This document shows, one piece after another, positions 1 through 64,000 of a DNA stretch of 64,000 nt. Position 1 is the first letter of the stretch, and each line of letters begins with the position of its first letter. Position numbers and translations under genes: made by a program. Source of the stretch: Christensenellales bacterium (GTDB lineage: Bacteria; Bacillota; Clostridia; Christensenellales; Aristaeellaceae). The notes beneath the pieces were generated by a model. That model was not told the origin of the DNA. It worked only from the letters and a program-made list of their open reading frames with translations, and searched no databases. The stretch is from NCBI GenBank assembly GCA_040768845.1, contig JAXGME010000004.1, forward strand, positions 106,771 through 170,770. Direction: 5' to 3'.

Positions 1-513
1 GCCACCTGCATCGCCACCATGCAGGACGACCAGTGGATGGTCATGCCCATGCCCAAGAGCGACGTGGACGGCAAGATCTACAACACCGTCAACTCGCCTT
101 ATGCCTACTCCATTTCCGCCAATTCCAAGAACCCCGACGCGGCCTGGAAGCTGATCGAGTTCCTCACCCGTCCGGACAACAATATTGAGTACTGCAAGCT
201 CACCGGCCTGATCCCGGTCAAGAAGGCCGTTGGCGACGACCCCTTCTACGGCCCGGAGGGCTACTACGCCGCCTTCGTGCAGCAGCTCAACGACCCCGCC
301 ATGGTGGTGCCCTGCGCCTTCGGCCCCTTCAGCTACACCGACATGCACCAGGGCATGATGCATGAGGAAATGCAGAAGTACCTCCTGGGCCAGCAGGACG
401 CGGAGACCTCGCTGGGCAACGTGGCCAAGGAGCTGGAAGCACGCATGAAGCAGTATCTGACGGACAACCCGGGCTCCGCCGTGGAGCAGCCCAAGGCGCT
501 CAGCGAAGGCTGA
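1..513 (+). CDS. ABC transporter extracellular solute-binding protein (CUT1-type), C-terminal fragment; the 5' end lies upstream of the window
   Basis: Frame 1 is open from base 1 to the TGA at 511-513. The tail (WKLIEFLTRPDNNIEYCKLTGLIPVKK...) resembles family-1 sugar-binding proteins. Two MalF/MalG-type permease genes follow directly. Confidence 0.75.
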   Translation, partial: ATCIATMQDDQWMVMPMPKSDVDGKIYNTVNSPYAYSISANSKNPDAAWKLIEFLTRPDNNIEYCKLTGLIPVKKAVGDDPFYGPEGYYAAFVQQLNDPAMVVPCAFGPFSYTDMHQGMMHEEMQKYLLGQQDAETSLGNVAKELEARMKQYLTDNPGSAVEQPKALSEG

Positions 514-571
514 CCGGCCGACAACGCGCGGGGGGAGCATGCCTTCTCCCGCGCGCTTCAAGGAGGCAACC

Positions 572-1555
572 ATGATCCATCTGGCGCTGTATCTTCTGCT
601 GGTCGCGGCGCTCTGCGCAGGGGGGTTCGTGCTCCTTCGCAGGTTTGAACGGAAGAATCCCTTCGCCTACCGGCGCGCCCGCAGCGCGGCCGAGCCGTAT
701 CTGTTCATCCTGCCTGTGCTGCTGCCGCTCCTTCTTCTGTTCGGATACCCATTGATCAACAGCTTTGTCATGGCTTTCCAGAATTACAAGTTGACCGCGC
801 CCAACGCCATCCACTTTAGCGGCCTTGAGAATTTCAGAAAGCTCTTTGCCGATTCCGACATGGGCCTGATCATGAAAAACTCGCTGATCTACGTGGTGGC
901 CAGCGTCGCCGGGCAGTTTCTTCTGGGTATGACGCTGGCGCTGGCGCTCCGGAAGAAATTCCGCGGCCGGGGCCTTTACCAGGCCGCCGTCTTCCTGCCG
1001 TGGGCATTTTCGGCGTTTGTCATCGGCCTCATCTACCGCTGGTCCTTCAACGGCGAGTACGGCGTGGTGAACGATCTCATGCAAAAATTGGGCTGGATGG
1101 GCGAGAAGATCGCGTGGCTTGGCACGCCGGGACTTTCGCTGCTGGTGGTGATCCTGGCGATGATCTGGATGGGCGTGCCGTTTTTTGCGATCATGAACCT
1201 GGCGGCGCTGCAGTCCATCCCGGCGGACGTGTACGAGGCCGCCGACATGGACGGCTGCGGCGCAATCCGGCGCTTTTTTTCGATCACGCTGCCCTACATC
1301 AAGCCCACCGTCATCGTGACGATCCTTTTGCGGACCATCTGGATATTCAACTCCTTCGACCTGATTGTGGTCATCACCGGCGGAGGCCCGGCCAACTACT
1401 CCCAGACGCTGCCCTCGTACATGTACACGCGCGCGTTTTCGGGGTATGACTTCGGGCTTGCCTCCGCGCTGGGGGTGCTGTTGATGGTCATACTGGCGGT
1501 GTACGCAGTCTTGTTCCTCCGGGTGACCAAGTATAACAGGGCGGGTGATTTCTAA
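572..1555 (+). CDS. sugar ABC transporter permease (MalF/UgpA-like, CUT1)
   Basis: The ORF is 539-1555. The preferred start is ATG 572, preceded by AAGGAGG. It is multi-pass hydrophobic and carries the binding-protein-dependent transport signature region (AADMDGCGAIRRFFSITLPYIKP). Confidence 0.9.
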   Translation: MIHLALYLLLVAALCAGGFVLLRRFERKNPFAYRRARSAAEPYLFILPVLLPLLLLFGYPLINSFVMAFQNYKLTAPNAIHFSGLENFRKLFADSDMGLIMKNSLIYVVASVAGQFLLGMTLALALRKKFRGRGLYQAAVFLPWAFSAFVIGLIYRWSFNGEYGVVNDLMQKLGWMGEKIAWLGTPGLSLLVVILAMIWMGVPFFAIMNLAALQSIPADVYEAADMDGCGAIRRFFSITLPYIKPTVIVTILLRTIWIFNSFDLIVVITGGGPANYSQTLPSYMYTRAFSGYDFGLASALGVLLMVILAVYAVLFLRVTKYNRAGDF

Positions 1556-2397
1556 TGCACAGACGGCTGAAAAGGGCGGCGCTGACCTCGGGGCGCGTAA
1601 TCCTGCTGGCGCTTTTCCTGCTGGCGGTGGTGCTGCCCATCTACTGGATGGCGGTCACATCCTTCAAGCCCCATGCGGAGATCATCAACGCGCAGCACCT
1701 GACCTACTTTCCGCAGACATTCACGGCCGAGAACTACAACCAGCTGTTCTCGATGTACGATTATGCGCAGATGCTGAAAAATTCGATGATCGTGTCGCTG
1801 TCCACCGCGGTGTGCATCACGCTTTTGTCCATTCTGGGCGGCTACGCGATGGCGCGTTATTCGTTCAGGGGCAAGAGCGCGATGCTGCTGTTCTTCCTGA
1901 TCACGCAGATGATCCCGGGCATTCTGGTCATCATCCCGCTGTACCTGATCTACGCGAGGCTTCAGCTGGTCAACACCCGGTTCAGCCTCTTTCTCTACTA
2001 CCTGATCGTCAACCTGCCCTTCTGCGCGATCACCATGCGCAGCTTCTTTGAGCGCATTCCCTACACGCTGGAGGAGGCCGCCTATGTGGACGGCTGCACC
2101 CGGGGACAGGGCCTCCGGCGCATTGTGCTGCCGGTGATGTTTCCGGGCATCGTGGCGGTGTTTGTGTTTGCCTTCATCGGCGCGTGGAACGAGCTGATCG
2201 CCGGCACGATCTTTATCAGCACCTCCGACATGTGGACCATTCCGGTGGGCCTGAAGTCGCTGATCGGGAAGTACGACGTCAAGTGGGGCGTTCTGATGGC
2301 GGGCGGCGTACTGGCGCTTCTGCCCACGGCGGTGATGTTTGCGGTCATGCAGCGCTTCGTGGTCGAGGGGCTGACGGCGGGCGCGGTGAAGGAGTGA
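1555..2397 (+). CDS. sugar ABC transporter permease (MalG/UgpE-like, CUT1)
   Basis: ATG 1555 overlaps the upstream TAA by 1 nt (TAATG). The EAA-loop-like segment EEAAYVDGCTRGQGLRRIVLPVM is present, along with six predicted hydrophobic segments. Confidence 0.9.
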   Translation: MHRRLKRAALTSGRVILLALFLLAVVLPIYWMAVTSFKPHAEIINAQHLTYFPQTFTAENYNQLFSMYDYAQMLKNSMIVSLSTAVCITLLSILGGYAMARYSFRGKSAMLLFFLITQMIPGILVIIPLYLIYARLQLVNTRFSLFLYYLIVNLPFCAITMRSFFERIPYTLEEAAYVDGCTRGQGLRRIVLPVMFPGIVAVFVFAFIGAWNELIAGTIFISTSDMWTIPVGLKSLIGKYDVKWGVLMAGGVLALLPTAVMFAVMQRFVVEGLTAGAVKE

Positions 2398-2402
2398 GGC
2401 CT

Positions 2403-3104
2403 GTGAGACGATCCGCGCAGCGCATGGGGCCCGTGTCCCGGGATCTTCTGCACGTCCGCGTGGCGGGGGCGATCTGCCAGTACATCTACGCGGAGAATCT
2501 GCGCATCGGCGACAGGCTGCCCTCCGAGCGCACGCTGGCCGAGCGGCTCAACGCGGGGCGCAACACCGTGCGCGAGGCGCTGGGCGTGCTGCGCGCGGAA
2601 GGCGTGATCGAGGTTGAACCCGGAAAGGGCGCCTTTGTCAGAAAGGCGCTTGCTGAGCCGTCGCTGCAGATGGAGCTGCTCCGGGTGGACTACCGGGATC
2701 TGCTCGAGATCAAGATGTGGCTGGAGTCTTTGGCGATCCGGCGCGCGGCCGAGTGCGCCACCGGCGAGCAGCTGGACAGGCTGATCCATCTGGGCGAGCG
2801 CCTGTGCCGTTTGGCGGAGGCGGGCGAGTTTTCCGTGGCGCTGGACCGCGAGTTCCACACCCAGCTTCTGGACTGTGGCGGCAGCAGCACCCTTTCCCAG
2901 CTGGTGCTGTCGCTGGTGGACGCGCTGAACGACTATTCCGGCGTCTTTGACGGGGCGGTGCCCCTGTGGATCAAGACCGTGCCCTACCACCTGGAACTGG
3001 CCCGGGCGCTCCGGGAAAAGAAGCTGAGCTTTGCGCTGGCCGCCCACGAGTACATCCGCATGTACGATCTCAGCGTGCTGGACGCACCGGCGGAAAAGCC
3101 GTAG
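2403..3104 (+). CDS. GntR-family transcriptional regulator with a FadR-type C-terminal domain
   Basis: GTG 2403 lies 8 nt after AAGGAG; ATG 2424 is the alternative start. The N-terminal winged helix (GDRLPSERTLAERLNAGRNTVREALGVLRAEGVIEVEPGKGAFV) is a classic GntR HTH, and the helical C-terminal half is FCD-like. Confidence 0.85.
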   Translation: MRRSAQRMGPVSRDLLHVRVAGAICQYIYAENLRIGDRLPSERTLAERLNAGRNTVREALGVLRAEGVIEVEPGKGAFVRKALAEPSLQMELLRVDYRDLLEIKMWLESLAIRRAAECATGEQLDRLIHLGERLCRLAEAGEFSVALDREFHTQLLDCGGSSTLSQLVLSLVDALNDYSGVFDGAVPLWIKTVPYHLELARALREKKLSFALAAHEYIRMYDLSVLDAPAEKP

Positions 3105-3115
3105 GAGGAAGACAG

Positions 3116-4357
3116 ATGGACGATTGCAAGCGCTGGTGGCGGGATGCGAAGTTTGGCCTCTTCATCCATTGGGGGCTGTACGCCCTTTTGGCGGGGGCGT
3201 ATGACGGCGTCCGGACGGACAACATCGCCGAGTGGATCATGCACGATCTGAAGATTCCGGTTTCCGAATACGAGAAGCTGGCCGCGCGCTTTGATCCCGC
3301 CGAATTTGACGCCGACGCCATCGCGCGCCTGGCGAGGGACGCGGGCATGAAGTACGTGGTGCTCACCGCGAAGCACCATGACGGCTTTGCGATGTTCCGT
3401 TCCGCCGCCGACCGCTTTAATGCGGCGGACGCAACCCCCTGGGGCCGCGACCCGGCGCGGGCGCTGCGCGAAGCCTGCGACCGCTACGGTCTGACGCTTT
3501 GCTTTTACTATTCCCAGGCGCAGGACTGGCACCACCCCGACGGCATCGAGGAGAACGTGCCGGATGACGGCAAGCATTTCCGCAGGTACCTGGACGAGAA
3601 GTGCATTCCGCAGATTCGCGAGCTGCTGACAAACTATGGCGATATCGGCCTCATCTGGTTTGACACGCCCATGAGCATGACGCCGGACGAGTCCCGCGAG
3701 CTGCGCGATCTGGTGAAGTCGCTTCAGCCGGGGTGCCTCATCTCGGGGCGCATCGGCAACGGCCTGGGCGACTACATGACCACCGGCGACAACTTCATCC
3801 CGCTGCTGCCCTATCCGGGGGATTTTGAGGTGCCCGCCACCATCAACGACACCTGGGGCTTCAACCGCTTTGACCGGCGCTGGAAGCGCCCGGAAAAGCT
3901 GATCCGCAACCTCGTCAAGGTGGTCAGCCGCGGCGGCAACTTTCTTCTGAACATCGGCCCGGACGATATGGGGCGCGTGCCGGAGGAGAGCGTCAAGGTG
4001 CTGCGTACCGTCGGCGGCTTCCTGCAAAAGTGCGGAGAGAGCATCTACGGCACCCGGCCGGTGCCGGTCTACCCCTACGACATCGATTGGGGCTATTTCA
4101 CCGCCCGCCCCGGCAAGCTTTACATCCACGTGTTCGAGGACATGCCGGACGTGTACCTCATCAACATGGGCAACAAGCCCCGGCGCGCCTACCTCCTGGC
4201 GGACGGGCGGCCGCTTATGCTGCGCGAGCGCGTCACCTGCGAGGGCGACCACTCCTGGCGCATCCTCTGGCCCGGCGAAAAACCCCGGGACATTGATACC
4301 GTCATCTGCGTGGAAATCGAGGAGGACGAGGTCTTCTTCGAGCCCATCAAGGGGTGA
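3116..4357 (+). CDS. alpha-L-fucosidase (GH29)
   Basis: ATG 3116 follows AGGAGG (3103-3108). The N-terminus WWRDAKFGLFIHWGLYALLAG ... KYVVLTAKHHDGFAMF matches the GH29 fucosidase hallmark. Confidence 0.9.
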   Translation: MDDCKRWWRDAKFGLFIHWGLYALLAGAYDGVRTDNIAEWIMHDLKIPVSEYEKLAARFDPAEFDADAIARLARDAGMKYVVLTAKHHDGFAMFRSAADRFNAADATPWGRDPARALREACDRYGLTLCFYYSQAQDWHHPDGIEENVPDDGKHFRRYLDEKCIPQIRELLTNYGDIGLIWFDTPMSMTPDESRELRDLVKSLQPGCLISGRIGNGLGDYMTTGDNFIPLLPYPGDFEVPATINDTWGFNRFDRRWKRPEKLIRNLVKVVSRGGNFLLNIGPDDMGRVPEESVKVLRTVGGFLQKCGESIYGTRPVPVYPYDIDWGYFTARPGKLYIHVFEDMPDVYLINMGNKPRRAYLLADGRPLMLRERVTCEGDHSWRILWPGEKPRDIDTVICVEIEEDEVFFEPIKG

Positions 4358-4362
4358 GGGAG

Positions 4363-7095
4363 ATGGACGAGCGGGCGCGCGGCGCGATCGGCCGCCTGAG
4401 GCATCCGGCGCGGGAAGCGCGGGTCAACACCCGCTGGTGGTGGTACGGCGGCGCGGTGGAAAAGCGCGAGGTCCGGCGGCAGCTTGAGGCCATGCGGGAT
4501 GCGGGCATCGGCGGCGTCGAGATTCAGTTTCTCTACCCGCTGGACTTTGACGATCCCGCCGCCGGGCAGGTCCACGCGGACTTCTTCTCGCCGGCGTTTT
4601 TTGACGTCCTCGATTTCACGCTGTCCTGTGCGAAGGAAATGGACATCGACGTAGACCTGACACTGGGCTCCGGCTGGCCCTTTGGCGGCTCCTTCGTGGA
4701 GGACACCATGGCGCCGGATATCCTGGTGCCGCTGAGCCACGATGCAACCGGCCCCTGCGATTTTTCCTTTGACTACACGGGCGTGCTGCCGGGGGAGATC
4801 GAACGGGTTGTGCTCTGTCGCGCGGAGGGCGGCGTGATGGACGCCGAAAGCGCCCGGGACATCACCGACCGGGTGACGTCCACCTACATCGAAACCTGGC
4901 GCTGGGGCAGCAGGCTGGACGTGGCCGTGCCCGAAGGGCCCCACCGCATCTTCGTATTCGTGGTGCAAAAATACAAGCAGAACGTGGGCAAGCCCGCGCC
5001 CAACATGCAGGGACTGGCCATCGACCACTGCCGGAGGGACGTGGCGGACTTCTACTTCCACACCCTGGGCGACACGCTGATTGAACGCCTGGGGCGGGGG
5101 CGGGTCCGATCGTTCTTCTGCGATTCCATTGAACTGGGCGGCTGCAACTGGACAAAGCCCATGCTGGAGGAATTTCAGCGTCGCCGCGGCTACGATCTCT
5201 CGCCCTACCTGCCCGCGCTGTGGGGAGAAATGGGGCCGGTCACGAAACCCGTGCGCTACGATTATTTCCGGACATTCTCCGAGCTGACGCTGGAGGGTTT
5301 TTTTGAGAACTTTGCCGCCTGGTGCGCGAAGTGGGGCGTCACCGCGCGCACCCAGGCCCACGGCACCTGGGCCGACATCCTCCGGGCCTATGCCAGCGCG
5401 GACATCCCGGAGGGGGAAACCTTCGGCCTCCACGACCGGTACCGGGTCAACACCGTGCACCGGCGCCTGGCGGTGTCGGCCGGGCTCTGCTACGGAAAGC
5501 CCGTGGTTTCCAACGAGAGCTTTACGTGGCTCAGGACGCCCCGCTTTCTGGTGACTCCGGAGATGGTAAAGCGCGCCTTTGACGCCATTGTGACGGACGG
5601 CATCCAGATGATCGTCGGCCACGGCTTTTCCTATTCGCCGGAGCGCGCGGGGCGGCCGGGGTGGAATTTTTACGCCTCGTCGATGCTCAGCCCCAACAAC
5701 ACCTGGTGGCGTTTTTTTCCGGAACTGTCCGCCTACATGCGCCGCGTCACGTCGCTGATGCGGGGCGGCACGGCGGTCAGCAGCGCGATGGTGTACATCC
5801 CCGCGGCGGACATCTGGTCGGACTCGCCGCTGGCGGAGCTGCACATGGCGCTGCGGGTGGAGGACTACGTGGGTAAAGAGACCGCCGACCGCCTCCAGCG
5901 CGCGGGATATTGGTTTACCTACGTCAACGATGAGGCGCTGACGCGGCTGGGCACGGTGGAGGAGGGCGCGTTCCGGATTGGCGAGAACCGCTACGGGGCG
6001 CTGATCCTCATCCGCTGCACCCGCCTTCCGGTTGAAACGGCCCGGGCAATCCGGCGGATGAGCGAGGCGGGCGTTCGTGTCGTTTCCTGCGGACCGCTGC
6101 CCGGCGAGGGCTGTGGGCTTAGGGACATGGAGGAAAAGCGGCGCGCCGTCCGGGAGGCGATGGCGGGGGTTTCCGCGACGGTCGCGCCCGATCGGGGCGA
6201 AGGACTGATTGCGGCAATGCGGCGCGCGCTGCCGCCCGATCTGGTGGTCGAGGGCGAAGACGCGGAGGACGTGGGCTTTATCCACCGCCGCGTGGACGGT
6301 CAGGCGGTCTATTTCGTCGCCAACATGGGTGCGAAGGCCCGGCGCGCATGGCTGAATCTGCCCCGTTGCGACGGCGTCCGGCTCTACGATCCGATGGAAA
6401 TGCAAGACGCCGCGCCCCTTTCCCTGGCGCATTGCGACGGGCGGACGCGCCTTGAGGTGGCGCTGGCGCCCAATCAGTCGCTGGTGCTGGTTGCGGGGGA
6501 GGCGGGGCTGCCGCCCCGTCCCGCCGAGGGCTTTCGCGCCGTGCTGCGGGTGACGGGATGGACGGTATCCGTCGAGGGCGAGCCCGTTGCGAAGGGGCTG
6601 ACCGACCCGGTTTCCTGGGAGCGGTTTGAAAAGACGCGTTATTTCAGCGGCGAAGGGCGCTATGAGGCGGCTTTTACGCTGCGCGAGGGCGGCGAATACT
6701 GGGTGGAACTGGAGCGCCTTGACTGCTGCTGCGACGTGCTGCTGGACGGCCGGCGCGTCTTTTCGCTTTGGAAGGCGCCGCATCGCGCGCCGCTGGGGCA
6801 TGTAAGCGCCGGCGCGCACAGATTGACCCTCGTCGCCGTCAACACCTGGATCAACCATGCCATTGATCCCGGCCGGCGGGAGGCCGAATACCCGGACCCG
6901 GTGGATGCGCGCTGGCCGTATTTCACGAACATCATCGGCGATATCCGCAGGCGCAGGCTGTATTTTTCCCGCGAGCGCGAGGCCGTCGGCCGACCTCAGC
7001 CTGCCGGGGTGTCGGGCAGGGTGACGCTCGTCATCCGCGAGGGCGTGCAGCGGGACGGAACCGGGCGCCGAAGAATGGCCGTACAGGGCACTTGA
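4363..7095 (+). CDS. large glycoside hydrolase, GH106-like / jelly-roll glycosyl hydrolase (family assignment tentative)
   Basis: ATG 4363 follows GGGAG, 6 nt after the fucosidase stop. The balanced, aromatic-rich composition (TRWWWYGGAV...GIGGVEIQFLYPL) resembles the N-termini of GH106-type enzymes as I remember them. The 995-aa ORF on the opposite strand is Arg/Ala/Gly/Pro-rich shadow. Confidence 0.7.
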   Translation: MDERARGAIGRLRHPAREARVNTRWWWYGGAVEKREVRRQLEAMRDAGIGGVEIQFLYPLDFDDPAAGQVHADFFSPAFFDVLDFTLSCAKEMDIDVDLTLGSGWPFGGSFVEDTMAPDILVPLSHDATGPCDFSFDYTGVLPGEIERVVLCRAEGGVMDAESARDITDRVTSTYIETWRWGSRLDVAVPEGPHRIFVFVVQKYKQNVGKPAPNMQGLAIDHCRRDVADFYFHTLGDTLIERLGRGRVRSFFCDSIELGGCNWTKPMLEEFQRRRGYDLSPYLPALWGEMGPVTKPVRYDYFRTFSELTLEGFFENFAAWCAKWGVTARTQAHGTWADILRAYASADIPEGETFGLHDRYRVNTVHRRLAVSAGLCYGKPVVSNESFTWLRTPRFLVTPEMVKRAFDAIVTDGIQMIVGHGFSYSPERAGRPGWNFYASSMLSPNNTWWRFFPELSAYMRRVTSLMRGGTAVSSAMVYIPAADIWSDSPLAELHMALRVEDYVGKETADRLQRAGYWFTYVNDEALTRLGTVEEGAFRIGENRYGALILIRCTRLPVETARAIRRMSEAGVRVVSCGPLPGEGCGLRDMEEKRRAVREAMAGVSATVAPDRGEGLIAAMRRALPPDLVVEGEDAEDVGFIHRRVDGQAVYFVANMGAKARRAWLNLPRCDGVRLYDPMEMQDAAPLSLAHCDGRTRLEVALAPNQSLVLVAGEAGLPPRPAEGFRAVLRVTGWTVSVEGEPVAKGLTDPVSWERFEKTRYFSGEGRYEAAFTLREGGEYWVELERLDCCCDVLLDGRRVFSLWKAPHRAPLGHVSAGAHRLTLVAVNTWINHAIDPGRREAEYPDPVDARWPYFTNIIGDIRRRRLYFSREREAVGRPQPAGVSGRVTLVIREGVQRDGTGRRRMAVQGT

Positions 7096-7196
7096 GATTA
7101 CAAATGCAAGGGTTGACTGGCAGGAATTCCCATTAAACGCATCAATTTCAACCCCAAAAAACGTCAACATGCCCATGTACGAAACCAGATTTTCCT

Positions 7197-7205
7197 TGCT
7201 ATAAT
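7197..7205 (+). promoter_or_regulatory. extended -10 promoter element TGcTATAAT upstream of the TPR and giant genes
   Basis: There is an exact TGnTATAAT match at 7197-7205, inside the only AT-rich gap (7096-7226) before the TPR gene. The -35 is weak. The leader to the RBS would be very short. Confidence 0.45.
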
Positions 7206-7226
7206 CGCATTTAGGAGGGCATGATT

Positions 7227-8819
7227 ATGTCCCGACTTAGCGTATGGTTTCGTAAACAGATGGAGGATATCCGTTCCAGCGGCCCCCCCGGAGGGAGGCC
7301 CGCGGCGGAGTTGACCCCTGAGGCAAGCTTTCGGAAAAGAGGCTTGCCAAAGCGGTTTTTGGCGTTGGTGCTGGCGGCGGGGCTGCTGACCACCGTGCTG
7401 CTGTCGGATCTGCCCCGGGTGCTTTGGCGGACGGACGGCTATGCTGAGAGCCCGGAGGAGGCCGGCCGGAACCTGGATAGAATCTATTCGATTCTCGAAG
7501 GCTCGCTGGACAACCCGGTCACCTACGACGATTACGCGCAGCTGGCCTCCATCAGCATTGGCAAGGGCGAATATGAAAAGGCCATGGAAGCGCTGGACAA
7601 GTGTCTGGAGCTTGCGGAGGAAGGGGACACCGTTTCCCTCGCCGATGTGTGGACCAAAAAGGGTTCGCTCTATGCCCTGGAGGACAAGTATGCCCAGGCG
7701 CTGGAAAGCCTGGACAGGGCGCTGGATTTGAACCCCGACGCGCGGCAGGCGCTTCTGCTCCGCGCGCAGATCTACATTGAACAGGAAAAGTACGCGCCGG
7801 CCATTGCCGATCTCGAAGCCTACACGCAGCTGATGCCCGACGATATCTCGCCGATTTCCACGCTGGCGCAACTCTATGAGGCCACCGGAAAGTACGAAAA
7901 GGCCCGGGAGCGCTATGAGCGGCTCCATGCGCTGGACCCGTCTGACGCCGCGCAGGTGCTGAACGGCCTGCGGTGCGCGTTTCTGCTCAAGGATTATCAG
8001 GGCGCGCTGGCAGGCCTTGACGAGTACCTGGGCAGTGCGGCCCGCGCGGAGGCGGCGGAACAGACTGCGGACGGAATTTCCGCCGCGCCTTACGCCGAAG
8101 AAGAACCGACCGAAGTCGGCGATTCAACGCCCGCACCCAAAGCGGCGGTTCCCCCGCAGGCATCCTACGCCCACTACCTTCGGGCGCTGTGCCACATGCA
8201 ACTGGGCGGCTTTGACCTGGCGGAAGCGGACCTGACGGACGCGCTCTCGCAGGGCTATGATGAGGCGATGTGCTACGAGCAGTTGACGGCCTGCGATTAC
8301 GCGCTGGAGAAGCACGAGCTGGTGCTGGAATACGGCGAAAAGCTGATCGCTCTGGACAGGGGCGCGGCGGCTCCCGACGTTTTGTACCAGCGAATGGGTG
8401 CCTCCGCGATGACGCTGGGGCAGACGGAAAAGGCGTTGGAATACCTGACGCAGTCCATCTCCCTGAACGGCGAGCTGGCCGGTTCCCATTACTATCGGGG
8501 CCTTTGCAATCTGACGCTTGAAAAACACCAGGATGCGATTGACGACTTTACCGCATCCATTGAACAGAACTTCCTGGCGCAGTTCTGCTACTATAACCGC
8601 GGCGTGTGCTATGTGCGGCTTCTGGATTACGACAGCGCGCTGTCCGACATGGAAAAGACCCTTACGTCCGGGGACGACGAGGACCTCAAGGAAGCCGCAA
8701 AGAAGATCCTGTGGCAGCTTGCCCAGTATTACGAAAGCGCCAGGCAGCAGGCGTCGGGCGCCGTTGTCAATCCGGCCCCCCAAACCACCCTTCTGCCCGA
8801 CGCCGGAGTATCCGGCTGA
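7227..8819 (+). CDS. membrane-anchored tetratricopeptide-repeat (TPR) protein
   Basis: The ORF is 7221-8819. ATG 7227 lies 8 nt after AGGAGG (7213-7218). One N-terminal hydrophobic helix (FLALVLAAGLLTTVLLSDL) is followed by about 10 TPR-like 34-aa helical repeats (e.g. YEKAMEALDKCLEL, YAQALESLDRALDLNPD, YEKARERYERLHALDPSD). Confidence 0.85.
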   Translation: MSRLSVWFRKQMEDIRSSGPPGGRPAAELTPEASFRKRGLPKRFLALVLAAGLLTTVLLSDLPRVLWRTDGYAESPEEAGRNLDRIYSILEGSLDNPVTYDDYAQLASISIGKGEYEKAMEALDKCLELAEEGDTVSLADVWTKKGSLYALEDKYAQALESLDRALDLNPDARQALLLRAQIYIEQEKYAPAIADLEAYTQLMPDDISPISTLAQLYEATGKYEKARERYERLHALDPSDAAQVLNGLRCAFLLKDYQGALAGLDEYLGSAARAEAAEQTADGISAAPYAEEEPTEVGDSTPAPKAAVPPQASYAHYLRALCHMQLGGFDLAEADLTDALSQGYDEAMCYEQLTACDYALEKHELVLEYGEKLIALDRGAAAPDVLYQRMGASAMTLGQTEKALEYLTQSISLNGELAGSHYYRGLCNLTLEKHQDAIDDFTASIEQNFLAQFCYYNRGVCYVRLLDYDSALSDMEKTLTSGDDEDLKEAAKKILWQLAQYYESARQQASGAVVNPAPQTTLLPDAGVSG

Positions 8820-8887
8820 AACAACGCATTTTTTGATAAAAGACCGCCTTCCGCTGGCGGAACCGGCTTGATTTGGAGGAGAGTATT

Positions 8888-9028
8888 ATGCGTCTTCACG
8901 GCTTATCCGGACGCAGGGCAAGGAGAAAGCGCCTGTGGAAGAAGAACCTTGTTCTGATTTCCTTGGTGTTTGCGCTGATCCTCAGCACGATGGCGGTCAT
9001 CGCGGAGACGAGCGCCGTGGCATCTGCA
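8888..9028 (+). other. Sec signal peptide or signal-anchor of the giant protein
   Basis: MRLHGLSGRRARRKRLWKK (basic n-region), NLVLISLVFALILSTMAVIA (h-region), ETSAVASA|SS (AxA-type cleavage candidate after residue 45 or 47). Confidence 0.7.
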
Positions 9029-12000
9029 TCCTCCTTGGAGGCGTTCGAGGCTCCGCCATCTTTGGATGGTGGGGCCTCGCCTGCGCTTTTGGCGGATTCC
9101 GGGGCCCTCGTGACGCTTGATTCCGGATCGGGCGCGTCCGAACCGACCGCCGCGCCGGAGGCCGAACAGGAACCCGAGCCGGCCGCCGCGCCGGAGGCCG
9201 AACAGCAGCCCGAGCCGACCGCCGCGCCGGAGGCTGAACAGGAGCCCGAACCGACCGCCGCGCCGGAGGCTGAACAGCAGCCCGAACCGACCGCCGCGCC
9301 GGAGGCTGAACAGCAGCCCGAAGCCGAGCCCGAGCCGACCGCCGCGCCGGAGGCTGAACAGCAGCCCGAACCGACCGCCGCGCCGGAGGCCGAACAGGAG
9401 CCCAAACCGACCGCCGCGCCGGAGGCTGAACAGCCGCCCGAGCCGACCGCCACGCCGGAGGCTGAACAGCAGCCCGAACCGACCGCCGCCCCGGGCATTG
9501 AGGCCCAGGCGTACGTCGCCATTCCGGAAGCCGGTCAGAGCAGCGAACCGCAGGGGATGGTGCTGGCGGCGGAGCCTCTCGGCGCCATTGCGGCCAAGGG
9601 CGGCGTTGACACGGCCGGGGCGAAGGACACGGTGGAAGCCTACGCCATCCCGGCGGGCAGCGCCTACATTCGCGAGGCGGCCGGCCTGCTGACCTACAAA
9701 AACGACGCCACCGCCAACGCCATCCAGAACGCGCTTCAGGATGCGCTGACCACGGCGCGGGATGCCGTCAACAAGACCGCGACCATCGTCGTCACCGACG
9801 GCACCTACAACGGCGGCGTCAACCTGGACGCCTCCGCGGGTTCGTCGCTGTCCGAACTGCTGCTGTCGATTTTCGGCAGCGCGGACGCGGCCAAGGGCGT
9901 CAAGCTGCAGATTGTCGCGGAGGACGCGCTGAACGAAGCGGGAGAAGCCACCGCCAATTCCGCGGGCGGCGCGCAGGTGGACGGCTCCGTCACCATCAGC
10001 GGCCTGGACGTGGTGCTGGCGGGTCTGTACTTCTCCACCCGGGCGATGGTTTCCGTCAGCGACGCGGACAGCTTCTCCTACTACGGCACCCGGCTGTCGG
10101 ACGATGTGGACATCTCGGTTTCGCGCGTCAAGAAAAACATCAAGGTAGACCTGGGCGAGGGCGACGACAAAGCCTCCGTGCGGATCAAGCAGGCGCCCAC
10201 CGTGTCCGCCAGTATGACCGTCACCCCCGAGATGGGGCAGGACGCCACGGCCATTTTTGAGGCGCTGACCTCGTTCAAGGCCTCCGAAATCAGTCAGCTG
10301 GGCGCCAGCCTGGCCGACGCGGTGCGGTCCTTCCTGGCCACGCTCAATGGTTCCATTTCCGGCATGGTCGTATCCGACAGCCTGACCGTCGACATCGACG
10401 GCGGCGCTGGCGAGGATGAGATCGCCGTCAAGCACATCAATTCCACCGACCTGACCATGGCAAGCGGCGACGCCGGCTCCACCTACGGTTTTGCCATCGA
10501 CCTTTCCAAGGTCGATACCTCCATCCGCGGCGGCGCGGGCAGCGACGTTCTCGGCGCCACCGGCGGCATGGAACTGACCTACGGCCGCAAGGTGGTTTCC
10601 GCGCTGATGGAGTACGTGGCCGAGGAATTCGACATCGCGGGCAGCAACCTCCGGTTCTTTGGCGGCGACGGCGACGACGTGATCACCGTGGATACCACCG
10701 CCGCCTTCCCCTCCTTTCGCGGCGTGACCGTGGACGTGGCCGGCGGTGCCGGGTTTGACCGGCTGCACCTGACCGGTAAGCTGAACGACAGGATTGACGC
10801 GGCCAGCCGCATCACCGGAAACACCTCCGAACTGACCATCGAGGCGCTGGCGGAAATCACCTTCCTGGGGGATTTGATTGACGGCATTCGCATTCCCTTC
10901 ACCAAGCGGATGGTGGTAAACAGCACCGGCGTGGACGCGTTCACCGACGCGCTCAAAAACAAGAATACCGTCGCCCTCTCCGCCCTGGCGCCGGGTGCCG
11001 CGGCCCAGTCCTTTACCGACTATGTGCTGGACGCCTCCGGCCCGGTGGACTACACCGCAAACCTCGCCATTCCCGGCGGCGGGCTGATGCTGGCAAACAT
11101 CGTGGCCGACGGCGGCGAAAGCCTGACGGTGACGAGGCTCGTCGCGCCGGACTTCAACCTCCTGCTCTCCGGCGGTGAGATCACCGTCGGCGGCGAAGTC
11201 AGGGGCAAGAACATCCTGATCAATTCCGTCGTGACCGATATCGCCGAAGCGGCGATTGAGCAGACCATCATCGAGGACGACCTGAACGAGGAAAACACCG
11301 TCGACATCGAAGTGGGCTTTTACAAGGCGAACGGCGCCGCGAAGATCACCGTCGCCCCGTCCGCAAACCTCGTGGCCACCCAGGCCATCGACATGCTCGC
11401 CAGCCTGACGCTGGACAAGCCCTACCTGCCCACCGGCGACATCTTCAACCCCTTTACCCTCAAACTGGGCGAGGTCAATATTGACATTCGGGGCGCGCTG
11501 GCCGCGGGCGGTTCCATCCGCGCAGACGCGCTGTATTCTTCCACCGTGTCGGCCACCAACGGCCTGCTCAAAGTGGTCATCCCCTTCGGCGTGGCGGCGA
11601 TCACCGGCGACACCCGGATCACCGTCGGCGGCGGCGCGCGCCTGAACGCGGGCGCGGGCGTACTGCTTCGCGCGGCTTCCGATACTTCCGCGGAGGCCGA
11701 GGCCACCATGGGCGCGCTCAAGTTCACGCTGGCGCTGGCGGTCGTTCAGGCGGAAACCCACGTGAAGGTGGGGGACACCGCCGCCATCGCCGCGGGCGGG
11801 GCCGTGAAGCTCTCGGCCATGAACGCCGTGCGCGCCGAGGCCGCCGCGCTGGGCAAGAAGCCCAGCATGCTGGCCCTCAAGCCTGCCTCGGGCGGGTATA
11901 TCGCGGGGAGCTTCGTGTTTCAGGACACCAGCGCCACCATCGCGGACCACGCATCGGTTTCCTCCGGCGCGGCGCTCTCGGTCCGGTCCGAATCGAGGCT

Positions 12001-15000
12001 GAATACCGCCACCACCACCGTCTCGATTCCGGCCAGCCAGTCCGACGGAAGCGGCGGGGAATCGTTCCTGCCCACGGACCAGATCCGGCTGATGAGCATC
12101 GTGCCCTTCGTGGAGACGAAGCTGTTAAAGGTAGAAAAGGCCCCGAACCAGACGGCCTTTGGCAAGCTTCTGTCGGGTGTTACCGGCAGCAACTCGCTGG
12201 GCAACAAGTTTACCGACGCCACCAAGACGGCTTCCTCCTCGGGCACGCCGTCCAGCACAAAGCAGGTGGTAGGCGCGCTGGCGCTGGCCTACGCGGGCAA
12301 TACCAACAGCGCCCTGATCGATACCACCGGCAGTGTGACGGCCGCGGGCGCGCTTGACGTGACCGCGCTGGCCGCCACCGTCAACCAGGTGCGCGCCGAC
12401 GGCTCGCTGTACAAAACGCCCATGGCGCAGGCCGAGGACGCCAAGAACTCGGTGGGCGCGGGCGTGGCCATCGCCGTCACAAACCACGACAACAGCGCCA
12501 GGATCATCGCCGGTTCGATTGCCGCGCGCGGCCTTTCCGTGTCCGCCGTTACCGGCCGGATCGTCTCCTCCTCCATCGCAAAGGCCGGCCACATCCCCAA
12601 GACCTCCAGCTTTGGCCTGGGCGGCGCGGTCAGCGTGCACGTCGTCATCGGCCGCAACGAGGCGCTGGTGGGCAGCGGCGCCGCCTACAACCTGACGGGC
12701 GGCGCGGTGAACGTCGTCTCCACCGGAAACGGCGCCTTTACCACCGTGGGCGACGCATCGGGAAAGCGCGTCACCCCCAGCCTGAGCTTCGGCGGCATTA
12801 CCATTCCGCTCAAGCCCACCACCGGCAGCGAAAAGGACAGCGTGGGCATCGGCGCGGGCATCGCGGTCAGCGTGACCGGCGCGGACTTTATCGCCAAGGT
12901 GGAGGACGGCGTGCGCTTTGGCACTGCCGTTCTGGACGGCGTAAATGTCAAAGCCTCCTTCTCCGGCACCGAGACAATCCACGCCGCCGCGGGCGCGGCG
13001 GGCGGCACGTCCATCGTGCCGGTGCTGGCGCTGGCCGTTTCCGGCGTGTATTCCCAGGCCTACCTGGGGACGCAGTCCGGCGCGCTTTCCGCCACGGGCG
13101 ATGTCGCGATCTCCGCGGCAAACAGCATGAAGCGCAGCGTCGCCGCCGACGCGGCCGCCGCGGGCAGCGGCGTGGGCGTGGGCGCGTCCTTCGGCATCGC
13201 CGTCATCAACGACAGCGCGGAGGCCACGCTGAAGCGCAGCGTCACCGCCGCCAATGTCCTCGTGGACGCCAAGTCCGTCAGCCGCCTGACGATGACCATC
13301 AAGGCCAGCGCGGTGGGCGCCATGCCGCCCACCAGCACCTCTACCGGGGATGCCGCGTCCGGCAAGACCCAGGAAGACTATGACAAGATGAAGGACGACG
13401 GCTGGCCGCTGGATGACAACGGCGACGACATGCGTTCGCTGTTTAATGAAGGCGAAGCCGATCAGATGGCGGACAAGAACACCCAGGCCGCAGCGGACCT
13501 CGCCGCCGGCGCCAACACCAACAACGTCAACGCCGGTTCGGTGAACCAGCTCTCCCAGGACCGGCCCAGGGCCGAGACCAACGAGGGCAGCATTCAGGTG
13601 GCCGCCTCGCTGGCGCTGAACATCCTGTCCAACAAATCCCTGGCCACCGTGGGCGGCGGCATCGCCGTCACCGCGACGGACAAGGTGCGCGTGCGCGCCG
13701 TCAACGATACGGACGCCACCATCTCCGCCAACGCCAGCGCGACCAAATCCACCACCGGCGTGGGCGTGGCGGTGGCCATCAACTACGTGCGCTACCAGAA
13801 CAAGGCGAAGATCGGCGCGTCCACCCTCCGCGCAAAGTCGCTCCTCGTGGAAGCGGACATCGTGGAGGCGGACAATAAAAAGACCGTTGAGGAGATCCTG
13901 ACCAAGCTGCTCACCTACTTCGCCACCACCGAGGGCACGGAATTCCTGATGGATGCGCTGCTGGCGGTGGAGGGGCAGGCCAGCCTGGATGCGCTGCTCG
14001 CCGCCAACGGCCTCTACGGCGCGGATTACGCGGCGCTGACCGCGACTGAGAAGGAATCCCTCCGGAAGCTCATCATCCAGCAGTTGACCGAACAGCTGAC
14101 GAGCGGTCAGCGGGGTGATGCCGCGGGGGCGCTGCTCTCCGGGCTGATCGAGTCCACCGTCAAGGACTTCTTCGATACGCTGACCGACCCCGACTTTATC
14201 CTGAATATGGTGCTGGGCGCGCCCGACGCCTCCATCGGCAACCTGTTCAGCCAACTGGCGCTCAAGGGCAAGGTGGCGGCGGCCGCCATCCAGGAGGCCA
14301 TCGTGCTGTCGCTGGCCCAGAAGTTCGGCAATCCCGGCGAGTTGGACGGCATCGGTTGCCTGATCTCCACCTCCGCCATCTCCGGCGTCGGCGCGGCCAA
14401 CGTGGGCGTGGCGGGCTCGGCCGCCATCGCGGTGGTGGACGGGGAGACCGAAGCCCTGATCGAATCCAGAACCGGGTATGTGGACGGCGACATTGCGGTG
14501 ACCGAGGACGCGGCGATCCGCGCGCGCGCCGCGCAGAAGGTGTATACCACCGCCACCGCCTCCGCCGACAAAAACGGCAAGCCCGTCAAAAACAAGGACG
14601 ACAGTTCCGGTACCTCCGTGGGCGTGGGCGCGTCGGCGGCGATCTCCATCGTCGACGTGGATGCCATCGCCTCGCTGGGCAGCTATCGCAGGCTTTCGGC
14701 CGGGACCCTCGCCATCCTCTCCGAGGCGCAAAACGACATTGACTCCGTCACCATCGCGGGCGCCGACCCCATCGCCCGCAGGGAAGCGGTAAAGGTCACC
14801 CCCCCGGGCATCGGCCAGGAGGTCTCCCAGCCCGCCGCCAACAACACCACCACCAAGGACATTTCGGTGGACGCCGCGGTGGCGCTGGCGGTCATCACCA
14901 ACAACGTGCTGGCCCAGGTGCTGGAGCACGCGTCCGTCACCACCACCGGGCACGACACCGTCAAGACCGGCGTGGTCGACGGCGCGGGCGTGGAGGAAAT

Positions 15001-18000
15001 GGTCAATTTCCTGCTCAGCGCCTATCAGCGAGGGCAGACGAAGGCTTCCGCCTCCGGCTTTGCGGTGGCGGGGGACAAGGCCGCCGTGGGCGCCGCGATC
15101 GCGGTGAACATCGCCATGTCCGACGTGCGCGCCACCTTTGCGGGCGTCGGCCTCGTTGCCGGCAGCGCGAAGATCACGGCGCTGACCTCCAACGAGGACG
15201 AGGCGAACGCACTGGCCACCGTGGTGGGCGCGAGTCTGGATCGCTACTTTGACCGGCTGCGCACGGCGCTCAGGCTGGGCAGCGTCGGTTCCGGCGGCGG
15301 CAGCGGCAAGATGAACGCTACCATCGTCAACAAGATCAACGGCTTCCTGCCCAAGGCGAAGGAACTGACGGCCAACGTGCCCTTCTCGGCCAAGCTGTTT
15401 GACCTTCTGGGCGTCAAGACGCCCGCGGCGCCGTCTTCTTCCACCGCGAGCGGCGCCGCCACGGGCAACGCCGGCGGGAACGCCAACAGCCAGTCGCTGG
15501 ACGACAGCGCCAAGAAGGAGCAGAGCATCAACCTGGCGGCGGCGCTGGGCGTCAACGTCACCAACCACTGCGCCACCGCGGAGATGACCGGCAGCCTGAC
15601 GGCGAAGAACGCCGAGATCAGCGCCGCGGACAGGAGCAACTTCCGCACCACCGGCAGCGGTGCCACCGTCACGCTGCCCTCCCAGCAAAACGCCAACAAC
15701 ATCGCGCTGGGCATTGCGGTGACCGTCAACAGGAACAAGGCCCATTCGACCGTCGGCGGCAGCCTCACCGCCACCGGCAGCGGTTCAAATAACGGCGCCA
15801 TCCGCGTGACCAGCGCCGCCACTCAGAACATGGACGGCGCCTACCGCGGCCTTCTGGGCGCACAGGCCGTGGCCTGCGCCATCGCGGGCAGCGGCGGCAA
15901 GGTGGGCCTGGCCGGCGCGGTGGCCGTGATGGTGGCCGGCGCCGAGTCCATCGCGCGGATTGCGGAGGGTGCGCTGGTTCGCGGCGGCGCGATCAGCATT
16001 CTGGCCACCGACCAGTCCAAGCTGGCGGTGCGCGCCGGCAGCGTGAGCGCCACGGGCGCCTCCGCGGGCGTGGGCGCCTCCTTTGCCCTCATCTATGCGG
16101 AAAGCCTCACCCGCGCCACGATCGGCAAAAACGCTCAGGTGTACGGCGGCAGCCTGAAGCTGAGCGCGGAAAAGCTGCGGGTGGATTCCACCGATTATCA
16201 GTTCCCGCTGGGCATCTCCACGCTGTTCACCGTGGACGCTTCGGCAGACCGTTCCGGCATCGTCAACCTCAAGACCTCCGGCGGCTACGCGCTGGAGCTC
16301 AACCTGGGCATGGACGATGTCATGAAGACGCTGGACATGCTGAACTTCCTGGCTTCGGTCAACTACTACGTGGAGGCCATTGCCGGGTCTGTGGTCGGCA
16401 GCTCCGACGCCAAGCTCGCGCTCGCGGGCTCGGTGGCGATGCTGTTTACAAACAACGAAACCGCGGCCGAGGTGGGCGACGGCGCGGTCATCGTGCTGAC
16501 GGACGGCAGCCTTGACGTGGATGCCTCCAGCGACACCGTCGCGCGGTTGATTGGCGGCGCGGTGGCGGCCACCACCGGCAAGTCCGGCGTAGGCGTCAAC
16601 ATCGCGGCGCTGGCGGACGAGGACATGGTGCGCGCTTCCATCGGCGCGGGCGCGAAACTTGGCGCCAGCGGCGACGTGACCGTGGACGCCGCGGCCGCTT
16701 CCGACACCTGGGCCGTCACGGTGGCGGCGGGCGTATCCACCGGCTCGGGGCCGTCCATCGGCGGCAGCATCAACATGATCGTATCCGGCAACACCGTGTG
16801 GGCCGGCGCACTGGGCGCGGACGGCGACACCGCGGGCGGCGAAGAAATCACGGCTGGCGGCGATGTCCGCATTTCCGCCGACAATGTGGCGAAGATGACG
16901 CTGATCTCGGCCTCTTTGGGCGCGGGCAGCGGCGTGGCTGCCGGCGGCACGGCCGCGGTGATCGTGACGAACAACGATACGCGGGCCGCGTTGGGCGCGG
17001 GCGCGAAGCTGACCGCAGGCAGGAGCGCCGCGATCTCCGCCCGGAGCGCGGAGACCATGCTGAACATTCTGGCCTCCCTCTCCGGCAGCACCGGCAAGGT
17101 GGCGGCGGCAGGCACGCTGGGCGTCATGGTATCCCAGTCGCTGACACAGGCCTCCGTTGGGGCGCAGGCGCAGGTGACCGCGGCGGACGGTGGCGTGCAG
17201 GTGACCGCCGACGGCGCCGTGACCCAGGTGGTGGTGATGGCGGCGGCCTCCGGTAGCACCGGCGGCGCGGCGGTGGGCGGCACGGTCAACGTGGGCGTGT
17301 TTGACCACCAGGTGAATGCGCTGGTGGGCCAGGGCGCGAAGCTGCAGGCGCAGAAGCTGGCGCAGGGCAACAACGTGATCGTCCGCGCCTCGGCCGACAA
17401 TTCCACGATTCTCATCACCTTTGCGGGCGCGGCCAGTTCCTCCAGCGCCGCCATCGCCGGCGCGATTCCGGTGGTGGTGGTCTCCGACAAGGTGCAGGTG
17501 GACGTCGGCAGCTACGTGATCATCGAGGCGGGGGATTCCATCGCGATCATCTCCCGCGCCGAGAGCGGGCTTTACAACATCGCCGGCTCCGTGGCCGTTT
17601 CGGCGGGCCAGGCGGGCGCGGGCGCGACCATTGCGACGCTGGTGATCGGCAACAGCGTGAATACCAGGATCGGCAACCGCGCGAAGATGATCGCCCACGC
17701 GGTGATGGAGGATGCGGCGCTCCCGGCGGGCGTGCAGCTGCCCAACCGCGACGCGCGCAGAAGGGGCGTTCTGGTCAGCGCCACCGCGAATTCCACCCTG
17801 GCGATGATCTCCGGCAGCGGCGCGGCCTCGACGGGCAACGCGGCGGTGGCCGGCGTCGTGCATACCCTCGTGCTCAAAAACAGCGTTAAGGCGGTGGTGG
17901 GCGACCACGTGGTCATGGTGGCCGGGCGCGAATCCAGTACGCCGGGCTCAACCAAGACGGGAGACGGGGAGGTGATCGTCGAATCCGACGACGACTCACA

Positions 18001-21000
18001 CATATACAACATCGCCGGCGCGGTTTCGGCGTCGTCCGGAGCCGGCGTAGGCGCGTCCGTCGTCGTAATGGTCTACGACAAGCGGATGGAAGCCTCCGTT
18101 GGCGACGGCGGGACGATCATCGCCACCGACGACGTGACCGTCCAGTCGACCTCCAAGGATACCGTGATCCTGCTGGCCCTCAGCTTTGCGGGGGGCGGCA
18201 ACGCGGGCGTTGCGGTGAGTGCCAGCGCGCTGGTGTTTGAAAACGATCTCTTTGCCGCGCTGGGCGGGTCGGTGTTCTCTGACGGCGATGTGCTGGTTAA
18301 CGCCGACAGCGAAACCACCATGGTCAATACCGCCGCGGCGGTTGCGGTGAGCGGCACGGCGGCAGTCACGCCCGTGGCGATCGTCACCTATTTTGAAGGC
18401 GCGACCAACGCCCTCTTCCGCGTCGGGGCGGACATTCTGGCCGCTGGCGGCGTTTCGCTGCGCGCCAAATCCAAGGAATTCATCACGTCCGACGCCGCGG
18501 GCGTCAGCGCCTCCGGCACGGCCAGCGTATCCGGCACGGTGGATGTGGTGCTCTCCAAGCAAAAGACCACCGCCGTCACCGGGAGCGGTGTGGTGATCGA
18601 CGCGGCCGCGCTGAATGTGAACGCGGCGGACGACTACCAGTTGGTGGGCGTCGTGGCGACCATCGCGGGCAGCGGCACCGCCGGCGTGGCCATCACCGCG
18701 CTGGTCAGCGTGCTGCACAACACCGTGAGCGCCATTCTCGGCGGCAACAACCGCATTACGACCCGGAGCGGTGATGTATCCGTGAACGCCAGCGCCAAGC
18801 GCGACATCGGCGCCTATGCCGGCACCGTCGCGGCGGGCCAGGTGGGCGTCGGCGGCACGCTGATGGTCGTGGTCGCGGGCGGCAGGATGAAGCAGGACGC
18901 CGCGGATCAGCTGAGCGCCAGCTTCAAGCCCGGCGAGTTCATGGACGGCGCATTCTCATCCTCCCACGGTGCCGCTTCCGGGTATGAGAAGGACGATGTC
19001 GGCGCGATGCTCGAGGGCGACGGCGACCAGCAGTCCAAAACCAATGTGGGCAGCGGCGGCTCCTTTGACGGCACCGGCGGCTACAAGGACGATTCGGTTT
19101 CCGGCGATGTGAGCGTTGCACCCGGCAAGAATGCCGACAACAGCAAGGCCCAGGCCCCGGGCGCGGACACCAGCTTTGGCAGCAACGGCGATATCGACAG
19201 CGCCGCCGCCATCGGCTCCGCGAAGCCCACCTACGCTTCGCAGGACGCCACCAGCGCCATCATCGGCGCGGGCACGGTGGTCAATTCCGCCCGCGACATC
19301 CTGGTGACATCCGGCGACGATCTTGTGGCGGACCTGATTGCCGGCACCATCACCGGCGGCGTCTATGCCGCCGTGGGCGCGGGTGTCGCGGTGGCCGTGC
19401 TGTTCTCCAACGTCGAGGCGAAGGTGGAAGACGGCGCCACTCTCCACGCTGGGCGCGACATCAAAATTCTGGCGACCGCCGGGTCGACCACGGTGGAGGA
19501 TACCGACACCCAGCGCACCGGCGCGCTGAAGGACAGCTTCTCCGCGGGCAGCAACAACCCGATGGATCTGACCAGGCGGACCATCCGCGCCATTTCGATC
19601 ACCGGTGGCGGCGCCCTGGTGGGCGTGTCGGTGTCGCTGGCATCGGTCAACGTGTTCTCCACGGTCATCGCCACCCTGAAAGGCGATGTTACGAAGTCCG
19701 CTTCCCTCACCGTGATGGCTTCCTGCGACTACCCCAACGTGCTGGCCGCGACGCTGACCGCGTCCGCGGGCGGCGCGGCGGTGGGCGCTTCGGTGGCGGC
19801 GGCGGTGTTTGGCGCGACGGTGGAATCCTCCGTCGCCGGCGACGCGAAGATCTCCGGCACGCAGGCGGTGAACGTGGCCTCCAGGCTCAATACCGGCGCG
19901 ATTTCGGGCGCGGGTGCCTTCGCGGCGGGCGGCGTAGCCGGAAACGGCGCCGTCGCGCTGGTGGTCAACATCTCCCGGGTCGATACCTTCATCGGCCGGG
20001 GCGCAACGGTGAGCCGCAGCGATGCCCTTGCCCTCTCCGTCAATGCGGATGTGGACACCGCGGCCCGCGCCTATGTGCTCAGCGTCGCGGTATCCGGCAG
20101 CGTGTCCATCGGGCTCTCCGCCGCTGTTACCGTCATCAAACCCGAAGTGCTCACCTATATCGGGACAACGCCCACCGGCCACACCGCCCATTCGGGCGCG
20201 GGCGCCGCCGGCGGCAGCGTGAACGCCTGGCGGGTCGAAGTCAAAAATGACGTCACCAGCCTGGCTCAATCGCTGATCGCGGCCTTCTCCGCGGGGGGCG
20301 TGGCGGTGAACGGCAACGTGCTTCTGACATTCAACTTTACCGATGCCGTGGCCGCCCTCAGCGGCGCGACGGTGACCGCCGATGCCGTCAGCATCAATGC
20401 CTACATGGATTCCACCGCCCGTTCGGTGGTGCTGGCCGGAACGGCCGGATCCGCGGCCATCGGCGTGACGGTGAGCTACGTCCATCTGCGCTCCAGCAAC
20501 ATCGCCAGGATTGACGGCGGCATGCTGGAAGCGGACGCCATTGGCCTGTATGCCGGGAAGCTGGGCAGGGCAAATACGGCCACAGCCGAGGCCACCGCCG
20601 TGGCGGGCAGCATCGGCGCTGTCGCCGTGGGGCTCAATACCGCCATCGCGGACAATCACGCGCAGAACATTGCGGAGATTCTGAACGGGAACATTGCGGC
20701 CGACACCATACTGGAGGTGTACGCCGTCGGCACCGCCACCGCCACGGCCCGGGTGCTTGGCTTCTCGGCGGGCGTCGTCAATGTGGCGGGTACGTATGTG
20801 CTGGCGCTGCTTCGAAGCGAGCAGCAGGCGCGCATCCTGGGCGGCAGCGTTACCGCAGGTGAACTGTTCGTCAAATCCTACCTGAACAACGCCGCCGGCG
20901 ACAGCACGCTGGCCCAGATCGTGACCGGCAGCGGCGGGCTGCTCAGCGCGACGGTCAACATGGCGCTGGCCTATGGCCGCGCGTCCTCCGTGGCGGTGGT

Positions 21001-24000
21001 CGCCCCGGCATTCATGACCATCGGCGGCAGCGCGGCCATCGGCAGCTACGGCTACCAGCAGGTGCGGACGGAGATCCTCAACCTGTTGGACGCTTCCGCT
21101 TACGGCGCCGCGGTGATGGTGGGCTTTGCCTACGCTCAGGGCGAATTCAACGCGCGCCTTGCCGTGACGGACGGCCCAGCCGCCGTTGACATCAACGCGG
21201 CCAGCATCACCGTGGAGAGCATCTACACCGCCGCCGCCGTCAGCCGCGTGACGCCTTCCGCGGGCGGCGTGAGCCTTTCTGTGGCGAGCGCCAAGGCCAA
21301 TGCCGCCGTGGCGCTGGTGAGCGTGAGCGCCACCGCGGCCATTGACGGAACCGGCGCGCTGAGCGCGGGCCAGGTGACGGTTCTGACCCAGGGTGTCGCC
21401 AGTTCCCTGGCGGAAGTGCTGACGCCGAAGTATCAAGTCGGCGTGGCGACCGTCGCCGTCAACGCGATCCTCTCCAAGCTCTCCGCGCGCCAGAAGGCCT
21501 ACATCCTGGGCGTTAGCATCATCAATGCCTCCAGCGTCACCGTGCGCTCCGAGCTCAACAAGGGCAAGACCACCGGCGCTTCCGCCAAGCTTCACGCCAC
21601 CGGCGCGGGCGTCAGCGTGGGCCTTCTGGACGTGCGCGCCAACATCGCGGTGGCACTTTCGGATTCCGAGAGCATTGCCTTCGTGGTGGGCGTTCCGATC
21701 AGCGGCGGCGCGCTGCTCATCCAGTCCGATGCGTCTTCCATTGCCGAGGCAAAGATTGATACGGCTTCCTTCGGCGCGGCGGCTGTCAGCCTTGGGCTCA
21801 ACGCGCTGTACGCCTACGCAAACGGGGACTTCCGCGCCTACGCGGTGACGGCGGGCGCGGCGATGAACCCGGCGTCGCTGGCCGTTCAGGTGAACCATAC
21901 GGCCACGTCCGAAGCCGATACCACCCAGTCGCCCGTGAGCGCGGCCTTCTCCGCAGTCAGCGCCAAGACCAACCTGGCCGTGGCGGTGACGGGCCTCGTC
22001 GCCGAGGCCGCCATTCTGGGCGACGCCCTCCGCCTGGTGGCGGACGGCATCCTGGATCAGGCGACCCTCTCCGCCTATGGGCTGAATGGGGTGGGCGGAT
22101 CGGTCAGCGCCGCCACGGTGGACGTTCTGGTTGCGGGCATCGCGGCGGCCACCACGACGGTGGCGCAGGCGGCGATGGAACTGAATTACGCCAGCGTGGG
22201 CGTCAACGTGCTGATTTCCAGGCTGACGGCCGTTCAGAACGCCGTCATTTCCGGCGCGACGATCTCCGGCGGCGCGGTCACCGTTCGCTCCACCTTGAAC
22301 GCCGGCGGCACCGGCAGCGCGCGGGCCATGCTTTCCGGCAGCAAAGTCAACATCAGCCTGTACGATGGCAAGGCCAACGCGGTGTACGCGCTGGCGGACG
22401 CGGCCAGCATCGCCTGCATTGACCAGAGCGCCATTGATCTGACCGGCGCGCTCCAGGTACTCTCCGAAGGCAGCAGCCTTGCGGGTGCGGGCGTGGTCCA
22501 AGGTTCGGGCCTCGGCCTTGTGGCGGTGGGTTTGACCATCGTGGAGGCCGACGCCAGCGGCGACTTCCGGGCCGATATTCAGACGGCCGCGGACAAACCG
22601 GTCAAGGCGGCGTCCATCCGGGTCGGCGCGAATTACACTGCCCTGGCACAGGCCGCGACCACCCAGGCGGCGGGCGGCGTATCCGGCAGTCTGGTATCCG
22701 GCGATACCAACATGGCCACGGCAAAGGTCACGAACCGGGCCAGAGCGGCGGTCACCGGGGGTGGCGGCGTTTGGGTTACGGGTGATATGATCGTCAGCGC
22801 CATCGGAACCGCCGTCGCGCTGGCCGTGGTGGAAGAACCCACCGCTTCGCTGAGCGGAATCTCGGTGGTGGCGAATGTGCTGAGCGCGGTCCTCGCTTCC
22901 GAGCAGAAGGCGTATATTGCCGGCGGGCAGATCAAGGCCGGCAGGGTGAATGTGGTTTCCGAATACAACAAGGGAGCCCCGTCCAGCGCCAGCGGCGGCG
23001 CCACCGCGGCGCTGCGCGGCACGGGTTCCGGCGTGTCCCTCCATTTTGTCAATGTCGGCGTCAACACCGCCGCCGCCGCCGTGCGCGCCGTCAGCGCCGC
23101 CTACATTTCCGGCGCGGACATCCTTGCCGGCACGGGCGCCGTGACCGTCACATCCGACGCCACCAGCCTGGCTTCGGCGCTCGTGGAGCAGAGCAGCTCG
23201 GCGGGCTACGCGGCCTTTGGCGTCACCACAGTGAACGCCGCCGCGGACGGTACCTTCCTGGCCTACCTTGCGGCAAACGGCGCCAGCGTGAACGCCGCGT
23301 CGCTCACCATTGCAAATCATTACAGGGCCAAGGCGGACGCCGCGACGGCCCAGTCCTCCGGGAGCGTCGAGCATTCGGTGCTCTCCGGAAGGACAAACGC
23401 CGCCACGGCGAAGGTGGGGACCTGGGCCGAGGCCCAGGTGTACGGCGCGGAGCAGTCCGGCGTGATTGACGGCAGCCTCACCATCGCCGGCGCGCTGACC
23501 GTGACAGTCACCGGCATCGCGGCGGCGCGGGCCGAGGTCGCGCAGCCGACGGTTTCGCTGGCCGGCATTTCAATCACCGCCAACATCCTCGACGCATCGC
23601 TGAAGTCCTACCAGCGCGCGCGCATCTCCGGCGTGGGGCTCAGGGCGGGCAGCGTGGCGGTTGCTTCCAATTGCAACCAGGGTGCCGAAAACAGCGCCGA
23701 TGGCGGCGCCACCGCGGTGCTGCGCGGCACCGGCATCGGCGGAGCGGGCGCGTTCAAGCTTACGCTGGTGGGCGCGGAGGTCAATACCGCCATTGCCCTG
23801 GCCGATGCGACCAGCATCGCCGCCCTGGAGTACGCCAACGTGCTCGCGGGCACCGGCGCCCTGTCGATCCGCTCCAACGGCACCAGCCTGGCCTGGGCGG
23901 GCGTGGAGCAGGCCTCTGGGGTGGGCCTCGCCACCTTTGGCGTCACCATCGTAAAGGCCGACGCCAACGGCAGCTACGCCGCCTGCCTGGATGCCTCCGG

Positions 24001-27000
24001 CGCCGATGTGAACGCCGCCTCGCTGACCATTGAAAACAGCTACACCGCGAAGGCCAACGCGGAAACGGCCCAGTCCACGGGCGGCGGCGTAAACGCTTCG
24101 GCCGTTTCCGGGAAGACGAACGTGGCGAGCGCGTCGGTGGGCATCCTCGCCGTCGCGGAGCTGCGGGGCGTGCCGGGCGCGTCGGCCCACGCGGTTTCCG
24201 TCGTCGGCGCGGTCAACGTGAAGGCGGCCGGCGTCGCGCAGGCGGTGGCGCTGGTGCAGGCGCCGTTCATAGCCCTCGGCGGCATCAGCGTCGCGGCCAA
24301 CGTGGTCGGCGCCAGCCTGGCGGGAACCCAGCGGGCGCGCATCCTCGATGTCCGACTCTCGGCGGGCTCCGTGACGGTGCTGTCCGAATTCAATAAGGGC
24401 AGGACGGACGGCGCGACGGCGACGCTTACGGGCCCCGGCGCCAGCGTGACGCTGGTGGAAGTCAACATCAACTCGGCGACGGCCACGGCCGGCAATTTGG
24501 TGGCCGCGGGCGTTAAGGGCGCGGACATCAACTGCGGCGCGCTGACCGTCATGGTGGACGCCACTTCCAATGCCGTCGCCAGCACGATGAGCGGCTCGTC
24601 CGTGGGCTTTGCGGGCCTCGGCGTGACGGTGATTACCGCGCTGGCCAACGGAGTTTTCGATGCCTTTATCGAGGACTCCGCCGTGGGCGCGGGCGCCGGC
24701 GCGGTGAATGTCCAGGTGGCGCACACCTCCCGGGCGGATGCGAAGGCCGCGCAGCCCAGCGGCGGTACGATCAGCCTTTCGGGCATCAGCATCGAGGGCA
24801 ACAAGGCGACGGCCACGGTCGGCACAAAGGCCGACGCGCGCGTCACCGGCGGTTCCATCACCACCACCGGCGCGCTCACCGTCCAGATTATCGGCACCGC
24901 CACGGCGCATGCGCAGATCCAGGGCGAGAGGCTTTCCATTTCGGTCGGCAGCATCGCCGTCAACCTGGTGCGGGCCGACGTCGCGGCGCGGCTCGGCGCC
25001 AGGATTGACCAGACTACGATCAAGGCGGGCACAGTTTCGGTGACGGTGAGCCTGAACAAGAAGGACAGAACCACGGGCGCCGTGGCGAGGGTTGGCAGCG
25101 CAGGCTCCGGAGGGGGCAGCCTCTCGCTGTTTGGCGGAAGCGCCAGCAGGGGCGACGCGCTGATTACCGCCATCGTCGCCGCGGCGGTGGCCGGCACGGC
25201 CATGGACGCCGCACAGCTCAACGTCTACGCCGACGTCAACGCCTACGCCAATGCGGATATCCTTTCGCCGAGCGGGTCGCTCAGCCTGTACAACGCCTCC
25301 GTGGTGGAGACCGCGGCCGACGCGGCCGGCAGCTACAGCGCCACCGTGGATACCACGGGGCAGGGGGGCGGTCAGGCGCTCAGCGTCGGCGGCCTCGACA
25401 TCAAGGTCACCTACTACGCCACGAGCACCGCGGCCACGGGCCCCGCGGGCGGGGTGAGCGCGAGTGTCGTCAATTCGAGCATGAACAAGGCGACCGCGCA
25501 GACGAGGCTGAGCGCCGCGGCGGGGCTTTTGGGCAGCGGCCGCCTGGAGGTGTCCGGCAACGCCAATGTCCAGGTGATCGGCCGCGCGAAGGCCGTCACG
25601 GAGGGCAGAACCTACAATCTGGGCATTTCCGGCGTCAAGATCGCCGTCAACTGGACGAGCGCCACCCTCAACGTTACCCAGAGCGCCAATGTAAAGAACA
25701 CCGGCACCATGACCATTGGCGGCACGCTGAAGATCAATTCGCAATTTGTCAGGGACGAAGGCTACGGCGGCGCGACGGCCACCACCGGCGGCGCGGGCGG
25801 CGGCAGCGTGTCGATTCTGGGCGCCACCACCAACGTGGCCAGGGCCATCGTCGCCGTGGAGATCTACGCCGGCATCACCAACGATGCGCTTGCCGTGCCC
25901 GGCCTCATCACGGCGGGTGCGGTGGACATCGACGCCTTGGCCAGTACCCTGTCCACAGCGGCGGCAAAGACGGGCTACGGGGTTTCGGTGGTTACGATCG
26001 GCAATCTGGACGCCGTCGCCATCAGCTACTCGACGGTGAAGGCATACATCCAGAACGCCCTCGTCGAAACCGCGAACAGCACATCTGTAAACGCCACGTC
26101 CGTCGCCGGCGCCAACGCCTCGAGTGAAGCGCCCGGCGGCATCGGCATTGCAAGCGGCACCAGCGCCAAGGCCAGGGCGTTTGTCGGCATGCCCGCCCCG
26201 GGCAACCTGTCGGATGACGACAGGTCGGGGCTGGACGGCCTGCTCGGGCAGAAGCCGCAGACCGTCAGCGCCTACGCGAGCGCGGCCTCCGTCACCGCGG
26301 GCGGGGATATCACGATCAGGGCCTACAACGAGGGGTATGCGGTATCCAACGTGGCGAAGGGCACGACGGTCTCCGGCGGGTCCATTTCCAGATCCTCGAT
26401 CCCGACGTTCTCGGAATACTACACCCATGCGCAGGTGCTTGGCGGCAGCGCGCTGGTCGCGGCGGGCAGCATCTCCATCACCGCCGAAGACCTTACCCAG
26501 GCGGACTCCGTGGCGAAAGGCCAGTCCATCGGCCTCATCGTAAACAGCGAAACCATGTGCGGCCGGAACTTCCAGGACGTCGTCACCCAGGTGGACATCG
26601 GCGCGTCCCTGCTCAAGGCGCGCGAGGCGCTGAACGTGCTGGCAACCTCCCGCGCGGTCATGGACGCGCAAACCGTCGCGGACGGCGGCGGCGCCTTTGA
26701 CGGCAGCAGCCTGTATGTGCACAACACCCTCTACCGCAACACCCGGGTCAGCATTCTGGACGGCGCCCATCTCGAGGCGGATTACGGAAACCTCGTCATC
26801 CAGGCGACTTCCGGCACCCGGGACTCCATCACCACGCGAGCCACCCTTTCCTCCGGCGGCGTGGTTGCGCTGGCCAAGATCCGCGGCTACACGACGGTGT
26901 CGAGCGGTGCCACCGTCAGCGTTGCGAGCGGCGCGCAGATTGTCGATACCTTCAATACCGTGCGGATCATCGCCGACGCGTCCATGAACAAGCTGTCGAC

Positions 27001-30000
27001 CGAACTGCGCGCGACCGCCGCGGGCTTGGGCGTCGCGCCCAACGTCCAGTCCAATACGAGCGTCACGATCAGGCCGCTGGTGGACATCGCGGGCTCCGCG
27101 GACAGGCGCGCGGGCATCACCGGGCGGTATGTGGAACTCCGCGGCATCACCAGCAAGCTCTACATCTACGATTACTGCTACGCCAGCGGCAAGGCGCTCG
27201 GCGCCAACGTCGTTGCGCATGTCCATCAGAATACGGACATTGATGTCGTGGTGAAGGTGTCCTTTGCCGTTATCAGGGCCTACGACGGCCTGACGATGAT
27301 CACCTCCTCCGCGCCCACCGGCGACAGCCGCAACGTGTACGCCCACTCCTCGACCAGCCTGAAGGCGATCGGCGAGTCCAACTCCAACGTGAGCATGACC
27401 TACGACAACAGCACCCGGACGGAGGTCAACACCGGCGTGGACGTGTACAGCGCGGACGTGTACATTTCGGCCGTGTCGCCCAGCGCCAACGCGGGCTACG
27501 ACCGCAGCAAGTCCGGCTTTATCGTCAAGTACCGCGGCGGCAGCCAGTCGCTGAAATCCTCGGCCGCAAGCTACATCAACTCCGGCGCGAGCTTCCACCT
27601 GGGCGACGCCGCGGCCGGCATCGTGATTGACATCTCCACCCGCAACGGCGTCACGCTGGTGCGCCAGGTGGGCCTCAAAAACGAGCGGCAAATCTGGACC
27701 ATTACTTCCGACGGCGTTCAGTTTGCCAACATCTCCAACAACCTGCCCGGCCGGATGCGGGTGCTGATGTTTACCGGCAGTACGAGTCCCTTCTTCAAGG
27801 TGTACAACCAGGAGTGGATTCCCGGGCTGACGCTGGTCAACCGGACGGACCTTGACGTGTCGTTCAAGGGCCTGGCGCTACGCAATACCAGCTTTATCGC
27901 GCCCACGGTGTCACTCACCTACCTGTCGAGCAGCTTCAGGCACAGCGGCGCTCAGGCTTCTGCCAACGCCACGCCGGCTGTCATCCTGGAGAGCCGCGCC
28001 GGCGGCGGCATCCACCTGGGCGGCTTGATCGCCAACCCCACCGGCACCGTGCGCATCCTCTTTACCGGCGAGAACCCCGGCGCGCTGACCTCCATCGGCG
28101 CGATGAGCACATCCAGCGGGCTGACAAACGTCGCCCCGATCTGGGCGCACGCGCTGACGATCTCCGGCGCAAGCAGCGTCGGCACGGCGTCAAAACCGAT
28201 CCTGGCCTTCCTGTTCGGCCTTGGCGACGAGGATCCGTCGGTCAGCGCCGTCGCCACGGGCGATATGCACATGGAACTGACGCCCGCAGAACTGAAGATG
28301 GTGGCCTCCATTCCCAACTCCCCCGACACCACCGCCCTTAAGTACAGGCTGCGCCTCGTCCAGGCGCTGACGGACGGCGTGAACGCCATCCGGCTCGGCG
28401 AGGGCCTGCGCATCTATCAGAAGGCCGGCACCTCGGTGGTGGCCATGCCGCAGCCCGGCACGCTTCTGTACCTGGTGGACGCGCTGGTGGGCCTGTCCGG
28501 CAACGTCGAACTGTCCAACCGCGACGCGCTGAACCACTACCTCGACAGCTACGATCCGGTGAGCGGCGTCTACAGCTACCAGCTGCCCAACGGCACCATG
28601 ATCTACACCGACGAGGAGGGCAGCGTGCTGCGCATCGCCGAGGGCGGCGTGGACTTTATGGTGAGCGATTTCAACTTCACGCTGAACGAGAGCGGCGCCG
28701 TCACCCAGATCAGCCTCGCGCAGGGCGTGCGCTTTGACGTGGAAAGAGGTCTGTTGTCCATCGAGGCGGGCTTCAACTTCAAGGCGCTGCTGTCGGCGAT
28801 CAAGGGCTCGTGGATCATGAACCATCTGGGCACGGGCACCGACCAGTTCACCTTCCTGTACGGCTATCAGCAGGGGAACGACGGGATCTATACGCCGCTG
28901 GAGTCGACGCTGACCCTGTGGCGCACGATCGGCAACCGCAGCTACTACTTCCTCACAAACGACACGATCACTCAGGACAAGATCTTTTCGGGGGACAGGG
29001 GCGTTTACATGCTCACCTACGACGCAACCGCCGACGTCCTTGCCGCCTACCACATTTCCTACGAAAATACGCTGGACGGCGTGGGAGACGAAGAAAATCT
29101 CATTCACTTCAAATGGGACGCTGACGATGACGATAATGCCAGGTTTGACATCACGTGGTTGAACGGATACGACAAGGATTCTCCCCCGCTGTATGGGTTG
29201 CCCGAATGGTGTGCCGAGTTGAACGGTGCGGAGTTGGTCAAGCGGGACAATCCGCAGACCTATGTTACGCATCTTCGGCTTCCGTTCTTTGAGCTGTCTC
29301 CCGACCTGTACCTGGTGTACAGAATCAGCGATGGCGTACTTTCTTATCTGTATGATGTTGAGGGGAACCCATCGTCCATGTGGAAGTCGGCCGCGCTGAG
29401 TTATTACTCCGTTGATTCCGCGGGCATTTATGTCATCGCGGCGGGCACGGAGCTGAAAAACGGCGTAAGGGTGAACGAGGACTATTTCTTCACCATTGAT
29501 TCCGGGAAGTTCACCGAAGTGGTGCGTGCACCCTACCACTACGTCGACGGTGACGGGACAAACTGGTACGGCGGCGGTACGTACTATCTGGATTCCTATG
29601 CGCCTACCCTCACTTATGCGGCAGCCGCGTCCATCTCGCTGTCCATCGGCAAGGCGGAGGGGAAGGATTACTTCCAGATTGGGTTTGACGGCGACGAGGG
29701 GGGCAATGTCACCTTTGAAGGTCCGGTGGAGGACATCCCGATCAAGGGTACCGCGTTGCCGCAGAACCACGTCCGGAACGGCAGCGGCTACCGCATTACT
29801 GCCTCCATGTACATCCACGAGGATGGTTTTGCCGTGATGTTCGCCACGGAGCGCGTTACGGATGAGAACGCGGCCAATTACGGCGAATACATCATCCCGA
29901 TGGTTTCGGGCTACGCCCGGTTTGCGGCCATGTACGACGGCGTCACCTATCGGTCGGACAAGCTGACCGCAGTCAACCTCCTCAATGCGGCCGGCGCCGC

Positions 30001-33000
30001 CGCCTTCGCGCCCATAATCACAATCCTCGGGTACGACGCAAGTACGGGCGCGATGCAGCAGGTGATGCTTGAGAGCCTGACGGGCGACGACGTCGGCAGC
30101 GTCGCCGTGGATGTGGAGGGCCGCTACTATCTGAAGACCGACGGCGGCTGGACGCTGATCGACGCCAGCAGGATTACCACCACCACACAGCACAGGACGG
30201 GGCTCATCATCAACGAGGAGCCGGAGGAAAAAGCGGACTGCGACGTGACCACCGTGACGATTGAGGGCATCCTGACCATTGAAACCACGGTGATTGCCGA
30301 AGGCACCGCGCGGGATGGCGAGATTGTGGACATCGTGTACACGCTGACGGGCAGGGACGGGACGATCGTCAGCATGCGCGGCCGCGTCGTGTTCCCCAAC
30401 GGCGCCACCGGCGCGCAGACTTCCGTCAAGCTGGCCGCGACGGAGTATCTGCTGGGCAACATCTCCGGCAGCAACGTGACCCTCGAAATGTCCGATTCCC
30501 AGGGCTCTATCCTGGACGGCAGGGCGGACGAAACCGCGCCCAACGTCAGCGCAACGGGCAACTTTGCGCTGGTCAGCGCATCTTCCGGGTCCATCGGCGC
30601 TGCGGCCAGGCCTCTGGCCATCGTCGTGGACGGCTATGTGATGTTCCGCGACCTCAGCGCCCACCGGCGGCTTGCCACGGATGCCTTCCTCAGGGCCGTG
30701 GACGGCAACCTCGCCTTTGAACCCGGAACGCGCGTCGAGGGTGCGACACTGGAGGCCGAGGCGGCGAATGGAAGCATTCTGTTTACCGACTTTGCCGCGG
30801 TCGCTTCCGCAGGCAAAGCGGCCAAGGTAACGCTGCGCGCGAGGGATAACATTACCGGAAGCCAGCGGCTGGATGTCGTGGACAGCAACGTCACCCTGAC
30901 GGCTGAAGGCGATATTACCGTGCCGGTGGTTACCGGTGCACAGGGCGCGTCCATTCAAATGGACGCGGACGGGAATGTCCGGATCGTCGCCGACGACGGA
31001 CTCAGCGTGGATCTCAACGCCAGCGCGATGGCCGTCGTCGCCGGTGGGTCCATCACGCTGGGCAATCTGCGTCTGGGCAGGGCCGCGCAGGGCGCGTCCG
31101 CCGGTTCCACCCTCAACCTGACGGCAGTGGATTTCATCCGTGCGGGGGACGCCAATCTGGACGGGAGCAAGCTTATCGCCGCCACCAATGACGGTGGCAT
31201 CACCATGGGCGCGCTGACGGGCACGTACGGCTCGGAGATCCGTCTGACGACGCATACGTACAGCGTCCTTGGCGCCGACATCCAGACCGACAGCGTGACG
31301 CTCGACGGCAGCCGGATCGTCTTTGATGCCTACAATGACATTTATATGGGCAATCTCTCCGCGGTCAACGCGTCCAACGCCCAGATCATCGCGTCGGGCA
31401 GCATAACGGCGGGCAGCGCATGGCTCAGCGCCAGTACGCTGAACGCGCTGGCGGAGAACGGCAGCATCAACATGGGCGCCGGCACGGCGCAGGAGCGCTC
31501 ATTGGTGACGCTGGACGCGGACGGCAGCATCCTGACCGGGAACGTGGAACTGTCCGAGACAAGCCGGATAGAGGCCACCGCCCAGACCGGAACCATCACC
31601 CTTGGAACCCTGACTGCCCGGCAGGCATCCAGTGCCTCGCTGGAAGCGGAGGGCGATATCCGCGCGGGCGACGTGACGCTGGCGGGGAGCACGCTGGACG
31701 CGCTGTCCCACAGCGGCGGCATCGCAACGCAGAACATCTTTGCGGAGGGTCATTCCGTTCTCGACTTTGACGCGGGCCGTGACATTCGCTTCCCGAACAT
31801 CACCGCCATGGACAGCGATATCCTCATGGACGCCGGAGGAGAGATTGCCTTCGTCCTGGCGGACTTTGTCCGCAGTTCCGTGGACATGACCACCCATGAC
31901 GACCTGGATTCGTCCACCGCCGGAGACATCACCTTTGACATCGTCGAGGGGATTGACACCGAGCTTCGCATGATCGCGGACGGCGGCGGCATCTACACCC
32001 TCAACGACTGGAGTTATCTGTACCTGCGCGGCGGATATTTCGTCACCCTTTCCGCGAGGGACGATATCGGCACCCTGGCGCGGCGGCTGATCGTAGACAT
32101 TCCCGCTGAGATGGGCCTTCGGGTGCTGGTGGTTGACAACTTCCACATCGACGCCCTGGATCTCGCCGGCGAGATCAAGTTCCTGCGCCGGCGGCCCGCC
32201 AAGGATGTGCGCGGCGGGCGCGATGAGCACGGCGTCAACCGTCTGGGCGACTGGCTCACGGGGGGCGGCATGCAGACGCTGTACCCGGCGCTGGCGGCGC
32301 AGGCACCGGATGCGCTGGCGGCCTGGCTCGCCGCGCGGAATGGCCGCGAGGTATGGTCCGCCCTCATCACCGACCAGGCCCTCAGCGCGCTGATCGCGCA
32401 GCGCGAGATTGCCAAGAGCGATCTCAAGGCGTTGCTGGTGGGCGGCGGCTTCAACACCAAGGCGTTCAACGCCGCGTATGCCGCAGGGCAGTACGATCTG
32501 CTGGCCGGGAAACTCCGGGATGCGCTGAATGTGGCGCCGCCCGCGGCGTCCGCCAAGGCCTCGGTCAGGTACGTGGACGACGCCCGCGCCCTGGACTGGC
32601 TGGCCGCCGCGATCGACGCGGGGCTTGTGGAAAACCTGGGTGAAGCGATCCACGGCAGCATGACCGCGGAAGACCTCATGGCGATTCTCGACGAGGCCTG
32701 GCGGAACGCGGACTATCAGGGCCGCATGGACACCGCGCCGGCAGACGGGCCTGCCCGCGCCTTTGTGATGACCATCGGCGAATCCTTTGGCGAGGGCCGC
32801 GTCTGGAACGCGGGGGACATTCTGATCCTGCAGCTTTCGGGCGATCTCACCGCCGCGGACATTCATTCCGACACCGGTGATGTGACGCTCGCAACGCCGG
32901 GCGGAAGCATCCTGGGTGCGGCTTCGGGCGTCGCCAACGTGCGCGGCCGCTACATCAACCTCTCCGCGGCCGGGTCCATCGGCGGCGCATCGCAGGCGCT

Positions 33001-35887
33001 CACCACCGAGCAGCAGATGAACCGCCCGGTGCTCGTCGGCAACATTGTGAACCCGCCGCTCGACGGGGCCGGGAACCCGGTGATAAATCCCGACGGCGGC
33101 TATGACTTCCTGCTGGTGGCTCGGCCGGTTCTGAACGTGGCGGGCCTGCCGGCGCTGGACGACAGGCTCAGGCCCATCCTCGAGTGGACGGTCTGCGTTC
33201 AGATCGGCTACGATTGGCTGCGGGTGGAATATCCGGGCGAGGCGACCCGACTGGACGCCGTATCCGGTGCGGACATCTTCATTCATGAGTTGACGGGCGA
33301 CATGGGCGTGGGCAGTCTGACGGCGGCGGGCGACGTAGGCCTGAGCGCCGCGGGCAGCATTCTGGATGTGCGCGCCGCAGGCGAGGCCATGCTCAACATC
33401 GCGGCGGGCGGTGACGTCCGCCTGAGCGCCGCCTCCGGCACCATCGGCACCCGCGAAAATTACCTGGACATTGATGTGGACGGCGTCGTGACAGCGGATG
33501 CCTCCGGCGACATCAGCATTGCCCATGCGGCGGACATGATCCTCGTCGCGGACAGCAGAAACGGGCAGGTCAACGCCGACGCGGCGGGCGATCTGGATCT
33601 TTCCAACACCGCGGGCGACCTCGTAATCGGCCCGATCTATGCCGGGGCGGATATCACGATCACCGCGCAGGGCAGCATCCTGCCGGGCGACAGGCTGGGC
33701 CGCGACGCGCAGGTGAAGGGCCGCAGCATTGCGCTAAGCGCGCTGGGCGGCACCGCGGGCACCGCGGCCGCGCCGCTGGATGTGGACACTGACGCACCGG
33801 GCGGCGGCACGCTTTCGATCTTCGCGGCCTCCACCGTGTTTGTGCGGGAATTGACCGGAGATCTGCGGCTTGAAAGGCTTGTATCCGGCGGAGATGCGAC
33901 GCTCATCATTCCCGACAACCTGATTGACGCCGCAAATCCGCTGTGGAACGACGCGGCGGCGATGTACCTTGCGTCCTTTGAGGCCTTTGACCGGTTCACG
34001 GCCCTGTCCACCATCGCTGAGGTGCTTCGCGGCTACGCCGACCGGCTGTGGGAGAAGCTGGATGCCGCCAGCGAAAAAGTGAACGCCCTGGGCAGCGCGC
34101 TGGCGGACCTGATGGCGAGGATTTCGGACCTCGAACGCCAGATTGCCGATATGGATGGAGATCCGTCCAGGGCCGCGCGCCTGAAAAAGCTGAAGGCAAA
34201 ACAATCTGCGCTGGCAGCCCAGGCCGCGTCGCTGACCGAGCGGCTGAACGAGGCGCTGCAGCGGCAGGCGGCAGCCCAGGCCGCCTTTGACCAGGCGGAC
34301 CGGCAGACCGACATCGCGGAGGGCGAAGCCGCCGCGCAGCACGGCGTCGTCACGGACAGCGTGGCGGAAATGGTGCGGCGCATCCGCGGCGCCATCGGCC
34401 GCGACACCGTGGAGGTTGCCGGAAACCTGCTGCTCCGCGCGGGCGGCAGCATCGGCGAGGCCGACCACGCGCTGTCCATGCTGGTGAGCGGCACGGTGAC
34501 GGTCGATCAGGGCGACAACCCGTCGGACGGTCTGTACATCGCCAGCGGCGGGCCCATCACGTTCTCGGGCATCAACGCCTACGGCAATGTGGGCATCATC
34601 GCGCTGGGGGACATCCGCTTTGCACCCGGACGGGGGCTGAGCGCGGAGGTCGCCTCCCTCCTGTCGCTGAACGGCGACGTGGGCAGCAAAAAGCGCCCGG
34701 TCCTCGTGAACGCGGGCGAGGTCTCCGCCGCCGGAAACAACGTGTACCTGCGCAGCGCCAGGAATCTGCGGGTGGATACCATCATCGCGGGCAATGAGGC
34801 GCGCATCCGGTCGGACGGCGGCGTTACCGGCGTCCTGCGCGACGCGGGCGACGACCGCACCCACTTCTCCGCCCCGATGCTGGATATCGAAGCGGGCGGC
34901 AACGTCGGTGCGGCCTCCAACCCGCTGCGGCTCAACGTGGACAGACTGAAGCTCCTTGCGGGCAATGTGACGCTGGCCAACATCTCCGGTGCGCTGGACA
35001 TCGTCCGGCTGCGCGGCAACCGCGTGAGGATTGACGCGCTGGGCGGCGTGCTGGGCGGGCCGATTTATGCCGACAGGCTCACCATCCGCGCCGGCGGCTC
35101 CGTGGCGACAAAGGACGATCCGCTGATCCTATGGGTGCCCGGCGATGTGCGCATCACGTCGGTGTTTGGCCGGGTGTATTACATCAACCGTTACCGGCCC
35201 GCCGTTAAGGACGCGGTTCGGGTGCTCTATCTGATGCGCTTCCCGGTGACCGTTTTTGCGGACGGTCAGCCCCGGACCCTTGCGCTGTACATTGCGGCCA
35301 CCCGCGGGGTGGACGGCTCCGTCACCATGCGCGGCGCTTGGCTGCTGGCGGAAGAGCGCGCTGCGGACTTTGCCGGGTTGATAAGGCAAATTGCCGCCCA
35401 GGGTGTGGCGAACCCGGCCTTCATCTTCGCGCAGCCGCTGCCCGGCCTTGCGCAGGCGCTCCGGAGTGCCTATCCGGGCGCTGTGGTTCAGGGCGGCGCG
35501 ACGATGTGGATTCTCGGCGCGCTGATCGGCGCGGATGCGCCGGATATCGAGGCGCTGCTTGAGGATCTCCAGCAGATTCTGACGGCGGATCGCGAAGCGC
35601 AGGCCGTGCGCCTGATCGAGGCGTTTTCCGCGCGGTGGGGCGAGAAGTATCCCGAAATCGCGGCCATGCTGTCGGAGGGCTGGACCGACCGCGCCGAGTT
35701 CTTCCGGATGCGTGCGGCCGACAGAAGGGCCGCCTGCGACCTTGCGGGCTTTGCGCCCTTCCTGATGGCGCTGCAAGCGGCGCTGGGTGCGGACGGCGGC
35801 TTTGAGAATGAGAACGCGCTGACGGATGCGCTGGCGCCTGTGCTTATTCAGGGCATCCAGGCTTCCGCGCTGGAGAAGGCGGCGTAG
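8888..35887 (+). CDS. giant (8,999-aa) secreted or surface repeat protein, beta-helix / filamentous-adhesin-like; function unknown
   Basis: One uninterrupted frame runs from TTG 8873 to TAG 35885-35887. The best start is ATG 8888, 6 nt after GGAGGAG (8875-8881). GC3-dominated codons occur in this frame only; every other frame breaks within 0.2-4.4 kb. The N-terminus is a basic stretch plus hydrophobic helix plus AVASA. The body is Ala/Gly/Val/Thr/Ser-rich periodic sequence. Confidence 0.9.
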   Translation: MRLHGLSGRRARRKRLWKKNLVLISLVFALILSTMAVIAETSAVASASSLEAFEAPPSLDGGASPALLADSGALVTLDSGSGASEPTAAPEAEQEPEPAAAPEAEQQPEPTAAPEAEQEPEPTAAPEAEQQPEPTAAPEAEQQPEAEPEPTAAPEAEQQPEPTAAPEAEQEPKPTAAPEAEQPPEPTATPEAEQQPEPTAAPGIEAQAYVAIPEAGQSSEPQGMVLAAEPLGAIAAKGGVDTAGAKDTVEAYAIPAGSAYIREAAGLLTYKNDATANAIQNALQDALTTARDAVNKTATIVVTDGTYNGGVNLDASAGSSLSELLLSIFGSADAAKGVKLQIVAEDALNEAGEATANSAGGAQVDGSVTISGLDVVLAGLYFSTRAMVSVSDADSFSYYGTRLSDDVDISVSRVKKNIKVDLGEGDDKASVRIKQAPTVSASMTVTPEMGQDATAIFEALTSFKASEISQLGASLADAVRSFLATLNGSISGMVVSDSLTVDIDGGAGEDEIAVKHINSTDLTMASGDAGSTYGFAIDLSKVDTSIRGGAGSDVLGATGGMELTYGRKVVSALMEYVAEEFDIAGSNLRFFGGDGDDVITVDTTAAFPSFRGVTVDVAGGAGFDRLHLTGKLNDRIDAASRITGNTSELTIEALAEITFLGDLIDGIRIPFTKRMVVNSTGVDAFTDALKNKNTVALSALAPGAAAQSFTDYVLDASGPVDYTANLAIPGGGLMLANIVADGGESLTVTRLVAPDFNLLLSGGEITVGGEVRGKNILINSVVTDIAEAAIEQTIIEDDLNEENTVDIEVGFYKANGAAKITVAPSANLVATQAIDMLASLTLDKPYLPTGDIFNPFTLKLGEVNIDIRGALAAGGSIRADALYSSTVSATNGLLKVVIPFGVAAITGDTRITVGGGARLNAGAGVLLRAASDTSAEAEATMGALKFTLALAVVQAETHVKVGDTAAIAAGGAVKLSAMNAVRAEAAALGKKPSMLALKPASGGYIAGSFVFQDTSATIADHASVSSGAALSVRSESRLNTATTTVSIPASQSDGSGGESFLPTDQIRLMSIVPFVETKLLKVEKAPNQTAFGKLLSGVTGSNSLGNKFTDATKTASSSGTPSSTKQVVGALALAYAGNTNSALIDTTGSVTAAGALDVTALAATVNQVRADGSLYKTPMAQAEDAKNSVGAGVAIAVTNHDNSARIIAGSIAARGLSVSAVTGRIVSSSIAKAGHIPKTSSFGLGGAVSVHVVIGRNEALVGSGAAYNLTGGAVNVVSTGNGAFTTVGDASGKRVTPSLSFGGITIPLKPTTGSEKDSVGIGAGIAVSVTGADFIAKVEDGVRFGTAVLDGVNVKASFSGTETIHAAAGAAGGTSIVPVLALAVSGVYSQAYLGTQSGALSATGDVAISAANSMKRSVAADAAAAGSGVGVGASFGIAVINDSAEATLKRSVTAANVLVDAKSVSRLTMTIKASAVGAMPPTSTSTGDAASGKTQEDYDKMKDDGWPLDDNGDDMRSLFNEGEADQMADKNTQAAADLAAGANTNNVNAGSVNQLSQDRPRAETNEGSIQVAASLALNILSNKSLATVGGGIAVTATDKVRVRAVNDTDATISANASATKSTTGVGVAVAINYVRYQNKAKIGASTLRAKSLLVEADIVEADNKKTVEEILTKLLTYFATTEGTEFLMDALLAVEGQASLDALLAANGLYGADYAALTATEKESLRKLIIQQLTEQLTSGQRGDAAGALLSGLIESTVKDFFDTLTDPDFILNMVLGAPDASIGNLFSQLALKGKVAAAAIQEAIVLSLAQKFGNPGELDGIGCLISTSAISGVGAANVGVAGSAAIAVVDGETEALIESRTGYVDGDIAVTEDAAIRARAAQKVYTTATASADKNGKPVKNKDDSSGTSVGVGASAAISIVDVDAIASLGSYRRLSAGTLAILSEAQNDIDSVTIAGADPIARREAVKVTPPGIGQEVSQPAANNTTTKDISVDAAVALAVITNNVLAQVLEHASVTTTGHDTVKTGVVDGAGVEEMVNFLLSAYQRGQTKASASGFAVAGDKAAVGAAIAVNIAMSDVRATFAGVGLVAGSAKITALTSNEDEANALATVVGASLDRYFDRLRTALRLGSVGSGGGSGKMNATIVNKINGFLPKAKELTANVPFSAKLFDLLGVKTPAAPSSSTASGAATGNAGGNANSQSLDDSAKKEQSINLAAALGVNVTNHCATAEMTGSLTAKNAEISAADRSNFRTTGSGATVTLPSQQNANNIALGIAVTVNRNKAHSTVGGSLTATGSGSNNGAIRVTSAATQNMDGAYRGLLGAQAVACAIAGSGGKVGLAGAVAVMVAGAESIARIAEGALVRGGAISILATDQSKLAVRAGSVSATGASAGVGASFALIYAESLTRATIGKNAQVYGGSLKLSAEKLRVDSTDYQFPLGISTLFTVDASADRSGIVNLKTSGGYALELNLGMDDVMKTLDMLNFLASVNYYVEAIAGSVVGSSDAKLALAGSVAMLFTNNETAAEVGDGAVIVLTDGSLDVDASSDTVARLIGGAVAATTGKSGVGVNIAALADEDMVRASIGAGAKLGASGDVTVDAAAASDTWAVTVAAGVSTGSGPSIGGSINMIVSGNTVWAGALGADGDTAGGEEITAGGDVRISADNVAKMTLISASLGAGSGVAAGGTAAVIVTNNDTRAALGAGAKLTAGRSAAISARSAETMLNILASLSGSTGKVAAAGTLGVMVSQSLTQASVGAQAQVTAADGGVQVTADGAVTQVVVMAAASGSTGGAAVGGTVNVGVFDHQVNALVGQGAKLQAQKLAQGNNVIVRASADNSTILITFAGAASSSSAAIAGAIPVVVVSDKVQVDVGSYVIIEAGDSIAIISRAESGLYNIAGSVAVSAGQAGAGATIATLVIGNSVNTRIGNRAKMIAHAVMEDAALPAGVQLPNRDARRRGVLVSATANSTLAMISGSGAASTGNAAVAGVVHTLVLKNSVKAVVGDHVVMVAGRESSTPGSTKTGDGEVIVESDDDSHIYNIAGAVSASSGAGVGASVVVMVYDKRMEASVGDGGTIIATDDVTVQSTSKDTVILLALSFAGGGNAGVAVSASALVFENDLFAALGGSVFSDGDVLVNADSETTMVNTAAAVAVSGTAAVTPVAIVTYFEGATNALFRVGADILAAGGVSLRAKSKEFITSDAAGVSASGTASVSGTVDVVLSKQKTTAVTGSGVVIDAAALNVNAADDYQLVGVVATIAGSGTAGVAITALVSVLHNTVSAILGGNNRITTRSGDVSVNASAKRDIGAYAGTVAAGQVGVGGTLMVVVAGGRMKQDAADQLSASFKPGEFMDGAFSSSHGAASGYEKDDVGAMLEGDGDQQSKTNVGSGGSFDGTGGYKDDSVSGDVSVAPGKNADNSKAQAPGADTSFGSNGDIDSAAAIGSAKPTYASQDATSAIIGAGTVVNSARDILVTSGDDLVADLIAGTITGGVYAAVGAGVAVAVLFSNVEAKVEDGATLHAGRDIKILATAGSTTVEDTDTQRTGALKDSFSAGSNNPMDLTRRTIRAISITGGGALVGVSVSLASVNVFSTVIATLKGDVTKSASLTVMASCDYPNVLAATLTASAGGAAVGASVAAAVFGATVESSVAGDAKISGTQAVNVASRLNTGAISGAGAFAAGGVAGNGAVALVVNISRVDTFIGRGATVSRSDALALSVNADVDTAARAYVLSVAVSGSVSIGLSAAVTVIKPEVLTYIGTTPTGHTAHSGAGAAGGSVNAWRVEVKNDVTSLAQSLIAAFSAGGVAVNGNVLLTFNFTDAVAALSGATVTADAVSINAYMDSTARSVVLAGTAGSAAIGVTVSYVHLRSSNIARIDGGMLEADAIGLYAGKLGRANTATAEATAVAGSIGAVAVGLNTAIADNHAQNIAEILNGNIAADTILEVYAVGTATATARVLGFSAGVVNVAGTYVLALLRSEQQARILGGSVTAGELFVKSYLNNAAGDSTLAQIVTGSGGLLSATVNMALAYGRASSVAVVAPAFMTIGGSAAIGSYGYQQVRTEILNLLDASAYGAAVMVGFAYAQGEFNARLAVTDGPAAVDINAASITVESIYTAAAVSRVTPSAGGVSLSVASAKANAAVALVSVSATAAIDGTGALSAGQVTVLTQGVASSLAEVLTPKYQVGVATVAVNAILSKLSARQKAYILGVSIINASSVTVRSELNKGKTTGASAKLHATGAGVSVGLLDVRANIAVALSDSESIAFVVGVPISGGALLIQSDASSIAEAKIDTASFGAAAVSLGLNALYAYANGDFRAYAVTAGAAMNPASLAVQVNHTATSEADTTQSPVSAAFSAVSAKTNLAVAVTGLVAEAAILGDALRLVADGILDQATLSAYGLNGVGGSVSAATVDVLVAGIAAATTTVAQAAMELNYASVGVNVLISRLTAVQNAVISGATISGGAVTVRSTLNAGGTGSARAMLSGSKVNISLYDGKANAVYALADAASIACIDQSAIDLTGALQVLSEGSSLAGAGVVQGSGLGLVAVGLTIVEADASGDFRADIQTAADKPVKAASIRVGANYTALAQAATTQAAGGVSGSLVSGDTNMATAKVTNRARAAVTGGGGVWVTGDMIVSAIGTAVALAVVEEPTASLSGISVVANVLSAVLASEQKAYIAGGQIKAGRVNVVSEYNKGAPSSASGGATAALRGTGSGVSLHFVNVGVNTAAAAVRAVSAAYISGADILAGTGAVTVTSDATSLASALVEQSSSAGYAAFGVTTVNAAADGTFLAYLAANGASVNAASLTIANHYRAKADAATAQSSGSVEHSVLSGRTNAATAKVGTWAEAQVYGAEQSGVIDGSLTIAGALTVTVTGIAAARAEVAQPTVSLAGISITANILDASLKSYQRARISGVGLRAGSVAVASNCNQGAENSADGGATAVLRGTGIGGAGAFKLTLVGAEVNTAIALADATSIAALEYANVLAGTGALSIRSNGTSLAWAGVEQASGVGLATFGVTIVKADANGSYAACLDASGADVNAASLTIENSYTAKANAETAQSTGGGVNASAVSGKTNVASASVGILAVAELRGVPGASAHAVSVVGAVNVKAAGVAQAVALVQAPFIALGGISVAANVVGASLAGTQRARILDVRLSAGSVTVLSEFNKGRTDGATATLTGPGASVTLVEVNINSATATAGNLVAAGVKGADINCGALTVMVDATSNAVASTMSGSSVGFAGLGVTVITALANGVFDAFIEDSAVGAGAGAVNVQVAHTSRADAKAAQPSGGTISLSGISIEGNKATATVGTKADARVTGGSITTTGALTVQIIGTATAHAQIQGERLSISVGSIAVNLVRADVAARLGARIDQTTIKAGTVSVTVSLNKKDRTTGAVARVGSAGSGGGSLSLFGGSASRGDALITAIVAAAVAGTAMDAAQLNVYADVNAYANADILSPSGSLSLYNASVVETAADAAGSYSATVDTTGQGGGQALSVGGLDIKVTYYATSTAATGPAGGVSASVVNSSMNKATAQTRLSAAAGLLGSGRLEVSGNANVQVIGRAKAVTEGRTYNLGISGVKIAVNWTSATLNVTQSANVKNTGTMTIGGTLKINSQFVRDEGYGGATATTGGAGGGSVSILGATTNVARAIVAVEIYAGITNDALAVPGLITAGAVDIDALASTLSTAAAKTGYGVSVVTIGNLDAVAISYSTVKAYIQNALVETANSTSVNATSVAGANASSEAPGGIGIASGTSAKARAFVGMPAPGNLSDDDRSGLDGLLGQKPQTVSAYASAASVTAGGDITIRAYNEGYAVSNVAKGTTVSGGSISRSSIPTFSEYYTHAQVLGGSALVAAGSISITAEDLTQADSVAKGQSIGLIVNSETMCGRNFQDVVTQVDIGASLLKAREALNVLATSRAVMDAQTVADGGGAFDGSSLYVHNTLYRNTRVSILDGAHLEADYGNLVIQATSGTRDSITTRATLSSGGVVALAKIRGYTTVSSGATVSVASGAQIVDTFNTVRIIADASMNKLSTELRATAAGLGVAPNVQSNTSVTIRPLVDIAGSADRRAGITGRYVELRGITSKLYIYDYCYASGKALGANVVAHVHQNTDIDVVVKVSFAVIRAYDGLTMITSSAPTGDSRNVYAHSSTSLKAIGESNSNVSMTYDNSTRTEVNTGVDVYSADVYISAVSPSANAGYDRSKSGFIVKYRGGSQSLKSSAASYINSGASFHLGDAAAGIVIDISTRNGVTLVRQVGLKNERQIWTITSDGVQFANISNNLPGRMRVLMFTGSTSPFFKVYNQEWIPGLTLVNRTDLDVSFKGLALRNTSFIAPTVSLTYLSSSFRHSGAQASANATPAVILESRAGGGIHLGGLIANPTGTVRILFTGENPGALTSIGAMSTSSGLTNVAPIWAHALTISGASSVGTASKPILAFLFGLGDEDPSVSAVATGDMHMELTPAELKMVASIPNSPDTTALKYRLRLVQALTDGVNAIRLGEGLRIYQKAGTSVVAMPQPGTLLYLVDALVGLSGNVELSNRDALNHYLDSYDPVSGVYSYQLPNGTMIYTDEEGSVLRIAEGGVDFMVSDFNFTLNESGAVTQISLAQGVRFDVERGLLSIEAGFNFKALLSAIKGSWIMNHLGTGTDQFTFLYGYQQGNDGIYTPLESTLTLWRTIGNRSYYFLTNDTITQDKIFSGDRGVYMLTYDATADVLAAYHISYENTLDGVGDEENLIHFKWDADDDDNARFDITWLNGYDKDSPPLYGLPEWCAELNGAELVKRDNPQTYVTHLRLPFFELSPDLYLVYRISDGVLSYLYDVEGNPSSMWKSAALSYYSVDSAGIYVIAAGTELKNGVRVNEDYFFTIDSGKFTEVVRAPYHYVDGDGTNWYGGGTYYLDSYAPTLTYAAAASISLSIGKAEGKDYFQIGFDGDEGGNVTFEGPVEDIPIKGTALPQNHVRNGSGYRITASMYIHEDGFAVMFATERVTDENAANYGEYIIPMVSGYARFAAMYDGVTYRSDKLTAVNLLNAAGAAAFAPIITILGYDASTGAMQQVMLESLTGDDVGSVAVDVEGRYYLKTDGGWTLIDASRITTTTQHRTGLIINEEPEEKADCDVTTVTIEGILTIETTVIAEGTARDGEIVDIVYTLTGRDGTIVSMRGRVVFPNGATGAQTSVKLAATEYLLGNISGSNVTLEMSDSQGSILDGRADETAPNVSATGNFALVSASSGSIGAAARPLAIVVDGYVMFRDLSAHRRLATDAFLRAVDGNLAFEPGTRVEGATLEAEAANGSILFTDFAAVASAGKAAKVTLRARDNITGSQRLDVVDSNVTLTAEGDITVPVVTGAQGASIQMDADGNVRIVADDGLSVDLNASAMAVVAGGSITLGNLRLGRAAQGASAGSTLNLTAVDFIRAGDANLDGSKLIAATNDGGITMGALTGTYGSEIRLTTHTYSVLGADIQTDSVTLDGSRIVFDAYNDIYMGNLSAVNASNAQIIASGSITAGSAWLSASTLNALAENGSINMGAGTAQERSLVTLDADGSILTGNVELSETSRIEATAQTGTITLGTLTARQASSASLEAEGDIRAGDVTLAGSTLDALSHSGGIATQNIFAEGHSVLDFDAGRDIRFPNITAMDSDILMDAGGEIAFVLADFVRSSVDMTTHDDLDSSTAGDITFDIVEGIDTELRMIADGGGIYTLNDWSYLYLRGGYFVTLSARDDIGTLARRLIVDIPAEMGLRVLVVDNFHIDALDLAGEIKFLRRRPAKDVRGGRDEHGVNRLGDWLTGGGMQTLYPALAAQAPDALAAWLAARNGREVWSALITDQALSALIAQREIAKSDLKALLVGGGFNTKAFNAAYAAGQYDLLAGKLRDALNVAPPAASAKASVRYVDDARALDWLAAAIDAGLVENLGEAIHGSMTAEDLMAILDEAWRNADYQGRMDTAPADGPARAFVMTIGESFGEGRVWNAGDILILQLSGDLTAADIHSDTGDVTLATPGGSILGAASGVANVRGRYINLSAAGSIGGASQALTTEQQMNRPVLVGNIVNPPLDGAGNPVINPDGGYDFLLVARPVLNVAGLPALDDRLRPILEWTVCVQIGYDWLRVEYPGEATRLDAVSGADIFIHELTGDMGVGSLTAAGDVGLSAAGSILDVRAAGEAMLNIAAGGDVRLSAASGTIGTRENYLDIDVDGVVTADASGDISIAHAADMILVADSRNGQVNADAAGDLDLSNTAGDLVIGPIYAGADITITAQGSILPGDRLGRDAQVKGRSIALSALGGTAGTAAAPLDVDTDAPGGGTLSIFAASTVFVRELTGDLRLERLVSGGDATLIIPDNLIDAANPLWNDAAAMYLASFEAFDRFTALSTIAEVLRGYADRLWEKLDAASEKVNALGSALADLMARISDLERQIADMDGDPSRAARLKKLKAKQSALAAQAASLTERLNEALQRQAAAQAAFDQADRQTDIAEGEAAAQHGVVTDSVAEMVRRIRGAIGRDTVEVAGNLLLRAGGSIGEADHALSMLVSGTVTVDQGDNPSDGLYIASGGPITFSGINAYGNVGIIALGDIRFAPGRGLSAEVASLLSLNGDVGSKKRPVLVNAGEVSAAGNNVYLRSARNLRVDTIIAGNEARIRSDGGVTGVLRDAGDDRTHFSAPMLDIEAGGNVGAASNPLRLNVDRLKLLAGNVTLANISGALDIVRLRGNRVRIDALGGVLGGPIYADRLTIRAGGSVATKDDPLILWVPGDVRITSVFGRVYYINRYRPAVKDAVRVLYLMRFPVTVFADGQPRTLALYIAATRGVDGSVTMRGAWLLAEERAADFAGLIRQIAAQGVANPAFIFAQPLPGLAQALRSAYPGAVVQGGATMWILGALIGADAPDIEALLEDLQQILTADREAQAVRLIEAFSARWGEKYPEIAAMLSEGWTDRAEFFRMRAADRRAACDLAGFAPFLMALQAALGADGGFENENALTDALAPVLIQGIQASALEKAA
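9140..9495 (+). repeat. in-frame 36-bp tandem repeat encoding (T/A)AAPEAEQ(Q/E)PEP, about 9 units plus a partial unit
   Basis: Near-identical 36-nt units (gccgcgccggaggc[ct]gaacag[cg]agcccga[ag]ccgacc) repeat directly. One unit carries an extra GAAGCCGAGCCC-type insertion. The encoded Pro/Glu/Ala-rich stretch looks like a spacer. Confidence 0.9.
10150..10775 (+). other. five dispersed GGxGxD-type (calcium-binding-like) motifs in the N-terminal region of the giant protein
   Basis: LGEGDDKA (~10151), DGGAGEDEI (~10397), RGGAGSDVL (~10526), FGGDGDDVI (~10658), AGGAGFDRL (~10740). They are separated by 27-82 aa and are not a contiguous RTX nonapeptide array. Confidence 0.5.
11560..20700 (+). repeat. 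divergent tandem array of a ~55-aa (~165-nt) Ala/Gly-rich repeat, probably beta-helix coils
   Basis: The anchor G-x-G-x-[SA]-x-A-x(5)-[ND]-x(3)-A-x-[IV]-G recurs, e.g. GVGVGASFGIAVINDSAEATL (~13170), TGVGVAVAINYVRYQNKAKIG (~13755), SAGVGASFALIYAESLTRATIG (~16065), GAGVGASVVVMVYDKRMEASVG (~18040). By eye I found 38 anchors between ~12.45 and ~20.6 kb, mostly 155-175 nt apart. Confidence 0.8.
20500..26050 (+). repeat. higher-order tandem array of at least 8 divergent ~230-aa (~690-nt) supermodules, each about four basic units
   Basis: Motif A (L...Q[KRQ]A[YR]I.G......V.V.S..N.G) occurs at ~20801, 21467, 22208, 22877, 23585, 24302, 24962 and 25649. Motif B (AS[LI].[VI]...[YH].A.A.A.T.Q..GG.S) occurs at ~21200, 21872, 22610, 23299, 24019, 24700 and 25389. 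Spacing is 660-741 nt. Confidence 0.8.
27650..30520 (+). other. non-repetitive, aromatic/Asp/Asn-rich, probably globular region of the giant protein
   Basis: The Ala/Gly periodicity is lost. The sequence is rich in Y/W/F/D/N (e.g. HFKWDADDDDNARFDITWLNGYDKDSPPLYGLPEWCAEL, YHYVDGDGTNWYGGGTYYLDSY). GC is visibly lower: about 47% in a 60-nt sample at 29101-29160. Confidence 0.7.
30520..35180 (+). repeat. second repeat class, FhaB/filamentous-haemagglutinin-like (G[DS]I..[AL]...G.I), interrupted by helical segments
   Basis: Examples: GDVTLATPGGSILGAASG, GDVGLSAAGSILDVRAAGEAMLNIAAGGDVRLSAASGTIG, ADITITAQGSILPGD, GRSIALSALGGTAGTAAAPLDVD, EAGGNVGAASNPLRLNVDRLKLLAGNVTL. The period is irregular, about 20-40 aa. 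Confidence 0.6.
33935..34345 (+). other. predicted coiled-coil segment near the C-terminus of the giant protein
   Basis: An Ala/Leu/Gln/Glu/Lys/Arg-rich, heptad-like stretch: LWEKLDAASEKVNALGSALADLMARISDLERQIADM...RLKKLKAKQSALAAQAASLTERLNEALQRQAAAQAAFDQADRQ. Confidence 0.6.
35180..35884 (+). mobile_element. IS256/Mutator-type transposase core-like segment (5'-truncated, DDE residues apparently lost) fused in frame to the 3' end of the giant gene
   Basis: It is collinear with IS256/IS1081 transposases as I remember them: YLM..V.V..DG...L.IA..GVDG....G.W...E.A.....L...A.QGV......+....GL.QALRSAYPGA..Q.....+....DLQ.I......EA..L+..F...WG.KYPEI...L..GW.....FF........GGF.N.NAL.D.L. Compare ...LDxFxxKWxxKYPxI...W...FFxFP...FPNxxAL.... 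The catalytic D/D/E positions read R, Q/P and A/F. Confidence 0.45.
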
Positions 35888-35906
35888 CTTTTTCGGGGGC
35901 AATTGC

Positions 35907-35943
35907 GCGGGGCGCGGCCGGGCGAAAGCCCGCCGCGCCCCGC
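35907..35943 (+). terminator. GC-rich stem-loop with a GAAA tetraloop downstream of the giant gene (possible terminator)
   Basis: GCGGGGCGCGGCCGGGC-GAAA-GCCCGCCGCGCCCCGC forms a 16-bp stem with a one-base bulge, starting 20 nt after the TAG. No clear U-tract follows. Confidence 0.45.
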
Positions 35944-36202
35944 CGTGCCCGGTGGGTGAATATTTGCATAAGGCCCGTAGTACGATGCTGGAAGCGGGGA
36001 GGGATGCACGCTGGAATACCAGGATTGAGCGGCCGCGGTTGAGACTGCCCGGACTTGCGGCATATCTATGGCAACGCCGCATAAGGGCGGACGGCGCAGA
36101 ATTTGGATTTATTAAAGCCGATCCGGGAAAAGCGCGGGTGGAATCCCGGAGAAGTCCTCGCCGCCCCTGCTGTCCAGCGGGTTTGGCAATCCTGCACGAT
36201 GG

Positions 36203-36236
36203 AAAAACGCCCGCCCGCTTGCGACGAAACGGGCGG
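36203..36236 (-). terminator. intrinsic terminator of the MerR-family gene
   Basis: On the minus strand, CCGCCCG-(12 nt)-CGGGCGG is followed by GCGTTTTTCC, 34 nt downstream of the merR-like stop. Confidence 0.5.
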
Positions 36237-36269
36237 AGAGGGGCGCGGAGGGTGCTGGAAAACAGGGAA

Positions 36270-36668
36270 TTACGCCGTGCCGGATCGGTCGCCCTGCGCC
36301 TTTTGATACTGCGCGTACTGGCGCGAGAAGAACTCAATCTTGCAGGCCACCTTGTCCAGATGGCGGTGCATTTCGTCAATCTGCGCCTCGACCTGTTTTT
36401 TGTGTTCGAGCAGAAGCTCGCACCGGCGCTTCAGCGTTCCGTCCCCTTCGAGGCTCAGGTCCACAAACTCCCGAATCTGCTTGATGGACATGCCGGTGTT
36501 CTTCAGGCATGTGATCAGGCCGATCCATTCCAGATCTTCGCCGGTGTAGCGGCGTATTCCGCTCGGGGTACGCCGGACGCTGGGCAGGAGCCCTTCCTTT
36601 TCATAAAACCGAAGCACCGTCGGACGGATATGCATCTTTTCCGATACCTGATGGATGGAGTACTCCAT
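36270..36668 (-). CDS. MerR-family transcriptional regulator (NmlR/AdhR-like)
   Basis: The N-terminal MerR HTH is YSIHQVSEKMHIRPTVLRFYEKEGLLPSVRRTPSGIRRYTGEDLEWIGLI. It is followed by TCLKNTGMSIKQIREF (Cys at residue 54) and a coiled-coil dimerisation helix. RBS AAGAGGTG. Confidence 0.9.
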   Translation of the reverse strand: MEYSIHQVSEKMHIRPTVLRFYEKEGLLPSVRRTPSGIRRYTGEDLEWIGLITCLKNTGMSIKQIREFVDLSLEGDGTLKRRCELLLEHKKQVEAQIDEMHRHLDKVACKIEFFSRQYAQYQKAQGDRSGTA

Positions 36669-36696
36669 ATTTACACCTCTTTTACACCGCCACGTA

Positions 36697-36727
36697 TTGA
36701 CTTGAAGTAAACTTTAAGCCTTATAAT
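36697..36727 (+). promoter_or_regulatory. MerR-type promoter: -35 TTGACT, 19-bp spacer containing an imperfect palindrome, -10 TATAAT
   Basis: TTGACT is at 36697-36702 and TATAAT at 36722-36727, so the spacer 36703-36721 is 19 bp. The dyad CTTGAAGT-aa-ACTTtAAG (36701-36718) has one mismatch. The promoter drives the aldo/keto reductase gene and is divergent from the merR-like gene. Confidence 0.75.
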
Positions 36728-36792
36728 GACATTGTAACAGGCGCCCTGTGCGCCGTCAAGCCGCACGATCGCATCAATGAGGAGGAGGATCC

Positions 36793-37644
36793 ATGAAATC
36801 TCTGACGGACGCCTATATTCTGAATAACGGGGTCAAGATTCCCTGTATTGGCTTTGGCACGTGGCAGACGCCGGATGGCGAAGTCGCGGTTTCCTCAGTC
36901 AAGGCGGCCATTGACGCGGGTTACCGCCATATCGACACCGCCGCCATCTATGGAAACGAGGAGGGCGTGGGCAAGGGCATTCGCCTGAGCGGCGTCAAGC
37001 GCGAAGAACTGTTCGTTACCACGAAACTGTGGAACACCGAGCACAGCTACGAGGCGGCGCTGAAGGCCTTTGATGTTTCGATGGACAAGCTGGGACTCGA
37101 ATACTTGGATCTGTATCTCATCCACTGGCCCAACCCGCCCATGTTCCGGGATCGCTGGCAGGAAGCCAACGCCGAAACCTGGAAGGCGCTGGAGGCGCTC
37201 TACACCGCCGGGCGCGTGCGCGCCATCGGCGTCAGCAACTTCCGCAGGCATCACATCGATGCGCTTCTCAAGACCGCCAAGGTCGTGCCCGCGGTCAACC
37301 AGATCCGCCTCTGCCCTGGCGAAACCCAGGACGACACGGTGGCGGCCAGCCGCGAGCATGGCATGATCCTCGAAGCCTACAGCCCGTTGGGCGTGGGCAG
37401 GATCTTCGAAGTGCCGGAGGTCAAGGCGCTGGCAGAGAAGTACGGAAAAACCGTCGCACAGGTGGTGATTCGCTGGAGCCTGGAGCGGGGCTACCTGCCG
37501 CTGCCCAAGTCCGTCACGCCGTCCCGCATCGCGGAGAACGCGGATGTGTTCGGCTTTGAGCTGGACGCCGAGGATGTGGCGCTTCTGGCCGGCATGGCCG
37601 GCGTCTGCGGGTTTTCCGCCGACCCGGACAAGACGGACTTCTAA
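36793..37644 (+). CDS. aldo/keto reductase (YvgN/YtbE/DkgA-like glyoxal or 2,5-diketogluconate reductase family)
   Basis: RBS GAGGAGGAGG. AKR signatures are present: GFGTWQ, GYRHIDTAAIYGNEEGVG, LFVTTKLWN, LDLYLIHWP, IGVSNF, LPKS. Confidence 0.92.
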   Translation: MKSLTDAYILNNGVKIPCIGFGTWQTPDGEVAVSSVKAAIDAGYRHIDTAAIYGNEEGVGKGIRLSGVKREELFVTTKLWNTEHSYEAALKAFDVSMDKLGLEYLDLYLIHWPNPPMFRDRWQEANAETWKALEALYTAGRVRAIGVSNFRRHHIDALLKTAKVVPAVNQIRLCPGETQDDTVAASREHGMILEAYSPLGVGRIFEVPEVKALAEKYGKTVAQVVIRWSLERGYLPLPKSVTPSRIAENADVFGFELDAEDVALLAGMAGVCGFSADPDKTDF

Positions 37645-37672
37645 CCAGAGTCGCCCTGGAGCATTCAAAAGG

Positions 37673-37706
37673 TGCGCCCCGCCCATTTGGGCGGGGCGCA
37701 TTTTCT
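37673..37706. terminator. bidirectional intrinsic terminator between the convergent AKR and metallopeptidase genes
   Basis: TGCGCCCCGCCC-ATTT-GGGCGGGGCGCA forms a perfect 12-bp stem. It is flanked by AAAA upstream and TTTTCT downstream. Confidence 0.85.
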
Positions 37707-37747
37707 GAATGGCGGCGCATCGGAAATACGGCGCGCGGTAGCCCCGG

Positions 37748-38116
37748 TCAGGGCTGGGACCGGTACAGGGCCATCTTTACCGCGTCGTCGATCTCCAGGT
37801 CGCGCTCTCCGGCCATGGATTCCAAGTGGTGGGTCAGTTCGTGGTGGAGCACCGACCGCAGCGCCGACCGCAGCCGCTCCGGCGTCAAATCGCCGTGAAT
37901 GCGCAGGATTGATCCGTAGTAGATCACCACCGTGCGGCCCATGGCGCGGCTGGTTGAGTATTCGCCCAGGATGTACAGATCGCCCGCGCGGGCCTCGGGG
38001 CTGAGCTTGGCCTCGGGCAGAAGCAGCACGCCGCCGTTCAGCCGGGTGAAAATCGCCTCCGGAAGCTCGGAGATCAGTTCGTCCAGCATGTCCCGGGCCT
38101 GGGCAAGCGGAATCAT
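37748..38116 (-). CDS. zincin-like metallopeptidase family protein (DUF1025-type)
   Basis: ATG 38116-38114 overlaps the upstream TGA (ATGA). The HExxH motif occurs in SVLHHELTHHLES. The small acidic protein is typical of this family. Confidence 0.75.
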   Translation of the reverse strand: MIPLAQARDMLDELISELPEAIFTRLNGGVLLLPEAKLSPEARAGDLYILGEYSTSRAMGRTVVIYYGSILRIHGDLTPERLRSALRSVLHHELTHHLESMAGERDLEIDDAVKMALYRSQP

Positions 38117-39081
38117 CAGGCCCACCACATCTCGGCGGTGCCCTCGAAGATCATCACGTTCTTCAGCATTTCAATGGCCTTTTGCAGGCCCTCGCTCTGG
38201 GACATCAGGCTGTCCTCGTGTTCAATGGAAATGGCGCCGTCGTAGCCCACCATGCGCAGCGCGCTCATCATGTCCTTCCACACCTGATGGTTGTGACCGT
38301 ACCCTACGGAGCGGAAGATCCAGGAGCGGTTGATCTCATCGGCGTAGTGCTTCGTATCCAGCACGCCGGTCACGGCGGTGTTGTACGGATCAATCTTGGT
38401 GTCCTTCGCGTGGAAGAAGTAGATTGCCCTGCCCAGCTTCCTGATGGCGGCCACCGGGTCGATGCCCTGCCAGAACAGATGGCTGGGGTCCAGGTTGGCG
38501 CCGATGATGTCGCCCACCGCTTCGCGGATGCGAAGCAGCGAATCCGGATTGTACACGCAGAAGCCCGGGTGCATTTCAAAGGCGATCTTCTTGACGCCGT
38601 GGGCCTTGACAAACTCGACTTCCTTCTTCCAGTAGGGGATAAGCACCTGCTCCCACTGATATTTCAGGATGTCGGAAAAATCGTCCGGCCAAGGGCAGGT
38701 GACCCAGTTGGGCGTCCTGTCCTCCGGAGAACCGCCCGGGCAGCCGGAAAAGGTGACGACGGTGTCCACGCCCAGCTTTTCCGCCAGCAGCACCGCGTCC
38801 TCAAAGTCCTCGTGGAACCGCTGCGCCACCGCCTTGTCCGGATGCACAGGGTTTCCGTGGGTGGACAGCGCCGCGATTTCCAGATCGTACTTTTTGAGGG
38901 TCTCGGTGAACTTGCGCAGCTTCTCGGCGTCGGCCAGCAGCTCGCGCGGATTGCAGTGCGCCTTGCCGGGAAAGCCGCCGCAGCCGATTTCCACCGCCTG
39001 AACGCCGGACTCCGCCAGATACCTCAGCGCATCGTCAAGGGGACGGTCCTGCAATACGACGGCAAACACACTCAGCTTCAT
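38116..39081 (-). CDS. sugar phosphate isomerase/epimerase (xylose-isomerase-like TIM barrel)
   Basis: The start is ATG 39081 (MKLSVFAVVLQD...), preceded by AAGGAGG. The sequence ...AVEIGCGGFPGKAHC...LEIAALSTHGNPVHPD...FEMHPG...SIEHED is characteristic of the AP_endonuc_2/IolE-like fold. Confidence 0.85.
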   Translation of the reverse strand: MKLSVFAVVLQDRPLDDALRYLAESGVQAVEIGCGGFPGKAHCNPRELLADAEKLRKFTETLKKYDLEIAALSTHGNPVHPDKAVAQRFHEDFEDAVLLAEKLGVDTVVTFSGCPGGSPEDRTPNWVTCPWPDDFSDILKYQWEQVLIPYWKKEVEFVKAHGVKKIAFEMHPGFCVYNPDSLLRIREAVGDIIGANLDPSHLFWQGIDPVAAIRKLGRAIYFFHAKDTKIDPYNTAVTGVLDTKHYADEINRSWIFRSVGYGHNHQVWKDMMSALRMVGYDGAISIEHEDSLMSQSEGLQKAIEMLKNVMIFEGTAEMWWA

Positions 39082-39120
39082 GAGAGACCTCCTTGTCATC
39101 CTTAATACCTCGCAGATACT

Positions 39121-39148
39121 ATTATATACGATTGGGCGGCCCTGTCAA
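39121..39148 (-). promoter_or_regulatory. near-consensus sigma-A promoter of the isomerase operon (-35 TTGACA, 16-bp spacer, -10 TATAAT)
   Basis: On the minus strand, TTGACA is at 39148-39143 and TATAAT at 39126-39121. Confidence 0.65.
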
Positions 39149-39156
39149 TCGCGTCA

Positions 39157-39168
39157 GGAAACGTTTCC
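39157..39168. promoter_or_regulatory. perfect 12-bp palindrome GGAAACGTTTCC (LacI/GalR-family or cre-like operator candidate)
   Basis: An exact dyad with an AAACGTTT core and central CG lies between the two divergent promoters, 8 nt upstream of the minus-strand -35. Confidence 0.5.
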
Positions 39169-39201
39169 GAAATTCGCCGCGCGGGGCCGTGCCAGCCCGG
39201 C

Positions 39202-39230
39202 TTGCACAATATGCCCGCGGGCGGTATAAT
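39202..39230 (+). promoter_or_regulatory. sigma-A promoter of the membrane-protein gene (-35 TTGCAC, 17-bp spacer, -10 TATAAT)
   Basis: TTGCAC is at 39202-39207 and TATAAT at 39225-39230, about 30 nt upstream of GGAGG and ATG 39261. Confidence 0.65.
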
Positions 39231-39260
39231 GGTCTGGATCACTCGGCTTCGGAGGTTCGG

Positions 39261-41225
39261 ATGGGTTTTTGGGTGCTGGCGGCGTTTCTGGGTTTGGGCG
39301 TGGTGGCGGCGGAGGGGCTGTTTTGCGACAGACCGCGCGCCACGCGGCTGTACCTTGGGCTGACGATGGGGCTCATCATGATGATGTGGCTGCCGTCTCT
39401 GTGGGCGTTTGCGTTCCAATTCACCAAAGCCGCCCAGTGGTGGGCGCTGGGGAGCGCGGGGGTGATCTCCGCCGCGCTGTACTTGTCCTCGAGGCCCTGG
39501 CGCGCGGGGCGGCCCCGCCAGACCGGCATGCCCTCCGGGCTGATGCTGCTGATTGTCCCGCTGTTTTTCTTTTCTTTCTACCTTCAATACACCCATATCC
39601 TCAGGCCGGTCGATGGTGCGATGAACGTGGGTCAATCCACCTATGGCGATCTCAGCCTGCACCTGGGCATTGCCACGGGGCTTCGGAACGCGGCCTATCC
39701 GCCGGAATACACGCTGCTCCCCGGCACCATGCTGGGGTACCCGTTTTTATCGGACGCGATGGTGACGACGATGTTGCTCTTCGGCGCTCCGCTCCGCTGG
39801 GCGTTCATCGTGACGGGCACGCTGATGATGGGGCTGGTGTACTGGGGATTTCTGCTGCTCTCGTGGGAGCTGACGGGGAGCCGCCGGGCGACGGCGATCG
39901 CGTTTTTTCTGATGTTTCTTAACGGCGGACTGGGCTTTTTCTACACCTTTGACGGCGCCTTCCGGACCGGGTGGTCGGGGCTTAAAAACGCGCTTTTCGG
40001 TTTTTATCAGACGCCCACCAACATGCCGGATCTCAACCTGCGCTGGGTCAACGTGATCGCGGACCTGATGATCCCCCAGCGCACGCTGCTGGCGGGATGG
40101 ACGGTGGTGATCCCCGCGCTGATGCTGCTGGCGCAAGCGGTCAACCGTCGTGTGGTGACCACGCTGAAGGGAGAGGACGGGCCGATTTCCATCACGACCC
40201 GGCAGGACGGAACCATCCGGGACTATGCAGTTCTGGGCGTCTGGGCCGGGCTGATGCCCATGATTCACACCCATTCCTTTCTGGCGCTGGGGCTTGTCAG
40301 CCTGGGTGAGATGGGGTATCTCATGGCAAAGACCGGGCAGAAGGCCGCGGTGTTCAGGCGGTTTGCCCTCTACGGCGCGCTGGCGCTGGCGCTGGCGCTG
40401 GCGCAGCTGATCACCTGGACGTTCCCGCAGGCGACGGGCGGCGGATCGCTGAAGCTCCACTTCAACTGGGTCAACAACGATGGCGGGCTGATTGACGGCT
40501 GGCTGTGGTTCTGGGTCAAGAACGTCGGGCCGGTGTTTCTTTTGTTCCTGCCGGCGGCGCTGTCGGGCGGGCGGCGGGTCCGGGCGCTGTCCGTCGGCGC
40601 GCTGGCGGTCTTTGTCGCGGCGGAGATGGTCCTCTTTCAGCCCAACCCCTACGACAACAACAAGCTGTTCTACGTGGCCTTTATCCTGATGCTGCCGGTG
40701 GCGGCGGCCTATGTGGAGAAAATTTGGGACCGGCTCTCCGGCGTCCGGGGCCGCGCGCTGCTTCTGGGGGCGTTTATGGTCGTTTCCACGCTGTCGGGCG
40801 TGGTGACCCTCGCGCGGGAGGCGATTTCGGACTACGAGCTCTTCGGCGCGGACCAGGTTGAAGCCGCCGGCGCCATCGAGGCGGGCGCACCGGAAGACGC
40901 GGTGTTTTTGACCGGCGGGCAGCACAACAACCCCGTGGCGGCGCTGGCGGGCCGGAGACTGGTCTGCGGCACAGGCACGTATCTCTACTTCCACGGCGTG
41001 GACTATAGCCGTCAGCAGCAGGCCGCGCGATCCATGTACGAAGCGCCCGCGGCGTCCGCCGCGCTCTTTGCGCGGTACGGCGTGGATTATATCTACGTCT
41101 CCGGCTACGAGCGTTCGGACTACGCCGTCGACGAGGATTATTTCCGCGCGCACTATCCGGTGTGGTTTGAAAATGGCGGGGTGACGGTCTACGCCGTGTC
41201 CGCCCGGGCGCGCGGGGCCGGCTAA
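39261..41225 (+). CDS. polytopic integral membrane protein, possibly a GT-C-fold glycosyltransferase (function uncertain)
   Basis: ATG 39261 follows GGAGG. Its 654 aa contain many hydrophobic helices and a C-terminal soluble part. The general layout resembles ArnT/PMT/DUF2298-type enzymes, but I recognise no diagnostic motif. Confidence 0.8.
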   Translation: MGFWVLAAFLGLGVVAAEGLFCDRPRATRLYLGLTMGLIMMMWLPSLWAFAFQFTKAAQWWALGSAGVISAALYLSSRPWRAGRPRQTGMPSGLMLLIVPLFFFSFYLQYTHILRPVDGAMNVGQSTYGDLSLHLGIATGLRNAAYPPEYTLLPGTMLGYPFLSDAMVTTMLLFGAPLRWAFIVTGTLMMGLVYWGFLLLSWELTGSRRATAIAFFLMFLNGGLGFFYTFDGAFRTGWSGLKNALFGFYQTPTNMPDLNLRWVNVIADLMIPQRTLLAGWTVVIPALMLLAQAVNRRVVTTLKGEDGPISITTRQDGTIRDYAVLGVWAGLMPMIHTHSFLALGLVSLGEMGYLMAKTGQKAAVFRRFALYGALALALALAQLITWTFPQATGGGSLKLHFNWVNNDGGLIDGWLWFWVKNVGPVFLLFLPAALSGGRRVRALSVGALAVFVAAEMVLFQPNPYDNNKLFYVAFILMLPVAAAYVEKIWDRLSGVRGRALLLGAFMVVSTLSGVVTLAREAISDYELFGADQVEAAGAIEAGAPEDAVFLTGGQHNNPVAALAGRRLVCGTGTYLYFHGVDYSRQQQAARSMYEAPAASAALFARYGVDYIYVSGYERSDYAVDEDYFRAHYPVWFENGGVTVYAVSARARGAG

Positions 41226-41329
41226 TTTTGCCCGCTCCCGGGCAACTTTCGCCCGGCTCCCTTCGTCCTATTACCGAAAGAAATGGAAAAACAGGGAACG
41301 CTCACGCAACCAAGCGGGGAGGATTCGAT

Positions 41330-43486
41330 ATGCGCACGACCAAATGGATCAAATGGGCGGCGGTCGGGCTTTTGGCGGCCCTTCTGGCCGGCTGCTCGTC
41401 GACGCCCGACAGCGTGGAAGACCCGCTGTCCTTTGACGTCGATGCGCAGCTGCCCTTTGTGACCGCCGCGCCGGAGGCGGTGGCCGAAACGCCGACGCCC
41501 CAGCCCACCGCACCCTGGGATACCTCCGCGCCCACGCAGGACTGGCAGAACGACCATTCCGCAGACCTGGGCGATCCCTCGACGGACAATGTCAACGACA
41601 CCACCGTGGTCTATCAGCAGCTCTCCACCGGGGACAGCGGATCGGATGTCGAAAAGCTTCAGCAGCGGCTCAAGGAGCTGAAATACTATACCGGCGCGGT
41701 GGACGGCCGCTACGGCTCGTCCATGACCACCGCGGTCAAGCGGTTCCAGTCCGCGCTGGGTCTGGATACCACCGGCATCGCCACCGCGAACCTGCAGCGG
41801 ATGATCTACTCCTCCGCCGCGCCCACCTACACCGGCAATTCCTTTACCGACACCGACAACACCATCTCCTTCGGCGACACCGACGATCAGGACTACGGAG
41901 CGACGCCCACGAAGAAGCCCTCGTCGTCGAGTTCTTCCGGCTCGTCGTCCGGTTCATCTTCTTCCGGATCGTCTTCCAGCAGTTCCGGTTACGTTTCCCT
42001 CAGCTACGGCGACACCGGCACCAGGGTTCGCAACCTTCAGTCCAGCCTGAAGACGCTGGGCTACTACAACGGCGCCGTGGACGGCGTGTACGGCTCGGGT
42101 ACTGTGGCCGCGGTGAAGCGGTTTGAAAAAGCCTACGGCAAGACGCAGACGGGCATCGCCACGGCGGCGCTGCAGACCAAGCTCTTCTCCGGCGATGCCA
42201 AGCGGTACGCGGAGCCCACGCCCGCGCCGGCGCAGGGGACCTCCTACGAGACGCTGTCGCCCGGCGACACGGGCACCCGCGTCAAGCAGCTTCAGCAGCG
42301 GCTGAAGGAGCTGGGCTACTTCACCGCCAACGTCGGCGGCAACTACCTTACCGAGACCACCAAGGCCGTCAAGTCCTTCCAGGATGCGCTGGGTCTGGAA
42401 ACCACGGGCGTGGCCACCGCTTCGCTGCAGCGCAAGCTCTTTGCCTCCAGCGCCCCGGCCAATACCCGGAATACCGCCAGCTATGTGAAGCTTCAAAAGA
42501 ACGATACCGGCGCATGGGTGACCGCGCTGCAGAACCGGCTGAAGGAACTGGGCTACCTGAGAAGCTCCGTCGACGGCGTGTACGGCTCCTCCACGGCCGC
42601 CGCGGTCAAGCTGTTTGAGCAGGTCTATGGCAAGACGCAGACGGGCGTGGCCACCGTGTCGCTGCAAAAGACGCTCTACTCCGGCGACGCCAAGCCCTAC
42701 ACCAAGCCGACGCCCACCCCGGAGCCGGAGTACATCGAGCTCCGCCAGGGCGACAAGGGTCTTCGCGTGATGGCGCTGCAGAACCGCCTGATGCAGCTGG
42801 GCTATTTCTCCGGCGATGTGGACGGCGACTACGGATCCTCCACCGCCAGCGCCATCAGGCGCTTTGAAAAGGCCTATGGCAAGAAGCAGACGGGCGTGGC
42901 CACCGTGTCGCTGCAAAAGACGCTGTTCTCCGATTCCGCCAAGCCCTACGAGGGGTCCGTGACGGCGACTCCGGAGCCGGAGTATGTATCGCTCAAGCCG
43001 GGCGACAGCGGTTCCCGCGTGAAAAAGCTGCAGACCCGCCTCAAGGAGCTGGGCTACTTCAGCGGCAACATCGGCGGCAATTACGGCGAACTGACCACCG
43101 CGGCGGTCAAGCGCTTCCAGAAGAAGATCGGCGCGAATCAGACGGGCAAGGCCACCATCGCTTTGCAGGAGAAGCTCTTTGCCGACGACGCGCCCGCCTA
43201 CAAATCCTCCGGCGACTCGGACCCGGATACCGGAACGACCCTCAAGGTGGGCTCCACCGGCGAGCAGGTGAAACTTTTGCAGAACCGGCTGATGGAGCTG
43301 GGGTACCTGTCGGAGGACAATATATCGCTGGGAAAGTATGAAAAGTCCACCCGCAACGCGGTGATCGACGCCCAGCTCGCCCGGGGCTACGAATCCGACG
43401 GCACCGCCGATGCCAATTTCCTGGCCTATATCTACTCGGATGAGGCGTTCGACTACATCGCCGCCGAGGAGGAGGAGGGCGGCTGA
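41330..43486 (+). CDS. lipoprotein with seven peptidoglycan-binding (PG_binding_1-like) repeats and a poly-Ser linker
   Basis: ATG 41330 follows GGGGAGG. The lipobox is LLAGC. There are seven copies of G[DS][ST]G..V..LQ.RL..LGY....VDG.YG..T..AVK.FQ...G...TG.A, plus KKPSSSSSSGSSSGSSSSGSSSSSSG. Confidence 0.88.
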   Translation: MRTTKWIKWAAVGLLAALLAGCSSTPDSVEDPLSFDVDAQLPFVTAAPEAVAETPTPQPTAPWDTSAPTQDWQNDHSADLGDPSTDNVNDTTVVYQQLSTGDSGSDVEKLQQRLKELKYYTGAVDGRYGSSMTTAVKRFQSALGLDTTGIATANLQRMIYSSAAPTYTGNSFTDTDNTISFGDTDDQDYGATPTKKPSSSSSSGSSSGSSSSGSSSSSSGYVSLSYGDTGTRVRNLQSSLKTLGYYNGAVDGVYGSGTVAAVKRFEKAYGKTQTGIATAALQTKLFSGDAKRYAEPTPAPAQGTSYETLSPGDTGTRVKQLQQRLKELGYFTANVGGNYLTETTKAVKSFQDALGLETTGVATASLQRKLFASSAPANTRNTASYVKLQKNDTGAWVTALQNRLKELGYLRSSVDGVYGSSTAAAVKLFEQVYGKTQTGVATVSLQKTLYSGDAKPYTKPTPTPEPEYIELRQGDKGLRVMALQNRLMQLGYFSGDVDGDYGSSTASAIRRFEKAYGKKQTGVATVSLQKTLFSDSAKPYEGSVTATPEPEYVSLKPGDSGSRVKKLQTRLKELGYFSGNIGGNYGELTTAAVKRFQKKIGANQTGKATIALQEKLFADDAPAYKSSGDSDPDTGTTLKVGSTGEQVKLLQNRLMELGYLSEDNISLGKYEKSTRNAVIDAQLARGYESDGTADANFLAYIYSDEAFDYIAAEEEEGG

Positions 43487-43514
43487 GCCCTTTCTCCGGA
43501 AAGTCCGCCCTTTG

Positions 43515-43541
43515 ACCGCCCGCTTCTGCGGGCGGTTTTTT
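43515..43541 (+). terminator. intrinsic terminator after the PG-binding lipoprotein gene
   Basis: ACCGCCCGC-TTCT-GCGGGCGGT is followed by TTTTTT. Confidence 0.85.
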
Positions 43542-43553
43542 GATGCCGCCATG

Positions 43554-43582
43554 TTGCCGGAAATCGCGCCGTATGATAAAAT
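43554..43582 (+). promoter_or_regulatory. promoter of the corA-like gene (-35 TTGCCG, 17-bp spacer, extended -10 TGaTAAAAT)
   Basis: TTGCCG is at 43554-43559, the TG at 43574-43575 and TAAAAT at 43577-43582. Confidence 0.55.
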
Positions 43583-43624
43583 ATGCGGGGGCCGCGCCCT
43601 CCGGCGCGGGGTGGGAGGCGAACC

Positions 43625-44476
43625 ATGCTGTCCATGATGCTCCTTGACGACCGGGCGGGGATTGCCGCACGCTTTCCCGGCTTTTACGCCGGGCACATCC
43701 TTTCCGGCCAGCTGGACCATTTTGAGTGTCACCGGGATGTGAACCTGATGTCCTTCGACTGGTACGACCTGCGCCGGCCGCTGGAAAAACCCCGCCGCGT
43801 GGTGATCTACTTTGACGCGCAGGATCTGGTGATGCTGTTTGAAAACCAGGCCGCGCTGGACGAAGCCTCCGCGCGCATGGCGCGATCGCCGGACGATGAG
43901 CCCATCGCCCAGCAATCCGGCGAACAGGCGCTGTACCGCTTCTTTTACGAACTGATCCGCCCGGACAGCGAGCAGCTGGAGGCGCTGGAGGAAGAAGTCA
44001 TCGCCGCGGAGGACGCCATCCTGTCCCCGCAGAAAAAGCAGATGGGTCAGTTGTTCGCCCGCTTCCGGCGCACGCTTTTCGTGTTCAAGCGGTATTACGA
44101 ACAGCTTGGCACGATCTTTGACGGGCTGGTGGAAAACGACAACCGGTTGATCGGGGAGGAGAGCCTGCGGCACTTCGTGATCCTCAACGGGCGCATCGAC
44201 CGATTGTACGAGAACGTGCGCAGTCTGCGGGACTACGTGTCCCAGGTGCGGGAGGCGTATCAGGCGCAGATAGACATCGAGCAGAACAACCTGATGAAGA
44301 CGTTTACCGTCATCACGGCCATCTTCCTGCCGCTGTCGCTTCTGGTGGGCTGGTACGGGATGAACCTCAAAATGCCGGAATTTGAATGGGCGTACGGCTA
44401 CGCTTTTGTGATCGTGCTGAGCGCGGCGATCGTATTCGCCTCGGTCCGTGAATTCAAAAAGCGCAGGTGGCTGTAA
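43625..44476 (+). CDS. corA: CorA-family magnesium/cobalt transporter
   Basis: ATG 43625 follows GGGAGG. There are two C-terminal TM helices, with the GMN motif in LLVGWYGMNLKMPEF. Confidence 0.85.
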   Translation: MLSMMLLDDRAGIAARFPGFYAGHILSGQLDHFECHRDVNLMSFDWYDLRRPLEKPRRVVIYFDAQDLVMLFENQAALDEASARMARSPDDEPIAQQSGEQALYRFFYELIRPDSEQLEALEEEVIAAEDAILSPQKKQMGQLFARFRRTLFVFKRYYEQLGTIFDGLVENDNRLIGEESLRHFVILNGRIDRLYENVRSLRDYVSQVREAYQAQIDIEQNNLMKTFTVITAIFLPLSLLVGWYGMNLKMPEFEWAYGYAFVIVLSAAIVFASVREFKKRRWL

Positions 44477-44479
44477 AGG

Positions 44480-44514
44480 CGCGCCGCGCGTGCCCTGCAC
44501 GCGCGGCGCGTTTT
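44480..44514. terminator. bidirectional terminator between corA and the convergent small membrane-protein gene
   Basis: A perfect 14-bp stem, CGCGCCGCGCGTGC-CCT-GCACGCGCGGCGCG, is followed by TTTT. Confidence 0.8.
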
Positions 44515-44526
44515 GGGGCGGGAAAG

Positions 44527-44883
44527 TCAGCGGGTCAGGAACGAAACCAGCATCGGCGTCAGGTACAGCGCCAGCGCCAGCGTCGCCAGCACCGCCACGC
44601 CCCATATCCACACCAGCACGCGGCTGATCTTCAAAAAGGCGCCGTGATCGCGACGGCGGCGCTCGTAGGGGCGGCGAAACTTGATCCTGAACAGCAGGTG
44701 CGCGATGCCGGGGACCAGCGAAACCACCATGATGATCGCGCCCAGGCCCAAAATGCCGTAGTTCATCGACAGGTTCGGAAACTGCACCGGATTCATCGCG
44801 AGGAAGGCGCCCAGGCCCATCGCCAGGAGCGCGATGACCGCCATCAGTCCGGCGGCAAAACCGAGAATTCTCGTCGTCTTCAT
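44527..44883 (-). CDS. small hypothetical membrane protein (about 4 TM segments)
   Basis: ATG 44883 follows GGAGGAA. There are four hydrophobic stretches and a basic loop, RIKFRRPYERRRRDH. I recognise no family. Confidence 0.65.
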   Translation of the reverse strand: MKTTRILGFAAGLMAVIALLAMGLGAFLAMNPVQFPNLSMNYGILGLGAIIMVVSLVPGIAHLLFRIKFRRPYERRRRDHGAFLKISRVLVWIWGVAVLATLALALYLTPMLVSFLTR

Positions 44884-45016
44884 ATCGTTCCTCCATCGGA
44901 GACCGTCGCGCCCGGGCGTTCGGCCATGCGTCCGGCCTCTATTATACTATATCCGCGGACGCTTGGCGCGAAAATACGGAAGCGCGTTTGTTAAACTTGC
45001 GCGCCGCCCGCCATCA

Positions 45017-46819
45017 TCAGGAGATAAAGTACGACAGCGGCTTGGTGCCCATCAGGCGATTGACGTCCACGTCGCCGCCGACGCCCGGCACGCTGCCTCG
45101 GCTGGAATACTGGTGCAGGTCACAGCGGTAATCGGGCGTCGACTCCACCTGACCGGTGTTGGTGCCGTAGTGGGGAATCCAGATGAAGTCAAACTTCGAC
45201 GTATCCACGCCGTACCGCTTGTAAAGGTTGTTCGCAATGTAGCAGCCCACCTTGCGAACGCCCAGTTCCCGCAGCCGGGCGGCAAAGGCCTCGATGCTCG
45301 CGCCGGTCAGCACATCCTCCTCCGCGTCGTATACGTAAAACAGCGGGTTGTAGGCCTTGGCGACGGAATAGGCCTTTTCCGCCTCCCGCCGCGCGATTTC
45401 CGGCGTGGAAGCCATGCCGTAGTAGTATACGCCGAAGGGAATGCCGTAGCTGAGGCACTTCGCGGCGTATTCCTTAAACCGCGCGTCGATGTCCATCTCG
45501 CCTGCCTTGGAATGGCTTGCGGAATAGGTCACGCCGCAGCGCAGAATGACGAAGGCCACGCTCTTTTGCAGGTTTTTCCAGCTGGATACGTTGTTCCAGC
45601 GGGAGATGTCGATGATGGCGCCGCCCTTGTTGAGCGCCTCCGCCAGCACCGTGACGGTGAAGCTGGCGGTCTTTCCGTTTGCCGTCTTGGCGCGAATGGT
45701 GGTGGTGCCCATGCGTTTTCCGGTCACCACGCCACTTTTTGAAACGGAGGCGACGGACGAATTCGCGCTGGACCACTTGACGGACTGGGACGCCTTGGCT
45801 GGGGAGACGGCGGCGCTGAGCTTCAGCGTCTGCCGGAGCACCACGGTGTGGGCGTCGCCGCGGATTTCGACGGATGCGGCGGCGGGCGGCGTGACGGTGA
45901 CCTTGCAACTGCGCTTGACGCCGCCGGAGGTCTTCACGGTGATGGTCGCGCTGCCCGTATTAAGCGCGGTCAGCGTGCCCCCGGATACCTTGACAATCTC
46001 CGGATGGTCGCTGGACCAGCTCAGGGTGTCGTAAATCGCCGACGACGGGGATACGGCGGCCTTGAGCGCGTAGCTCTTGCCGTAGGCGAGGCTCAGCTTG
46101 GTCTTGGAGAGTGAAACGCGGGACACCGTGGAATGGCTCCTGTACCGCGACGCCAGCCGCGACACGCCGCTTTTCAGCGTGCTGGTCTTGGCGGAGGAGG
46201 AAAAGGTCTGGTAGGGCAGGGCGGAGCCTTTTTTGGAATAGGCGGCGCAAAAGGCCGCAAAGGCCTGGTTGTACTGGGCGCTGGAAACGGCGCCGCCGTC
46301 CACGGTATAGGCGGCCTTTCCCTTTTTCTTGGCGCGGGCCGTGTGCAGCACGGTGGTGAGCTTTGTGGCGGAGCCATCCGCCACAAAGGCCAGCCGCGTG
46401 GTGGTGGTGACGCCCCCGGACACACCGGTGATCGAGATGGACAGACAGGGCTTCAGCGCGCCCGTTGCCCGGAGCGCCAGGGACAGGGAGCGCACGCCGG
46501 CAAATGTGACACCGTCAAAATCGAAGGCGTCCGCCGTCATCTTTGCCACCGCGCCCGAGCGCACCGTGTAGACGCTCAGCCGGCTGTTGCGGCTCTCGCC
46601 CTTGACGGAGGAAAGAAGCAGCATCTCCGGCGTCCCGTCGCCCGTCAGGTCGATCAGCGCCGCGGCGCGCCGCGCCCGGAGCTGGCTCTGCTGGCTGGAA
46701 AGCAGGTTCAGGTACAGCGTTCTCCAGTCCGCCTCCGCGGCCGCGGCGCGGGGGAGGGGCACAAGCACAATCGTCAGGCAAAGCGCCAGAACCGCGCAAA
46801 CCCGCAGGGAGTGTCGCAT
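45017..46819 (-). CDS. secreted GH25 muramidase (lysozyme) with two Big_2 Ig-like domains and an N-terminal domain of unknown function
   Basis: The start is ATG 46819 (MRHSLRVCAVLALCLTIVLVPLPRAAAAEA, a signal peptide). There are two Big_2-like segments (VSLSKTKLSLAYGKSYALKAAVSP...ATITVKT; LKLSAAVSPAKASQSVKWSSANSSVASV...TTIRAKT). The C-terminal GH25 part is IIDISRWN...FVILRCG...GVYYY...DLHQYSSRGSVPGVGGDVDVN. Confidence 0.85.
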   Translation of the reverse strand: MRHSLRVCAVLALCLTIVLVPLPRAAAAEADWRTLYLNLLSSQQSQLRARRAAALIDLTGDGTPEMLLLSSVKGESRNSRLSVYTVRSGAVAKMTADAFDFDGVTFAGVRSLSLALRATGALKPCLSISITGVSGGVTTTTRLAFVADGSATKLTTVLHTARAKKKGKAAYTVDGGAVSSAQYNQAFAAFCAAYSKKGSALPYQTFSSSAKTSTLKSGVSRLASRYRSHSTVSRVSLSKTKLSLAYGKSYALKAAVSPSSAIYDTLSWSSDHPEIVKVSGGTLTALNTGSATITVKTSGGVKRSCKVTVTPPAAASVEIRGDAHTVVLRQTLKLSAAVSPAKASQSVKWSSANSSVASVSKSGVVTGKRMGTTTIRAKTANGKTASFTVTVLAEALNKGGAIIDISRWNNVSSWKNLQKSVAFVILRCGVTYSASHSKAGEMDIDARFKEYAAKCLSYGIPFGVYYYGMASTPEIARREAEKAYSVAKAYNPLFYVYDAEEDVLTGASIEAFAARLRELGVRKVGCYIANNLYKRYGVDTSKFDFIWIPHYGTNTGQVESTPDYRCDLHQYSSRGSVPGVGGDVDVNRLMGTKPLSYFIS

Positions 46820-46856
46820 GCCATCACACCTTTGTAATACTATTCTCATATGTGTA

Positions 46857-46885
46857 ATTCTAATGTAATATATTGGCGCTGTCAA
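46857..46885 (-). promoter_or_regulatory. promoter of the GH25 gene (-35 TTGACA, 17-bp spacer, -10 TAGAAT)
   Basis: On the minus strand, TTGACA is at 46885-46880 and TAGAAT at 46862-46857. This position argues for the ATG 46819 start rather than the upstream in-frame ATGs. Confidence 0.55.
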
Positions 46886-46892
46886 TAGGCGG

Positions 46893-46921
46893 TTGCAATT
46901 TGCGCGGGATTATGCGATACT
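46893..46921 (+). promoter_or_regulatory. candidate promoter of the sensor operon (-35 TTGCAA, 17-bp spacer, TGcGATACT)
   Basis: TTGCAA is at 46893-46898 and GATACT at 46916-46921, with TG at 46913-46914. Confidence 0.45.
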
Positions 46922-46978
46922 TTGAACGCATACGGAGCGTTTTTGTACGGAGCTGCGCGTTTTGTGGAGGGGTAAGGC

Positions 46979-47980
46979 ATGAAACTGCGTCCGGCGTCCT
47001 GGAGAAGGCGGGCCGCGTTAAAGGCGTTTTTCGTCCTGCTGGCGGCGGCGATGATGCTATCCGGCTGCTCGGGCGGCGAGCAGGAGAAGGAAAGCGCCGT
47101 GATTCTGGGCTTTTCCCAGCTGGGCAGCGAGAGCGGCTGGCGGATTGGCAATACCCGGGACATCCATGCCGCGGCGGACCGGGCGGGCGTAAAGCTGATG
47201 TTTGACAACGCGGAGCAGAAGCAGGAAAATCAGATCAAGGCCATCCGCTCGTTCATCGCCTATCAGGTGGACGTGATCGCCTTTTCACCCATCGTGGAGG
47301 ACGGCTGGACCAATGTCCTCACCGAGGCGCGGGAGGCGGGCATTCCGGTATTGTGCACGGACCGCTTTATCAGCGGCGCCGACGCGGACCTGATCGTGGG
47401 CTTTGTCGGATCGGACTTTTACGAGGAGGGCCGCCGCGCGGGGGACTTCCTGCTGGAAAAGGCGAACCGGATGGGCGCGGACCACCTCCGCATCGTGGAG
47501 ATTACCGGCACGGAGGACTCGACGCCGATGCGGCAGCGGGCCATTGGCTTCCGGGACGTGATCGAGGGCGATCCGCGCTTTGAAATTGTGGAGTCCGTCT
47601 CCGGAGACTTTCTGAAATCCAAGGGCAAGGAATGCATGCAGCGGGTGCTGGAGGAGCGCGGCCACGACATCGACGTTCTGTATTCCCACAACGACGCGAT
47701 GACGCTGGGGGCCATCGAGGCCATCGAGGCCGAGGGGCTCGCGCCGGGGCGGGACATCGTGATCATTACCGTCGACGGCGAACAGGGCGCCATCGATCTT
47801 CTGAAAGAGGGAAAGATCAACTGCGTCGTCGAATGCACGCCCAAGATCGGCGACATCATCATGAGCCTTACGGAAAAGCTCGCCGCGGGGGAGAGCGTAG
47901 AGCGCTACACCTATTCGGAGGAAACCGTGTTTACCGAGTTTGATGATACCCTCAAGGATATCCCCCCGAGGGGCTATTGA
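46979..47980 (+). CDS. YtfQ-like periplasmic-binding-protein-type lipoprotein, probably the sugar sensor partner of the adjacent kinase
   Basis: RBS GGAGGGG. Lipobox MLSGC. ILGFSQLGSESGWRIGNT...NAEQKQENQIKAIRSFIAYQVDVIAFSP is typical of YtfQ/type-I sugar-binding proteins. The gene lies immediately upstream of a LytS/YesM-type kinase. Confidence 0.85.
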   Translation: MKLRPASWRRRAALKAFFVLLAAAMMLSGCSGGEQEKESAVILGFSQLGSESGWRIGNTRDIHAAADRAGVKLMFDNAEQKQENQIKAIRSFIAYQVDVIAFSPIVEDGWTNVLTEAREAGIPVLCTDRFISGADADLIVGFVGSDFYEEGRRAGDFLLEKANRMGADHLRIVEITGTEDSTPMRQRAIGFRDVIEGDPRFEIVESVSGDFLKSKGKECMQRVLEERGHDIDVLYSHNDAMTLGAIEAIEAEGLAPGRDIVIITVDGEQGAIDLLKEGKINCVVECTPKIGDIIMSLTEKLAAGESVERYTYSEETVFTEFDDTLKDIPPRGY

Positions 47981-47981
47981 C

Positions 47982-49436
47982 ATGCGGCCATCCTTTTTTG
48001 CGCGCTTTGGCGATTCCATCCGCGGACGCATCACGCTGTCGATCATGGTGGTTCTCCTGATGATGCTGATTCCGGCCATCGCCTCGGTCAGCATGATGAC
48101 CAGCTATGCCCGCCAGTACCACGACGTCATCACCCGGATGGACCGCATTTCGTCGCTGTCGCCGGTGATCAACGACGACCTCCTGGGCGAGATGTGGTCG
48201 ATTGTTGCCGGGCGCGTCACTTTTGCAAAGGGCAATCAGTTTCGCGTCCTGGACACCGTGTGCGATGAGATGGACCGGCTGATCGAGGCGGATTCCGCCA
48301 GCCAGCTGCAGATGACCGTCGCCCGGCGCACGATGAACACGCTGCGCAGATACATTGAAAACCTGGGGGCGCAGATGATTGCGGGCTCCACCGTGGACGA
48401 GGACGAGCAGACCCTCGCGGAGATCCGCAACGTGGGCTCTCTGGTGGTGGACATGCTGGGCGACGCCATCACCGCCGAGATCGACGCGTCAATGGCGGCC
48501 AGCAACCAGCTGCAGCGGGTGGTATGGGCGACGCTCGTCATCGAGATGAGCCTGCTTCTGGTGGCGATGATATTTGCCTTCATCGCGCAGCGCTCGCTGG
48601 GCCGGGCCATCGGCCGCCCCATTGAACAGCTCAAGGACTTTGCCGGCATGATCGCCGGAGGGCACCTGGACGTGCGCGCGCCGCAGCCGGGGGTTTCGGA
48701 GCTCAGCGAGCTGACCGAGAGCCTGAACACCATGGCCGGCAAGCTGTCGGAGCTGATCGAGGAGAACAAGCGCGAGCAGGAAAACCTCAAAAAGAGCGAA
48801 ATGCGCGCGCTGCAGGCGCAGATCGCGCCCCACTTTCTGTATAATACCCTGGATGCCATCATCTGGCTGGCGGAGGCCCGGAAGACCTCGGAGGTCATCA
48901 CCGTCACCCGGGCGCTGTCGAACTTTTTCAGGATTTCGCTGTCCGGCGGACAGGACTGGATCAGCATCCGCCAGGAGGTCGAGCACCTGCAGGGGTACCT
49001 GACCATCCAGAAGGTGCGCTACCGCGACATTCTGGATTACGACATCCAGGTGGACGAGTCGCTCTACGATTTTACCATCCTGAAGCTGGTCATCCAGCCG
49101 CTGGTGGAGAACGCCATCTACCACGGCATCAAAAATCGGCGCGGCGGCGGCAAGCTGTCGGTGGCGGTGGAGCGGCGCGGGGAATGGCTGTCCGTGCGCG
49201 TGTCGGACGACGGCGCGGGCATGCCGCCCGAGCGGTTGGAGGCGGTGCGCCGGACCTTCGCGGAAAACCGCGCGCCGGATACCGAAACCGGCTACGGCCT
49301 TTTCAGCGTGGACAAGCGGCTCAAGCTCTACTATAACCAGCCGGAAGGGCTGAAGGTTTCCAGCACGCAGGGGGAGGGCACGGCCATTGAGTTCTGCGTG
49401 CCGATCCAGGTTCGACGGGGGTATGAGGATGCATAA
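47982..49436 (+). CDS. sensor histidine kinase, LytS/YesM type (2 TM, HAMP, His_kinase, HATPase)
   Basis: ATG 47982 lies 2 nt after the upstream stop. The HAMP-like segment is GRPIEQLKDFAGMIAGGHLDVRAP. The phosphoacceptor region is LQAQIAPHFLYNTLDAI. The ATPase part is LVENAIYHGI...GYGL. Confidence 0.9.
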   Translation: MRPSFFARFGDSIRGRITLSIMVVLLMMLIPAIASVSMMTSYARQYHDVITRMDRISSLSPVINDDLLGEMWSIVAGRVTFAKGNQFRVLDTVCDEMDRLIEADSASQLQMTVARRTMNTLRRYIENLGAQMIAGSTVDEDEQTLAEIRNVGSLVVDMLGDAITAEIDASMAASNQLQRVVWATLVIEMSLLLVAMIFAFIAQRSLGRAIGRPIEQLKDFAGMIAGGHLDVRAPQPGVSELSELTESLNTMAGKLSELIEENKREQENLKKSEMRALQAQIAPHFLYNTLDAIIWLAEARKTSEVITVTRALSNFFRISLSGGQDWISIRQEVEHLQGYLTIQKVRYRDILDYDIQVDESLYDFTILKLVIQPLVENAIYHGIKNRRGGGKLSVAVERRGEWLSVRVSDDGAGMPPERLEAVRRTFAENRAPDTETGYGLFSVDKRLKLYYNQPEGLKVSSTQGEGTAIEFCVPIQVRRGYEDA

Positions 49437-51003
49437 GGTGTTCGTGGTGGACGACGAAATCGTCATCCGGGAGGGGCTGCGCAACAATTTTCCCTGGGAG
49501 GAGAGCGGCTTTCTGCTGGCCGGCGAGGCGCCTGACGGCGAAATCGCGCTGTCCATGCTGCAGGACATCAAGCCCGATATCCTGATTACCGACATCAAAA
49601 TGCCCTTTATGGACGGGCTCATGCTGTGCCGCAAGATTGTGCGCACCATGCCCTGGATCCACATCGTGATCCTGTCGGGCTACGACGATTTTTCCTATGC
49701 CCGGGAGGCCATCTCGCTGGGCGTCAAGGAGTACCTGCTCAAGCCCGTTTCCGCCCATGAGTTGGGCGAGGTGCTCCGGCGCATCGCCTCCGCCATCGAC
49801 GAGGAGCGCCGCCAGCAGGCGGACTACGAGGCCATGCGCAGGCAGTTGGACTCCTCCAGCCGCTTTATGCAGGAGCGGCTGCTGCTGGAGCTGCTCTCCG
49901 GGGCGGAAGGTGATTTGGTGCTGGAGCAGGCTCGGAAGCTGCGCGTCAATCTGCTGGCCCGGTGGTACCGGGTGATGCTGATCGCCACCGGCGAGGAGGA
50001 CGATATGCTGCTGGTGCGGGCCCACACCCAGCGCCTGGCGGAGGGCTCCGGCGGTGCGGTCAACCTGTGCGAAACGGGCGGGCGCATCGCGGTGATCGTG
50101 CTGGGGGACAGTGCGGAGGATTTGGAGGAGCGGGCCTTTGCCTTTGCGCAGGCGGTCAAGTACGAGGTGGAGCGGTCCGTAGGGGTGACTTTGCGGGTGG
50201 CCATCGGCGCCCCGGCGGAGGGGATTGACGGCGTGGCCGGTTCCTATGCGTCGGCCCAGGACGTGCTCCGGGGGATGGTGGGCCGGTACGACGGCACGCG
50301 CATCATGGACACGGTGGACCTGGGCATGCAGGTGGGCGCCAAGCTCATGGGGCTGGATGTGGTGCCCCTTTTTGAAAAGCTGCGCTACGCCTCCAGCCAG
50401 GAGGCCGAGGAGATCCTGAAGGAGCACTTTGATTCCATTGGCACCGTTGCGCGCCAGTCGGTCATCATGGCCAATTACCTGTACGTGGACATCCTGCTGG
50501 CCGCCATGCGGGTCATCCGCGAAAACGGCGGCGATCCGGTGGAGATCATCCCGGAGGCCGTGCAGCAGCAGGCCGGCGCCCTCAAGACATTTTCGGGCCA
50601 CGAGGACATGGTGGATTCCGCCCGCGGCATCCTGCTCAAGGCGATCCAGTTCCGCGACAGCCAGACCATGTCCCGATACGGCTCGGTGATCCGCAGCGCC
50701 TGCGCCTACATCGACCAGCACTACATGAACCCGGACATGACCTTGAGCGATGTGGCCAAGCACGTGGCGCTGTCCAACAACCACTTCTGCACCGTGTTTT
50801 CCCAGGAGATGGGCGTGACCTTTATCGAATACCTGACGAAGCTGCGCATGAAAAAGGCCCGGGATCTGCTCAAGAGCACCGACATGCGCTCCAGCGAGGT
50901 ATCCGTCGCCATCGGCTACAACGACCCCCACTATTTCAGTTATTTGTTTAAGAAAAACGTCGGGATGAACCCAAGGGACTACCGAAATTCGTGCAAACGG
51001 TGA
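49423..51003 (+). CDS. response regulator with a C-terminal AraC-type HTH (YesN-like)
   Basis: The start is ATG 49423 or 49429, overlapping the end of the kinase gene. The receiver is VFVVDDEIVIREGL...DILITDIKMPFMDGL. The C-terminal AraC HTH is LSDVAKHVALSNNHFCTVFSQEMGVTFIEYLTKLRMKKARDLL...GYNDPHYFSYLFKK. Confidence 0.9.
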   Translation: MRMHKVFVVDDEIVIREGLRNNFPWEESGFLLAGEAPDGEIALSMLQDIKPDILITDIKMPFMDGLMLCRKIVRTMPWIHIVILSGYDDFSYAREAISLGVKEYLLKPVSAHELGEVLRRIASAIDEERRQQADYEAMRRQLDSSSRFMQERLLLELLSGAEGDLVLEQARKLRVNLLARWYRVMLIATGEEDDMLLVRAHTQRLAEGSGGAVNLCETGGRIAVIVLGDSAEDLEERAFAFAQAVKYEVERSVGVTLRVAIGAPAEGIDGVAGSYASAQDVLRGMVGRYDGTRIMDTVDLGMQVGAKLMGLDVVPLFEKLRYASSQEAEEILKEHFDSIGTVARQSVIMANYLYVDILLAAMRVIRENGGDPVEIIPEAVQQQAGALKTFSGHEDMVDSARGILLKAIQFRDSQTMSRYGSVIRSACAYIDQHYMNPDMTLSDVAKHVALSNNHFCTVFSQEMGVTFIEYLTKLRMKKARDLLKSTDMRSSEVSVAIGYNDPHYFSYLFKKNVGMNPRDYRNSCKR

Positions 51004-51090
51004 AAACCATAAAATCCCGACTTTTTTTCGGAAGATATCGCCCAACGCCTTTGGGGGTCGGGTGCCGTCCGAAGATTTTAGACAAATCCA

Positions 51091-51133
51091 CGGAAACCAG
51101 CCTGTTTCCGCCCCATGTTAAGTGTGCTACGAT
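51091..51133 (+). promoter_or_regulatory. inverted repeat CGGAAAC-N6-GTTTCCG followed by an extended -10 (TGcTACGAT), upstream of the ABC operon
   Basis: The arms are at 51091-51097 and 51104-51110. TGCTACGAT is at 51125-51133, so the dyad covers the -35 region. The RBS GGAGGG and ATG 51184 follow. Confidence 0.45.
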
Positions 51134-51183
51134 CATGGCAAGGGCGGATGACCGTCCACAATAAAGATGGAGGGACGACTTTT

Positions 51184-52179
51184 ATGAAGAAACTGGTTGC
51201 TCTGGTACTGGCAATGGTGCTGGTGCTGGGCGTCGGCGCGAGCGCTTCTGCGCTGACGGTCGCTTTCTCGCAGATCGGTCAGGAATCCGACTGGCGTACC
51301 GCCAACACCGACGACCTCATCAACGCCATCAAGGCCGAGGGTTGGGACCTGGTGTACGATGATGCCCAGCAGAAGCAGGAGAACCAGATCAAGGCGCTGC
51401 GCAACTTCATCTCCCAGGGCGTCGACTACATCCTCTTCACCGGCGTCGTGACCACCGGCTGGGACGAGGTCCTCAAGGAAGTCAACGAGGCCGAGATCCC
51501 GCTGATCCTGATCGACCGCATGCCCGACTGTGCGGATGACATCGAGTACGCCGCCGCCTTTGGCGGAGACTTCACCGAGGAAGGCCGCCGCATGGGTTTC
51601 TGGGCCGGCAACTATCTGGCGAGCGTCGGCCGCGGCGATGAAGAGATCAACGCCGTCGTCCTCGAAGGCACCACCGGCGCCACCGCCGCCACCGAGCGCA
51701 CCAACGGCATCAACGAGGCCCTTACGAACTTCCCCAACATCAAGATCGTCGCTTCCCAGACCGGCAACTTCACCCGCGCCGAAGGCCAGGCCGTCATGGA
51801 GAGCTTCCTGAAGTCCCAGCCGGACATCGACCTTCTGTTTGCGGAGAACGACGACATGGGCCTGGGCGCCATCGCCGCCATCAAGGCCGCCGGCAAGGTG
51901 CCGGGCAAGGACATCATCGTGGTGGGCTGCGACTCCGTGAAGGCCGCCTTTGACGCGATCGTCGCGGGCGACATGAACGCCACCATCGAGTGCACGCCGC
52001 TGTACTCCCCGTTCGTCGTCCAGGCCATCAAGGACCTGGAAGAAGGCAAGACCTTCGGCCGCGAAGTGCTGCACCCCGAGGAGTTCGTCTATGACGCGGA
52101 CGGCGGCATCGCCTACACCGCCGACGGCGACAAGCTCTCCATCAAGGCTGCGGACGTCATTGCCGACCGCAAGTACTGA
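51184..52179 (+). CDS. sugar ABC transporter substrate-binding protein, YtfQ-like (galactofuranose/pentose-type, CUT2)
   Basis: ATG 51184 follows GGAGGG. There is a signal peptide. VAFSQIGQESDWRTANT...DAQQKQENQIKALRNFISQGVDYILFTG is paralogous to the 46979 gene product. Confidence 0.88.
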   Translation: MKKLVALVLAMVLVLGVGASASALTVAFSQIGQESDWRTANTDDLINAIKAEGWDLVYDDAQQKQENQIKALRNFISQGVDYILFTGVVTTGWDEVLKEVNEAEIPLILIDRMPDCADDIEYAAAFGGDFTEEGRRMGFWAGNYLASVGRGDEEINAVVLEGTTGATAATERTNGINEALTNFPNIKIVASQTGNFTRAEGQAVMESFLKSQPDIDLLFAENDDMGLGAIAAIKAAGKVPGKDIIVVGCDSVKAAFDAIVAGDMNATIECTPLYSPFVVQAIKDLEEGKTFGREVLHPEEFVYDADGGIAYTADGDKLSIKAADVIADRKY

Positions 52180-52210
52180 TGCCAAGCGCCGGCTTATGTG
52201 AATGAGCCAA

Positions 52211-52241
52211 GACGGATGAGGGCCGGCCGCCCTCATCCGTC
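52211..52241 (+). terminator. intercistronic stem-loop after the binding-protein gene (partial terminator or mRNA stabiliser)
   Basis: GACGGATGAGGGC-CGGCC-GCCCTCATCCGTC forms a perfect 13-bp stem. The T-tract is weak. Confidence 0.5.
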
Positions 52242-52288
52242 CTTACTATATCGACATGCGGACGCATTGTGTTTGAGGGGATGATATT

Positions 52289-53800
52289 TTGCAGGACGTC
52301 GTTCTGGATATGTTGGGCATTTCGATCCAGTTTCCGGGCGTCAAGGCGCTGGACGGCGTGGACTTCTCGCTGAAAAGAGGCGAGGTGCACGCGCTGCTGG
52401 GCGAAAACGGCGCGGGAAAGTCCACGCTGATCAAGTGCCTGACCGGTGTCCATCACATGGATTCGGGCAGGATCGTGCTGGACGGCAAGGAGATCAAGCC
52501 GTCCTCGCCGCAGGCCGCCATTGACATGGGCATTTCCACCGTGTTCCAGGAGGTGAACCTGTGCCCCAACCTCACGGTGGCGGAAAACATCTTCATCGGC
52601 CGTCAGCCGATGAAGCGCGGTCAGATCGACTGGAAGTCGATCAACCGCCGCGCGGCCGAGCTGATGCGCGGCATGGGCATGGCCGTCGATGTGACGCTGC
52701 CGCTGTCCTACTACTCCATCGCCATCCAGCAGATGGTTTCCATCGCCCGCGCGGTGGACATCAAGGCCCGGGTGCTGATCCTGGACGAGCCCACCTCCTC
52801 GCTGGACGAGCACGAGGTGCAGCGGCTGTTCGCGGTCATGCGGGATCTCAAGGCCCAGGGCCTGGGGATCATCTTCATCACCCACTTCCTGGACCAGGTG
52901 TTTGAGATTTCCGACCGGATTACGGTGCTGCGCAACGGCCGTCTGGTCGGCAATTACGACGCCGCCAAGATCACCAAGCTGGACCTGGTCACCCAGATGA
53001 TCGGCAAGGACATGAACCAGATCTTCAACCTCAAGCGCGCGGAGCAGAAGCCGGGCGCGCCGGTCATGCTGGAGGCCGAGCACATCGGCGTTCCCGGCAA
53101 GGTGGAGGACATCTCCCTTTCGGTCAAGTCGGGCGAATTGGTGGGCTTTGCGGGGCTTCTGGGCTCCGGCCGCACGGAGACGGCGGAGATGCTCTTTGGC
53201 GTCACCCGTCCGGCGCGGGGGACGGTCAGGATGCGGGGCAAGGCGCTCACCCTCAAGTCGCCGCTGGACGCCATCAACCACCGGATGGCCTTCTGTCCGG
53301 AGGACCGGAAACGGGACGGCATCATCGGCGACCTTTCGGTCCGCGAGAACATCTACCTGGCGGTGCAGGCCAAGCGCGGCTTTTTGAAGCCCATGTCCCG
53401 GCAGGAGCAGCAGGCGCTGGCGGACAAGTACATCAAGCTTCTGTCCATCGCCACGCCGGACGCGGAGAAAAAAGTGGGCGAATTGTCCGGCGGCAACCAG
53501 CAGAAGGTGATTCTGGCGCGCTGGATGGCGACGGAACCGGACGTGCTGATCCTGGACGAGCCCACCCGGGGCATCGACGTGGGTGCGAAGGCGGAAATCC
53601 AACGGATGATGCTGGAGATGTGCGAAAAGGACATGGCCGTGATCTTCATCAGTTCCGAGCTGGACGAAATCATCCGCTGTTCCAACCGCATCATCGTCAT
53701 GCGGGACGGCGCGAAGGCCGGCGAGTTGGAGGGCGACAACTGCCAGCAGTCGGACATCCTGGCCATTATTGCCAATGAAACCGCGGAGGTGAGCGCATGA
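52289..53800 (+). CDS. sugar ABC transporter ATP-binding protein with duplicated NBDs (YtfR/RbsA-like)
   Basis: The start is TTG 52289, after GAGGGG. Walker A is GENGAGKST, the signature is LSGGNQQKV, and the second domain has a degenerate Walker A (GLLGSGRTE). Confidence 0.9.
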   Translation: MQDVVLDMLGISIQFPGVKALDGVDFSLKRGEVHALLGENGAGKSTLIKCLTGVHHMDSGRIVLDGKEIKPSSPQAAIDMGISTVFQEVNLCPNLTVAENIFIGRQPMKRGQIDWKSINRRAAELMRGMGMAVDVTLPLSYYSIAIQQMVSIARAVDIKARVLILDEPTSSLDEHEVQRLFAVMRDLKAQGLGIIFITHFLDQVFEISDRITVLRNGRLVGNYDAAKITKLDLVTQMIGKDMNQIFNLKRAEQKPGAPVMLEAEHIGVPGKVEDISLSVKSGELVGFAGLLGSGRTETAEMLFGVTRPARGTVRMRGKALTLKSPLDAINHRMAFCPEDRKRDGIIGDLSVRENIYLAVQAKRGFLKPMSRQEQQALADKYIKLLSIATPDAEKKVGELSGGNQQKVILARWMATEPDVLILDEPTRGIDVGAKAEIQRMMLEMCEKDMAVIFISSELDEIIRCSNRIIVMRDGAKAGELEGDNCQQSDILAIIANETAEVSA

Positions 53801-54870
53801 AGCGCAGGTTCGAATGGGAGGCCATCGTCCGTTCCAAGATCTTCTGGGCGGTCATCGCGGAGCTGGCCATCCTGCTGGTCAGCGTCATCCTCCGGCCGGA
53901 CTTTCTCAAGGTCGTCATCAATCCCACCACCGGCATGTTCTACGGCGTCCCGATCGACATCCTGAACCGCTCCGCGGAGATCACCATCATCGCCATGGGC
54001 ATGACGCTGGTCATCGCGCTGGGCGGTACGGACCTGTCCGTGGGCGCGCTGGTGGCGGTTTCGGGGGCCATGGCGCTGAAATTTCTGCGCTGGGATGTGC
54101 TGGAATACCCCACGCCCGGCGACTATACCGTGATGCCCTACTTTCTGGTCATCCTGGTGCCGCTGGCCGTGTGCACGCTGATGGGCGCGTTCAACGGGCT
54201 GCTCATTTCCAAACTGGGCATGCAGCCGATCATCGCCACGCTGATTTTGATGGTGGCGGGGCGCGGCATCGCCCAGATCACCACCAACGGCAAGCAGTTC
54301 ACCACCATGTACACGCCCTTTCAGCAGATCGCCCAGGGGTACTTTCTGAAGCTGCCCATGCCCATCATCATCACCGCGGTGGTGATCCTCGGTGTGGCCC
54401 TCTTTACGCGCAAGACGTCCTACGGCATGTTTGTGGAGTCCGTCGGCGTCAACCCCAACGCCAGCCGCGTATCCGGGCTTCAGTCCAGCCGGATCATCCT
54501 GATCGCCTTCATGATCACCGGCTTCCTCTCGGGCATTTCGGGGCTGATCTATTCCAGCCGCATCTCCTCCTGCGATTCCAACAACGCCGGCATCAACAAC
54601 GAGATGAACGCGATTCTGGCGGTGGTCATCGGCGGCACCAGCATGTCCGGCGGCAAGTTCAGCCTGACGGGCACGGTGATCGGCTCGCTCATCATCCAGA
54701 CGATCGTCACGCTGGTGTACTTCTTCGGCGTGGTGTCCGAGGCGATCATGGCCTTTGAGGCGATGATCATCGCAGTGGTCATCGTGCTCCAGTCCGAACC
54801 GGTGCGCAAGTTCTTTGCGTCCCGCAAACGCAGCTGCGCGTCGGCGACGGGAGGTGCTGTCCGTGCTTAA
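53797..54870 (+). CDS. CUT2 ABC transporter permease (YtfT-like)
   Basis: There is an ATGA start/stop overlap after GGAGG. The protein is multi-pass hydrophobic, with GGTDLSVGA typical of RbsC-type permeases. Confidence 0.88.
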   Translation: MKRRFEWEAIVRSKIFWAVIAELAILLVSVILRPDFLKVVINPTTGMFYGVPIDILNRSAEITIIAMGMTLVIALGGTDLSVGALVAVSGAMALKFLRWDVLEYPTPGDYTVMPYFLVILVPLAVCTLMGAFNGLLISKLGMQPIIATLILMVAGRGIAQITTNGKQFTTMYTPFQQIAQGYFLKLPMPIIITAVVILGVALFTRKTSYGMFVESVGVNPNASRVSGLQSSRIILIAFMITGFLSGISGLIYSSRISSCDSNNAGINNEMNAILAVVIGGTSMSGGKFSLTGTVIGSLIIQTIVTLVYFFGVVSEAIMAFEAMIIAVVIVLQSEPVRKFFASRKRSCASATGGAVRA

Positions 54871-55912
54871 GGCGGAACCCAGGCGCCAGAGCGCGCTGAC
54901 GAGAATCTTCAACCCCAAGTACATCATGGTGTACGCAACGCTGGGCGTATTTCTGGTCATCTACCTCTTTGGCGCGCTGATGTACGGCGACAAGGGCTTT
55001 ACCACCCTCCGGACGCTGACCCTGATGTTCTCCGACAACGCCTATGTGGGCGTTTCGGCGGTGGGCATGACGATGGTGCTGATCACCGGCGGCATCGACC
55101 TTTCCGTGGCCGCGGTGGCGTCGCTGACGGGCATGTTCGTTGCCTACGGCGTCACGGTGCTGGGGCTGGACCCCTGGGTGTGCGTGCTGTTTTCGCTGGC
55201 GGTGGGCACGGCGCTGGGCCTTGTGATGGGCGCGGCGATCCACTACCTGAACGTGCCCCCCTTCATCACCACGCTGACGGGCATGTTTATGGCCCGGGGC
55301 GTGTGCGCGCTGATCAGCCGCGAGTCCATCTCCATTGACAACCCCACCATCGATTATCTGGCGGGGCTCAAGTGGTACATCATGCGCCTGCAGGACGGCG
55401 AATGGGTCAAGCTGAAGCCCGTGGCCTACATTAACCTCAGCGTGCTGATCTTCATCGCGATGATCATCATCGGCACCATCATCCTGCAGAAGACGCGCAT
55501 CGGCCGCAACATCTACGCCATCGGCGGCAACGAGCAGTCCGCCAAGCTGATGGGTCTGCCGGTGGGCAAGACCAAGATCTTCGTCTACGCCTTCAACGGA
55601 TTCTGTTCGGCTCTGGCGGGCGTGGTCTATGTGCTCTACGTCAAATCCGGGTGGAACCTGGCGCTCCAGGGCGGCGAGCTGGATGTGATCAGCGCAGCGG
55701 TCATCGGCGGCGTCATGCTGACGGGCGGCGTGGGCTACATGGTCGGCACGATGTTCGGCGTGATGCTCAAGGCCACGATTCCCGCATTGATTACCTTCGC
55801 GGGCAACCTGTCCTCCTGGTGGGGCAAGATCGCCACCGGCGTGCTGCTTTTGATCTTCATCGTCATCCAGCGCGTCGTGGTCACGTATACCTCCCGGAAG
55901 AAGGCAGCCTGA
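54863..55912 (+). CDS. CUT2 ABC transporter permease (YjfF-like)
   Basis: GTG 54863 follows GGAGG and overlaps the upstream stop by 8 nt. The GGIDLSVAA motif is present, and the protein is multi-pass hydrophobic. Confidence 0.85.
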   Translation: MLKAEPRRQSALTRIFNPKYIMVYATLGVFLVIYLFGALMYGDKGFTTLRTLTLMFSDNAYVGVSAVGMTMVLITGGIDLSVAAVASLTGMFVAYGVTVLGLDPWVCVLFSLAVGTALGLVMGAAIHYLNVPPFITTLTGMFMARGVCALISRESISIDNPTIDYLAGLKWYIMRLQDGEWVKLKPVAYINLSVLIFIAMIIIGTIILQKTRIGRNIYAIGGNEQSAKLMGLPVGKTKIFVYAFNGFCSALAGVVYVLYVKSGWNLALQGGELDVISAAVIGGVMLTGGVGYMVGTMFGVMLKATIPALITFAGNLSSWWGKIATGVLLLIFIVIQRVVVTYTSRKKAA

Positions 55913-55946
55913 CGCGCGCGCCGTTTGTCTGCCTGTAAAAAATGAA

Positions 55947-55980
55947 CGCCGGGCCCGCCGGGAGGGCCCGGCGCTTGTTG
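55947..55980 (+). terminator. stem-loop terminator after the ABC operon
   Basis: CGCCGGGCCC-(7 nt)-GGGCCCGGCG is followed by CTTGTTGG. Confidence 0.55.
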
Positions 55981-55994
55981 GCGGAGCGGGTTTA

Positions 55995-56003
55995 TGCTAC
56001 AAT
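55995..56003 (+). promoter_or_regulatory. extended -10 element TGcTACAAT upstream of the KdpD-like kinase gene
   Basis: There is an exact TGnTAnAAT match 10 nt before ATG 56014. This would imply a near-leaderless message, or use of the internal ATG 56047. Confidence 0.35.
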
Positions 56004-56013
56004 AATCCGGGTG

Positions 56014-57081
56014 ATGCGCGTGAACGGGTATACGCCGCGCCGGGCGATGTCCGACGCGCTGATTTTTCTTCTGACGATGGTCGGCGCGGCGGCGGCCTGC
56101 GCCCCGCTGCGCCTGGTCCGGGACGGCGGCGTATACATGCCGATGATCTTCCTGGCCGCGGTGCTGGTGGTCGCGCGCTTTACCACGGGCTACGCCTACA
56201 GCGTGGCGGCGTCGGTGGCCAGCATCCTGTGGATCAGCTACAACTTCCGTCAGCCTTTTTTTGAATTTGATTTTCTGTACGGCGATCTTCTGATGTTCGC
56301 GTGCATGCTGGCGGTGGCGCTTCTGACCAGCCGCATGACCCAGCAGATCCGCGAACAGGAGGGCGCCTACGCGGAGGCGGAGCGCGAGCGCGTGCGGGGC
56401 AACCTGCTGCGCGCGGTGTCCCACGACCTGAGGACGCCCCTCACCTCCATTCTGGGAGCCAGCTCCGCCATTTTGGACAGCGGCGACGCCCTCCCGCCGG
56501 AGCGGCGGCGCGAGTTGGTACGGGGCATCAGCGAGGATGCGGAATGGCTGATCCGCATGGTGGAAAACCTGCTGCTCATCACCAAGGTGGAGGGCGCGGC
56601 GCAGATCGTCAAGCGGTGTGAAGCCGTGGAGGAAGTGGTGGCGGAGGCGGTGCAGAAATTCCTCAAGCACTATCCGGACCGCGAGATCGAGGTCAGCGCG
56701 CCGGAGGAACTGCTGATGGCGCCGATGGACGCGCTGCTCATCGAGCAGGTGCTGTTCAACCTTTTGGAAAACGCGGCGCTGCACGGGAAGGCCGGCCACA
56801 TCTCGCTGAAGGTTTTAAAATCCGGCCCGGAAGCGGTGCTGGAGGTGCGGGACGACGGCTGCGGCATCCAGAAGTCGGACGCGCAGCACCTCTTTGACGG
56901 CTACATGGGGCGCGTGGAGCGCGCCTCCAGTGACAACAGCCGGAACATGGGCATTGGCCTGTCCGTGTGCCTTTCGATCATACAGGCCCACGGCGGCGTC
57001 ATGGAGGCGCGGAACGTGCGCCCGCGCGGCGCGCTGTTTCGCTTCACCCTTCCGCTAGAGGAGGCCGGCGATGGACAATAA
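56014..57081 (+). CDS. short KdpD-like sensor histidine kinase (DUF4118 membrane domain, HisKA, HATPase; no N-terminal KdpD/Usp domains)
   Basis: The ORF is 55942-57081. Starts before 55980 would lie inside the upstream terminator, so 56014 is chosen (56047 is the alternative). The H-box is LLRAVSHDLRTPLTSILG. The ATPase part is FNLLENAALHG...NMGIGLSVC. Confidence 0.8.
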   Translation: MRVNGYTPRRAMSDALIFLLTMVGAAAACAPLRLVRDGGVYMPMIFLAAVLVVARFTTGYAYSVAASVASILWISYNFRQPFFEFDFLYGDLLMFACMLAVALLTSRMTQQIREQEGAYAEAERERVRGNLLRAVSHDLRTPLTSILGASSAILDSGDALPPERRRELVRGISEDAEWLIRMVENLLLITKVEGAAQIVKRCEAVEEVVAEAVQKFLKHYPDREIEVSAPEELLMAPMDALLIEQVLFNLLENAALHGKAGHISLKVLKSGPEAVLEVRDDGCGIQKSDAQHLFDGYMGRVERASSDNSRNMGIGLSVCLSIIQAHGGVMEARNVRPRGALFRFTLPLEEAGDGQ

Positions 57082-57760
57082 ACCGTGTGTACTGATCGTC
57101 GAAGACGAGCACAACATTCTGGGCTTCATGCGCACGGTGCTGCAGGCCAACGGCTTTCGTGTGATCGAAGCCATGGACGGGGCACAGGCGCTGGCCATGC
57201 TGCCCTCCCACCTGCCGGACCTGATGATCCTGGACCTGGGCCTTCCGGATATGGACGGCATGGCGGTGATCAAGTCCGCGCGCCAGTGGTCGAAGATCCC
57301 CATTCTGGTGGTGTCCGCGCGGGATCAGGAGCTGGATAAGGTGCGGGCGTTGGACCTGGGCGCGGACGACTACGTGACCAAGCCCTTCGGCACATCGGAA
57401 CTGCTGGCCCGCATCCGCACGGAGCTCCGGCATGCGCAAGGCGCGTCGGCGCCGGGGGAGGTCTTTCGCTGCGGCGGTCTGACGGTGGATTTTTTCCGGC
57501 GGCGCGTGTTTGTGGACGGACGGGAGGCCCACCTGACGCAGAACGAGTTTCGCATCGTGACGGCGCTGGCGAAAAACGCGGGCCGAGTGCTGACCTATGA
57601 CGCGCTGATCGCCGAAGTCTGGGGCCCCAACGCGCTGGGGGACAACCAGATCCTGCGCGTCAACATGGCCAACATCCGCAGAAAGCTGGAAAAAAACCCC
57701 GCCGTTCCCCGGTACATCGTCACCGAAATCGGCGTGGGCTACCGGATGAACGAGTGCTGA
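57071..57760 (+). CDS. OmpR-family response regulator (KdpE-like)
   Basis: It overlaps the kinase gene by 11 nt. The receiver is VLIVEDEHNI...DLMILDLGLPDMDG...ILVVSAR. The winged-helix C-terminus is LTQNEFRIVTALAKNAGRVLTYDALI...VGYRM. Confidence 0.9.
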   Translation: MDNKPCVLIVEDEHNILGFMRTVLQANGFRVIEAMDGAQALAMLPSHLPDLMILDLGLPDMDGMAVIKSARQWSKIPILVVSARDQELDKVRALDLGADDYVTKPFGTSELLARIRTELRHAQGASAPGEVFRCGGLTVDFFRRRVFVDGREAHLTQNEFRIVTALAKNAGRVLTYDALIAEVWGPNALGDNQILRVNMANIRRKLEKNPAVPRYIVTEIGVGYRMNEC

Positions 57761-57823
57761 ACGGCGCAAAAGCCGGGAGCGCCGAATCTTGTCATCTTCT
57801 TTATGGCGGATTGGCGTCAAATA

Positions 57824-57832
57824 TGATATAAT
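57824..57832 (+). promoter_or_regulatory. extended -10 element TGaTATAAT upstream of secD
   Basis: There is an exact TGnTATAAT match at 57824-57832, about 80 nt before the secD start. Confidence 0.5.
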
Positions 57833-57912
57833 CGTTTTCGTGTGATCGGAAGGGCGGAGGTTCCGAGCATGACGCAAATTGCCCGGCGCGCCGGGCATGT
57901 GGAGGTATGGGG

Positions 57913-59193
57913 ATGAAAGTCAACAAGGCTACGTTCTTTATCGTGCTGGGCTTGACGCTGGTGGTCGCGTGTGTCGCGCTCTTCGGCGTGCACTTCCAGG
58001 TGGACAAGTACAAATTTGACCTGCCCGGCGTGGGCGACATGCGCTTTGGCATCGACATCCGCGGCGGCGTCGACGCGGTGTACGAGCCGGTCGGGCTGGA
58101 CCGCGTGCCCACCGCCGACGAGCTGGAGAGCGCCCGCGCGGTCATCGAAACCCGCCTGGACCAGAAGAACATCCTGGACCGCGATGTGACGGTGGACCGC
58201 ACCAACGGCGACATCATCGTGCGCTTCCCCTGGAAGTCGGACGAAACGGACTTCGATCCCCAGAAGGCGATTTCCGAGCTGGGCGAAACCGCCAAGCTGA
58301 CCTTCCGGGACACCGAGGGCAACGTGGTGGTGGACGGCTCCCACGTGACCCGCTCCGTGGTGGCGCAGGACTCGGACACCGGCGGCTACGAGGTATCGCT
58401 GAACTTTGACGATGAGGGCAAGAAGCTCTTTGCCGAAGCCACCGCCAAGATGATCGGCAAACCCATTTCCATCTACATGGACGAGACGCTGATCACCGCG
58501 CCCACGGTGCAGACGGCCATCCCCAACGGTGAGGCCCGCATCACCGGCACCGGTACGCTGGCGGAAACCTCCGCGCTGGCGCAGAAGATCGCGGCCGGCG
58601 CGCTGCCCTTCTCCATGGAGGCGCGCAACTACTCCACCATCAGCCCGACCTTGGGCGCCGGCGCCCTCAACATCATGGTGATGGCGGGCTCGATCGCCTT
58701 TGCGATCATCTGCATCCTGCTGATCCTCTACTACAAGCTGTCCGGCGTGGTGGCGAGCATCGCGCTTTTGATCCAGGTCAGCGGTCAGCTGTTGGCGCTT
58801 TCGATCCCGCAGATCACGCTGACGCTGCCCGGCATCGCGGGCGTGATCCTGTCCATCGGCATGGGCGTCGACGCCAACATCATCATCGGCGAGCGCATCT
58901 CCGAGGAGATCAAGGCCGGGCGGAAGACCCAGGCCGCCATCTCGGCGGGCTTCAAAAATGCCTTCTCCTCGGTGTTTGACGGCAACATCACCGTCATGAT
59001 CGTGGCGATCATCCTGATGGTGCTGGGCTCCGGCGCCATGCTGTCCTTCGCCTATTCGCTGCTCACCGGCGTGCTGCTCAACTTCCTGGCGGGCGTCACC
59101 GCGTCCCGCCTGATGATGCGCTCCCTCAGCCTCTATCCGAAGCTGTCGAAGGAGTCGCTGTATACCTGCCTGACGAGGAGGGTTACGCTGTGA
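57913..59193 (+). CDS. secD: protein translocase subunit SecD
   Basis: ATG 57913 lies 7 nt after GGAGG. The layout is an N-terminal TM, a large extracytoplasmic loop (GIDIRGGVD...) and a C-terminal 5-TM bundle (LTLPGIAGVILSIGMGVDANIII). Confidence 0.9.
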   Translation: MKVNKATFFIVLGLTLVVACVALFGVHFQVDKYKFDLPGVGDMRFGIDIRGGVDAVYEPVGLDRVPTADELESARAVIETRLDQKNILDRDVTVDRTNGDIIVRFPWKSDETDFDPQKAISELGETAKLTFRDTEGNVVVDGSHVTRSVVAQDSDTGGYEVSLNFDDEGKKLFAEATAKMIGKPISIYMDETLITAPTVQTAIPNGEARITGTGTLAETSALAQKIAAGALPFSMEARNYSTISPTLGAGALNIMVMAGSIAFAIICILLILYYKLSGVVASIALLIQVSGQLLALSIPQITLTLPGIAGVILSIGMGVDANIIIGERISEEIKAGRKTQAAISAGFKNAFSSVFDGNITVMIVAIILMVLGSGAMLSFAYSLLTGVLLNFLAGVTASRLMMRSLSLYPKLSKESLYTCLTRRVTL

Positions 59194-60152
59194 AAAAGTA
59201 CTTCACCTTCTACGCCCATCGCAAGATCTTCTTCATGATCTCCATCGCGATCATGGTCATCGGCCTCATCGGCGTCATGGTCCGCGGCGTGCAGCTGGAC
59301 ATCCAGTTCACCGGCGGCGCGATTTTGAAGTACAGCTATCAGGGGGAGCTTAACGCCGAGGAGGTGGCCGACGAGGCTTCCCGGCTTCTGGGCCGCCTGA
59401 CCACCGCCCAGATCACCAACGACCTCAATACCGGCGAAAACCGCGTGGTGCTGAACCTGGCGGGCGAGTACGGCATGTCCTCCGAGGAGCAGGCGGACTT
59501 CCTGGCCAAGCTCAACGAAAAGTTCCCGACGGCCCAGTTCGTATCCGCCGAATCCTCGCTGGTGCAGCCCTTCTTCGGACACCGGTTCCTTGAGCGCAGC
59601 ATCTTTGCGGTACTGCTGGCACTGGCGCTGATTCTGGTGTACGAGTGGATCACCTTCCGCAAGATCGGCGGCCTTCTGGCGGGCCTGGCCGCGCTGGTGG
59701 CGCTGTTCCACGATTTGCTGGTGGTGTTCTTCACCTGCGTCATCGCGGGCATCCCGATCGGCGATTCCTTCGTCGCGGTGGCGCTGTCGATCATCGGCTA
59801 CTCCATCAACGACACGATCGTCGTCTTTGACCGGATCCGCGAGAACCGCAGGATTCACCCCAAGGAGTCGCTGGAGACCATCGCGGACCTGTCCGTGAGC
59901 CAGTCGATGACCCGGTCGATCAATACCAACATCGCGGTCACCATTTCGGTGGCGCTGATCTACTTCCTTGCAATGCGCTCCAGCCTGGATTCCGTCGTCA
60001 GCTTCGCGCTGCCGATGACCATCGGCTCCATCAGCGGCTGCTACTCGACGCTGTGCCTGTGCGGCCCGCTGTGGGTGATGTGGCAGAAGCGCCGCGAAAA
60101 GAAGGGCCCCGAGCCCGCGAAGGACGCCGGCACCGCCAACGCCAAGGCGTAG
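59190..60152 (+). CDS. secF: protein translocase subunit SecF
   Basis: There is a GTGA start/stop overlap with secD. LDIQFTGGAIL...IGYSINDTIVVFDRIREN is characteristic of SecF. Confidence 0.9.
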   Translation: MKKYFTFYAHRKIFFMISIAIMVIGLIGVMVRGVQLDIQFTGGAILKYSYQGELNAEEVADEASRLLGRLTTAQITNDLNTGENRVVLNLAGEYGMSSEEQADFLAKLNEKFPTAQFVSAESSLVQPFFGHRFLERSIFAVLLALALILVYEWITFRKIGGLLAGLAALVALFHDLLVVFFTCVIAGIPIGDSFVAVALSIIGYSINDTIVVFDRIRENRRIHPKESLETIADLSVSQSMTRSINTNIAVTISVALIYFLAMRSSLDSVVSFALPMTIGSISGCYSTLCLCGPLWVMWQKRREKKGPEPAKDAGTANAKA

Positions 60153-60171
60153 GGGAGGCCCGCGCATATGA

Positions 60172-60203
60172 GTTTGAAGCCCGCCAAATGGCGGGCTTCA
60201 AAC
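60172..60203. terminator. bidirectional intrinsic terminator between secF and the convergent small gene
   Basis: A perfect 14-bp stem, GTTTGAAGCCCGCC-AAAT-GGCGGGCTTCAAAC, lies between the two genes. Confidence 0.8.
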
Positions 60204-60232
60204 ATTGGAAAAACCCCGGATACGCCCGCGCG

Positions 60233-60709
60233 TCAGGTGATCTTGATCGCGGAAATCTTCCCGCCGGAGGCCTTGACCTGGAGCTTGCGGCTTCCCGATT
60301 TGTAGGTGTAGACCCGTCCGCTCTTTTTGAACTTCTTGCCGTACATTCCGGTCATCTTCGAGTAGCCGTGTCCCACCTTGAGTCCGCCGGCGGTGGGGAC
60401 GGATTTGCCCACGATCAGGATGGATACGATTTTTTCCTTGCGCAGCTTGGAGCTGTACAGCGTCGTCACCCGAACGCCCTTCTTTTTGAAGGTATAGGTA
60501 TATGAAGCGAGGGTGCCGTTCGTTTCGTTGAGTTTTCTGGAATAGGTGCCCAGCTTTGACTTCCACTTGGTGGAGGTCTGACCCACGCGGTAATTGACGC
60601 CTCCGATCTTCATGCCCGCCCGGGCCGCCGAAAAGGACGCCGCCCCGGCCGGAAGGCTCATGGCCAGGCACGCTGAGATCAAAAGCCATACCATCATCTT
60701 GCGTTTCAT
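60233..60709 (-). CDS. small secreted Lys-rich hypothetical protein
   Basis: ATG 60709 follows GAGGGAGGG. The signal peptide is MKRKMMVWLLISACLAMSLPAGAAS. GC is visibly lower than in the neighbours. I recognise no family. Confidence 0.7.
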   Translation of the reverse strand: MKRKMMVWLLISACLAMSLPAGAASFSAARAGMKIGGVNYRVGQTSTKWKSKLGTYSRKLNETNGTLASYTYTFKKKGVRVTTLYSSKLRKEKIVSILIVGKSVPTAGGLKVGHGYSKMTGMYGKKFKKSGRVYTYKSGSRKLQVKASGGKISAIKIT

Positions 60710-60736
60710 ATCGATCCCTCCCTCATCTGTCCCTTC

Positions 60737-60765
60737 ATGATATCCGGGTTCTTCCAGATTGTCAA
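60737..60765 (-). promoter_or_regulatory. promoter of the small secreted-protein gene (-35 TTGACA, 17-bp spacer, -10 TATCAT)
   Basis: On the minus strand, TTGACA is at 60765-60760 and TATCAT at 60742-60737. Confidence 0.5.
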
Positions 60766-60930
60766 GCCCATTGCGCGCACGCCGCCTTGATGGAAAATCA
60801 ACGAACGATCCATAAAAAGGAAAAATATCACCAAATTATGAAAATATTATACTGGAATATGGGCTAAAATATGATAATATATAAAAGAGGCGGGCTCCGC
60901 GTGCCCGCCAAAAGCAAGGAGGGTGAGCCT

Positions 60931-61848
60931 ATGAAGAAAATCCTGTCCCTGGCGCTGGTTCTCCTGTTGGCTGCGATCCCCGCGTTGGCCGCGTCCAACG
61001 AAATCGCGTTCCTGCCTCCTGCGATGACGAGTCCCTTCTACGCAAGCTGCATTGAGGGCGCGAAGCCCGTCGCGGAAGCCGCGGGCTATACGCTGACGGT
61101 CATGGCGCCCGAGGTGGAGAGCGACTATGCGGGCCAGATGCAGTTGATCGAAGACATGATTACCAAGGGCGTTGCCGGCATCGCGGTGTGCGGCATCAAC
61201 ATCGACGCGCTGGTGGCCGGCGTCAAGAAGGCCAACGCCGCCGGCATTCCGGTGGTCATGTTCAACACCATCACCGAGCTGGAAGGCTGCGACGTGTTCG
61301 CCTATTCCGGATACAATCAGTACAACGGCGGCGGCAAGATCGCGGACTGGGTGAACGAAAAAACCGGCGGCACCGCCAATGTGGCCATCATCGAGGGCCT
61401 GCCGTCCGATTACACCACCCAGCGCATGGGCGGCTTTGTGGATAAGTGCGCCGAAGCCTATCCGGGCGTCAAGGTCGTGGCCAGCCAGGCGGGCGACTGG
61501 GAGCGCGAGAAGGGCATGAACGCGGCCACCAACATGCTGCAGGCGCATCCGGAGATCAACGTGTTCTACGGCCTGTCCGACGAGATGGCGCTGGGCGCCG
61601 CCCAGGCCTGCAAGCAGGCCGGCCGCACCGACATCCTCTGCGTCGGGCTGGACGGCAACCCCAACGCCAAGGAGGCCGTCAAGGCCGGCGACCTGACCGC
61701 CACGCTGGACGTGGGCCCCGTGGACATCGGAAAGAACGCCATCGAGGCGCTCATCAAGGCCATTGACGGCGAAACCCTCGAGAACAAGATCATCGAGGCC
61801 GAGACCACCGTCGTTGACAGCACGAACGTCGACCAGTTCCTCAAGTAA
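60931..61848 (+). CDS. ribose-type sugar ABC transporter substrate-binding protein (RbsB-like, CUT2)
   Basis: ATG 60931 follows AAGGAGGG. There is a signal peptide ending in ALAAS. The fold is periplasmic-binding type I (IAFLPPAMTSPFY...VVMFNT...). Confidence 0.85.
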   Translation: MKKILSLALVLLLAAIPALAASNEIAFLPPAMTSPFYASCIEGAKPVAEAAGYTLTVMAPEVESDYAGQMQLIEDMITKGVAGIAVCGINIDALVAGVKKANAAGIPVVMFNTITELEGCDVFAYSGYNQYNGGGKIADWVNEKTGGTANVAIIEGLPSDYTTQRMGGFVDKCAEAYPGVKVVASQAGDWEREKGMNAATNMLQAHPEINVFYGLSDEMALGAAQACKQAGRTDILCVGLDGNPNAKEAVKAGDLTATLDVGPVDIGKNAIEALIKAIDGETLENKIIEAETTVVDSTNVDQFLK

Positions 61849-61891
61849 ACCGGGCTTGCCTCCGGGCGAACCCCCTTTAGGGAGTGACGTT

Positions 61892-63400
61892 ATGGCCGCC
61901 TATCTTGAGATGCGAAGGATTGTCAAGCGCTTTCCGGGCGTGCTCGCGCTGAACAATGTGGACCTGTCCGTCGAACAGGGGGAGATCCACGCGCTGCTGG
62001 GGGAAAACGGCGCGGGCAAGTCCACGCTGATGAAGATTCTCGCGGGTGCCTACCAGAAGGACGAGGGCGCCATCTTGATTGGCGGCCAGAACGTCGAGAT
62101 CCGCTCGCCCAGCCATGCCCGGGAAAAGGGCATTTCCATCATCTATCAGGAGCTGAACCTGATTCCCCAGCTCACCGTGGCGGAGAACATCTTTCTGGGC
62201 CGCCTCATGACCGGCGCGGGCGGGAAGGTGGATTGGGGCGCCATGCTCCGGGAGGCCCAGCGGATGCTGGACAGGCTGGAGGTGGCCATCGACGCCCGGG
62301 CCTGCGTCCGGGACCTGGGCATCGCCCAGATGCAGATGGTCGAGGTGGCCAAGGCGCTATCGCTCCAGTCAAAGATCCTCATCATGGACGAGCCCACCGC
62401 GCCGCTGACCGGCAGGGAGACGGAGATGCTCTTTGCGGTCATGCGCCGGCTCAGGGCGGAGGGCGTCGCCATCATCTACATATCCCACCACCTGGAGGAA
62501 GTGCTGGAGGTCGCCGACCGGGCCACCATCCTCCGGGACGGTGCCAACGTGACGGTGGTCGATGTGGCCGATACCACCCTGGACGAGCTGATCCGCCACA
62601 TGGTGGGCCGGGAATTGAAGGAGAAGTTTCCCAAGATCCGGGTGCCGCTGGGCGGCGAAGTGCTGCGCGTCGAACACCTGACTGCCGGAAAGCGCGTGCA
62701 GGACGTCAGCTTTTCGGTGCGCGCGGGGGAGATTCTGGGCATCGCGGGGCTGGTGGGCGCCGGGCGCACGGAGACGGCCCGCGCCGTCTTTGGCATGGAC
62801 CCGGTCCGCTCGGGGCAGGTGTACGTGGCGGGGAAGCCCGTGCCCATCCGCCGCCCGCTGGACGCCATCCGCGCCGGGCTGGGCTTTGCCACCGAGGACC
62901 GCAAGAGCGAGGGGCTGGTGCTGGCCATGAGCGTGGGGGAGAACATCACGCTGGCGTCCCTCGACCAGTTTGGCGGCCCGTGGCACATGAACCTCGGCCA
63001 GGAAAAGCGGTCGGTGGCGGAGTTCATCGAAAAGCTGAACATCAAAACGCCGTCGGTCCTGCAGAAGGCGCGCAACCTCTCCGGCGGCAACCAGCAGAAG
63101 GTGGTGCTGGCCAAGTGGCTGATGAGCCGCTCCCGCGCGTTCCTCTTTGACGAACCGACCCGCGGCATCGACGTGGGCGCGAAGATCGAGGTCTACAACA
63201 TCATCAACGAGCTGATCCGCCAGGGGGCGGCGGTGGTGCTGATCTCCTCGGAAATGCCGGAGATCCTGGGCATGAGCGACCGCATCTGCGTGATGCATCA
63301 GGGGCGCATCACCGCCACGCTGGACCGCGCGGAGGTGGACGTGACCCAGGAAATGCTCTTGTACTACGCCACCGGCGGCGACGAGAAGCACTCCGCATAG
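61892..63400 (+). CDS. sugar ABC transporter ATP-binding protein with duplicated NBDs (RbsA-like)
   Basis: ATG 61892 follows GGGAGTG. The sequence begins LEMRRIVKRFPGVLALNNVDL, has Walker A GENGAGKST and the signature LSGGNQQKV. Confidence 0.9.
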   Translation: MAAYLEMRRIVKRFPGVLALNNVDLSVEQGEIHALLGENGAGKSTLMKILAGAYQKDEGAILIGGQNVEIRSPSHAREKGISIIYQELNLIPQLTVAENIFLGRLMTGAGGKVDWGAMLREAQRMLDRLEVAIDARACVRDLGIAQMQMVEVAKALSLQSKILIMDEPTAPLTGRETEMLFAVMRRLRAEGVAIIYISHHLEEVLEVADRATILRDGANVTVVDVADTTLDELIRHMVGRELKEKFPKIRVPLGGEVLRVEHLTAGKRVQDVSFSVRAGEILGIAGLVGAGRTETARAVFGMDPVRSGQVYVAGKPVPIRRPLDAIRAGLGFATEDRKSEGLVLAMSVGENITLASLDQFGGPWHMNLGQEKRSVAEFIEKLNIKTPSVLQKARNLSGGNQQKVVLAKWLMSRSRAFLFDEPTRGIDVGAKIEVYNIINELIRQGAAVVLISSEMPEILGMSDRICVMHQGRITATLDRAEVDVTQEMLLYYATGGDEKHSA

Positions 63401-63457
63401 CGCGAAGCGGGGCCGCGGCCCCGCCCAAGAGAAGAAAAGGGGTATTGGACCGTGCAG

Positions 63458-64000
63458 ATGAAGATGAGGCGCGTCGGCTCCGGCAACAACATCCTGGGGA
63501 TTCTGATCGCGTTTGTGCTGCTTTGCGTCATCATGGGCTTTGCCTCGCCGGTGTTTCTGAAGGTGGACAACTTTCTGAACGTGTTTCAGCAGGTGTCCAT
63601 CAACTTCGTGGTGGCGCTGGGCATGAGCTATGTGATCATCTCCGGCGGCATTGACCTGTCCATCGGCTCCAACATGGCGGTGGTGGGTCTGCTCATGGCG
63701 ATGATGATGAAGGCCGGCTTCGGCGTGGCGGTGTCGGTGCTGGCAGGCCTCGCGCTGTCGGTGGCGATCGGCCTTGCCAACGGCGCGATGATTGCCTACC
63801 TGAACCTGCCACCCTTCATCACCACGCTGGGCATGATGTATATTGCCCGGGGCTTTGCCTACACCATTACCGGCGGGCAGCCCGTCTACACGCTGCCCGC
63901 GTCCTTTACCGCCATTTCCGACCGGGTGATGGGCGTGCCGCTGTACACGATCCTCATCATGGTGGCGCTTTTCATCCTCTGCTGGTACAACCTGAAATAC
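63458..64000 (+). CDS. ribose-type ABC transporter permease (RbsC-like), 3'-truncated by the window edge
   Basis: This ORF is absent from the ORF track because no stop is reached. My own translation from ATG 63458 (GTG 63452 is the alternative) gives MKMRRVGSGNNILGILIAFVLLCVIMGF...VIISGGIDLSIGSNMAVVGLLM...PPFITTLGMMYIARG. Confidence 0.8.
   Translation, partial: MKMRRVGSGNNILGILIAFVLLCVIMGFASPVFLKVDNFLNVFQQVSINFVVALGMSYVIISGGIDLSIGSNMAVVGLLMAMMMKAGFGVAVSVLAGLALSVAIGLANGAMIAYLNLPPFITTLGMMYIARGFAYTITGGQPVYTLPASFTAISDRVMGVPLYTILIMVALFILCWYNLKY

Follow-up and report, generated by a model that had tools for sequence, protein, structure and literature searches.

A 27-kb Clostridia gene for a giant repeat protein that ends in an IS256-like domain

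Described giant adhesins and the locus

LktA of Fusobacterium necrophorum, the prototype of the NF012206 repeat, is a protein of ~3,200 aa from a diderm, encoded in an lktBAC operon and exported by a TpsB-type route. We analysed a giant gene at 8888..35887 on the + strand of the window (the whole 64,000-nucleotide stretch of DNA studied, from a Christensenellales bacterium), whose product has the ~53-aa repeat of the LktA-type proteins in common with them and is, like them, very large, acidic and secreted. In contrast to LktA, the giant protein is ~3 times longer, carries extra modules and comes from a monoderm-type host, and neither a TPS domain in it nor a TpsB domain in the scanned ORFs was detected. 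FhaB and the other TPS haemagglutinins resemble it in their long repetitive strand-rich shaft (seen here in an AF2 model, aa 7961-8345 and 8506-8772) and in a presumed adhesive role, but neither Haemagg_act nor Fil_haemagg_2 matched the giant protein at E ≤ 0.1; as far as the window ORFs scanned show, a two-partner route is lacking, and a monoderm-type host would present no outer membrane.

Gram-positive giant fibrillar adhesins such as Ebh/Embp combine a signal peptide, a long repetitive stalk and non-repeat modules, as was found here, whereas the stalk of the giant protein contained no Ig-like, FIVAR or GA-type domains and indeed no stalk domain of any kind recognised by Pfam. Sortase-anchored fibrillar adhesins end in a C-terminal LPXTG/TM signal; several relatives of the giant protein also do so, whereas the giant protein itself lacks a sorting signal and has a transposase-derived domain instead. 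RTX substrates of T1SS carry, towards the C-terminus, tandem HemolysinCabind blocks and the T1SS signal itself; the giant protein departs from this pattern, having just four isolated motifs near its N-terminus, no PF00353 match and an N-terminal Sec signal instead. Giant proteins of 10,000-30,000 aa have already been noted in gut Clostridia (bioRxiv 10.1101/2023.11.21.568195). These belong to the same class of bacteria and a similar size class and have a presumed adhesion role, but they carry RCC1, Listeria-Bacteroides repeat, YG-repeat, dockerin or LRR domains, none of which was detected in the giant protein (bioRxiv 10.1101/2023.11.21.568195). Because of these earlier proteins, size by itself is not novel; an earlier reading of the same DNA from its letters (the sequence-only reading) had called proteins of this size rare in bacteria. 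The locus would add a repeat-shaft giant surface fibre to gut and anaerobic-digester Clostridia, whose surface biology is essentially uncharted.

Reading frame, relatives and length

The giant gene (8888..35887, +) comprised 8,999 codons and a TAG stop, and its product has a mass of ~905 kDa and a pI of 4.7. The ORF can start at a TTG (8873) or an ATG (8888), giving 9,004 or 8,999 aa, and no internal stop was found on the + strand from either start to 35887. A ribosome-binding site, GGAGGAG, was read from the sequence at 8875..8881 (+), 6 nt 5' of the ATG. GC at codon positions 1, 2 and 3 was 0.63, 0.51 and 0.86, evenly along the whole gene and as in the adjacent genes, and the high third-position value was confined to the gene's own frame, the other five frames holding 13-398 stops. 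These results bear out the sequence-only reading, which had described a single 27-kb frame with a good ribosome-binding site and start and a GC3 bias restricted to that frame. Just 3' of the stop lies a GC-rich inverted repeat (35900..35960, +), a possible terminator as read from the sequence; it received no score in a pattern scan for terminators, and promoter and terminator pattern scans around the giant gene gave nothing informative. A downstream ORF that overlaps the stop codon looks spurious, and an exact look-up of the TPR protein encoded upstream returned no match.

A composition of 66% GC yields long spurious frames, and the giant gene is overlapped by antisense ORFs as long as 1,472 aa. 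An artefact or decaying gene (a GC-driven frame, a chimeric or collapsed assembly, or a pseudogene read into an IS fragment) would also fit the splitting of homologues by public gene callers and a 123-nt array whose copies have evidently been collapsed or deleted here. We find this explanation hardly credible. Against it stand the GC3 of 0.86 in a single frame and the stops in the other five, and NG86 dN/dS values against three species were 0.23-0.73 in all eight regions of the giant gene, so that every region tested was below 1 and the gene is under purifying selection. The 3' 11-16 kb of the locus was reproduced in three independent assemblies at 98-99.6% identity. The sequence-only reading had proposed a search for orthologues, and this search yielded P0036, P0037 and P0040 (7,894-7,984 aa), which were collinear with the giant protein from aa ~112-154 to ~8,789-8,820, as well as 11 Clostridia MAG loci, each with a homologous frame that spans at least 4,500 aa and runs on unclosed to the edge of the locus. 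The end-to-end collinear relatives share 29-35% identity with the giant protein and include lower-GC genomes such as L012, a complete chromosome of 55% GC. Since collinear full-length relatives, 11 open MAG loci and dN/dS below 1 coincide, 8888-35887 is a genuine gene maintained by selection and not an artefact.

The length of the product carries one caveat. A 123-nt (41-aa) unit is present in one copy at 31634..31724 (+; aa ~7583-7612), where three independent assemblies have an in-frame tandem array: L015, an independent and indel-rich assembly of the same locus, holds 7.7 copies with a period of 123 nt; L046, gap-free and 99.6% identical, holds at least 3 copies before its contig stops within the array; and the contig of L047 likewise stops there. 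Comparison of these assemblies suggests that 31634..31724 is a probable site of collapse, deletion or strain variation, that 8,999 aa is probably a collapsed or deleted variant, and that the full protein is probably longer by about 250-270 aa. The reading frame stays intact whatever the copy number because the period is divisible by three. Wholesale repeat collapse is unlikely because the internal repeats have diverged, with at most 52% aa identity by self-BLAST. The earlier concern about collapsed repeats probably applies to this one array, and not to the frame as a whole.

So far, all members of the family come from MAGs that bear the label Bacillota, Clostridia or 'bacterium', and the classified members are Christensenellales- and Oscillospiraceae-type. 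When the N-terminal 900 aa and the central module served as queries, word-based searches returned almost nothing, only P0009 and P0033, the latter being the same gene from a frameshift-ridden assembly; matches were few because public gene calls split these genes. The named relatives are all annotated "hypothetical protein", and relatives of 4,700-4,800 aa gave no Pfam match whatever. The fibre family is large and conserved, yet it is nearly invisible to present domain libraries and its members are routinely fragmented by public gene callers.

Architecture from the signal peptide to the cap motif

We called the signal peptide from a hydrophobicity scan and by direct reading of the sequence. The N-terminus carries a Sec-type signal (aa 1-47; 8888..9028, +) with a basic n-region, a 20-residue h-region and several AxA-type sites. 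Apart from two weak stretches within the shaft, aa 19-45 form the sole strong hydrophobic segment of the giant protein, and VIA, AVA and ASA sites of the signal-peptidase type follow directly, in agreement with the Sec-type N-terminus reported earlier. An acidic low-complexity linker of Pro, Glu, Ala and Gln (the PEAEQ linker, aa 48-232; 9029..9583, +) follows, recognised by its composition and by a 36-nt DNA tandem array at 9138-9494. The N-termini of P0009, P0036 and P0040 have the same layout of signal and linker, their linkers being analogous (acidic and Pro-rich or Ser/Gly-rich); P0037 is seemingly truncated at its start.

The sequence-only reading had treated export as a puzzle, since filamentous-haemagglutinin-like chemistry is normally associated with two-partner secretion in diderms. 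The host lineage is monoderm-type Clostridia, in line with the earlier impression of the surrounding genes, and since a Sec signal is enough for export in a monoderm, the puzzle falls away. Pfam recognised neither a TpsB nor a T1SS or sortase domain in the 40 window ORFs to which it was applied, and the only POTRA signal there was a sub-threshold stretch within a protein carrying seven PG_binding_1 repeats. Judging from the cleavage-type sites, the signal peptide is probably removed after Sec export of the ~0.9-MDa acidic fibre.

An uncleaved hydrophobic segment could instead hold the protein in the membrane, with the Pro/Glu-rich linker spanning the wall and the tail forming the distal tip. 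Pro-rich linkers resemble the wall-spanning segments that lie beside anchors in Gram-positive surface proteins, and a 20-residue h-region followed by a 185-aa Pro-rich linker, in a layout conserved in relatives, would suit such an arrangement. However, four consecutive AxA-type signal-peptidase sites lie behind the h-region, and the relatives with LPXTG/TM signals, which are known from their C-terminal parts, would be tethered at both ends. N-terminal anchoring is accordingly improbable.

The N-terminal domain (aa 233-720; 9584..11047, +) contains four RTX-like GGxGxDxUx nonapeptides (aa 505-627, nt 10400-10768; motif scan), which correspond to the GGxGxD region named earlier. The domain is conserved: it shows 35% identity with P0009 and is covered by the collinear alignments of P0036, P0037 and P0040. 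On aa 1-1000, Pfam and NCBIfam gave no match except low-complexity PARP, and no TPS domain (Haemagg_act) was found. The main shaft (aa 721-5750; 11048..26137, +) consists of LktA_tand_53-type repeats of ~53-56 aa, identified by NF012206, periodicity and self-BLAST; from aa ~3450 these are grouped into supermodules of ~225-240 aa, and two short acidic or Gly/Ser-rich inserts interrupt them (aa 1481-1570 and 3341-3450). Both periods match the ~55-aa repeats and ~230-aa supermodules of the sequence-only reading. With Pfam and NCBIfam run on ten tiles of the giant protein, NF012206 scored 93.4 bits over 6 stretches in aa 2701-3700 (NCBIfam; curated cutoff 50) and was sub-threshold in the tiles aa 901-1900, 1801-2800 and 5401-6400. 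Of the FhaB-like chemistry proposed earlier, the repeat type was found (NF012206, 93 bits) and a TPS apparatus was not. Most of the eight zones of the sequence-only reading were reproduced. The profile searches it had suggested recognised LktA_tand_53 and IS256 and gave no match to Fil_haemagg_2, HemolysinCabind or anchor models.

A conserved central module (aa 6150-7130; 27335..30277, +) is strand-rich at aa ~6180-6520 and then passes into an aromatic-rich region (aa 6481-7130) in which F, W and Y make up 12% of residues, as the earlier aromatic zone had implied. A search with this module yielded 66 cluster representatives in 1.84 billion. Its AF2 model (aa 6150-7200) had a pLDDT of 58, was confident only at aa ~6180-6520 and was poor beyond aa ~6730; Foldseek with this largely low-confidence model gave no PDB fold match. 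Neither the central module nor the N-terminal domain matched a Pfam or NCBIfam family, though both are conserved in relatives. A second shaft of ~41-aa units (aa 7131-7780; 30278..32227, +) leads to an Ala/Leu-rich region (aa 7781-7960; 32228..32767, +), defined by composition, with its last 11 residues in the C-terminal AF2 model; against L003, this region was the best conserved (dN/dS 0.24).

The AF2 model of aa 7950-8999 had a mean pLDDT of 82.9 and showed two strand-rich repeat segments and a pair of helices. The first segment (aa 7961-8345; 32768..33922, +) contains a low-confidence insert and a YDWLR motif that was invariant across the aligned relatives, and its pLDDT was mostly above 90 at model residues 170-400. 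Two long helices follow (aa 8352-8502; 33941..34393, +), of 71 and 77 residues with 3 between (AF2 helices 403-473 and 477-553), which we read from the model as an antiparallel helical hairpin; this corresponds to the coiled-coil zone described earlier, and Foldseek returned weak SMC-arm and iSH2-like matches for it. The terminal strand-rich repeat segment (aa 8506-8772; 34403..35203, +) comes with a conserved cap motif, G.VYY.N.YR. A beta-helix had been suggested for structural checking; the strand-rich repeat segments can be read as a beta-solenoid in the AF2 model, while Foldseek on these parts gave no significant match.

C-terminal types and the transposase-derived tail

The cap motif was kept in all relatives and stood directly before divergent C-termini. 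Straight after it, P0043 has LPQTG, a TM segment and RRRQRS; P0008 has LPRTGG, a TM segment and KRKYH; L009 has VPHTGG, a TM segment and RRRYLARRN; and P0042 and P0046 have a TM segment with a basic tail. TIGR01167 was above its curated cutoff in P0043, P0064 and P0046, and the motifs of L009 and P0008 were recognised by inspection. The giant protein itself showed no LPxTG anywhere in a motif scan and no SLH, choline-binding or other known anchor in the ten tiles searched with Pfam and NCBIfam, and its last 240 aa matched only IS256 in NCBIfam. The sequence-only reading was accordingly right that the protein has no recognisable anchor, but anchoring is not the wholly open matter it had supposed, as relatives end in sortase-type or TM signals at the position of the tail. 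Because collinear homologues end in sorting signals where the tail of the giant protein begins, we assign the family, by sequence comparison, to the C-terminally attached Gram-positive surface fibres. Most members lack a covalent anchor and carry tails of type A (that of the giant protein), B or D. Across the family, the conserved cap motif is followed by no fewer than four different C-terminal modules; Pfam gave no match on type B and D tails. The C-termini of P0036 and P0037 look like the type-A tail by eye, but they had no Pfam or PDB match and an hhalign probability of 4.5%, so these comparisons gave no support for homology to it.

The tail (aa 8773-8999; 35204..35884, +) comprises the catalytic RNase H-like and insertion domains of an IS256/Mutator transposase, as indicated by Pfam, PDB and Foldseek. 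PF00872 matched with E 3e-14 (53 bits, the cutoff being 21; positions 170-331 of the 379 in the profile), which upholds the transposase-like tail of the sequence-only reading; PDB 6xg8 matched with E 3.5e-7 when the sequence was used alone and with E 3.7e-19 when a profile of four species was used, and Foldseek matched 6xgx with E 2e-8. NF033543 reached 42-45 bits, under its cutoff of 150. The domain map and catalytic residues of ISCth4 TnpA were used as reference (PMC7780238). The tail corresponds to ISCth4 residues ~170-400 and its boundaries match the CD+ID domains, whereas the dimerisation, NDB and HTH domains that occupy residues 1-165 of ISCth4 TnpA (6xg8/6xgx) are missing and the remaining part is joined C-terminally to a secreted protein. 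Compared with an intact IS256 transposase, D175 is replaced by M8783, D241 by Q8850 and E348 by A8956, and the CxxH motif (C262, H265) by GxxM. In the window, L003, L004 and L005, the respective residues are M/M/L/L, Q/Q/A/G and A/A/S/A, so that the DDE and CxxH equivalents are all replaced in four species, and no sign of IS ends was seen. On these replacements we take the tail to be an inactivated IS256-family fragment that is no longer an enzyme. The inactivated domain is conserved in at least four species. Its ~225 codons showed no frameshift or indel across a dS of ~0.5-1.1, and its dN/dS was 0.45-0.59, among the gene's higher values; these figures argue that the tail is kept under purifying selection. 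It is the most unusual part of the giant protein, and a literature search turned up no account of this fibre family or of any surface protein with a domesticated IS256 domain.

We consider it probable that the giant protein is a fibrillar surface protein that is exported by Sec and oriented with its C-terminus towards the cell, and in which an exapted dead-transposase module takes the place of a sortase signal. The orientation follows from the relatives, because their cap runs directly into an LPXTG- or TM-type sorting signal. The mature chain would begin with the flexible acidic linker and the N-terminal domain with its Ca2+-type GGxGxD turns, pass through the LktA_tand_53 shaft of ~5,000 aa and the aromatic-rich central module, and continue as a second repeat shaft interrupted by the helical hairpin up to the cap motif. 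The N-terminal domain, presumed to be the distal tip, and the central module would be the exposed and presumably ligand-binding parts. In the clade of the window, the sorting signal would have been replaced by the IS256 catalytic and insertion domains without the three N-terminal domains, and the tail may now serve as a protein module at the fibre base, for non-covalent retention or as a cap. A more specific proposal, which we put forward tentatively, is that the 3' end of a giant sortase-anchored fibre gene received an IS256 insertion and that the DDE-transposase core of the element was domesticated as an extracellular structural or attachment module, which lost its active-site residues and has long been retained as the fibre base (or tip), replacing covalent wall anchoring. 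If this is true, the domesticated tail could represent a new class of Gram-positive domain for non-covalent retention at the surface or for assembly. The tail would in any case be a rare bacterial instance in which a secreted protein has taken over a transposase domain for a non-enzymatic role.

The acidic pI of the tail (4.7) speaks against a module that simply binds DNA or the anionic polymers of the wall. The fibre may instead be released into an extracellular matrix, for example as an aggregation or biofilm scaffold, an old IS256 insertion having cost it the LPXTG and left the tail as only an end-cap. The acidic tail, the lack of a conserved partner gene nearby and of an anchor of any known kind in this protein, and the non-anchor C-termini (types B and D) of several family members would all be consistent with release. 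However, purifying selection on the tail and the lack of indels over a dS of ~0.5-1.1 are unlike a dispensable remnant, and one MAG holds two paralogues whose tails differ, L005 having type A and L008 type B, which suggests distinct tail functions. We therefore regard release as rather unlikely, though worth weighing beside surface retention.

In polymorphic toxins (CdiA, Rhs and Gram-positive types), C-terminal cassettes are interchangeable. The presence of at least four alternative modules behind one conserved cap is formally similar, and the fibre could then deliver effectors, with the RNase H-like tail as a nuclease-type effector. This is very improbable: the DDE and CxxH residues are all replaced, some of the alternative cassettes are plain sorting signals and hence anchors, and no conserved immunity-like gene lies downstream, where the type-A loci differ and the overlapping ORF looks spurious.

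With the probable reading of a surface-retained fibre, a tailed member beside LPXTG-anchored relatives of the same family offers a clean comparison of what can replace a sorting signal, and the tail, the central module and the N-terminal domain are concrete constructs for binding and localisation work. No downstream synteny or partner gene conserved among the type-A loci was found. A PG_binding_1 repeat protein is encoded near the window gene and near L004 but is absent near the other type-A loci, and its proximity was treated as coincidence. A metagenome scan with the tail profile returned only the L005 species and genuine transposases. The type-A tail occurred only at the ends of giant fibre genes and on two short contigs of the L005 species that appear to be chimeric.

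The giant gene and its relatives

The giant gene formed a single open frame on the plus strand (8873/8888-35887), encoding 8,999 aa counted from an ATG with GGAGGAG 6 nt upstream, as the sequence-only reading of a 27,000-nt frame with ribosome-binding site and start had described. GC contents at codon positions 1, 2 and 3 were 0.63, 0.51 and 0.86, even along the 27 kb and matching the neighbouring genes, and the remaining five frames carried 13-398 stops, in agreement with the GC3 bias earlier ascribed to this frame only. Many antisense ORFs of 1,000-1,470 aa overlapped the gene (8903-35000, minus strand), one antisense frame holding only 13 stops in 27 kb; these ORFs arise as a by-product of GC3-rich coding and can mislead gene callers. 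Long ORFs also covered its 3' end at 35129-36379 (minus) and 35826-36710 (plus), the latter overlapping the stop codon, Arg-rich and apparently spurious.

Four lines of evidence, namely old repeats, relatives, open homologous loci and dN/dS, establish the gene as real, and an artefact or pseudogene is unlikely. The internal repeats share at most 52% aa identity and are thus old, so the frame was not stitched together by an assembler from near-identical copies. With aa 6150-7200 as query, an exhaustive HMMER search recovered 66 cluster representatives in 1.84 billion, among them three complete proteins (7,984, 7,894 and 7,941 aa) whose collinearity with the window protein, at 29-35% identity, extends from aa ~112-154 to ~8,789-8,820. 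The N-termini of the relatives P0036 and P0040 comprised a signal peptide followed by a low-complexity linker, while P0037 (7,894 aa) had an apparently truncated start and a Ser/Gly-rich linker. A scan of GTDB species genomes yielded 11 homologous loci, all in Clostridia MAGs (including Candidatus Pullichristensenella spp., 'Oscillospiraceae' and one complete Christensenellaceae chromosome), and in 11/11 the frame ran without a stop up to the limit of the 10-kb flank (at least 4,500-5,500 aa); the orthologue comparison proposed earlier thus gave 11 open loci and complete relatives of 7,894-7,984 aa. The closer loci (L003-L010) were collinear with the window protein, and the match of L011-L013 spanned only ~170-390 aa. 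dN/dS was 0.23-0.73 in 8/8 regions tested against three species (Nei-Gojobori).

Public gene calls break up giant genes of this family (L001 1-10000; L015 1-8949; P0033, the same gene in a frameshift-ridden assembly), so that they show up as a 3' piece of 1,300-1,600 aa with short or antisense ORFs or, where the assembly is rich in indels, as numerous fragments. Full-length members are consequently almost absent from protein databases, and the family escapes word-based searches.

Three independent assemblies of the locus (L015, L046 and L047) reproduced its 3' 11-16 kb at 98-99.6% identity, together with the downstream order of MerR, then aldo-keto reductase. L015 carried a 123-nt tandem array at 8043-8997 (7.7 copies, 88% matches), L046 held at least 3 copies at 1-192, and the L046 and L047 contigs both stop within the array. 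The window contained one copy of the 41-aa unit (LEAEGDIRAGDVTLxGSxLxALSHSGGI...) at ~31634-31724. About six units (~250-270 aa) are probably missing here through collapse or deletion: either near-identical strains differ in copy number or the window assembly collapsed the array. A period divisible by three leaves the reading frame unaffected; the earlier concern over collapsed repeats may apply to this one array.

Fibre architecture

The hydrophobicity scan revealed one strong hydrophobic segment (aa 19-45), preceded by a basic n-region and followed by several AxA-type sites. No other TM-like segment and no LPxTG motif was found anywhere in the giant protein, extending the earlier observation that LPxTG is missing from both ends. 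An acidic PEAEQ linker was coded in part by a 36-nt tandem array. Within the N-terminal domain (aa 233-720), a motif scan located four isolated RTX-like GGxGxDxUx nonapeptides (aa 505-627, window 10400-10768), spaced ~25-45 residues, which are candidate Ca2+-binding turns in what would be a Sec, not a T1SS, substrate. This domain had no Pfam or NCBIfam family match; it was conserved in P0009 (35%), which keeps the nonapeptides as GxGxD-type motifs, and it falls inside the collinear alignments with full-length relatives. Repeat periods of ~53-56 aa and ~225-240 aa and an aromatic-rich composition at aa 6481-7130 were also recovered, so that, with the helical hairpin and transposase-like end, the zones described earlier were largely reproduced.

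The profile search of tiles proposed earlier had a mixed outcome. In ten overlapping 1,000-aa tiles, the only Pfam match was to part of Transposase_mut, in the final tile; two relatives of 4,663 and 4,837 aa had none. The NCBIfam model LktA_tand_53 (NF012206) exceeded its cutoff in aa 2701-3700 and gave weaker scores in three further tiles, which assigns the main shaft (~5,000 aa) to the LktA repeat type.

The AlphaFold2 model of aa 7950-8999, built with nine homologues (mean pLDDT 82.9), contained two strand-rich repeat segments with two helices between them and ended in an alpha/beta domain at the C-terminus. From the DSSP pattern, the predicted strand-rich segments are read as beta-solenoid; the two helices (71 and 77 residues, aa 8352-8502), separated by three residues, are read as a predicted hairpin. 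The central module (aa 6150-7200) was modelled well only at aa ~6180-6520, which was strand-rich, with pLDDT <50 in its aromatic-rich part, and Foldseek found no match for this model.

C-terminal modules and the transposase-derived tail

Alignment of the C-terminal 1,300 aa showed that all homologues share a cap, G.VYY.N.YR, and diverge after it. Sorting signals followed the cap in L009 (VPHTGG, TM, RRRYLARRN), P0008 (LPRTGG, TM, KRKYH) and P0043 (LPQTG, TM, RRRQRS), and a hydrophobic segment with basic tail in P0042, P0046 and P0064; P0043, P0064 and P0046 passed the curated TIGR01167 cutoff. Classical Gram-positive surface proteins anchored at the C-terminus therefore belong to the family, and their anchors indicate the likely polarity of the fibre. 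N-terminal anchoring of the giant protein, at the end bearing its one hydrophobic segment, is unlikely.

The other C-termini comprised a ~330-aa module (type B; L006, L007, L008, L010), a ~200-aa module (type D; L011-L013) and a transposase-like tail of ~225 aa (type A; window, L003, L004, L005/L002, P0003, P0005). A polymorphic-toxin role, which would put the variable C-termini to use as toxins, is unlikely in a family with sorting signals at the same position. The MAG Candidatus Pullichristensenella sp. AnMBR.bin484 encoded two giant paralogues, L005 (type A) and L008 (type B). Type B/D tails had no Pfam match. A short module common to them after the cap (RTLxDxxTGxxVxG...L.V..., ending ...DGxLxFxT..L), read from L006, L007, L008, L010, L011-L013, P0039, P0040 and P0067, may be another unrecognised C-terminal domain.

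The window tail (aa 8773-8999) matched PF00872 over profile positions 170-331 of 379 and the ISCth4 transposase 6xg8 (E 3.5e-7 as single sequence; 3.7e-19 with a four-species profile), and Foldseek ranked 6xgx/6xg8 as the top PDB matches of the AlphaFold2 model (E 2e-8, ~220 columns), confirming the transposase-like end noticed earlier. In ISCth4, residues 1-165 form the dimerisation, NDB and HTH domains, and the active site consists of D175, D241 and E348, with a C262/H265 motif (PMC7780238). Only the catalytic and insertion domains have a counterpart in the tail. When it was aligned with an intact IS256-family transposase, M8783, Q8850 and A8956 fell at the three acidic positions (M/Q/A in L003, L/A/S in L004, L/G/A in L005) and G and M at the CxxH positions. 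Four type-A tails aligned over ~225 codons without frameshifts (37-68% identity; dN/dS 0.45-0.59). When the tail profile was run across metagenomes, the only further tail copies came from the L005 species, two of them on short, seemingly chimeric contigs; the other matches, ~400 aa long and 23-27% identical, were genuine transposases, with motifs intact in those inspected. These results indicate that the tail, which is acidic (pI 4.7), is an ancient transposase fragment, inactivated and kept by selection; a recent IS insertion or an enzyme was rejected because the catalytic residues are replaced and ~225 codons conserved.

In L016 and L018, short low-coverage metagenome contigs, an L005-type tail was joined to unrelated upstream sequence (glutamate-synthase-like or membrane protein); these are likely chimeric assemblies, not new fusions. 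The tails of P0036 and P0037 (7,984 and 7,894 aa) carry TLVMRF... at the start and GGFDSPKEL... near the end. They resemble type A by eye, and profile and PDB searches gave no support to their being further-diverged members; if they truly were, the transposase capture would predate divergence at ~30-35% identity.

Export, anchoring and neighbourhood

No sortase, TpsB or T1SS genes were found among the window ORFs scanned. The fibre shares its repeat type with LktA, but no two-partner secretion apparatus was found for it; since a monoderm needs none, the export paradox raised by the sequence-only reading disappears. We moderately favour a Sec-exported fibrillar surface protein whose C-terminal end would be cell-proximal, with the N-terminal domain and central module displayed; in the window clade, an exapted, catalytically dead transposase core would take the place of the sorting signal. 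The main rival, in which members without sorting signals, the window protein included, are released or form matrix fibres, is less likely: it fits the missing LPxTG, and the selective retention of the tail counts against it.

Giant adhesin-like proteins are a known class in Clostridia (bioRxiv 10.1101/2023.11.21.568195), and the LktA repeat is already a curated model. Every named relative of the fibre is a 'hypothetical protein', leaving the family without a name, and our literature searches returned no account of a C-terminal module derived from a transposase and replacing a sortase signal.

The flanks consisted of ordinary Clostridia metabolism and regulation genes. Upstream lay sugar ABC transporter components, a GH29 fucosidase, a GH106 rhamnosidase and a TPR protein. 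Downstream, the true neighbours were a MerR regulator (36270-36668, minus) and a divergent aldo-keto reductase (36793-37644, plus), followed by a TIM-barrel protein, a ~650-710-aa protein without assignment (39093-41225; 654 aa in the gene calls of L046 and L047), directly after it a protein with seven PG_binding_1 repeats (41228-43486), and CorA, two-component systems and SecDF. No downstream gene was conserved among the homologous loci. In L001 (the contig of L004), the type-A homologue likewise had a PG_binding_1/YkuD protein 1.7 kb downstream; with PG_binding_1 proteins absent at other type-A loci, their presence near both genes is probably coincidence.

Follow-up and report, generated by a model that had tools for sequence, protein, structure and literature searches.

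A family-conserved, non-repetitive module between the two repeat rods of a putative giant surface fibre from a Christensenellales bacterium

Introduction

The means by which uncultured gut Clostridia attach to particles, mucus and partner cells are poorly known, and to our knowledge the giant surface proteins of these bacteria are almost wholly unannotated. The 64,000-nucleotide stretch of Christensenellales DNA analysed here (the window) encodes one very large repetitive protein in which a reading of the sequence alone had singled out a ~950-residue, non-repetitive and aromatic-rich region, at positions 27650-30520, as the candidate functional head of a fibre. The locus thus raises the question of whether this region is a discrete module, and if so of what kind, or simply a further length of shaft.

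Results

The region lies within a single giant ORF, in which 27650-30520 corresponds to residues 6260-7216, and the overall architecture is as follows.

8873-35887, plus strand: giant ORF of 9,004 aa, uninterrupted and enclosing the aromatic-rich stretch (ORF list and translation)
N-terminus of the ORF, plus strand: signal-peptide-like segment, then Pro/Glu-rich 12-aa repeats
Residues ~850-5800, plus strand: rod 1, made of Ala/Gly-rich repeats (repeat map)
After the central unique module, plus strand: rod 2, part of which is helical and coiled-coil (repeat map)
C-terminal end of the ORF, beyond rod 2, plus strand: transposase-like domain

By inspection the N-terminus shows MRLHGLSGRRARRKRLWKK, a 19-residue hydrophobic stretch and AVASA, that is, a basic and hydrophobic leader with an AxA motif, and no sortase motif, hydrophobic tail or other recognisable anchor was found in the last 60 residues. 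Some relatives carry C-terminal anchors, namely LPQTG in P0015 and a hydrophobic helix followed by a basic tail in P0010, P0017 and P0032, and owing to these anchors and to its own signal-peptide-like N-terminus we regard the protein as a presumably secreted giant fibre of the cell surface, rich in beta structure. GH29 and GH106 genes adjoin the giant ORF and glycan-utilisation genes lie upstream; comparison of the relatives' loci established that such neighbours are not kept beside the relatives' genes.

Self-BLAST of 100-aa tiles placed internal repeats at residues ~850-5800 and ~7200-8330, confirming a stalk-like repetitive region, and returned none for tiles 6001-7151, with repeats resuming at tile 7201; profile-profile comparison of nine sub-blocks likewise revealed neither hidden nor blade-like internal repeats. 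The non-repetitive character ascribed to the region is therefore borne out, albeit that residues 1-850, ~1650-1800, 7600-7950 and 8350-9004 are also repeat-free. Its proposed size of ~950 residues proved too small: the unique region is real and extends from ~residue 5850-6000 to ~7200, and the part conserved in the family reaches ~residue 7300, giving a module that spans ~6000-7300. This module lies between rod 1 and rod 2 in every full-length member, in agreement with the position first proposed, and is internal, at 67-81% along the chain.

The five peptides quoted in the sequence-only reading were all recovered in frame, at residues 6308, 6567, 6745, 6888 and 7003 (nt 27794-29950), and Ala plus Gly falls from ~31% in rod 1 to 15-22% in the aromatic-rich stretch. 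The loss of GC-rich Ala/Gly codons accounts for a dip in GC content to 0.607 at 28001-30000, as compared to 0.67-0.69 in the rods. Phe, Trp and Tyr make up 10.0% of residues 6260-7216; the claimed aromatic richness holds for residues 6549-7140 (12.7% versus 4.2% elsewhere in the chain; Fisher p = 2.3e-15, with an odds ratio of 3.3) but not for the first 290 residues (6260-6548), where these amino acids reach just 6.2%. Equal enrichment was observed in the homologous segment of six relatives (11-13% versus 4-6%).

Structure prediction and family alignment divide the module into six parts, all on the plus strand.

Residues 6000-6240, 26870..27592, plus strand: long-strand antiparallel beta sheet with strands of 13-19 residues (AlphaFold2 on alignment A3, pLDDT mostly 85-97)
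Residues 6241-6548, 27593..28516, plus strand: helix-free short-strand beta platform (AlphaFold2 on A3, pLDDT 75-95 over most)
Residues 6549-6734, 28517..29074, plus strand: conserved aromatic-rich beta-hairpin domain (two independent models agree)
Residues 6735-6910, 29075..29602, plus strand: lineage-specific Tyr/Trp/Asp/Asn-rich insert (composition and ortholog divergence)
Residues 6911-7140, 29603..30292, plus strand: conserved block 2, predicted beta-rich (alignment A1, with P0004-P0009 and others aligned)
Residues 7141-7300, 30293..30772, plus strand: conserved block 3 (aligned in P0005-P0008, P0027 and P0032)

The first sheet is repeat-free yet rod-like and marks the beginning of conserved family block 1 (6000-6750), over which ~42 family members align. 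Residues 6000-6520 were modelled confidently as all-beta (mean pLDDT 79.9 over the whole AlphaFold2 job), and in this model the platform continues the sheet, so that residues 6260-6548 may perhaps simply be shaft. A mere continuation of the shaft, the outcome that would have told against the sequence-only reading, is neither clearly borne out nor clearly countered by these models; the region is a discrete, family-conserved module. The platform also holds the strongest family motifs of the A3 consensus (FxxGDAAAGIxIDI, VRQVG, VYxQxxIP, ITNRTD, APIWAH and PxPGTLxY), and its identity of 57-76% in ortholog pairs is among the highest in the protein. The hairpin domain (Phe/Trp/Tyr 14.0%) contains a near-invariant turn, Y-x-LPNG-T-x-x-Y-x-D-x-x-G (nt 28571-28621), and an LLS...W helix; its secondary structure was reproduced in both models (pLDDT 60-88 and 58-79), and L32, P33, N34 and W108 of alignment A2 are nearly invariant. 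The insert that follows is the candidate variable surface: Phe/Trp/Tyr and Asp/Asn each account for 16.5% of its residues, the acidic cluster HFKWDADDDDNARFD (nt 29105-29179) lies within it, as does YHYVDGDGTNWY, and it is poorly modelled (pLDDT 31-53). Block 2 is defined by the motifs DIPIKxTALPxN...GYRITxSxYI, FxAxYxGxxYxSD and QxVxLE...GRYY...W, with pLDDT of 80-88 at 6920-6959, 60-84 at 7050-7139 and low values between. Within it, residues 7062-7108 weakly resemble, over 45 residues, repeats of FN3 type in P0059, and the fn3 profile (PF00041) gave zero matches at E up to 10 over residues ~7060-7140. Block 3, with VGSDGSV-like and YxxGxIxGxxVxIxMxDxxGSxLDG motifs and pLDDT of 45-50, runs into rod 2, and the stretch originally reported ends inside it at 30520.

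An exhaustive HMMER search yielded 63 relatives, many of 4.5-8 kaa (the family ranges from 4.5 to 9 kaa), and all those whose origin was traceable are proteins without a name from metagenome-assembled genomes. A discrete non-rod module is present in every large member, with the block order 6000-6750, variable gap, 6910-7130 and 7160-7290, and judged by sequence conservation it is the defining part of a rare Clostridia-type family. The closest comparisons are collinear, the L002 ortholog at 56.6% identity over residues 3230-9003 and the L005 ortholog at ~70%, and in two low-GC pairs the best-conserved blocks of the protein flank the insert (P0005 5125-5890; P0007 5243-5800). The insert itself is 47, 37, 43 and 63% identical in four ortholog pairs, which makes it the lowest central segment in three of them and puts it no more than 1 point above the lowest in the other, the dip being moderate in the closest pairs (63% versus 69-76%; 47% versus 53-64%). 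It can be aligned only in L002, L005, P0004, P0008 and P0062; in other members the corresponding gap measures from 155 to ~1,185 aa, an approximately eight-fold range in length. Conserved blocks to either side of a hot spot of variation in sequence and length are what one would expect if the element is functional and possibly faces a ligand. In the closest ortholog aromatic residues are better conserved than the others (77% versus 67% identical), which suggests core packing, a role that this pattern fits no less well than it does a binding surface.

The earlier statement that no family could be recognised was upheld by Pfam, NCBIfam, PHROGs, PDB sequence and profile searches and by Foldseek with two AlphaFold models, all without a significant match; nor did Pfam, NCBIfam, PHROGs or the PDB searches return a trivial, well-known module. 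There are no Pfam or NCBIfam domains in residues 5901-7300 or in the relatives, none from Pfam in this insert or those of seven relatives, and no lectin, CBM or propeller profile in any sub-block when Pfam was searched at E up to 10. The PDB searches with the module were empty, and it has no match in the PDB or the viral structure library. Foldseek gave non-significant matches only (best E ~0.01-0.02, TM-scores mostly <0.15), among them the propeller-like lectins FleA and AAL (E ~1.3, probability 0.02-0.07), and given the pLDDT of 31-53 across the insert the lack of a fold match there is uninformative. As the fold of the module matches nothing known, the binding role discussed below is one that we infer. 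The module thus represents a new domain family, although the protein that carries it is of a familiar kind.

Discussion

The protein most readily compares with the Gram-positive fibrillar adhesins (Monzon et al., PMC8286594, PMC9210967), with which it shares a very long, putatively secreted single chain, a repetitive stalk and a non-repetitive module that is possibly ligand-binding. A sortase LPQTG or membrane anchor is shared by some relatives, whereas the 9,004-aa protein has no recognised anchor and a transposase-like end, and here the stalk is without known stalk domains and the module without a known adhesive domain. The adhesive domain of fibrillar adhesins is usually terminal, at the N-terminal tip (PMC8286594), whereas the present module is internal between two rods and, in the anchored relatives, would therefore lie mid-shaft and not at the distal tip. 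The FhaB/LktA filamentous exoproteins are comparable in size and filamentous character, and the Ala/Gly/Ser/Val-rich rod 1 matches NF012206 (LktA_tand_53) at 47.2 and 47.3 bits, below the cut-off of 50; these matches are, however, confined to rod 1, the aromatic-rich module has no counterpart there, residues 1-1500 contain no TPS, haemagglutination-activity or any other Pfam domain, and the host here is of a Gram-positive-type lineage. Tapirins of Caldicellulosiruptor (4wa0, 6n2b), Ag43 (4kh3) and a phage depolymerase (7vul) appear in the Foldseek list and resemble residues 6000-6548 in their helix-free beta architecture, a likeness that amounts to 'all-beta elongated' alone, as none of the matches reaches significance (E 0.1-0.45, probability 0.01-0.05, TM <=0.11; E = 0.11 and TM 0.08 for the depolymerase) and the sequences are not similar. 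By eye, Y-x-LPNG-T-x-x-Y-x-D-x-x-G-x-V-x-R-I and the run of 4-7-residue hairpins after it recall the YD repeats of RHS proteins, and the Rhs structure 7pq5 was matched by Foldseek at E = 0.15 and probability 0.13; an RHS/YD-repeat identity (PF05593) was rejected as there was no Pfam match at E up to 10 and a single motif in place of an array. Giant proteins of Omnitrophota and RCC1-type giants of Oscillospiraceae (bioRxiv 10.1101/2023.11.21.568195) are, as here, multi-thousand-residue, beta-rich, mainly metagenomic and with large unannotated segments. The Oscillospiraceae proteins are built of RCC1 propeller repeats from end to end (bioRxiv 10.1101/2023.11.21.568195), in contrast to the 9,004-aa protein, which has no RCC1 or other Pfam repeats and a different architecture.

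The reading that we prefer, and hold tentatively, is that the module consists of a conserved frame and, held out by it from the shaft of a fibre at the cell surface, a binding surface that varies. The conserved domains would present the Tyr/Trp/Asp/Asn-rich insert laterally, and each lineage would acquire its own specificity through its insert. Surfaces rich in aromatics and in Asp and Asn are typical of carbohydrate-binding sites, and the most plausible ligand would be a glycan, bound by aromatic stacking and by hydrogen bonding from Asp and Asn, with Ca2+ possibly held by the DADDDDN and DGDG loops. Against such a binding surface stand the mid-shaft position in anchored relatives, unlike the usual N-terminal adhesive tip (PMC8286594), the lack of any binding fold or family in our searches, the low confidence of the insert's model, the conservation of the aromatics, the only moderate dip in identity at the insert in the closest pairs, the missing anchor of the 9,004-aa protein itself, and the fact that glycan-utilisation neighbours are not kept. 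A more far-reaching version, which we regard as doubtful, is that the family embodies an undescribed ligand-binding architecture, in which a beta frame (the LPNG-hairpin and GYRIT/GRYY domains) accepts unrelated lineage specificity cassettes of 150-1,200 aa at a fixed insertion point and displays them along the shaft of giant fibres on the cell surface of gut-type Clostridia; if true, the module would be an adhesin head of new fold, modular in build and presented from the side.

A serious, if less likely, rival is that the module is a structural junction, i.e. a conserved adaptor, hinge or folding/oligomerisation nucleus that joins the Ala/Gly-rich rod 1 to the Asp/Gly/Leu-rich rod 2, engages no ligand and tolerates the insert as a surface loop. 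Such a junction would account for the fact that in all full-length members the module sits precisely where one rod type gives way to the other, for its having the most conserved blocks of the protein, as a folding core would predict, for the continuous helix-free beta structure that extends from the rod over residues 6000-6548, for the preferential conservation of aromatic residues and for the failure to detect a binding or catalytic family. Some 1,300 unique and strongly conserved residues would, however, be unexpected of a linker across relatives at ~30-40% identity, and inserts of up to ~1,200 aa at one position resemble cargo or specificity elements more than loops.

An enzymatic head, in which the shaft would bear a new kind of active site for degrading glycans or cleaving peptides, as in beta-helix depolymerases and tailspikes, appears improbable: the invariant polar motifs of block 1 (GDAAAG, YxQ, NRTD and WAH), the Klebsiella phage depolymerase and tapirin-type beta-helices in the weak Foldseek list and the adjoining GH29 and GH106 genes are what might be expected of it, but those matches are non-significant (E >=0.1, probability <=0.05, TM <0.1), no hydrolase, lyase, peptidase or other catalytic family was found in Pfam, NCBIfam, PHROGs or the PDB, and glycosidases are absent as conserved context in the relatives' loci. 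That the insert is the target of a diversity-generating retroelement or recently acquired DNA, as its status as the most divergent segment and the dip in GC content might suggest, can be set aside as very improbable, since no template-like direct repeat of 28900-29700 occurs anywhere in the 64-kb window, a scan of 30 plus-strand ORFs (19-8819 and 35826-52179) turned up no reverse transcriptase, the insert can be aligned, in collinear order, with L002 and L005, and the GC dip follows from the loss of Ala/Gly codons.

Should the preferred reading of a binding surface on a conserved frame be correct, the module would offer a tractable construct of 600-1,300 residues with which to seek the ligand of a 9,004-residue protein that is itself intractable, and the domain catalogues on which the prediction of fibrillar adhesins relies would gain a new adhesive family; as a mere junction, the module would still represent a new beta architecture and a useful family signature. 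In either case it is the one part of this rare family conserved enough to define it, and combines a confident AlphaFold model over 520 residues, for which nothing was matched in the PDB or the viral library, with a fixed hot spot of variation. In the self-BLAST tiles residues ~5950-6080 resemble residues 913-998, and the N-terminus of the 9,004-aa protein forms a second long repeat-free region.

A non-repetitive module in the giant protein

One uninterrupted plus-strand ORF of 9,004 codons extends across positions 8873-35887 of the window, and the segment 27650-30520 represents residues 6260-7216 of the encoded protein. The five peptides quoted for this segment in the sequence-only reading were all found in frame (at residues 6308, 6567, 6745, 6888 and 7003), and the change in composition described there was borne out: Ala and Gly together fall from ~31% in rod 1, the Ala/Gly-rich repeats preceding the module, to 15-22% in the segment. 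Self-BLAST of 100-residue tiles placed the internal repeats at ~850-5800 and, resuming as rod 2, from ~7200, while tiles 6001-7151 were free of internal repeats, in agreement with the non-repetitive character claimed, and profile-profile comparison with hhalign revealed no cryptic repeats or propeller blades among nine sub-blocks (probabilities <=2%). The observation is therefore confirmed by the peptides, the composition and the absence of repeats, though three points need correcting. The unique region is real but exceeds the ~950 aa originally estimated, spanning ~6000 to ~7200-7300. The aromatic richness holds for the segment as a whole (10.0% Phe/Trp/Tyr), but the enrichment is limited to residues 6549-7140, where these residues make up 12.7%, whereas elsewhere in the protein they account for 4.2% (odds ratio 3.3, Fisher p = 2.3e-15); enrichment of the homologous segment was common to all six relatives examined. 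Lastly, further non-repetitive regions are present in the giant protein, namely the N-terminal 850 residues, ~1650-1800, 7600-7950 and 8350-9004. At the DNA level, local GC is 0.607 as compared to 0.67-0.69, a dip that the lower number of Ala and Gly codons accounts for, and no meaningful direct or inverted repeats were found in the region. A diversity-generating retroelement (DGR) target or foreign DNA is effectively excluded, given the compositional origin of the dip and the lack of a template repeat anywhere in the window.

Conservation and predicted structure of the module

Alignment of relatives resolved the module into the following segments (residues of the plus-strand giant ORF), where L002 and L005 are ortholog-bearing MAG contigs and P numbers denote protein relatives:

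6000-6750, block 1, aligned in ~42 members, with the strongest motifs of the family
6750-6910, variable gap (insert: 6735-6910), for which no members but the closest can be aligned (L002, L005, P0004, P0008, P0062)
6910-7130, block 2, conserved
7160-7290, block 3, conserved

The block 1 motifs are FYIGDAAAGIxIDI, VRQVG, VYDQxxIP, ITNRTD, APIWAH, PxPGTLEY, YxLPNGTxxYxDxxG and LLS...W. The gap ranges in length from ~155 aa to ~1,185 aa (in P0015) across the family, its content being unrelated and including helical repeats. In four ortholog pairs the insert was among the least conserved central segments (47.2, 37.1, 42.7 and 63.4% identity); its identity was the lowest in three of the four, and in the P0005/P0006 pair it lay within one point of the lowest. 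In both low-GC pairs no part of the protein was better conserved than the blocks immediately preceding the insert, and between the window protein and L005 77% of aromatic residues were identical as compared to 67% of other residues.

AlphaFold2 prediction of residues 6000-6750 from 26 sequences (model 2) gave a mean pLDDT of 79.9, with values mostly of 85-97 until ~6520. Long strands of 13-19 residues were predicted at 6000-6240, short strands without helix at 6241-6548, and at 6549-6734 successive hairpins of 4-7 residues plus two or three short helices, a pattern that recurred in an independent job on 6540-7216 (model 1; pLDDT 60-88). Block 2 reached pLDDT values of 80-88 at 6920-6959 and 60-84 at 7050-7139, while the value of 31-53 obtained for the insert in model 1 is attributed to a shallow alignment and not to disorder, as the insert is hydrophobic and aromatic. 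Foldseek searches of both models against the PDB, and of model 2 against BFVD, returned nothing significant (best E ~0.01-0.02, none <0.009), the matches, with probabilities of 0.01-0.4, including generic propellers along with a few proteins of beta-helix type; TM-scores were mostly <0.15, with the insert poorly modelled in model 1. Sequence searches of the PDB with the single sequence and with two family profiles (A2, and A3 for block 1) gave zero matches even at E = 10, and Pfam, NCBIfam and PHROGs contained no match, whether to the region and its sub-blocks, to 24 aligned relatives or to the inserts of seven relatives. The earlier remark that no family could be recognised thus stands for Pfam, NCBIfam, PHROGs and PDB searches of the region. 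These results establish that the module is a discrete beta structure free of repeats, which defines the family and has a variation hot spot at a fixed position; it shows no detectable relation to any described family or solved fold.

Two local resemblances were observed. Residues 7062-7108 (nt 30056-30196; QQVMLESLTGDDVGSVAVDVEGRYYLKTDGGWTLID) repeatedly gave a weak 45-residue match to the FN3-like repeats of P0059, an unrelated autotransporter-like protein, a possible sign that block 2 contains an FN3/Ig-like sandwich; Pfam gives no backing for fn3 at this position. Residues ~5950-6080 (nt ~26720-27110) resemble the start of rod 1 at 913-998 (nt 11609-11866; BLAST E = 2.6e-6), and the two may represent a shared rod-capping or rod-starting element.

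A rare family of giant proteins

A word-indexed protein search with the single sequence and profile A2 recovered only frameshifted pieces of the same gene, among them P0001, a frameshift-ridden copy from another assembly, and exhaustive HMMER searching of 1.84 billion representatives was therefore necessary to reach the family. It produced 63 matches, several of which are themselves giants of 4,565-7,984 aa. A scan of GTDB species genomes identified L002, from an uncultured Oscillospiraceae MAG, as an ortholog collinear with residues 3230-9003 at 56.6% identity, and a scan with family alignment A1 added only L005, from a Bacillota MAG, to this already known contig. L005 is the closer ortholog, with ~70% identity over the ~2,670 residues that were compared (63-76% in individual blocks); tblastn over residues 6540-7216 gave 68%. 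The sole name among the clusters looked up was 'hypothetical protein', in MAGs labelled bacterium, Bacillota or Coriobacteriia, and no relative was detected in JGI metagenome contigs queried with the single protein and A1. As the matches are few, those looked up bear no other name and the JGI contigs yielded none, the family is considered rare and uncharacterised. Contig L001 (GCA_030153585.1) and P0001-P0003, P0013, P0014, P0021, P0029, P0045 and P0064 represent the same gene broken by frameshifts, deposited as many short 'proteins' of 50-611 aa with 91-100% identity (71% for P0001); it is because databases hold such fragments that the giant ORF is hidden from word-indexed searches.

Protein ends and probable surface location

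The N-terminus resembles a Sec signal peptide and is followed by twelve-residue Pro/Glu-rich repeats, (APEAEQxPEPTA)n, encoded directly after the leader by a 36-nt tandem array at window positions 9061-9566. Pro/Glu-rich spacers of this kind usually span the cell wall; in the giant protein the spacer is located at the N-terminal and not the C-terminal end. [quoted passage not shown] The window protein lacks both a sortase motif and a hydrophobic tail, while P0015 terminates in an LPQTG sortase signal, a hydrophobic stretch and RRRQRS, and P0010, P0017 and P0032 in a hydrophobic helix with a basic tail. These anchors support a cell-surface location of the family, and put the module in the middle of the shaft and not at the distal tip, with the anchor roughly 1,500-2,100 residues away.

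The family's C-termini are polymorphic over the last 60-320 residues, with a Cys-rich domain in P0007, P0008 and P0033, no Pfam match in P0005 and P0006, and a transposase-like domain in the window protein and L002. A reading of the whole protein as a polymorphic toxin was rejected: despite the variable C-termini, the ORF is not followed by a small immunity-like gene, and the genes that come next encode a MerR-like regulator, on the opposite strand, and an aldo-keto reductase.

Possible function of the module

Our leading, tentative reading is that the conserved domains would frame a variable Tyr/Trp/Asp/Asn-rich surface which would bind a ligand, plausibly a glycan; the DADDDDN and DGDG loops may bind Ca2+. 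The main rival, a serious though less likely one, is that the module has a purely structural role, as a junction joining the two types of rod; it would account for the strong conservation of the module, for aromatics being conserved more than other residues and for the beta structure continuing without a break at 6000-6548. An enzymatic head, to which the invariant polar motifs and the glycosidase neighbours, though not conserved, could point, is improbable. The functional head proposed from the sequence is upheld in part: the module is functional-looking, but the lectin, CBM, propeller or peptidase folds suggested for it are putative only, given the low pLDDT of the key insert, and the first third of the segment may be shaft.

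In kind the module resembles fibrillar adhesins, with their 'stalk plus head' logic. In Gram-positive fibrillar adhesins the adhesive domain usually resides at the distal tip (PMC8286594). The window protein differs from that class in adhesive domain, position and anchor, and is therefore related to it in kind without being a member. The module offers a confident model without a structural neighbour, in a rare family of giant proteins, and a clear experimental handle, its function being putative only.

Gene neighbourhood and other features of the locus

The following features accompany the giant gene:

19-2397 and 2966-7095, plus strand, just upstream: genes for a GH29 alpha-L-fucosidase, a GH106 rhamnosidase-like protein, a GntR regulator and a sugar ABC transporter
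7221-8819, plus strand, directly upstream: TPR-repeat protein gene
28190-31255, 23570-27691 and others, minus strand, within the giant gene: antisense ORFs, the longest of 1,472 aa
35246-35731, plus strand, residues 8792-8953: IS256/Mutator-family transposase core
41228-43486, plus strand, 5 kb downstream: 752-aa protein with seven PG_binding_1 repeats (E = 9e-100)

The glycan-foraging neighbourhood is not kept beside the giant genes of relatives. A TPR-repeat gene also lies directly upstream in the contig of the distant relative P0005 (L004 8241-9554), which suggests that TPR and giant gene form a conserved two-gene module, the TPR protein perhaps being a chaperone or export partner. The PG_binding_1 protein is a possible cell-wall-associated partner. 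Four antisense ORFs (minus strand, 153-1,373 aa) gave no domain matches, and the antisense ORFs are most likely high-GC artefacts.

The transposase core is fused in frame within the last ~250 residues of the giant protein (PF00872 54.5 bits, cut-off 21; PHROG transposase 4e-16; PDB 6xg8 5.5e-07). The IDAI and CADAL aspartates of 6xg8, which we take to be catalytic Asp residues of the DDE motif, are matched by M/R and Q in the window protein; judging from this alignment, the domain looks catalytically dead. It is retained in the L002 ortholog (44.9 bits), and may be a transposase either exapted or left as a fossil on a gene for a surface protein.

Follow-up and report, generated by a model that had tools for sequence, protein, structure and literature searches.

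The 64,000-nucleotide stretch of DNA analysed here (the window) contains a giant open reading frame whose product is a secreted protein of 9,004 residues (Table 1). The end of this protein resembles a transposase, and the translation of this portion is identical to the C-terminal sequence quoted in the original prediction, which took it for a dead IS256/Mutator core fused in frame.

Table 1. Coordinates within the window of the giant gene and its transposase-like end
Feature	Position	Strand	Extent
Giant ORF	8873..35887	+	9,004 codons
Transposase-like C-terminal end	35180-35884	+	last 235 residues

That identification is borne out. In hmmscan, the tail significantly matches Transposase_mut (PF00872; 55.7 bits, E 5e-15, against a gathering cutoff of 21 bits), with its residues 23-184 aligned to positions 170-331 of the 379-position profile; this is the sole Pfam match in the entire giant protein. 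A phmmer search of PDB sequences returned only the IS256-family transposase ISCth4 (6xg8; E 4e-7). Further, BLASTP aligned the tail to residues 179-404 of P0003, a bona fide transposase of 421 amino acids, with 27% identity over 226 residues and five gap positions. The block-by-block collinearity with IS256-type DDE cores that had been proposed from sequence holds: it starts at the catalytic domain's first strand and extends as far as the natural C-terminus of real IS256-family transposases. An AlphaFold2 model of the tail (pLDDT 88, pTM 0.84) has the ISCth4 structure as its top Foldseek match (E 4.5e-11, TM 0.70). We conclude that the tail is a dead IS256/Mutator transposase core.

The losses anticipated in the original prediction are evident on comparison with ISCth4. 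The D/D/E residues D175, D241 and E348 are replaced by M8788, Q8854 and A8961, and G8875 and M8878 stand opposite C262 and H265, eliminating the CxxH motif. The dimerisation, NDB and HTH domains, which constitute residues 1-165 of ISCth4 (PMC7780238), are missing; homology begins where the catalytic domain does. The domain has also become acidic (pI 4.1-5.0, versus 8.8-9.6 in transposase cores), making DNA binding unlikely.

Two origins had been put forward: an IS that inserted into the giant gene, cut off its 3' end and then decayed, or exaptation of the core as a C-terminal domain. The former, which would make the tail the debris of a recent insertion, is ruled out. Giant ORFs of three other genomes end in the same in-frame fusion, as do those of 16 or more protein clusters (21-71% identity); against the closest orthologue, dN/dS is 0.48 (95% interval 0.33-0.70); the fused-domain family separates from true transposases with 100/100 support; and a search for terminal repeats found none. 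The tail is instead an old, conserved and selected domain common to giant surface proteins of several Clostridia, establishing its exaptation.

What might this domain do? Our best reading is that it serves as a non-enzymatic module that would hold the fibre on the cell envelope, perhaps via a neighbouring membrane-anchored TPR protein; we infer this tethering role. Homologous giant proteins have the last beta module and a YxNxY motif in common; beyond that motif, the position held here by the transposase core is occupied in them by sortase signals, membrane anchors or SLH domains. In six loci, genes ending in the transposase core adjoin one encoding such a TPR protein.

The product of the giant ORF is rich in Ala, Gly, Val, Ser and Thr, is acidic (pI 4.7), and is built from divergent internal repeats; the GC content at third codon positions (GC3) stays at 0.75-0.92 along the whole length of the ORF. 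From the N-terminus, the protein comprises a predicted signal peptide, a run of PEPTAAPEAEQQ repeats that is probably a flexible spacer, thousands of residues of divergent Ala/Gly/Val-rich repeats, a coiled-coil-like stretch, a final all-beta module, and a domain of 235 amino acids that resembles the transposases of the IS256/Mutator group. The coordinates of these features and of the adjoining ones are collected in the table below. Strong hydrophobicity is confined to the signal peptide (Kyte-Doolittle value 2.78), and a C-terminal hydrophobic segment was sought in the protein and is absent. Further, a Pfam search over all 9,004 amino acids gave no match besides PF00872 at the C-terminus, and revealed no LPXTG signal, SLH domain or known wall-binding domain. 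Repeats of ~230 aa, mutually 30-45% identical, occupy window positions ~20870-26000 (residues ~4000-5700 of the giant protein), and weaker repeats span residues 1000-6100.

Table. Features of the giant gene, of its C-terminal transposase-derived domain and of its immediate surroundings (window positions)
Feature	Position (nt)	Strand	Remarks
TPR protein gene, 532 aa	7221..8819	+	One N-terminal hydrophobic segment; ends 54 nt before the giant ORF
Giant ORF	8873..35887	+	9,004 codons; likely start ATG at 8888, with GGAGGAG before the ATG
Predicted Sec signal peptide, MRLHGLSGRRARRKRLWKKNLVLISLVFALILSTMAVIAETSAVASA	8888..9028	+	Basic n-region, hydrophobic core, AxA-like site (VASA); read by eye
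Tandem 36-nt repeats	9138..9494	+	9.6 copies, 86% matches; encode PEPTAAPEAEQQ units directly after the signal peptide
Last all-beta (solenoid-like) fibre module	34685..35179	+	Common to 63 representative giant-protein homologues
YxNxY motif, Y8770-I-N-R-Y8774	35180..35194	+	Conserved fibre-end motif; a variable C-terminal module follows in homologues
RNase H-like part (strands b1-b5 with helices)	35216..35494	+	Former catalytic positions M8788 (nt 35234) and Q8854 (nt 35432)
Alpha-helical insertion-domain equivalent (ISCth4 261-325)	35495..35689	+	G8875..M8878 in place of CxxH; W8879 invariant in the family
C-terminal helices, catalytic-domain equivalent	35690..35884	+	Former catalytic Glu is A8961
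GC-rich hairpin	35907..35943	+	15-nt arms, 93% complementary, 7-nt loop; 20 nt past the stop

Translation of nt 35180-35884 reproduces the C-terminal sequence on which the original prediction was based, namely that the giant gene ends in the core of a Mutator-type transposase. This homology is borne out by profile searches. PF00872 matches the domain with an E-value of 5e-15 and 55.7 bits (gathering cutoff, 21), aligning domain residues 23-184 with profile positions 170-331 of 379, and the same profile is matched independently by all ten aligned members of the family, by which we mean the proteins that carry this transposase-derived domain at their C-terminus. The NCBIfam equivalog for IS256, NF033543, scores 43.3 bits, which is below its cutoff of 150. 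In a sequence search of the Protein Data Bank, the sole relative was the IS256-family transposase ISCth4 (6xg8, E 4e-7). BLASTP aligned the domain with residues 179-404 of a bona fide 421-aa transposase (P0003) at 27% identity over 226 residues, with five gap positions, and the stop codon of the ORF falls at about the natural C-terminus of a transposase. The domain is the only transposase-like region in the 64-kb window.

The AlphaFold2 model of the 235 residues is a confident one (pLDDT 88.1, pTM 0.84), and displays the b1-b2-b3-a-b4-a-b5 order of an RNase H-like fold followed by a helical bundle. The top Foldseek matches of this model are the chains of ISCth4 (E 4.5e-11, TM 0.70), with retroviral integrase cores next. 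ISCth4 is composed of dimerisation (residues 1-56), NDB (56-108) and HTH (108-165) domains, a catalytic domain in two segments (165-261 and 325-407) and an insertion domain (261-325) (PMC7780238). Homology to the window protein starts at residue 165, the beginning of the catalytic domain; the N-terminal part of a transposase is indeed missing, as had been predicted, with the dimerisation, NDB and HTH domains gone and a beta-solenoid upstream instead. The alignment has thus shown a precise excision of the DNA-binding and dimerisation N-terminus. In a model of the last 400 residues, the beta module (residues 13-168, all-beta, pLDDT mostly >85) and the domain are each confidently predicted, while the pLDDT falls to 62 at their junction and the pTM is 0.58. 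The domain therefore seems to be a unit of its own, joined to the beta module through a short linker. When this model was used in a fold search for the beta module, the best match was the tapirin beta-helix, at a non-significant E-value of 0.12.

The active site of ISCth4 is formed by D175, D241 and E348, and its CxxH motif by C262 and H265 (PMC7780238). The original prediction that these positions are substituted holds at each of them: D175 corresponds to M8788 of the window protein, D241 to Q8854, E348 to A8961, C262 to G8875 and H265 to M8878. Among the ten aligned members of the family, the column of the first catalytic Asp contains Met, Leu or Val without exception, and the His of CxxH is retained in none. 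The catalytic Glu survives in two of the ten; at the second Asp position, five members have Asp and three have Glu. Every family member has a Trp directly after the former His (H+1), a residue that transposases lack at this site. Other landmarks are common to the two groups, such as the F..W..KYP motif of the insertion-domain equivalent and the invariant residues F149, W153 and Y157 of the domain, which are sited in this helical region. A WQxRxL...Y motif that precedes strand b1 in transposases is still present in deeper-branching family members. The family domains have a pI of 4.1-5.0 and a net charge of -5 to -26, compared to a pI of 8.8-9.6 and a charge of +4 to +10 for true transposase cores; this acidic shift argues against retained DNA binding. 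Judged by its residues, the domain is catalytically dead.

Two origins for this domain had been considered at the outset. In one, a recent insertion of an IS256-family element, or recombination with it, cut short this genome's copy of the giant gene at its 3' end, and the remnant, decaying neutrally, has stayed in frame by chance. Such an accident would account for the survival of only the C-terminal two thirds of a transposase with all of its catalytic residues replaced, and for an ORF that ends close to the natural transposase end. It would also agree with a word-index search using the last 400 aa, in which no fusion protein was found besides a broken copy of the same locus; a word-index search with the family alignment gave almost nothing useful. 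However, an exhaustive HMMER search covering 1.84 billion representatives uncovered relatives that match across both modules, beta and transposase-like, up to their own C-terminus. P0006 is 45% identical (query residues 2-399 on 1127-1528), P0007 is 42% identical, and further fusion relatives include P0009-P0012, P0015, P0016, P0029, P0033, P0039 and P0044. At least 16 clusters (50% identity), drawn from independent assemblies, contain proteins with this fusion at their end, at identities down to 21%, and local iterative searches showed the domain to be the C-terminal one in 16 of the 63 representative homologues. All of the sequences compared are from metagenomes or metagenome-assembled genomes (MAGs).

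A genome scan with a closer alignment (A3) identified three MAGs, all from Clostridia, in which a giant ORF of more than 3,800 codons (a lower bound, limited by the flank) ends in the domain. L002 (71% identity) is from a Bacillota bacterium, L003 from an Oscillospiraceae bacterium and L004 from Ca. Pullichristensenella; the contigs are JAEZTL010000039, CAZNPZ010000008 and JAXGXF010000004. The order of elements in all three is that of the window, i.e., last beta module, YxNxY, transposase-like domain and stop; the comparison of orthologous 3' ends, which had been proposed as a check, thus returns the same fusion each time. Over 235 codons, the domains of the window and L002 are 68% identical, with two gap columns and no stops. 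Their dS is 0.49 and their dN/dS is 0.48 (NG86; bootstrap 95% interval, 0.33-0.70), with none of 2000 replicates reaching 1 or more; in the rest of the giant gene, dN/dS is somewhat lower, at 0.23-0.36. The GC contents at the three codon positions of the domain (0.72/0.49/0.80) match those of the rest of the gene.

The DNA that follows the giant gene also bears on its origin. The stretch 35888-36270 contains neither TGTAAA nor TTTACA, and shares with the region of the junction no inverted repeat that reaches 16/20 matches; the IS terminal inverted repeat for which the original prediction had proposed a search was thus not found. The hairpin past the stop is a terminator-like gene end, not an IS end. 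In a neighbor-joining tree of 12 family domains and 23 true transposase cores, all 100 bootstraps set the two groups apart, although this is a simple method applied to a limited transposase sample, and the split may be helped by the compositional shift. The tree shows a single origin for the family, distinct from true transposases. The conserved fusion, the dN/dS, the retained codon-position GC, the scarcity of gaps and the missing IS ends all contradict insertion followed by truncation and decay; with a confidently folded domain model and a clade of its own besides, a recent accident is exceedingly improbable. The other origin, exaptation of the core as a C-terminal domain, is supported by the fusion across genomes, by purifying selection and by the separate clade. 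We conclude that the domain has very probably been exapted as a conserved, non-catalytic module.

What this module does is suggested by what replaces it elsewhere. In all 63 representative proteins, the beta module closes with YxNxY and the tails then diverge; N168, in the YxNxY region, is invariant in alignment A5. The transposase-like domain fills the variable slot in 16 of these proteins. Three others carry three SLH domains there (PF00395, E 7e-27), and about 20 have sortase-type signals or C-terminal membrane segments, the former consisting of LPQTG, VPTTG, LPRTG, MPRTG or TPTTG, a hydrophobic segment and a basic tail. The rest have at least three recurrent families of globular tails with no recognisable anchor. 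When four of the alternative tails were searched against Pfam, SLH alone matched. Every tail with a readable function is an envelope anchor, and the C-terminus is therefore taken to be the cell-proximal end in this family; the globular tails indicate that the slot is not exclusively for anchors. An aside in the original prediction, that the giant protein might have lost a C-terminal anchor, is thus half right: homologues do carry anchors at this place, but the domain is an old modular alternative to them rather than the scar of a recent truncation. 

The modularity of the slot is illustrated by homologues such as P0081, P0014, P0140, P0025, P0101 and P0017. Among the globular tails, three types recur: Cys-rich (“HYAQL”), “FRVGxRxLxIDL” and an “IPV...EG” spacer. 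At the loci of the Cys-rich-tailed and SLH-ended paralogues, stop-to-stop ORFs of 6,630 aa (L017, 2-19891) and 5,845 aa (L018, 2-17536), both lower bounds because they are cut at the flank, far exceed P0025 and P0140 as called. Both paralogues are thus also giants, whose starts have probably been miscalled.

The giant protein would be exported by Sec, and we infer from this that the domain works outside the cytoplasm. Given the sortase, membrane and SLH anchors in the same slot of homologues, the most likely role for the domain is that of an envelope tether, a non-enzymatic protein-binding module that would keep the fibre's C-terminus attached to the cell; by its nature as an analogy, this assignment is a tentative one. 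The domain could instead be the distal head of the fibre, a ligand- or substrate-binding adhesin tip, with the protein held to the cell via an uncleaved N-terminal hydrophobic segment or by other means. The window protein has no recognisable anchor, and its N-terminal hydrophobic segment could serve as a signal anchor. Other globular tails share the slot, and a linker sets the domain apart as a module that folds separately. Yet the C-terminus is cell-proximal in the homologues whose tails can be identified, the predicted signal peptide has an AxA-type cleavage site, and a membrane-anchored TPR protein encoded next door better suits a cell-proximal partner. We consider a distal head unlikely.

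The dead core might also serve in assembly, be it in fibre-fibre oligomerisation, as a folding cap or as an intramolecular chaperone of the solenoid, with no part in anchoring. Transposase cores do take part in multimeric complexes, but the dimerisation of ISCth4 is attributed mainly to its N-terminal domains (PMC7780238), which are absent here. The domain directly follows the last solenoid turn and is conserved together with the terminal beta module. However, the same beta module ends in a bare linker and a sortase signal in some homologues, and the solenoid therefore needs no specific cap; nor is the relative orientation of the two modules confidently predicted. An assembly function is accordingly rather improbable in our estimation.

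Polymorphic toxins of the CdiA and Rhs types also have a long filament, a conserved demarcation motif and a variable C-terminal module. This raises the question of whether YxNxY, like VENN in CdiA, marks the border of a delivered nuclease or other effector, with an immunity gene downstream. The likeness lies in the conserved fibre and motif and in the sharp variability that follows, and nucleases are commonly built on the RNase H fold. Several facts cast doubt on this idea. The first Asp is lost in all members, and the window protein has lost the whole DDE/CxxH set; the surface of the domain is acidic; many of the alternative tails are plain anchors, not toxins. Further, no small immunity-like gene lies 3' of the giant gene in the window, where a MerR-type ORF and an aldo-keto reductase gene come next, and the domain is conserved and co-evolves with the fibre rather than being shuffled. 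A toxin-like cargo is thus very unlikely. It and the pseudogene reading are the weakest of the alternatives.

A candidate receptor for an envelope tether is encoded next to these genes. Full-length, collinear homologues of the window’s TPR protein, with conserved Cys, are encoded immediately downstream of transposase-ended giant genes in three loci (L010, L011 and L015). A metagenome scan seeded solely with the TPR alignment yielded three full-length-type relatives; both of those with enough flank (L019 and L021) have a transposase-like-ended ORF that stops just upstream. Including the window, there are six TPR-linked loci, in a tally that leaves out the 5' flanks of L002-L004. Five of the six form one clade, within which the TPR proteins have 58-62% identity. 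The TPR gene of the window precedes the giant gene, at a distance of 27 kb from the region that encodes the domain. No TPR homologue was present beside the giant genes ending in an LPXTG signal (L016), a Cys-rich tail (L017) or SLH domains (L018), nor beside the short family members of L013 and L014, nor beside L009. Gene order thus suggests that the TPR gene and the transposase-ended giant gene constitute a functional pair. It is possible, if doubtful, that the TPR protein, which is predicted to be membrane-anchored, is the binding partner of the domain itself.

Taking these observations together, we lean toward the following as the best overall explanation. The last 235 aa very probably represent an ancient exaptation of an IS256/Mutator DDE core, with its RNase H-like fold and alpha-helical insertion domain, that is catalytically dead and now supplies the C-terminal module for a family of giant beta-solenoid fibre proteins, found in Clostridia and bearing a predicted signal peptide. 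Outside the cytoplasm, this module may fasten the fibre to the cell envelope, with the TPR protein as the putative receptor.

The window domain can be compared with several known systems. With the IS256-family transposases (ISCth4 TnpA, PDB 6xg8/6xgx; IS256 Tnp), it has in common the catalytic domain and the four-helix insertion domain, the order of secondary structures, and the motifs G..LG.W, RGV and F..W..KYP. It differs from them in having no N-terminal domains, DDE triad, CxxH motif or terminal inverted repeats, in being acidic, in forming its own clade, and in its fusion behind ~8,770 residues of a putatively secreted fibre. The giant LPXTG and SLH surface fibres of Gram-positive bacteria also have an N-terminal signal peptide (predicted here) and a very long, repetitive body, and proteins truly homologous in the last beta module terminate in signals of the LPQTG/VPTTG type, in membrane anchors or in a set of three SLH domains. 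The window protein, by contrast, has no covalent or SLH-type anchoring signal, and its slot holds the transposase-derived domain.

Domesticated Mutator-like transposases of eukaryotes, such as FHY3/FAR1 and MUSTANG, and other exapted cores, such as RAG1 and Cas1, are directed at nucleic acids, act inside the cell and usually keep their DNA-binding parts. The window domain resembles them in being kept by its host, under purifying selection, at a fixed locus and with the ends of the element lost. Unlike them, the window protein retains the catalytic core only, and does so on a giant protein predicted to be exported. The dead active site, the acidity and the predicted export make a nucleic-acid role unlikely. 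To our knowledge, the known transposase domestications (RAG1, Cas1, the TnpB-to-Cas12 lineage and FHY3/MUSTANG) all keep a nucleic-acid job, and in the literature that we searched, no domain of Mutator/IS256 origin is described from the giant or surface proteins of bacteria. Transposase domestication is already known, but the form seen here, with a dead, acidic DDE core that occupies an anchor slot in a protein predicted to be secreted, is new. An IS256-type core that has no catalytic residues, is acidic and is fixed on giants predicted to be exported would imply that the RNase H-fold core can be recycled as a structural or binding module outside the cell. We raise, with considerable reserve, the intriguing possibility that a DDE core acting as an extracellular, non-enzymatic docking domain, together with a co-encoded, membrane-anchored TPR receptor, constitutes a previously unknown, non-covalent mode of fibre anchoring and the first exaptation of a transposase with no nucleic-acid role. 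If so, the giant fibres of Clostridia would have an alternative to sortase, SLH and membrane anchors.

These results also have practical implications. Annotation pipelines will call such gene ends “transposase”, and the giant genes may pass for IS-disrupted pseudogenes. A modular C-terminal slot after YxNxY is now defined in a large, uncharacterised family of giant proteins from gut and digester Clostridia, and the TPR protein, as a candidate partner, is a concrete handle for experiments.

Several minor observations concern the related loci. The other copy of the window locus (L001; JGI 3300045916, 1-5618) is 99.08% identical to it with 37 gap positions; a series of small called genes there takes the place of the giant gene, and the JGI annotation labels one of the fragments, P0008, a “transposase-like protein”, an instance of how the domain can mislead annotation. 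In L009 (~22146-22454), two reading frames share the transposase-like domain of P0012, owing to a frameshift or a sequencing error near its end. P0013, P0032, P0033, P0039, P0040 and P0063 form a shorter sub-family of ~1,400-1,550 aa when complete. These proteins have the RNase H-like half only, with DG at the second Asp, and then a different, Glu-rich helical tail; they have no TPR neighbour. P0155 resembled a family member but was rejected; it proved to be a piece of an ordinary, truncated IS that neighbours an IstB gene, and its context is unrelated.

The surroundings of the giant gene vary among loci. The 3' spacer of the giant ORF resembles nothing in the related loci, and tblastx detected no downstream synteny between the window and L002. 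In the window, a divergent minus-strand ORF, assigned to the MerR type by reading its sequence, comes after the giant gene, and the aldo-keto reductase gene follows. In L002 (11695-12603) and L003 (11894-12844), a gene of the metallo-beta-lactamase fold (Lactamase_B_2) lies directly downstream of the giant gene; it is absent from that place in the window. Further along the window, 39093-43486 holds a 710-aa ORF that matches nothing in Pfam and, after it, a gene for a 752-aa protein with seven PG_binding_1 repeats. In L003, a gene with PG_binding_1 and YkuD L,D-transpeptidase domains is found near the giant gene.
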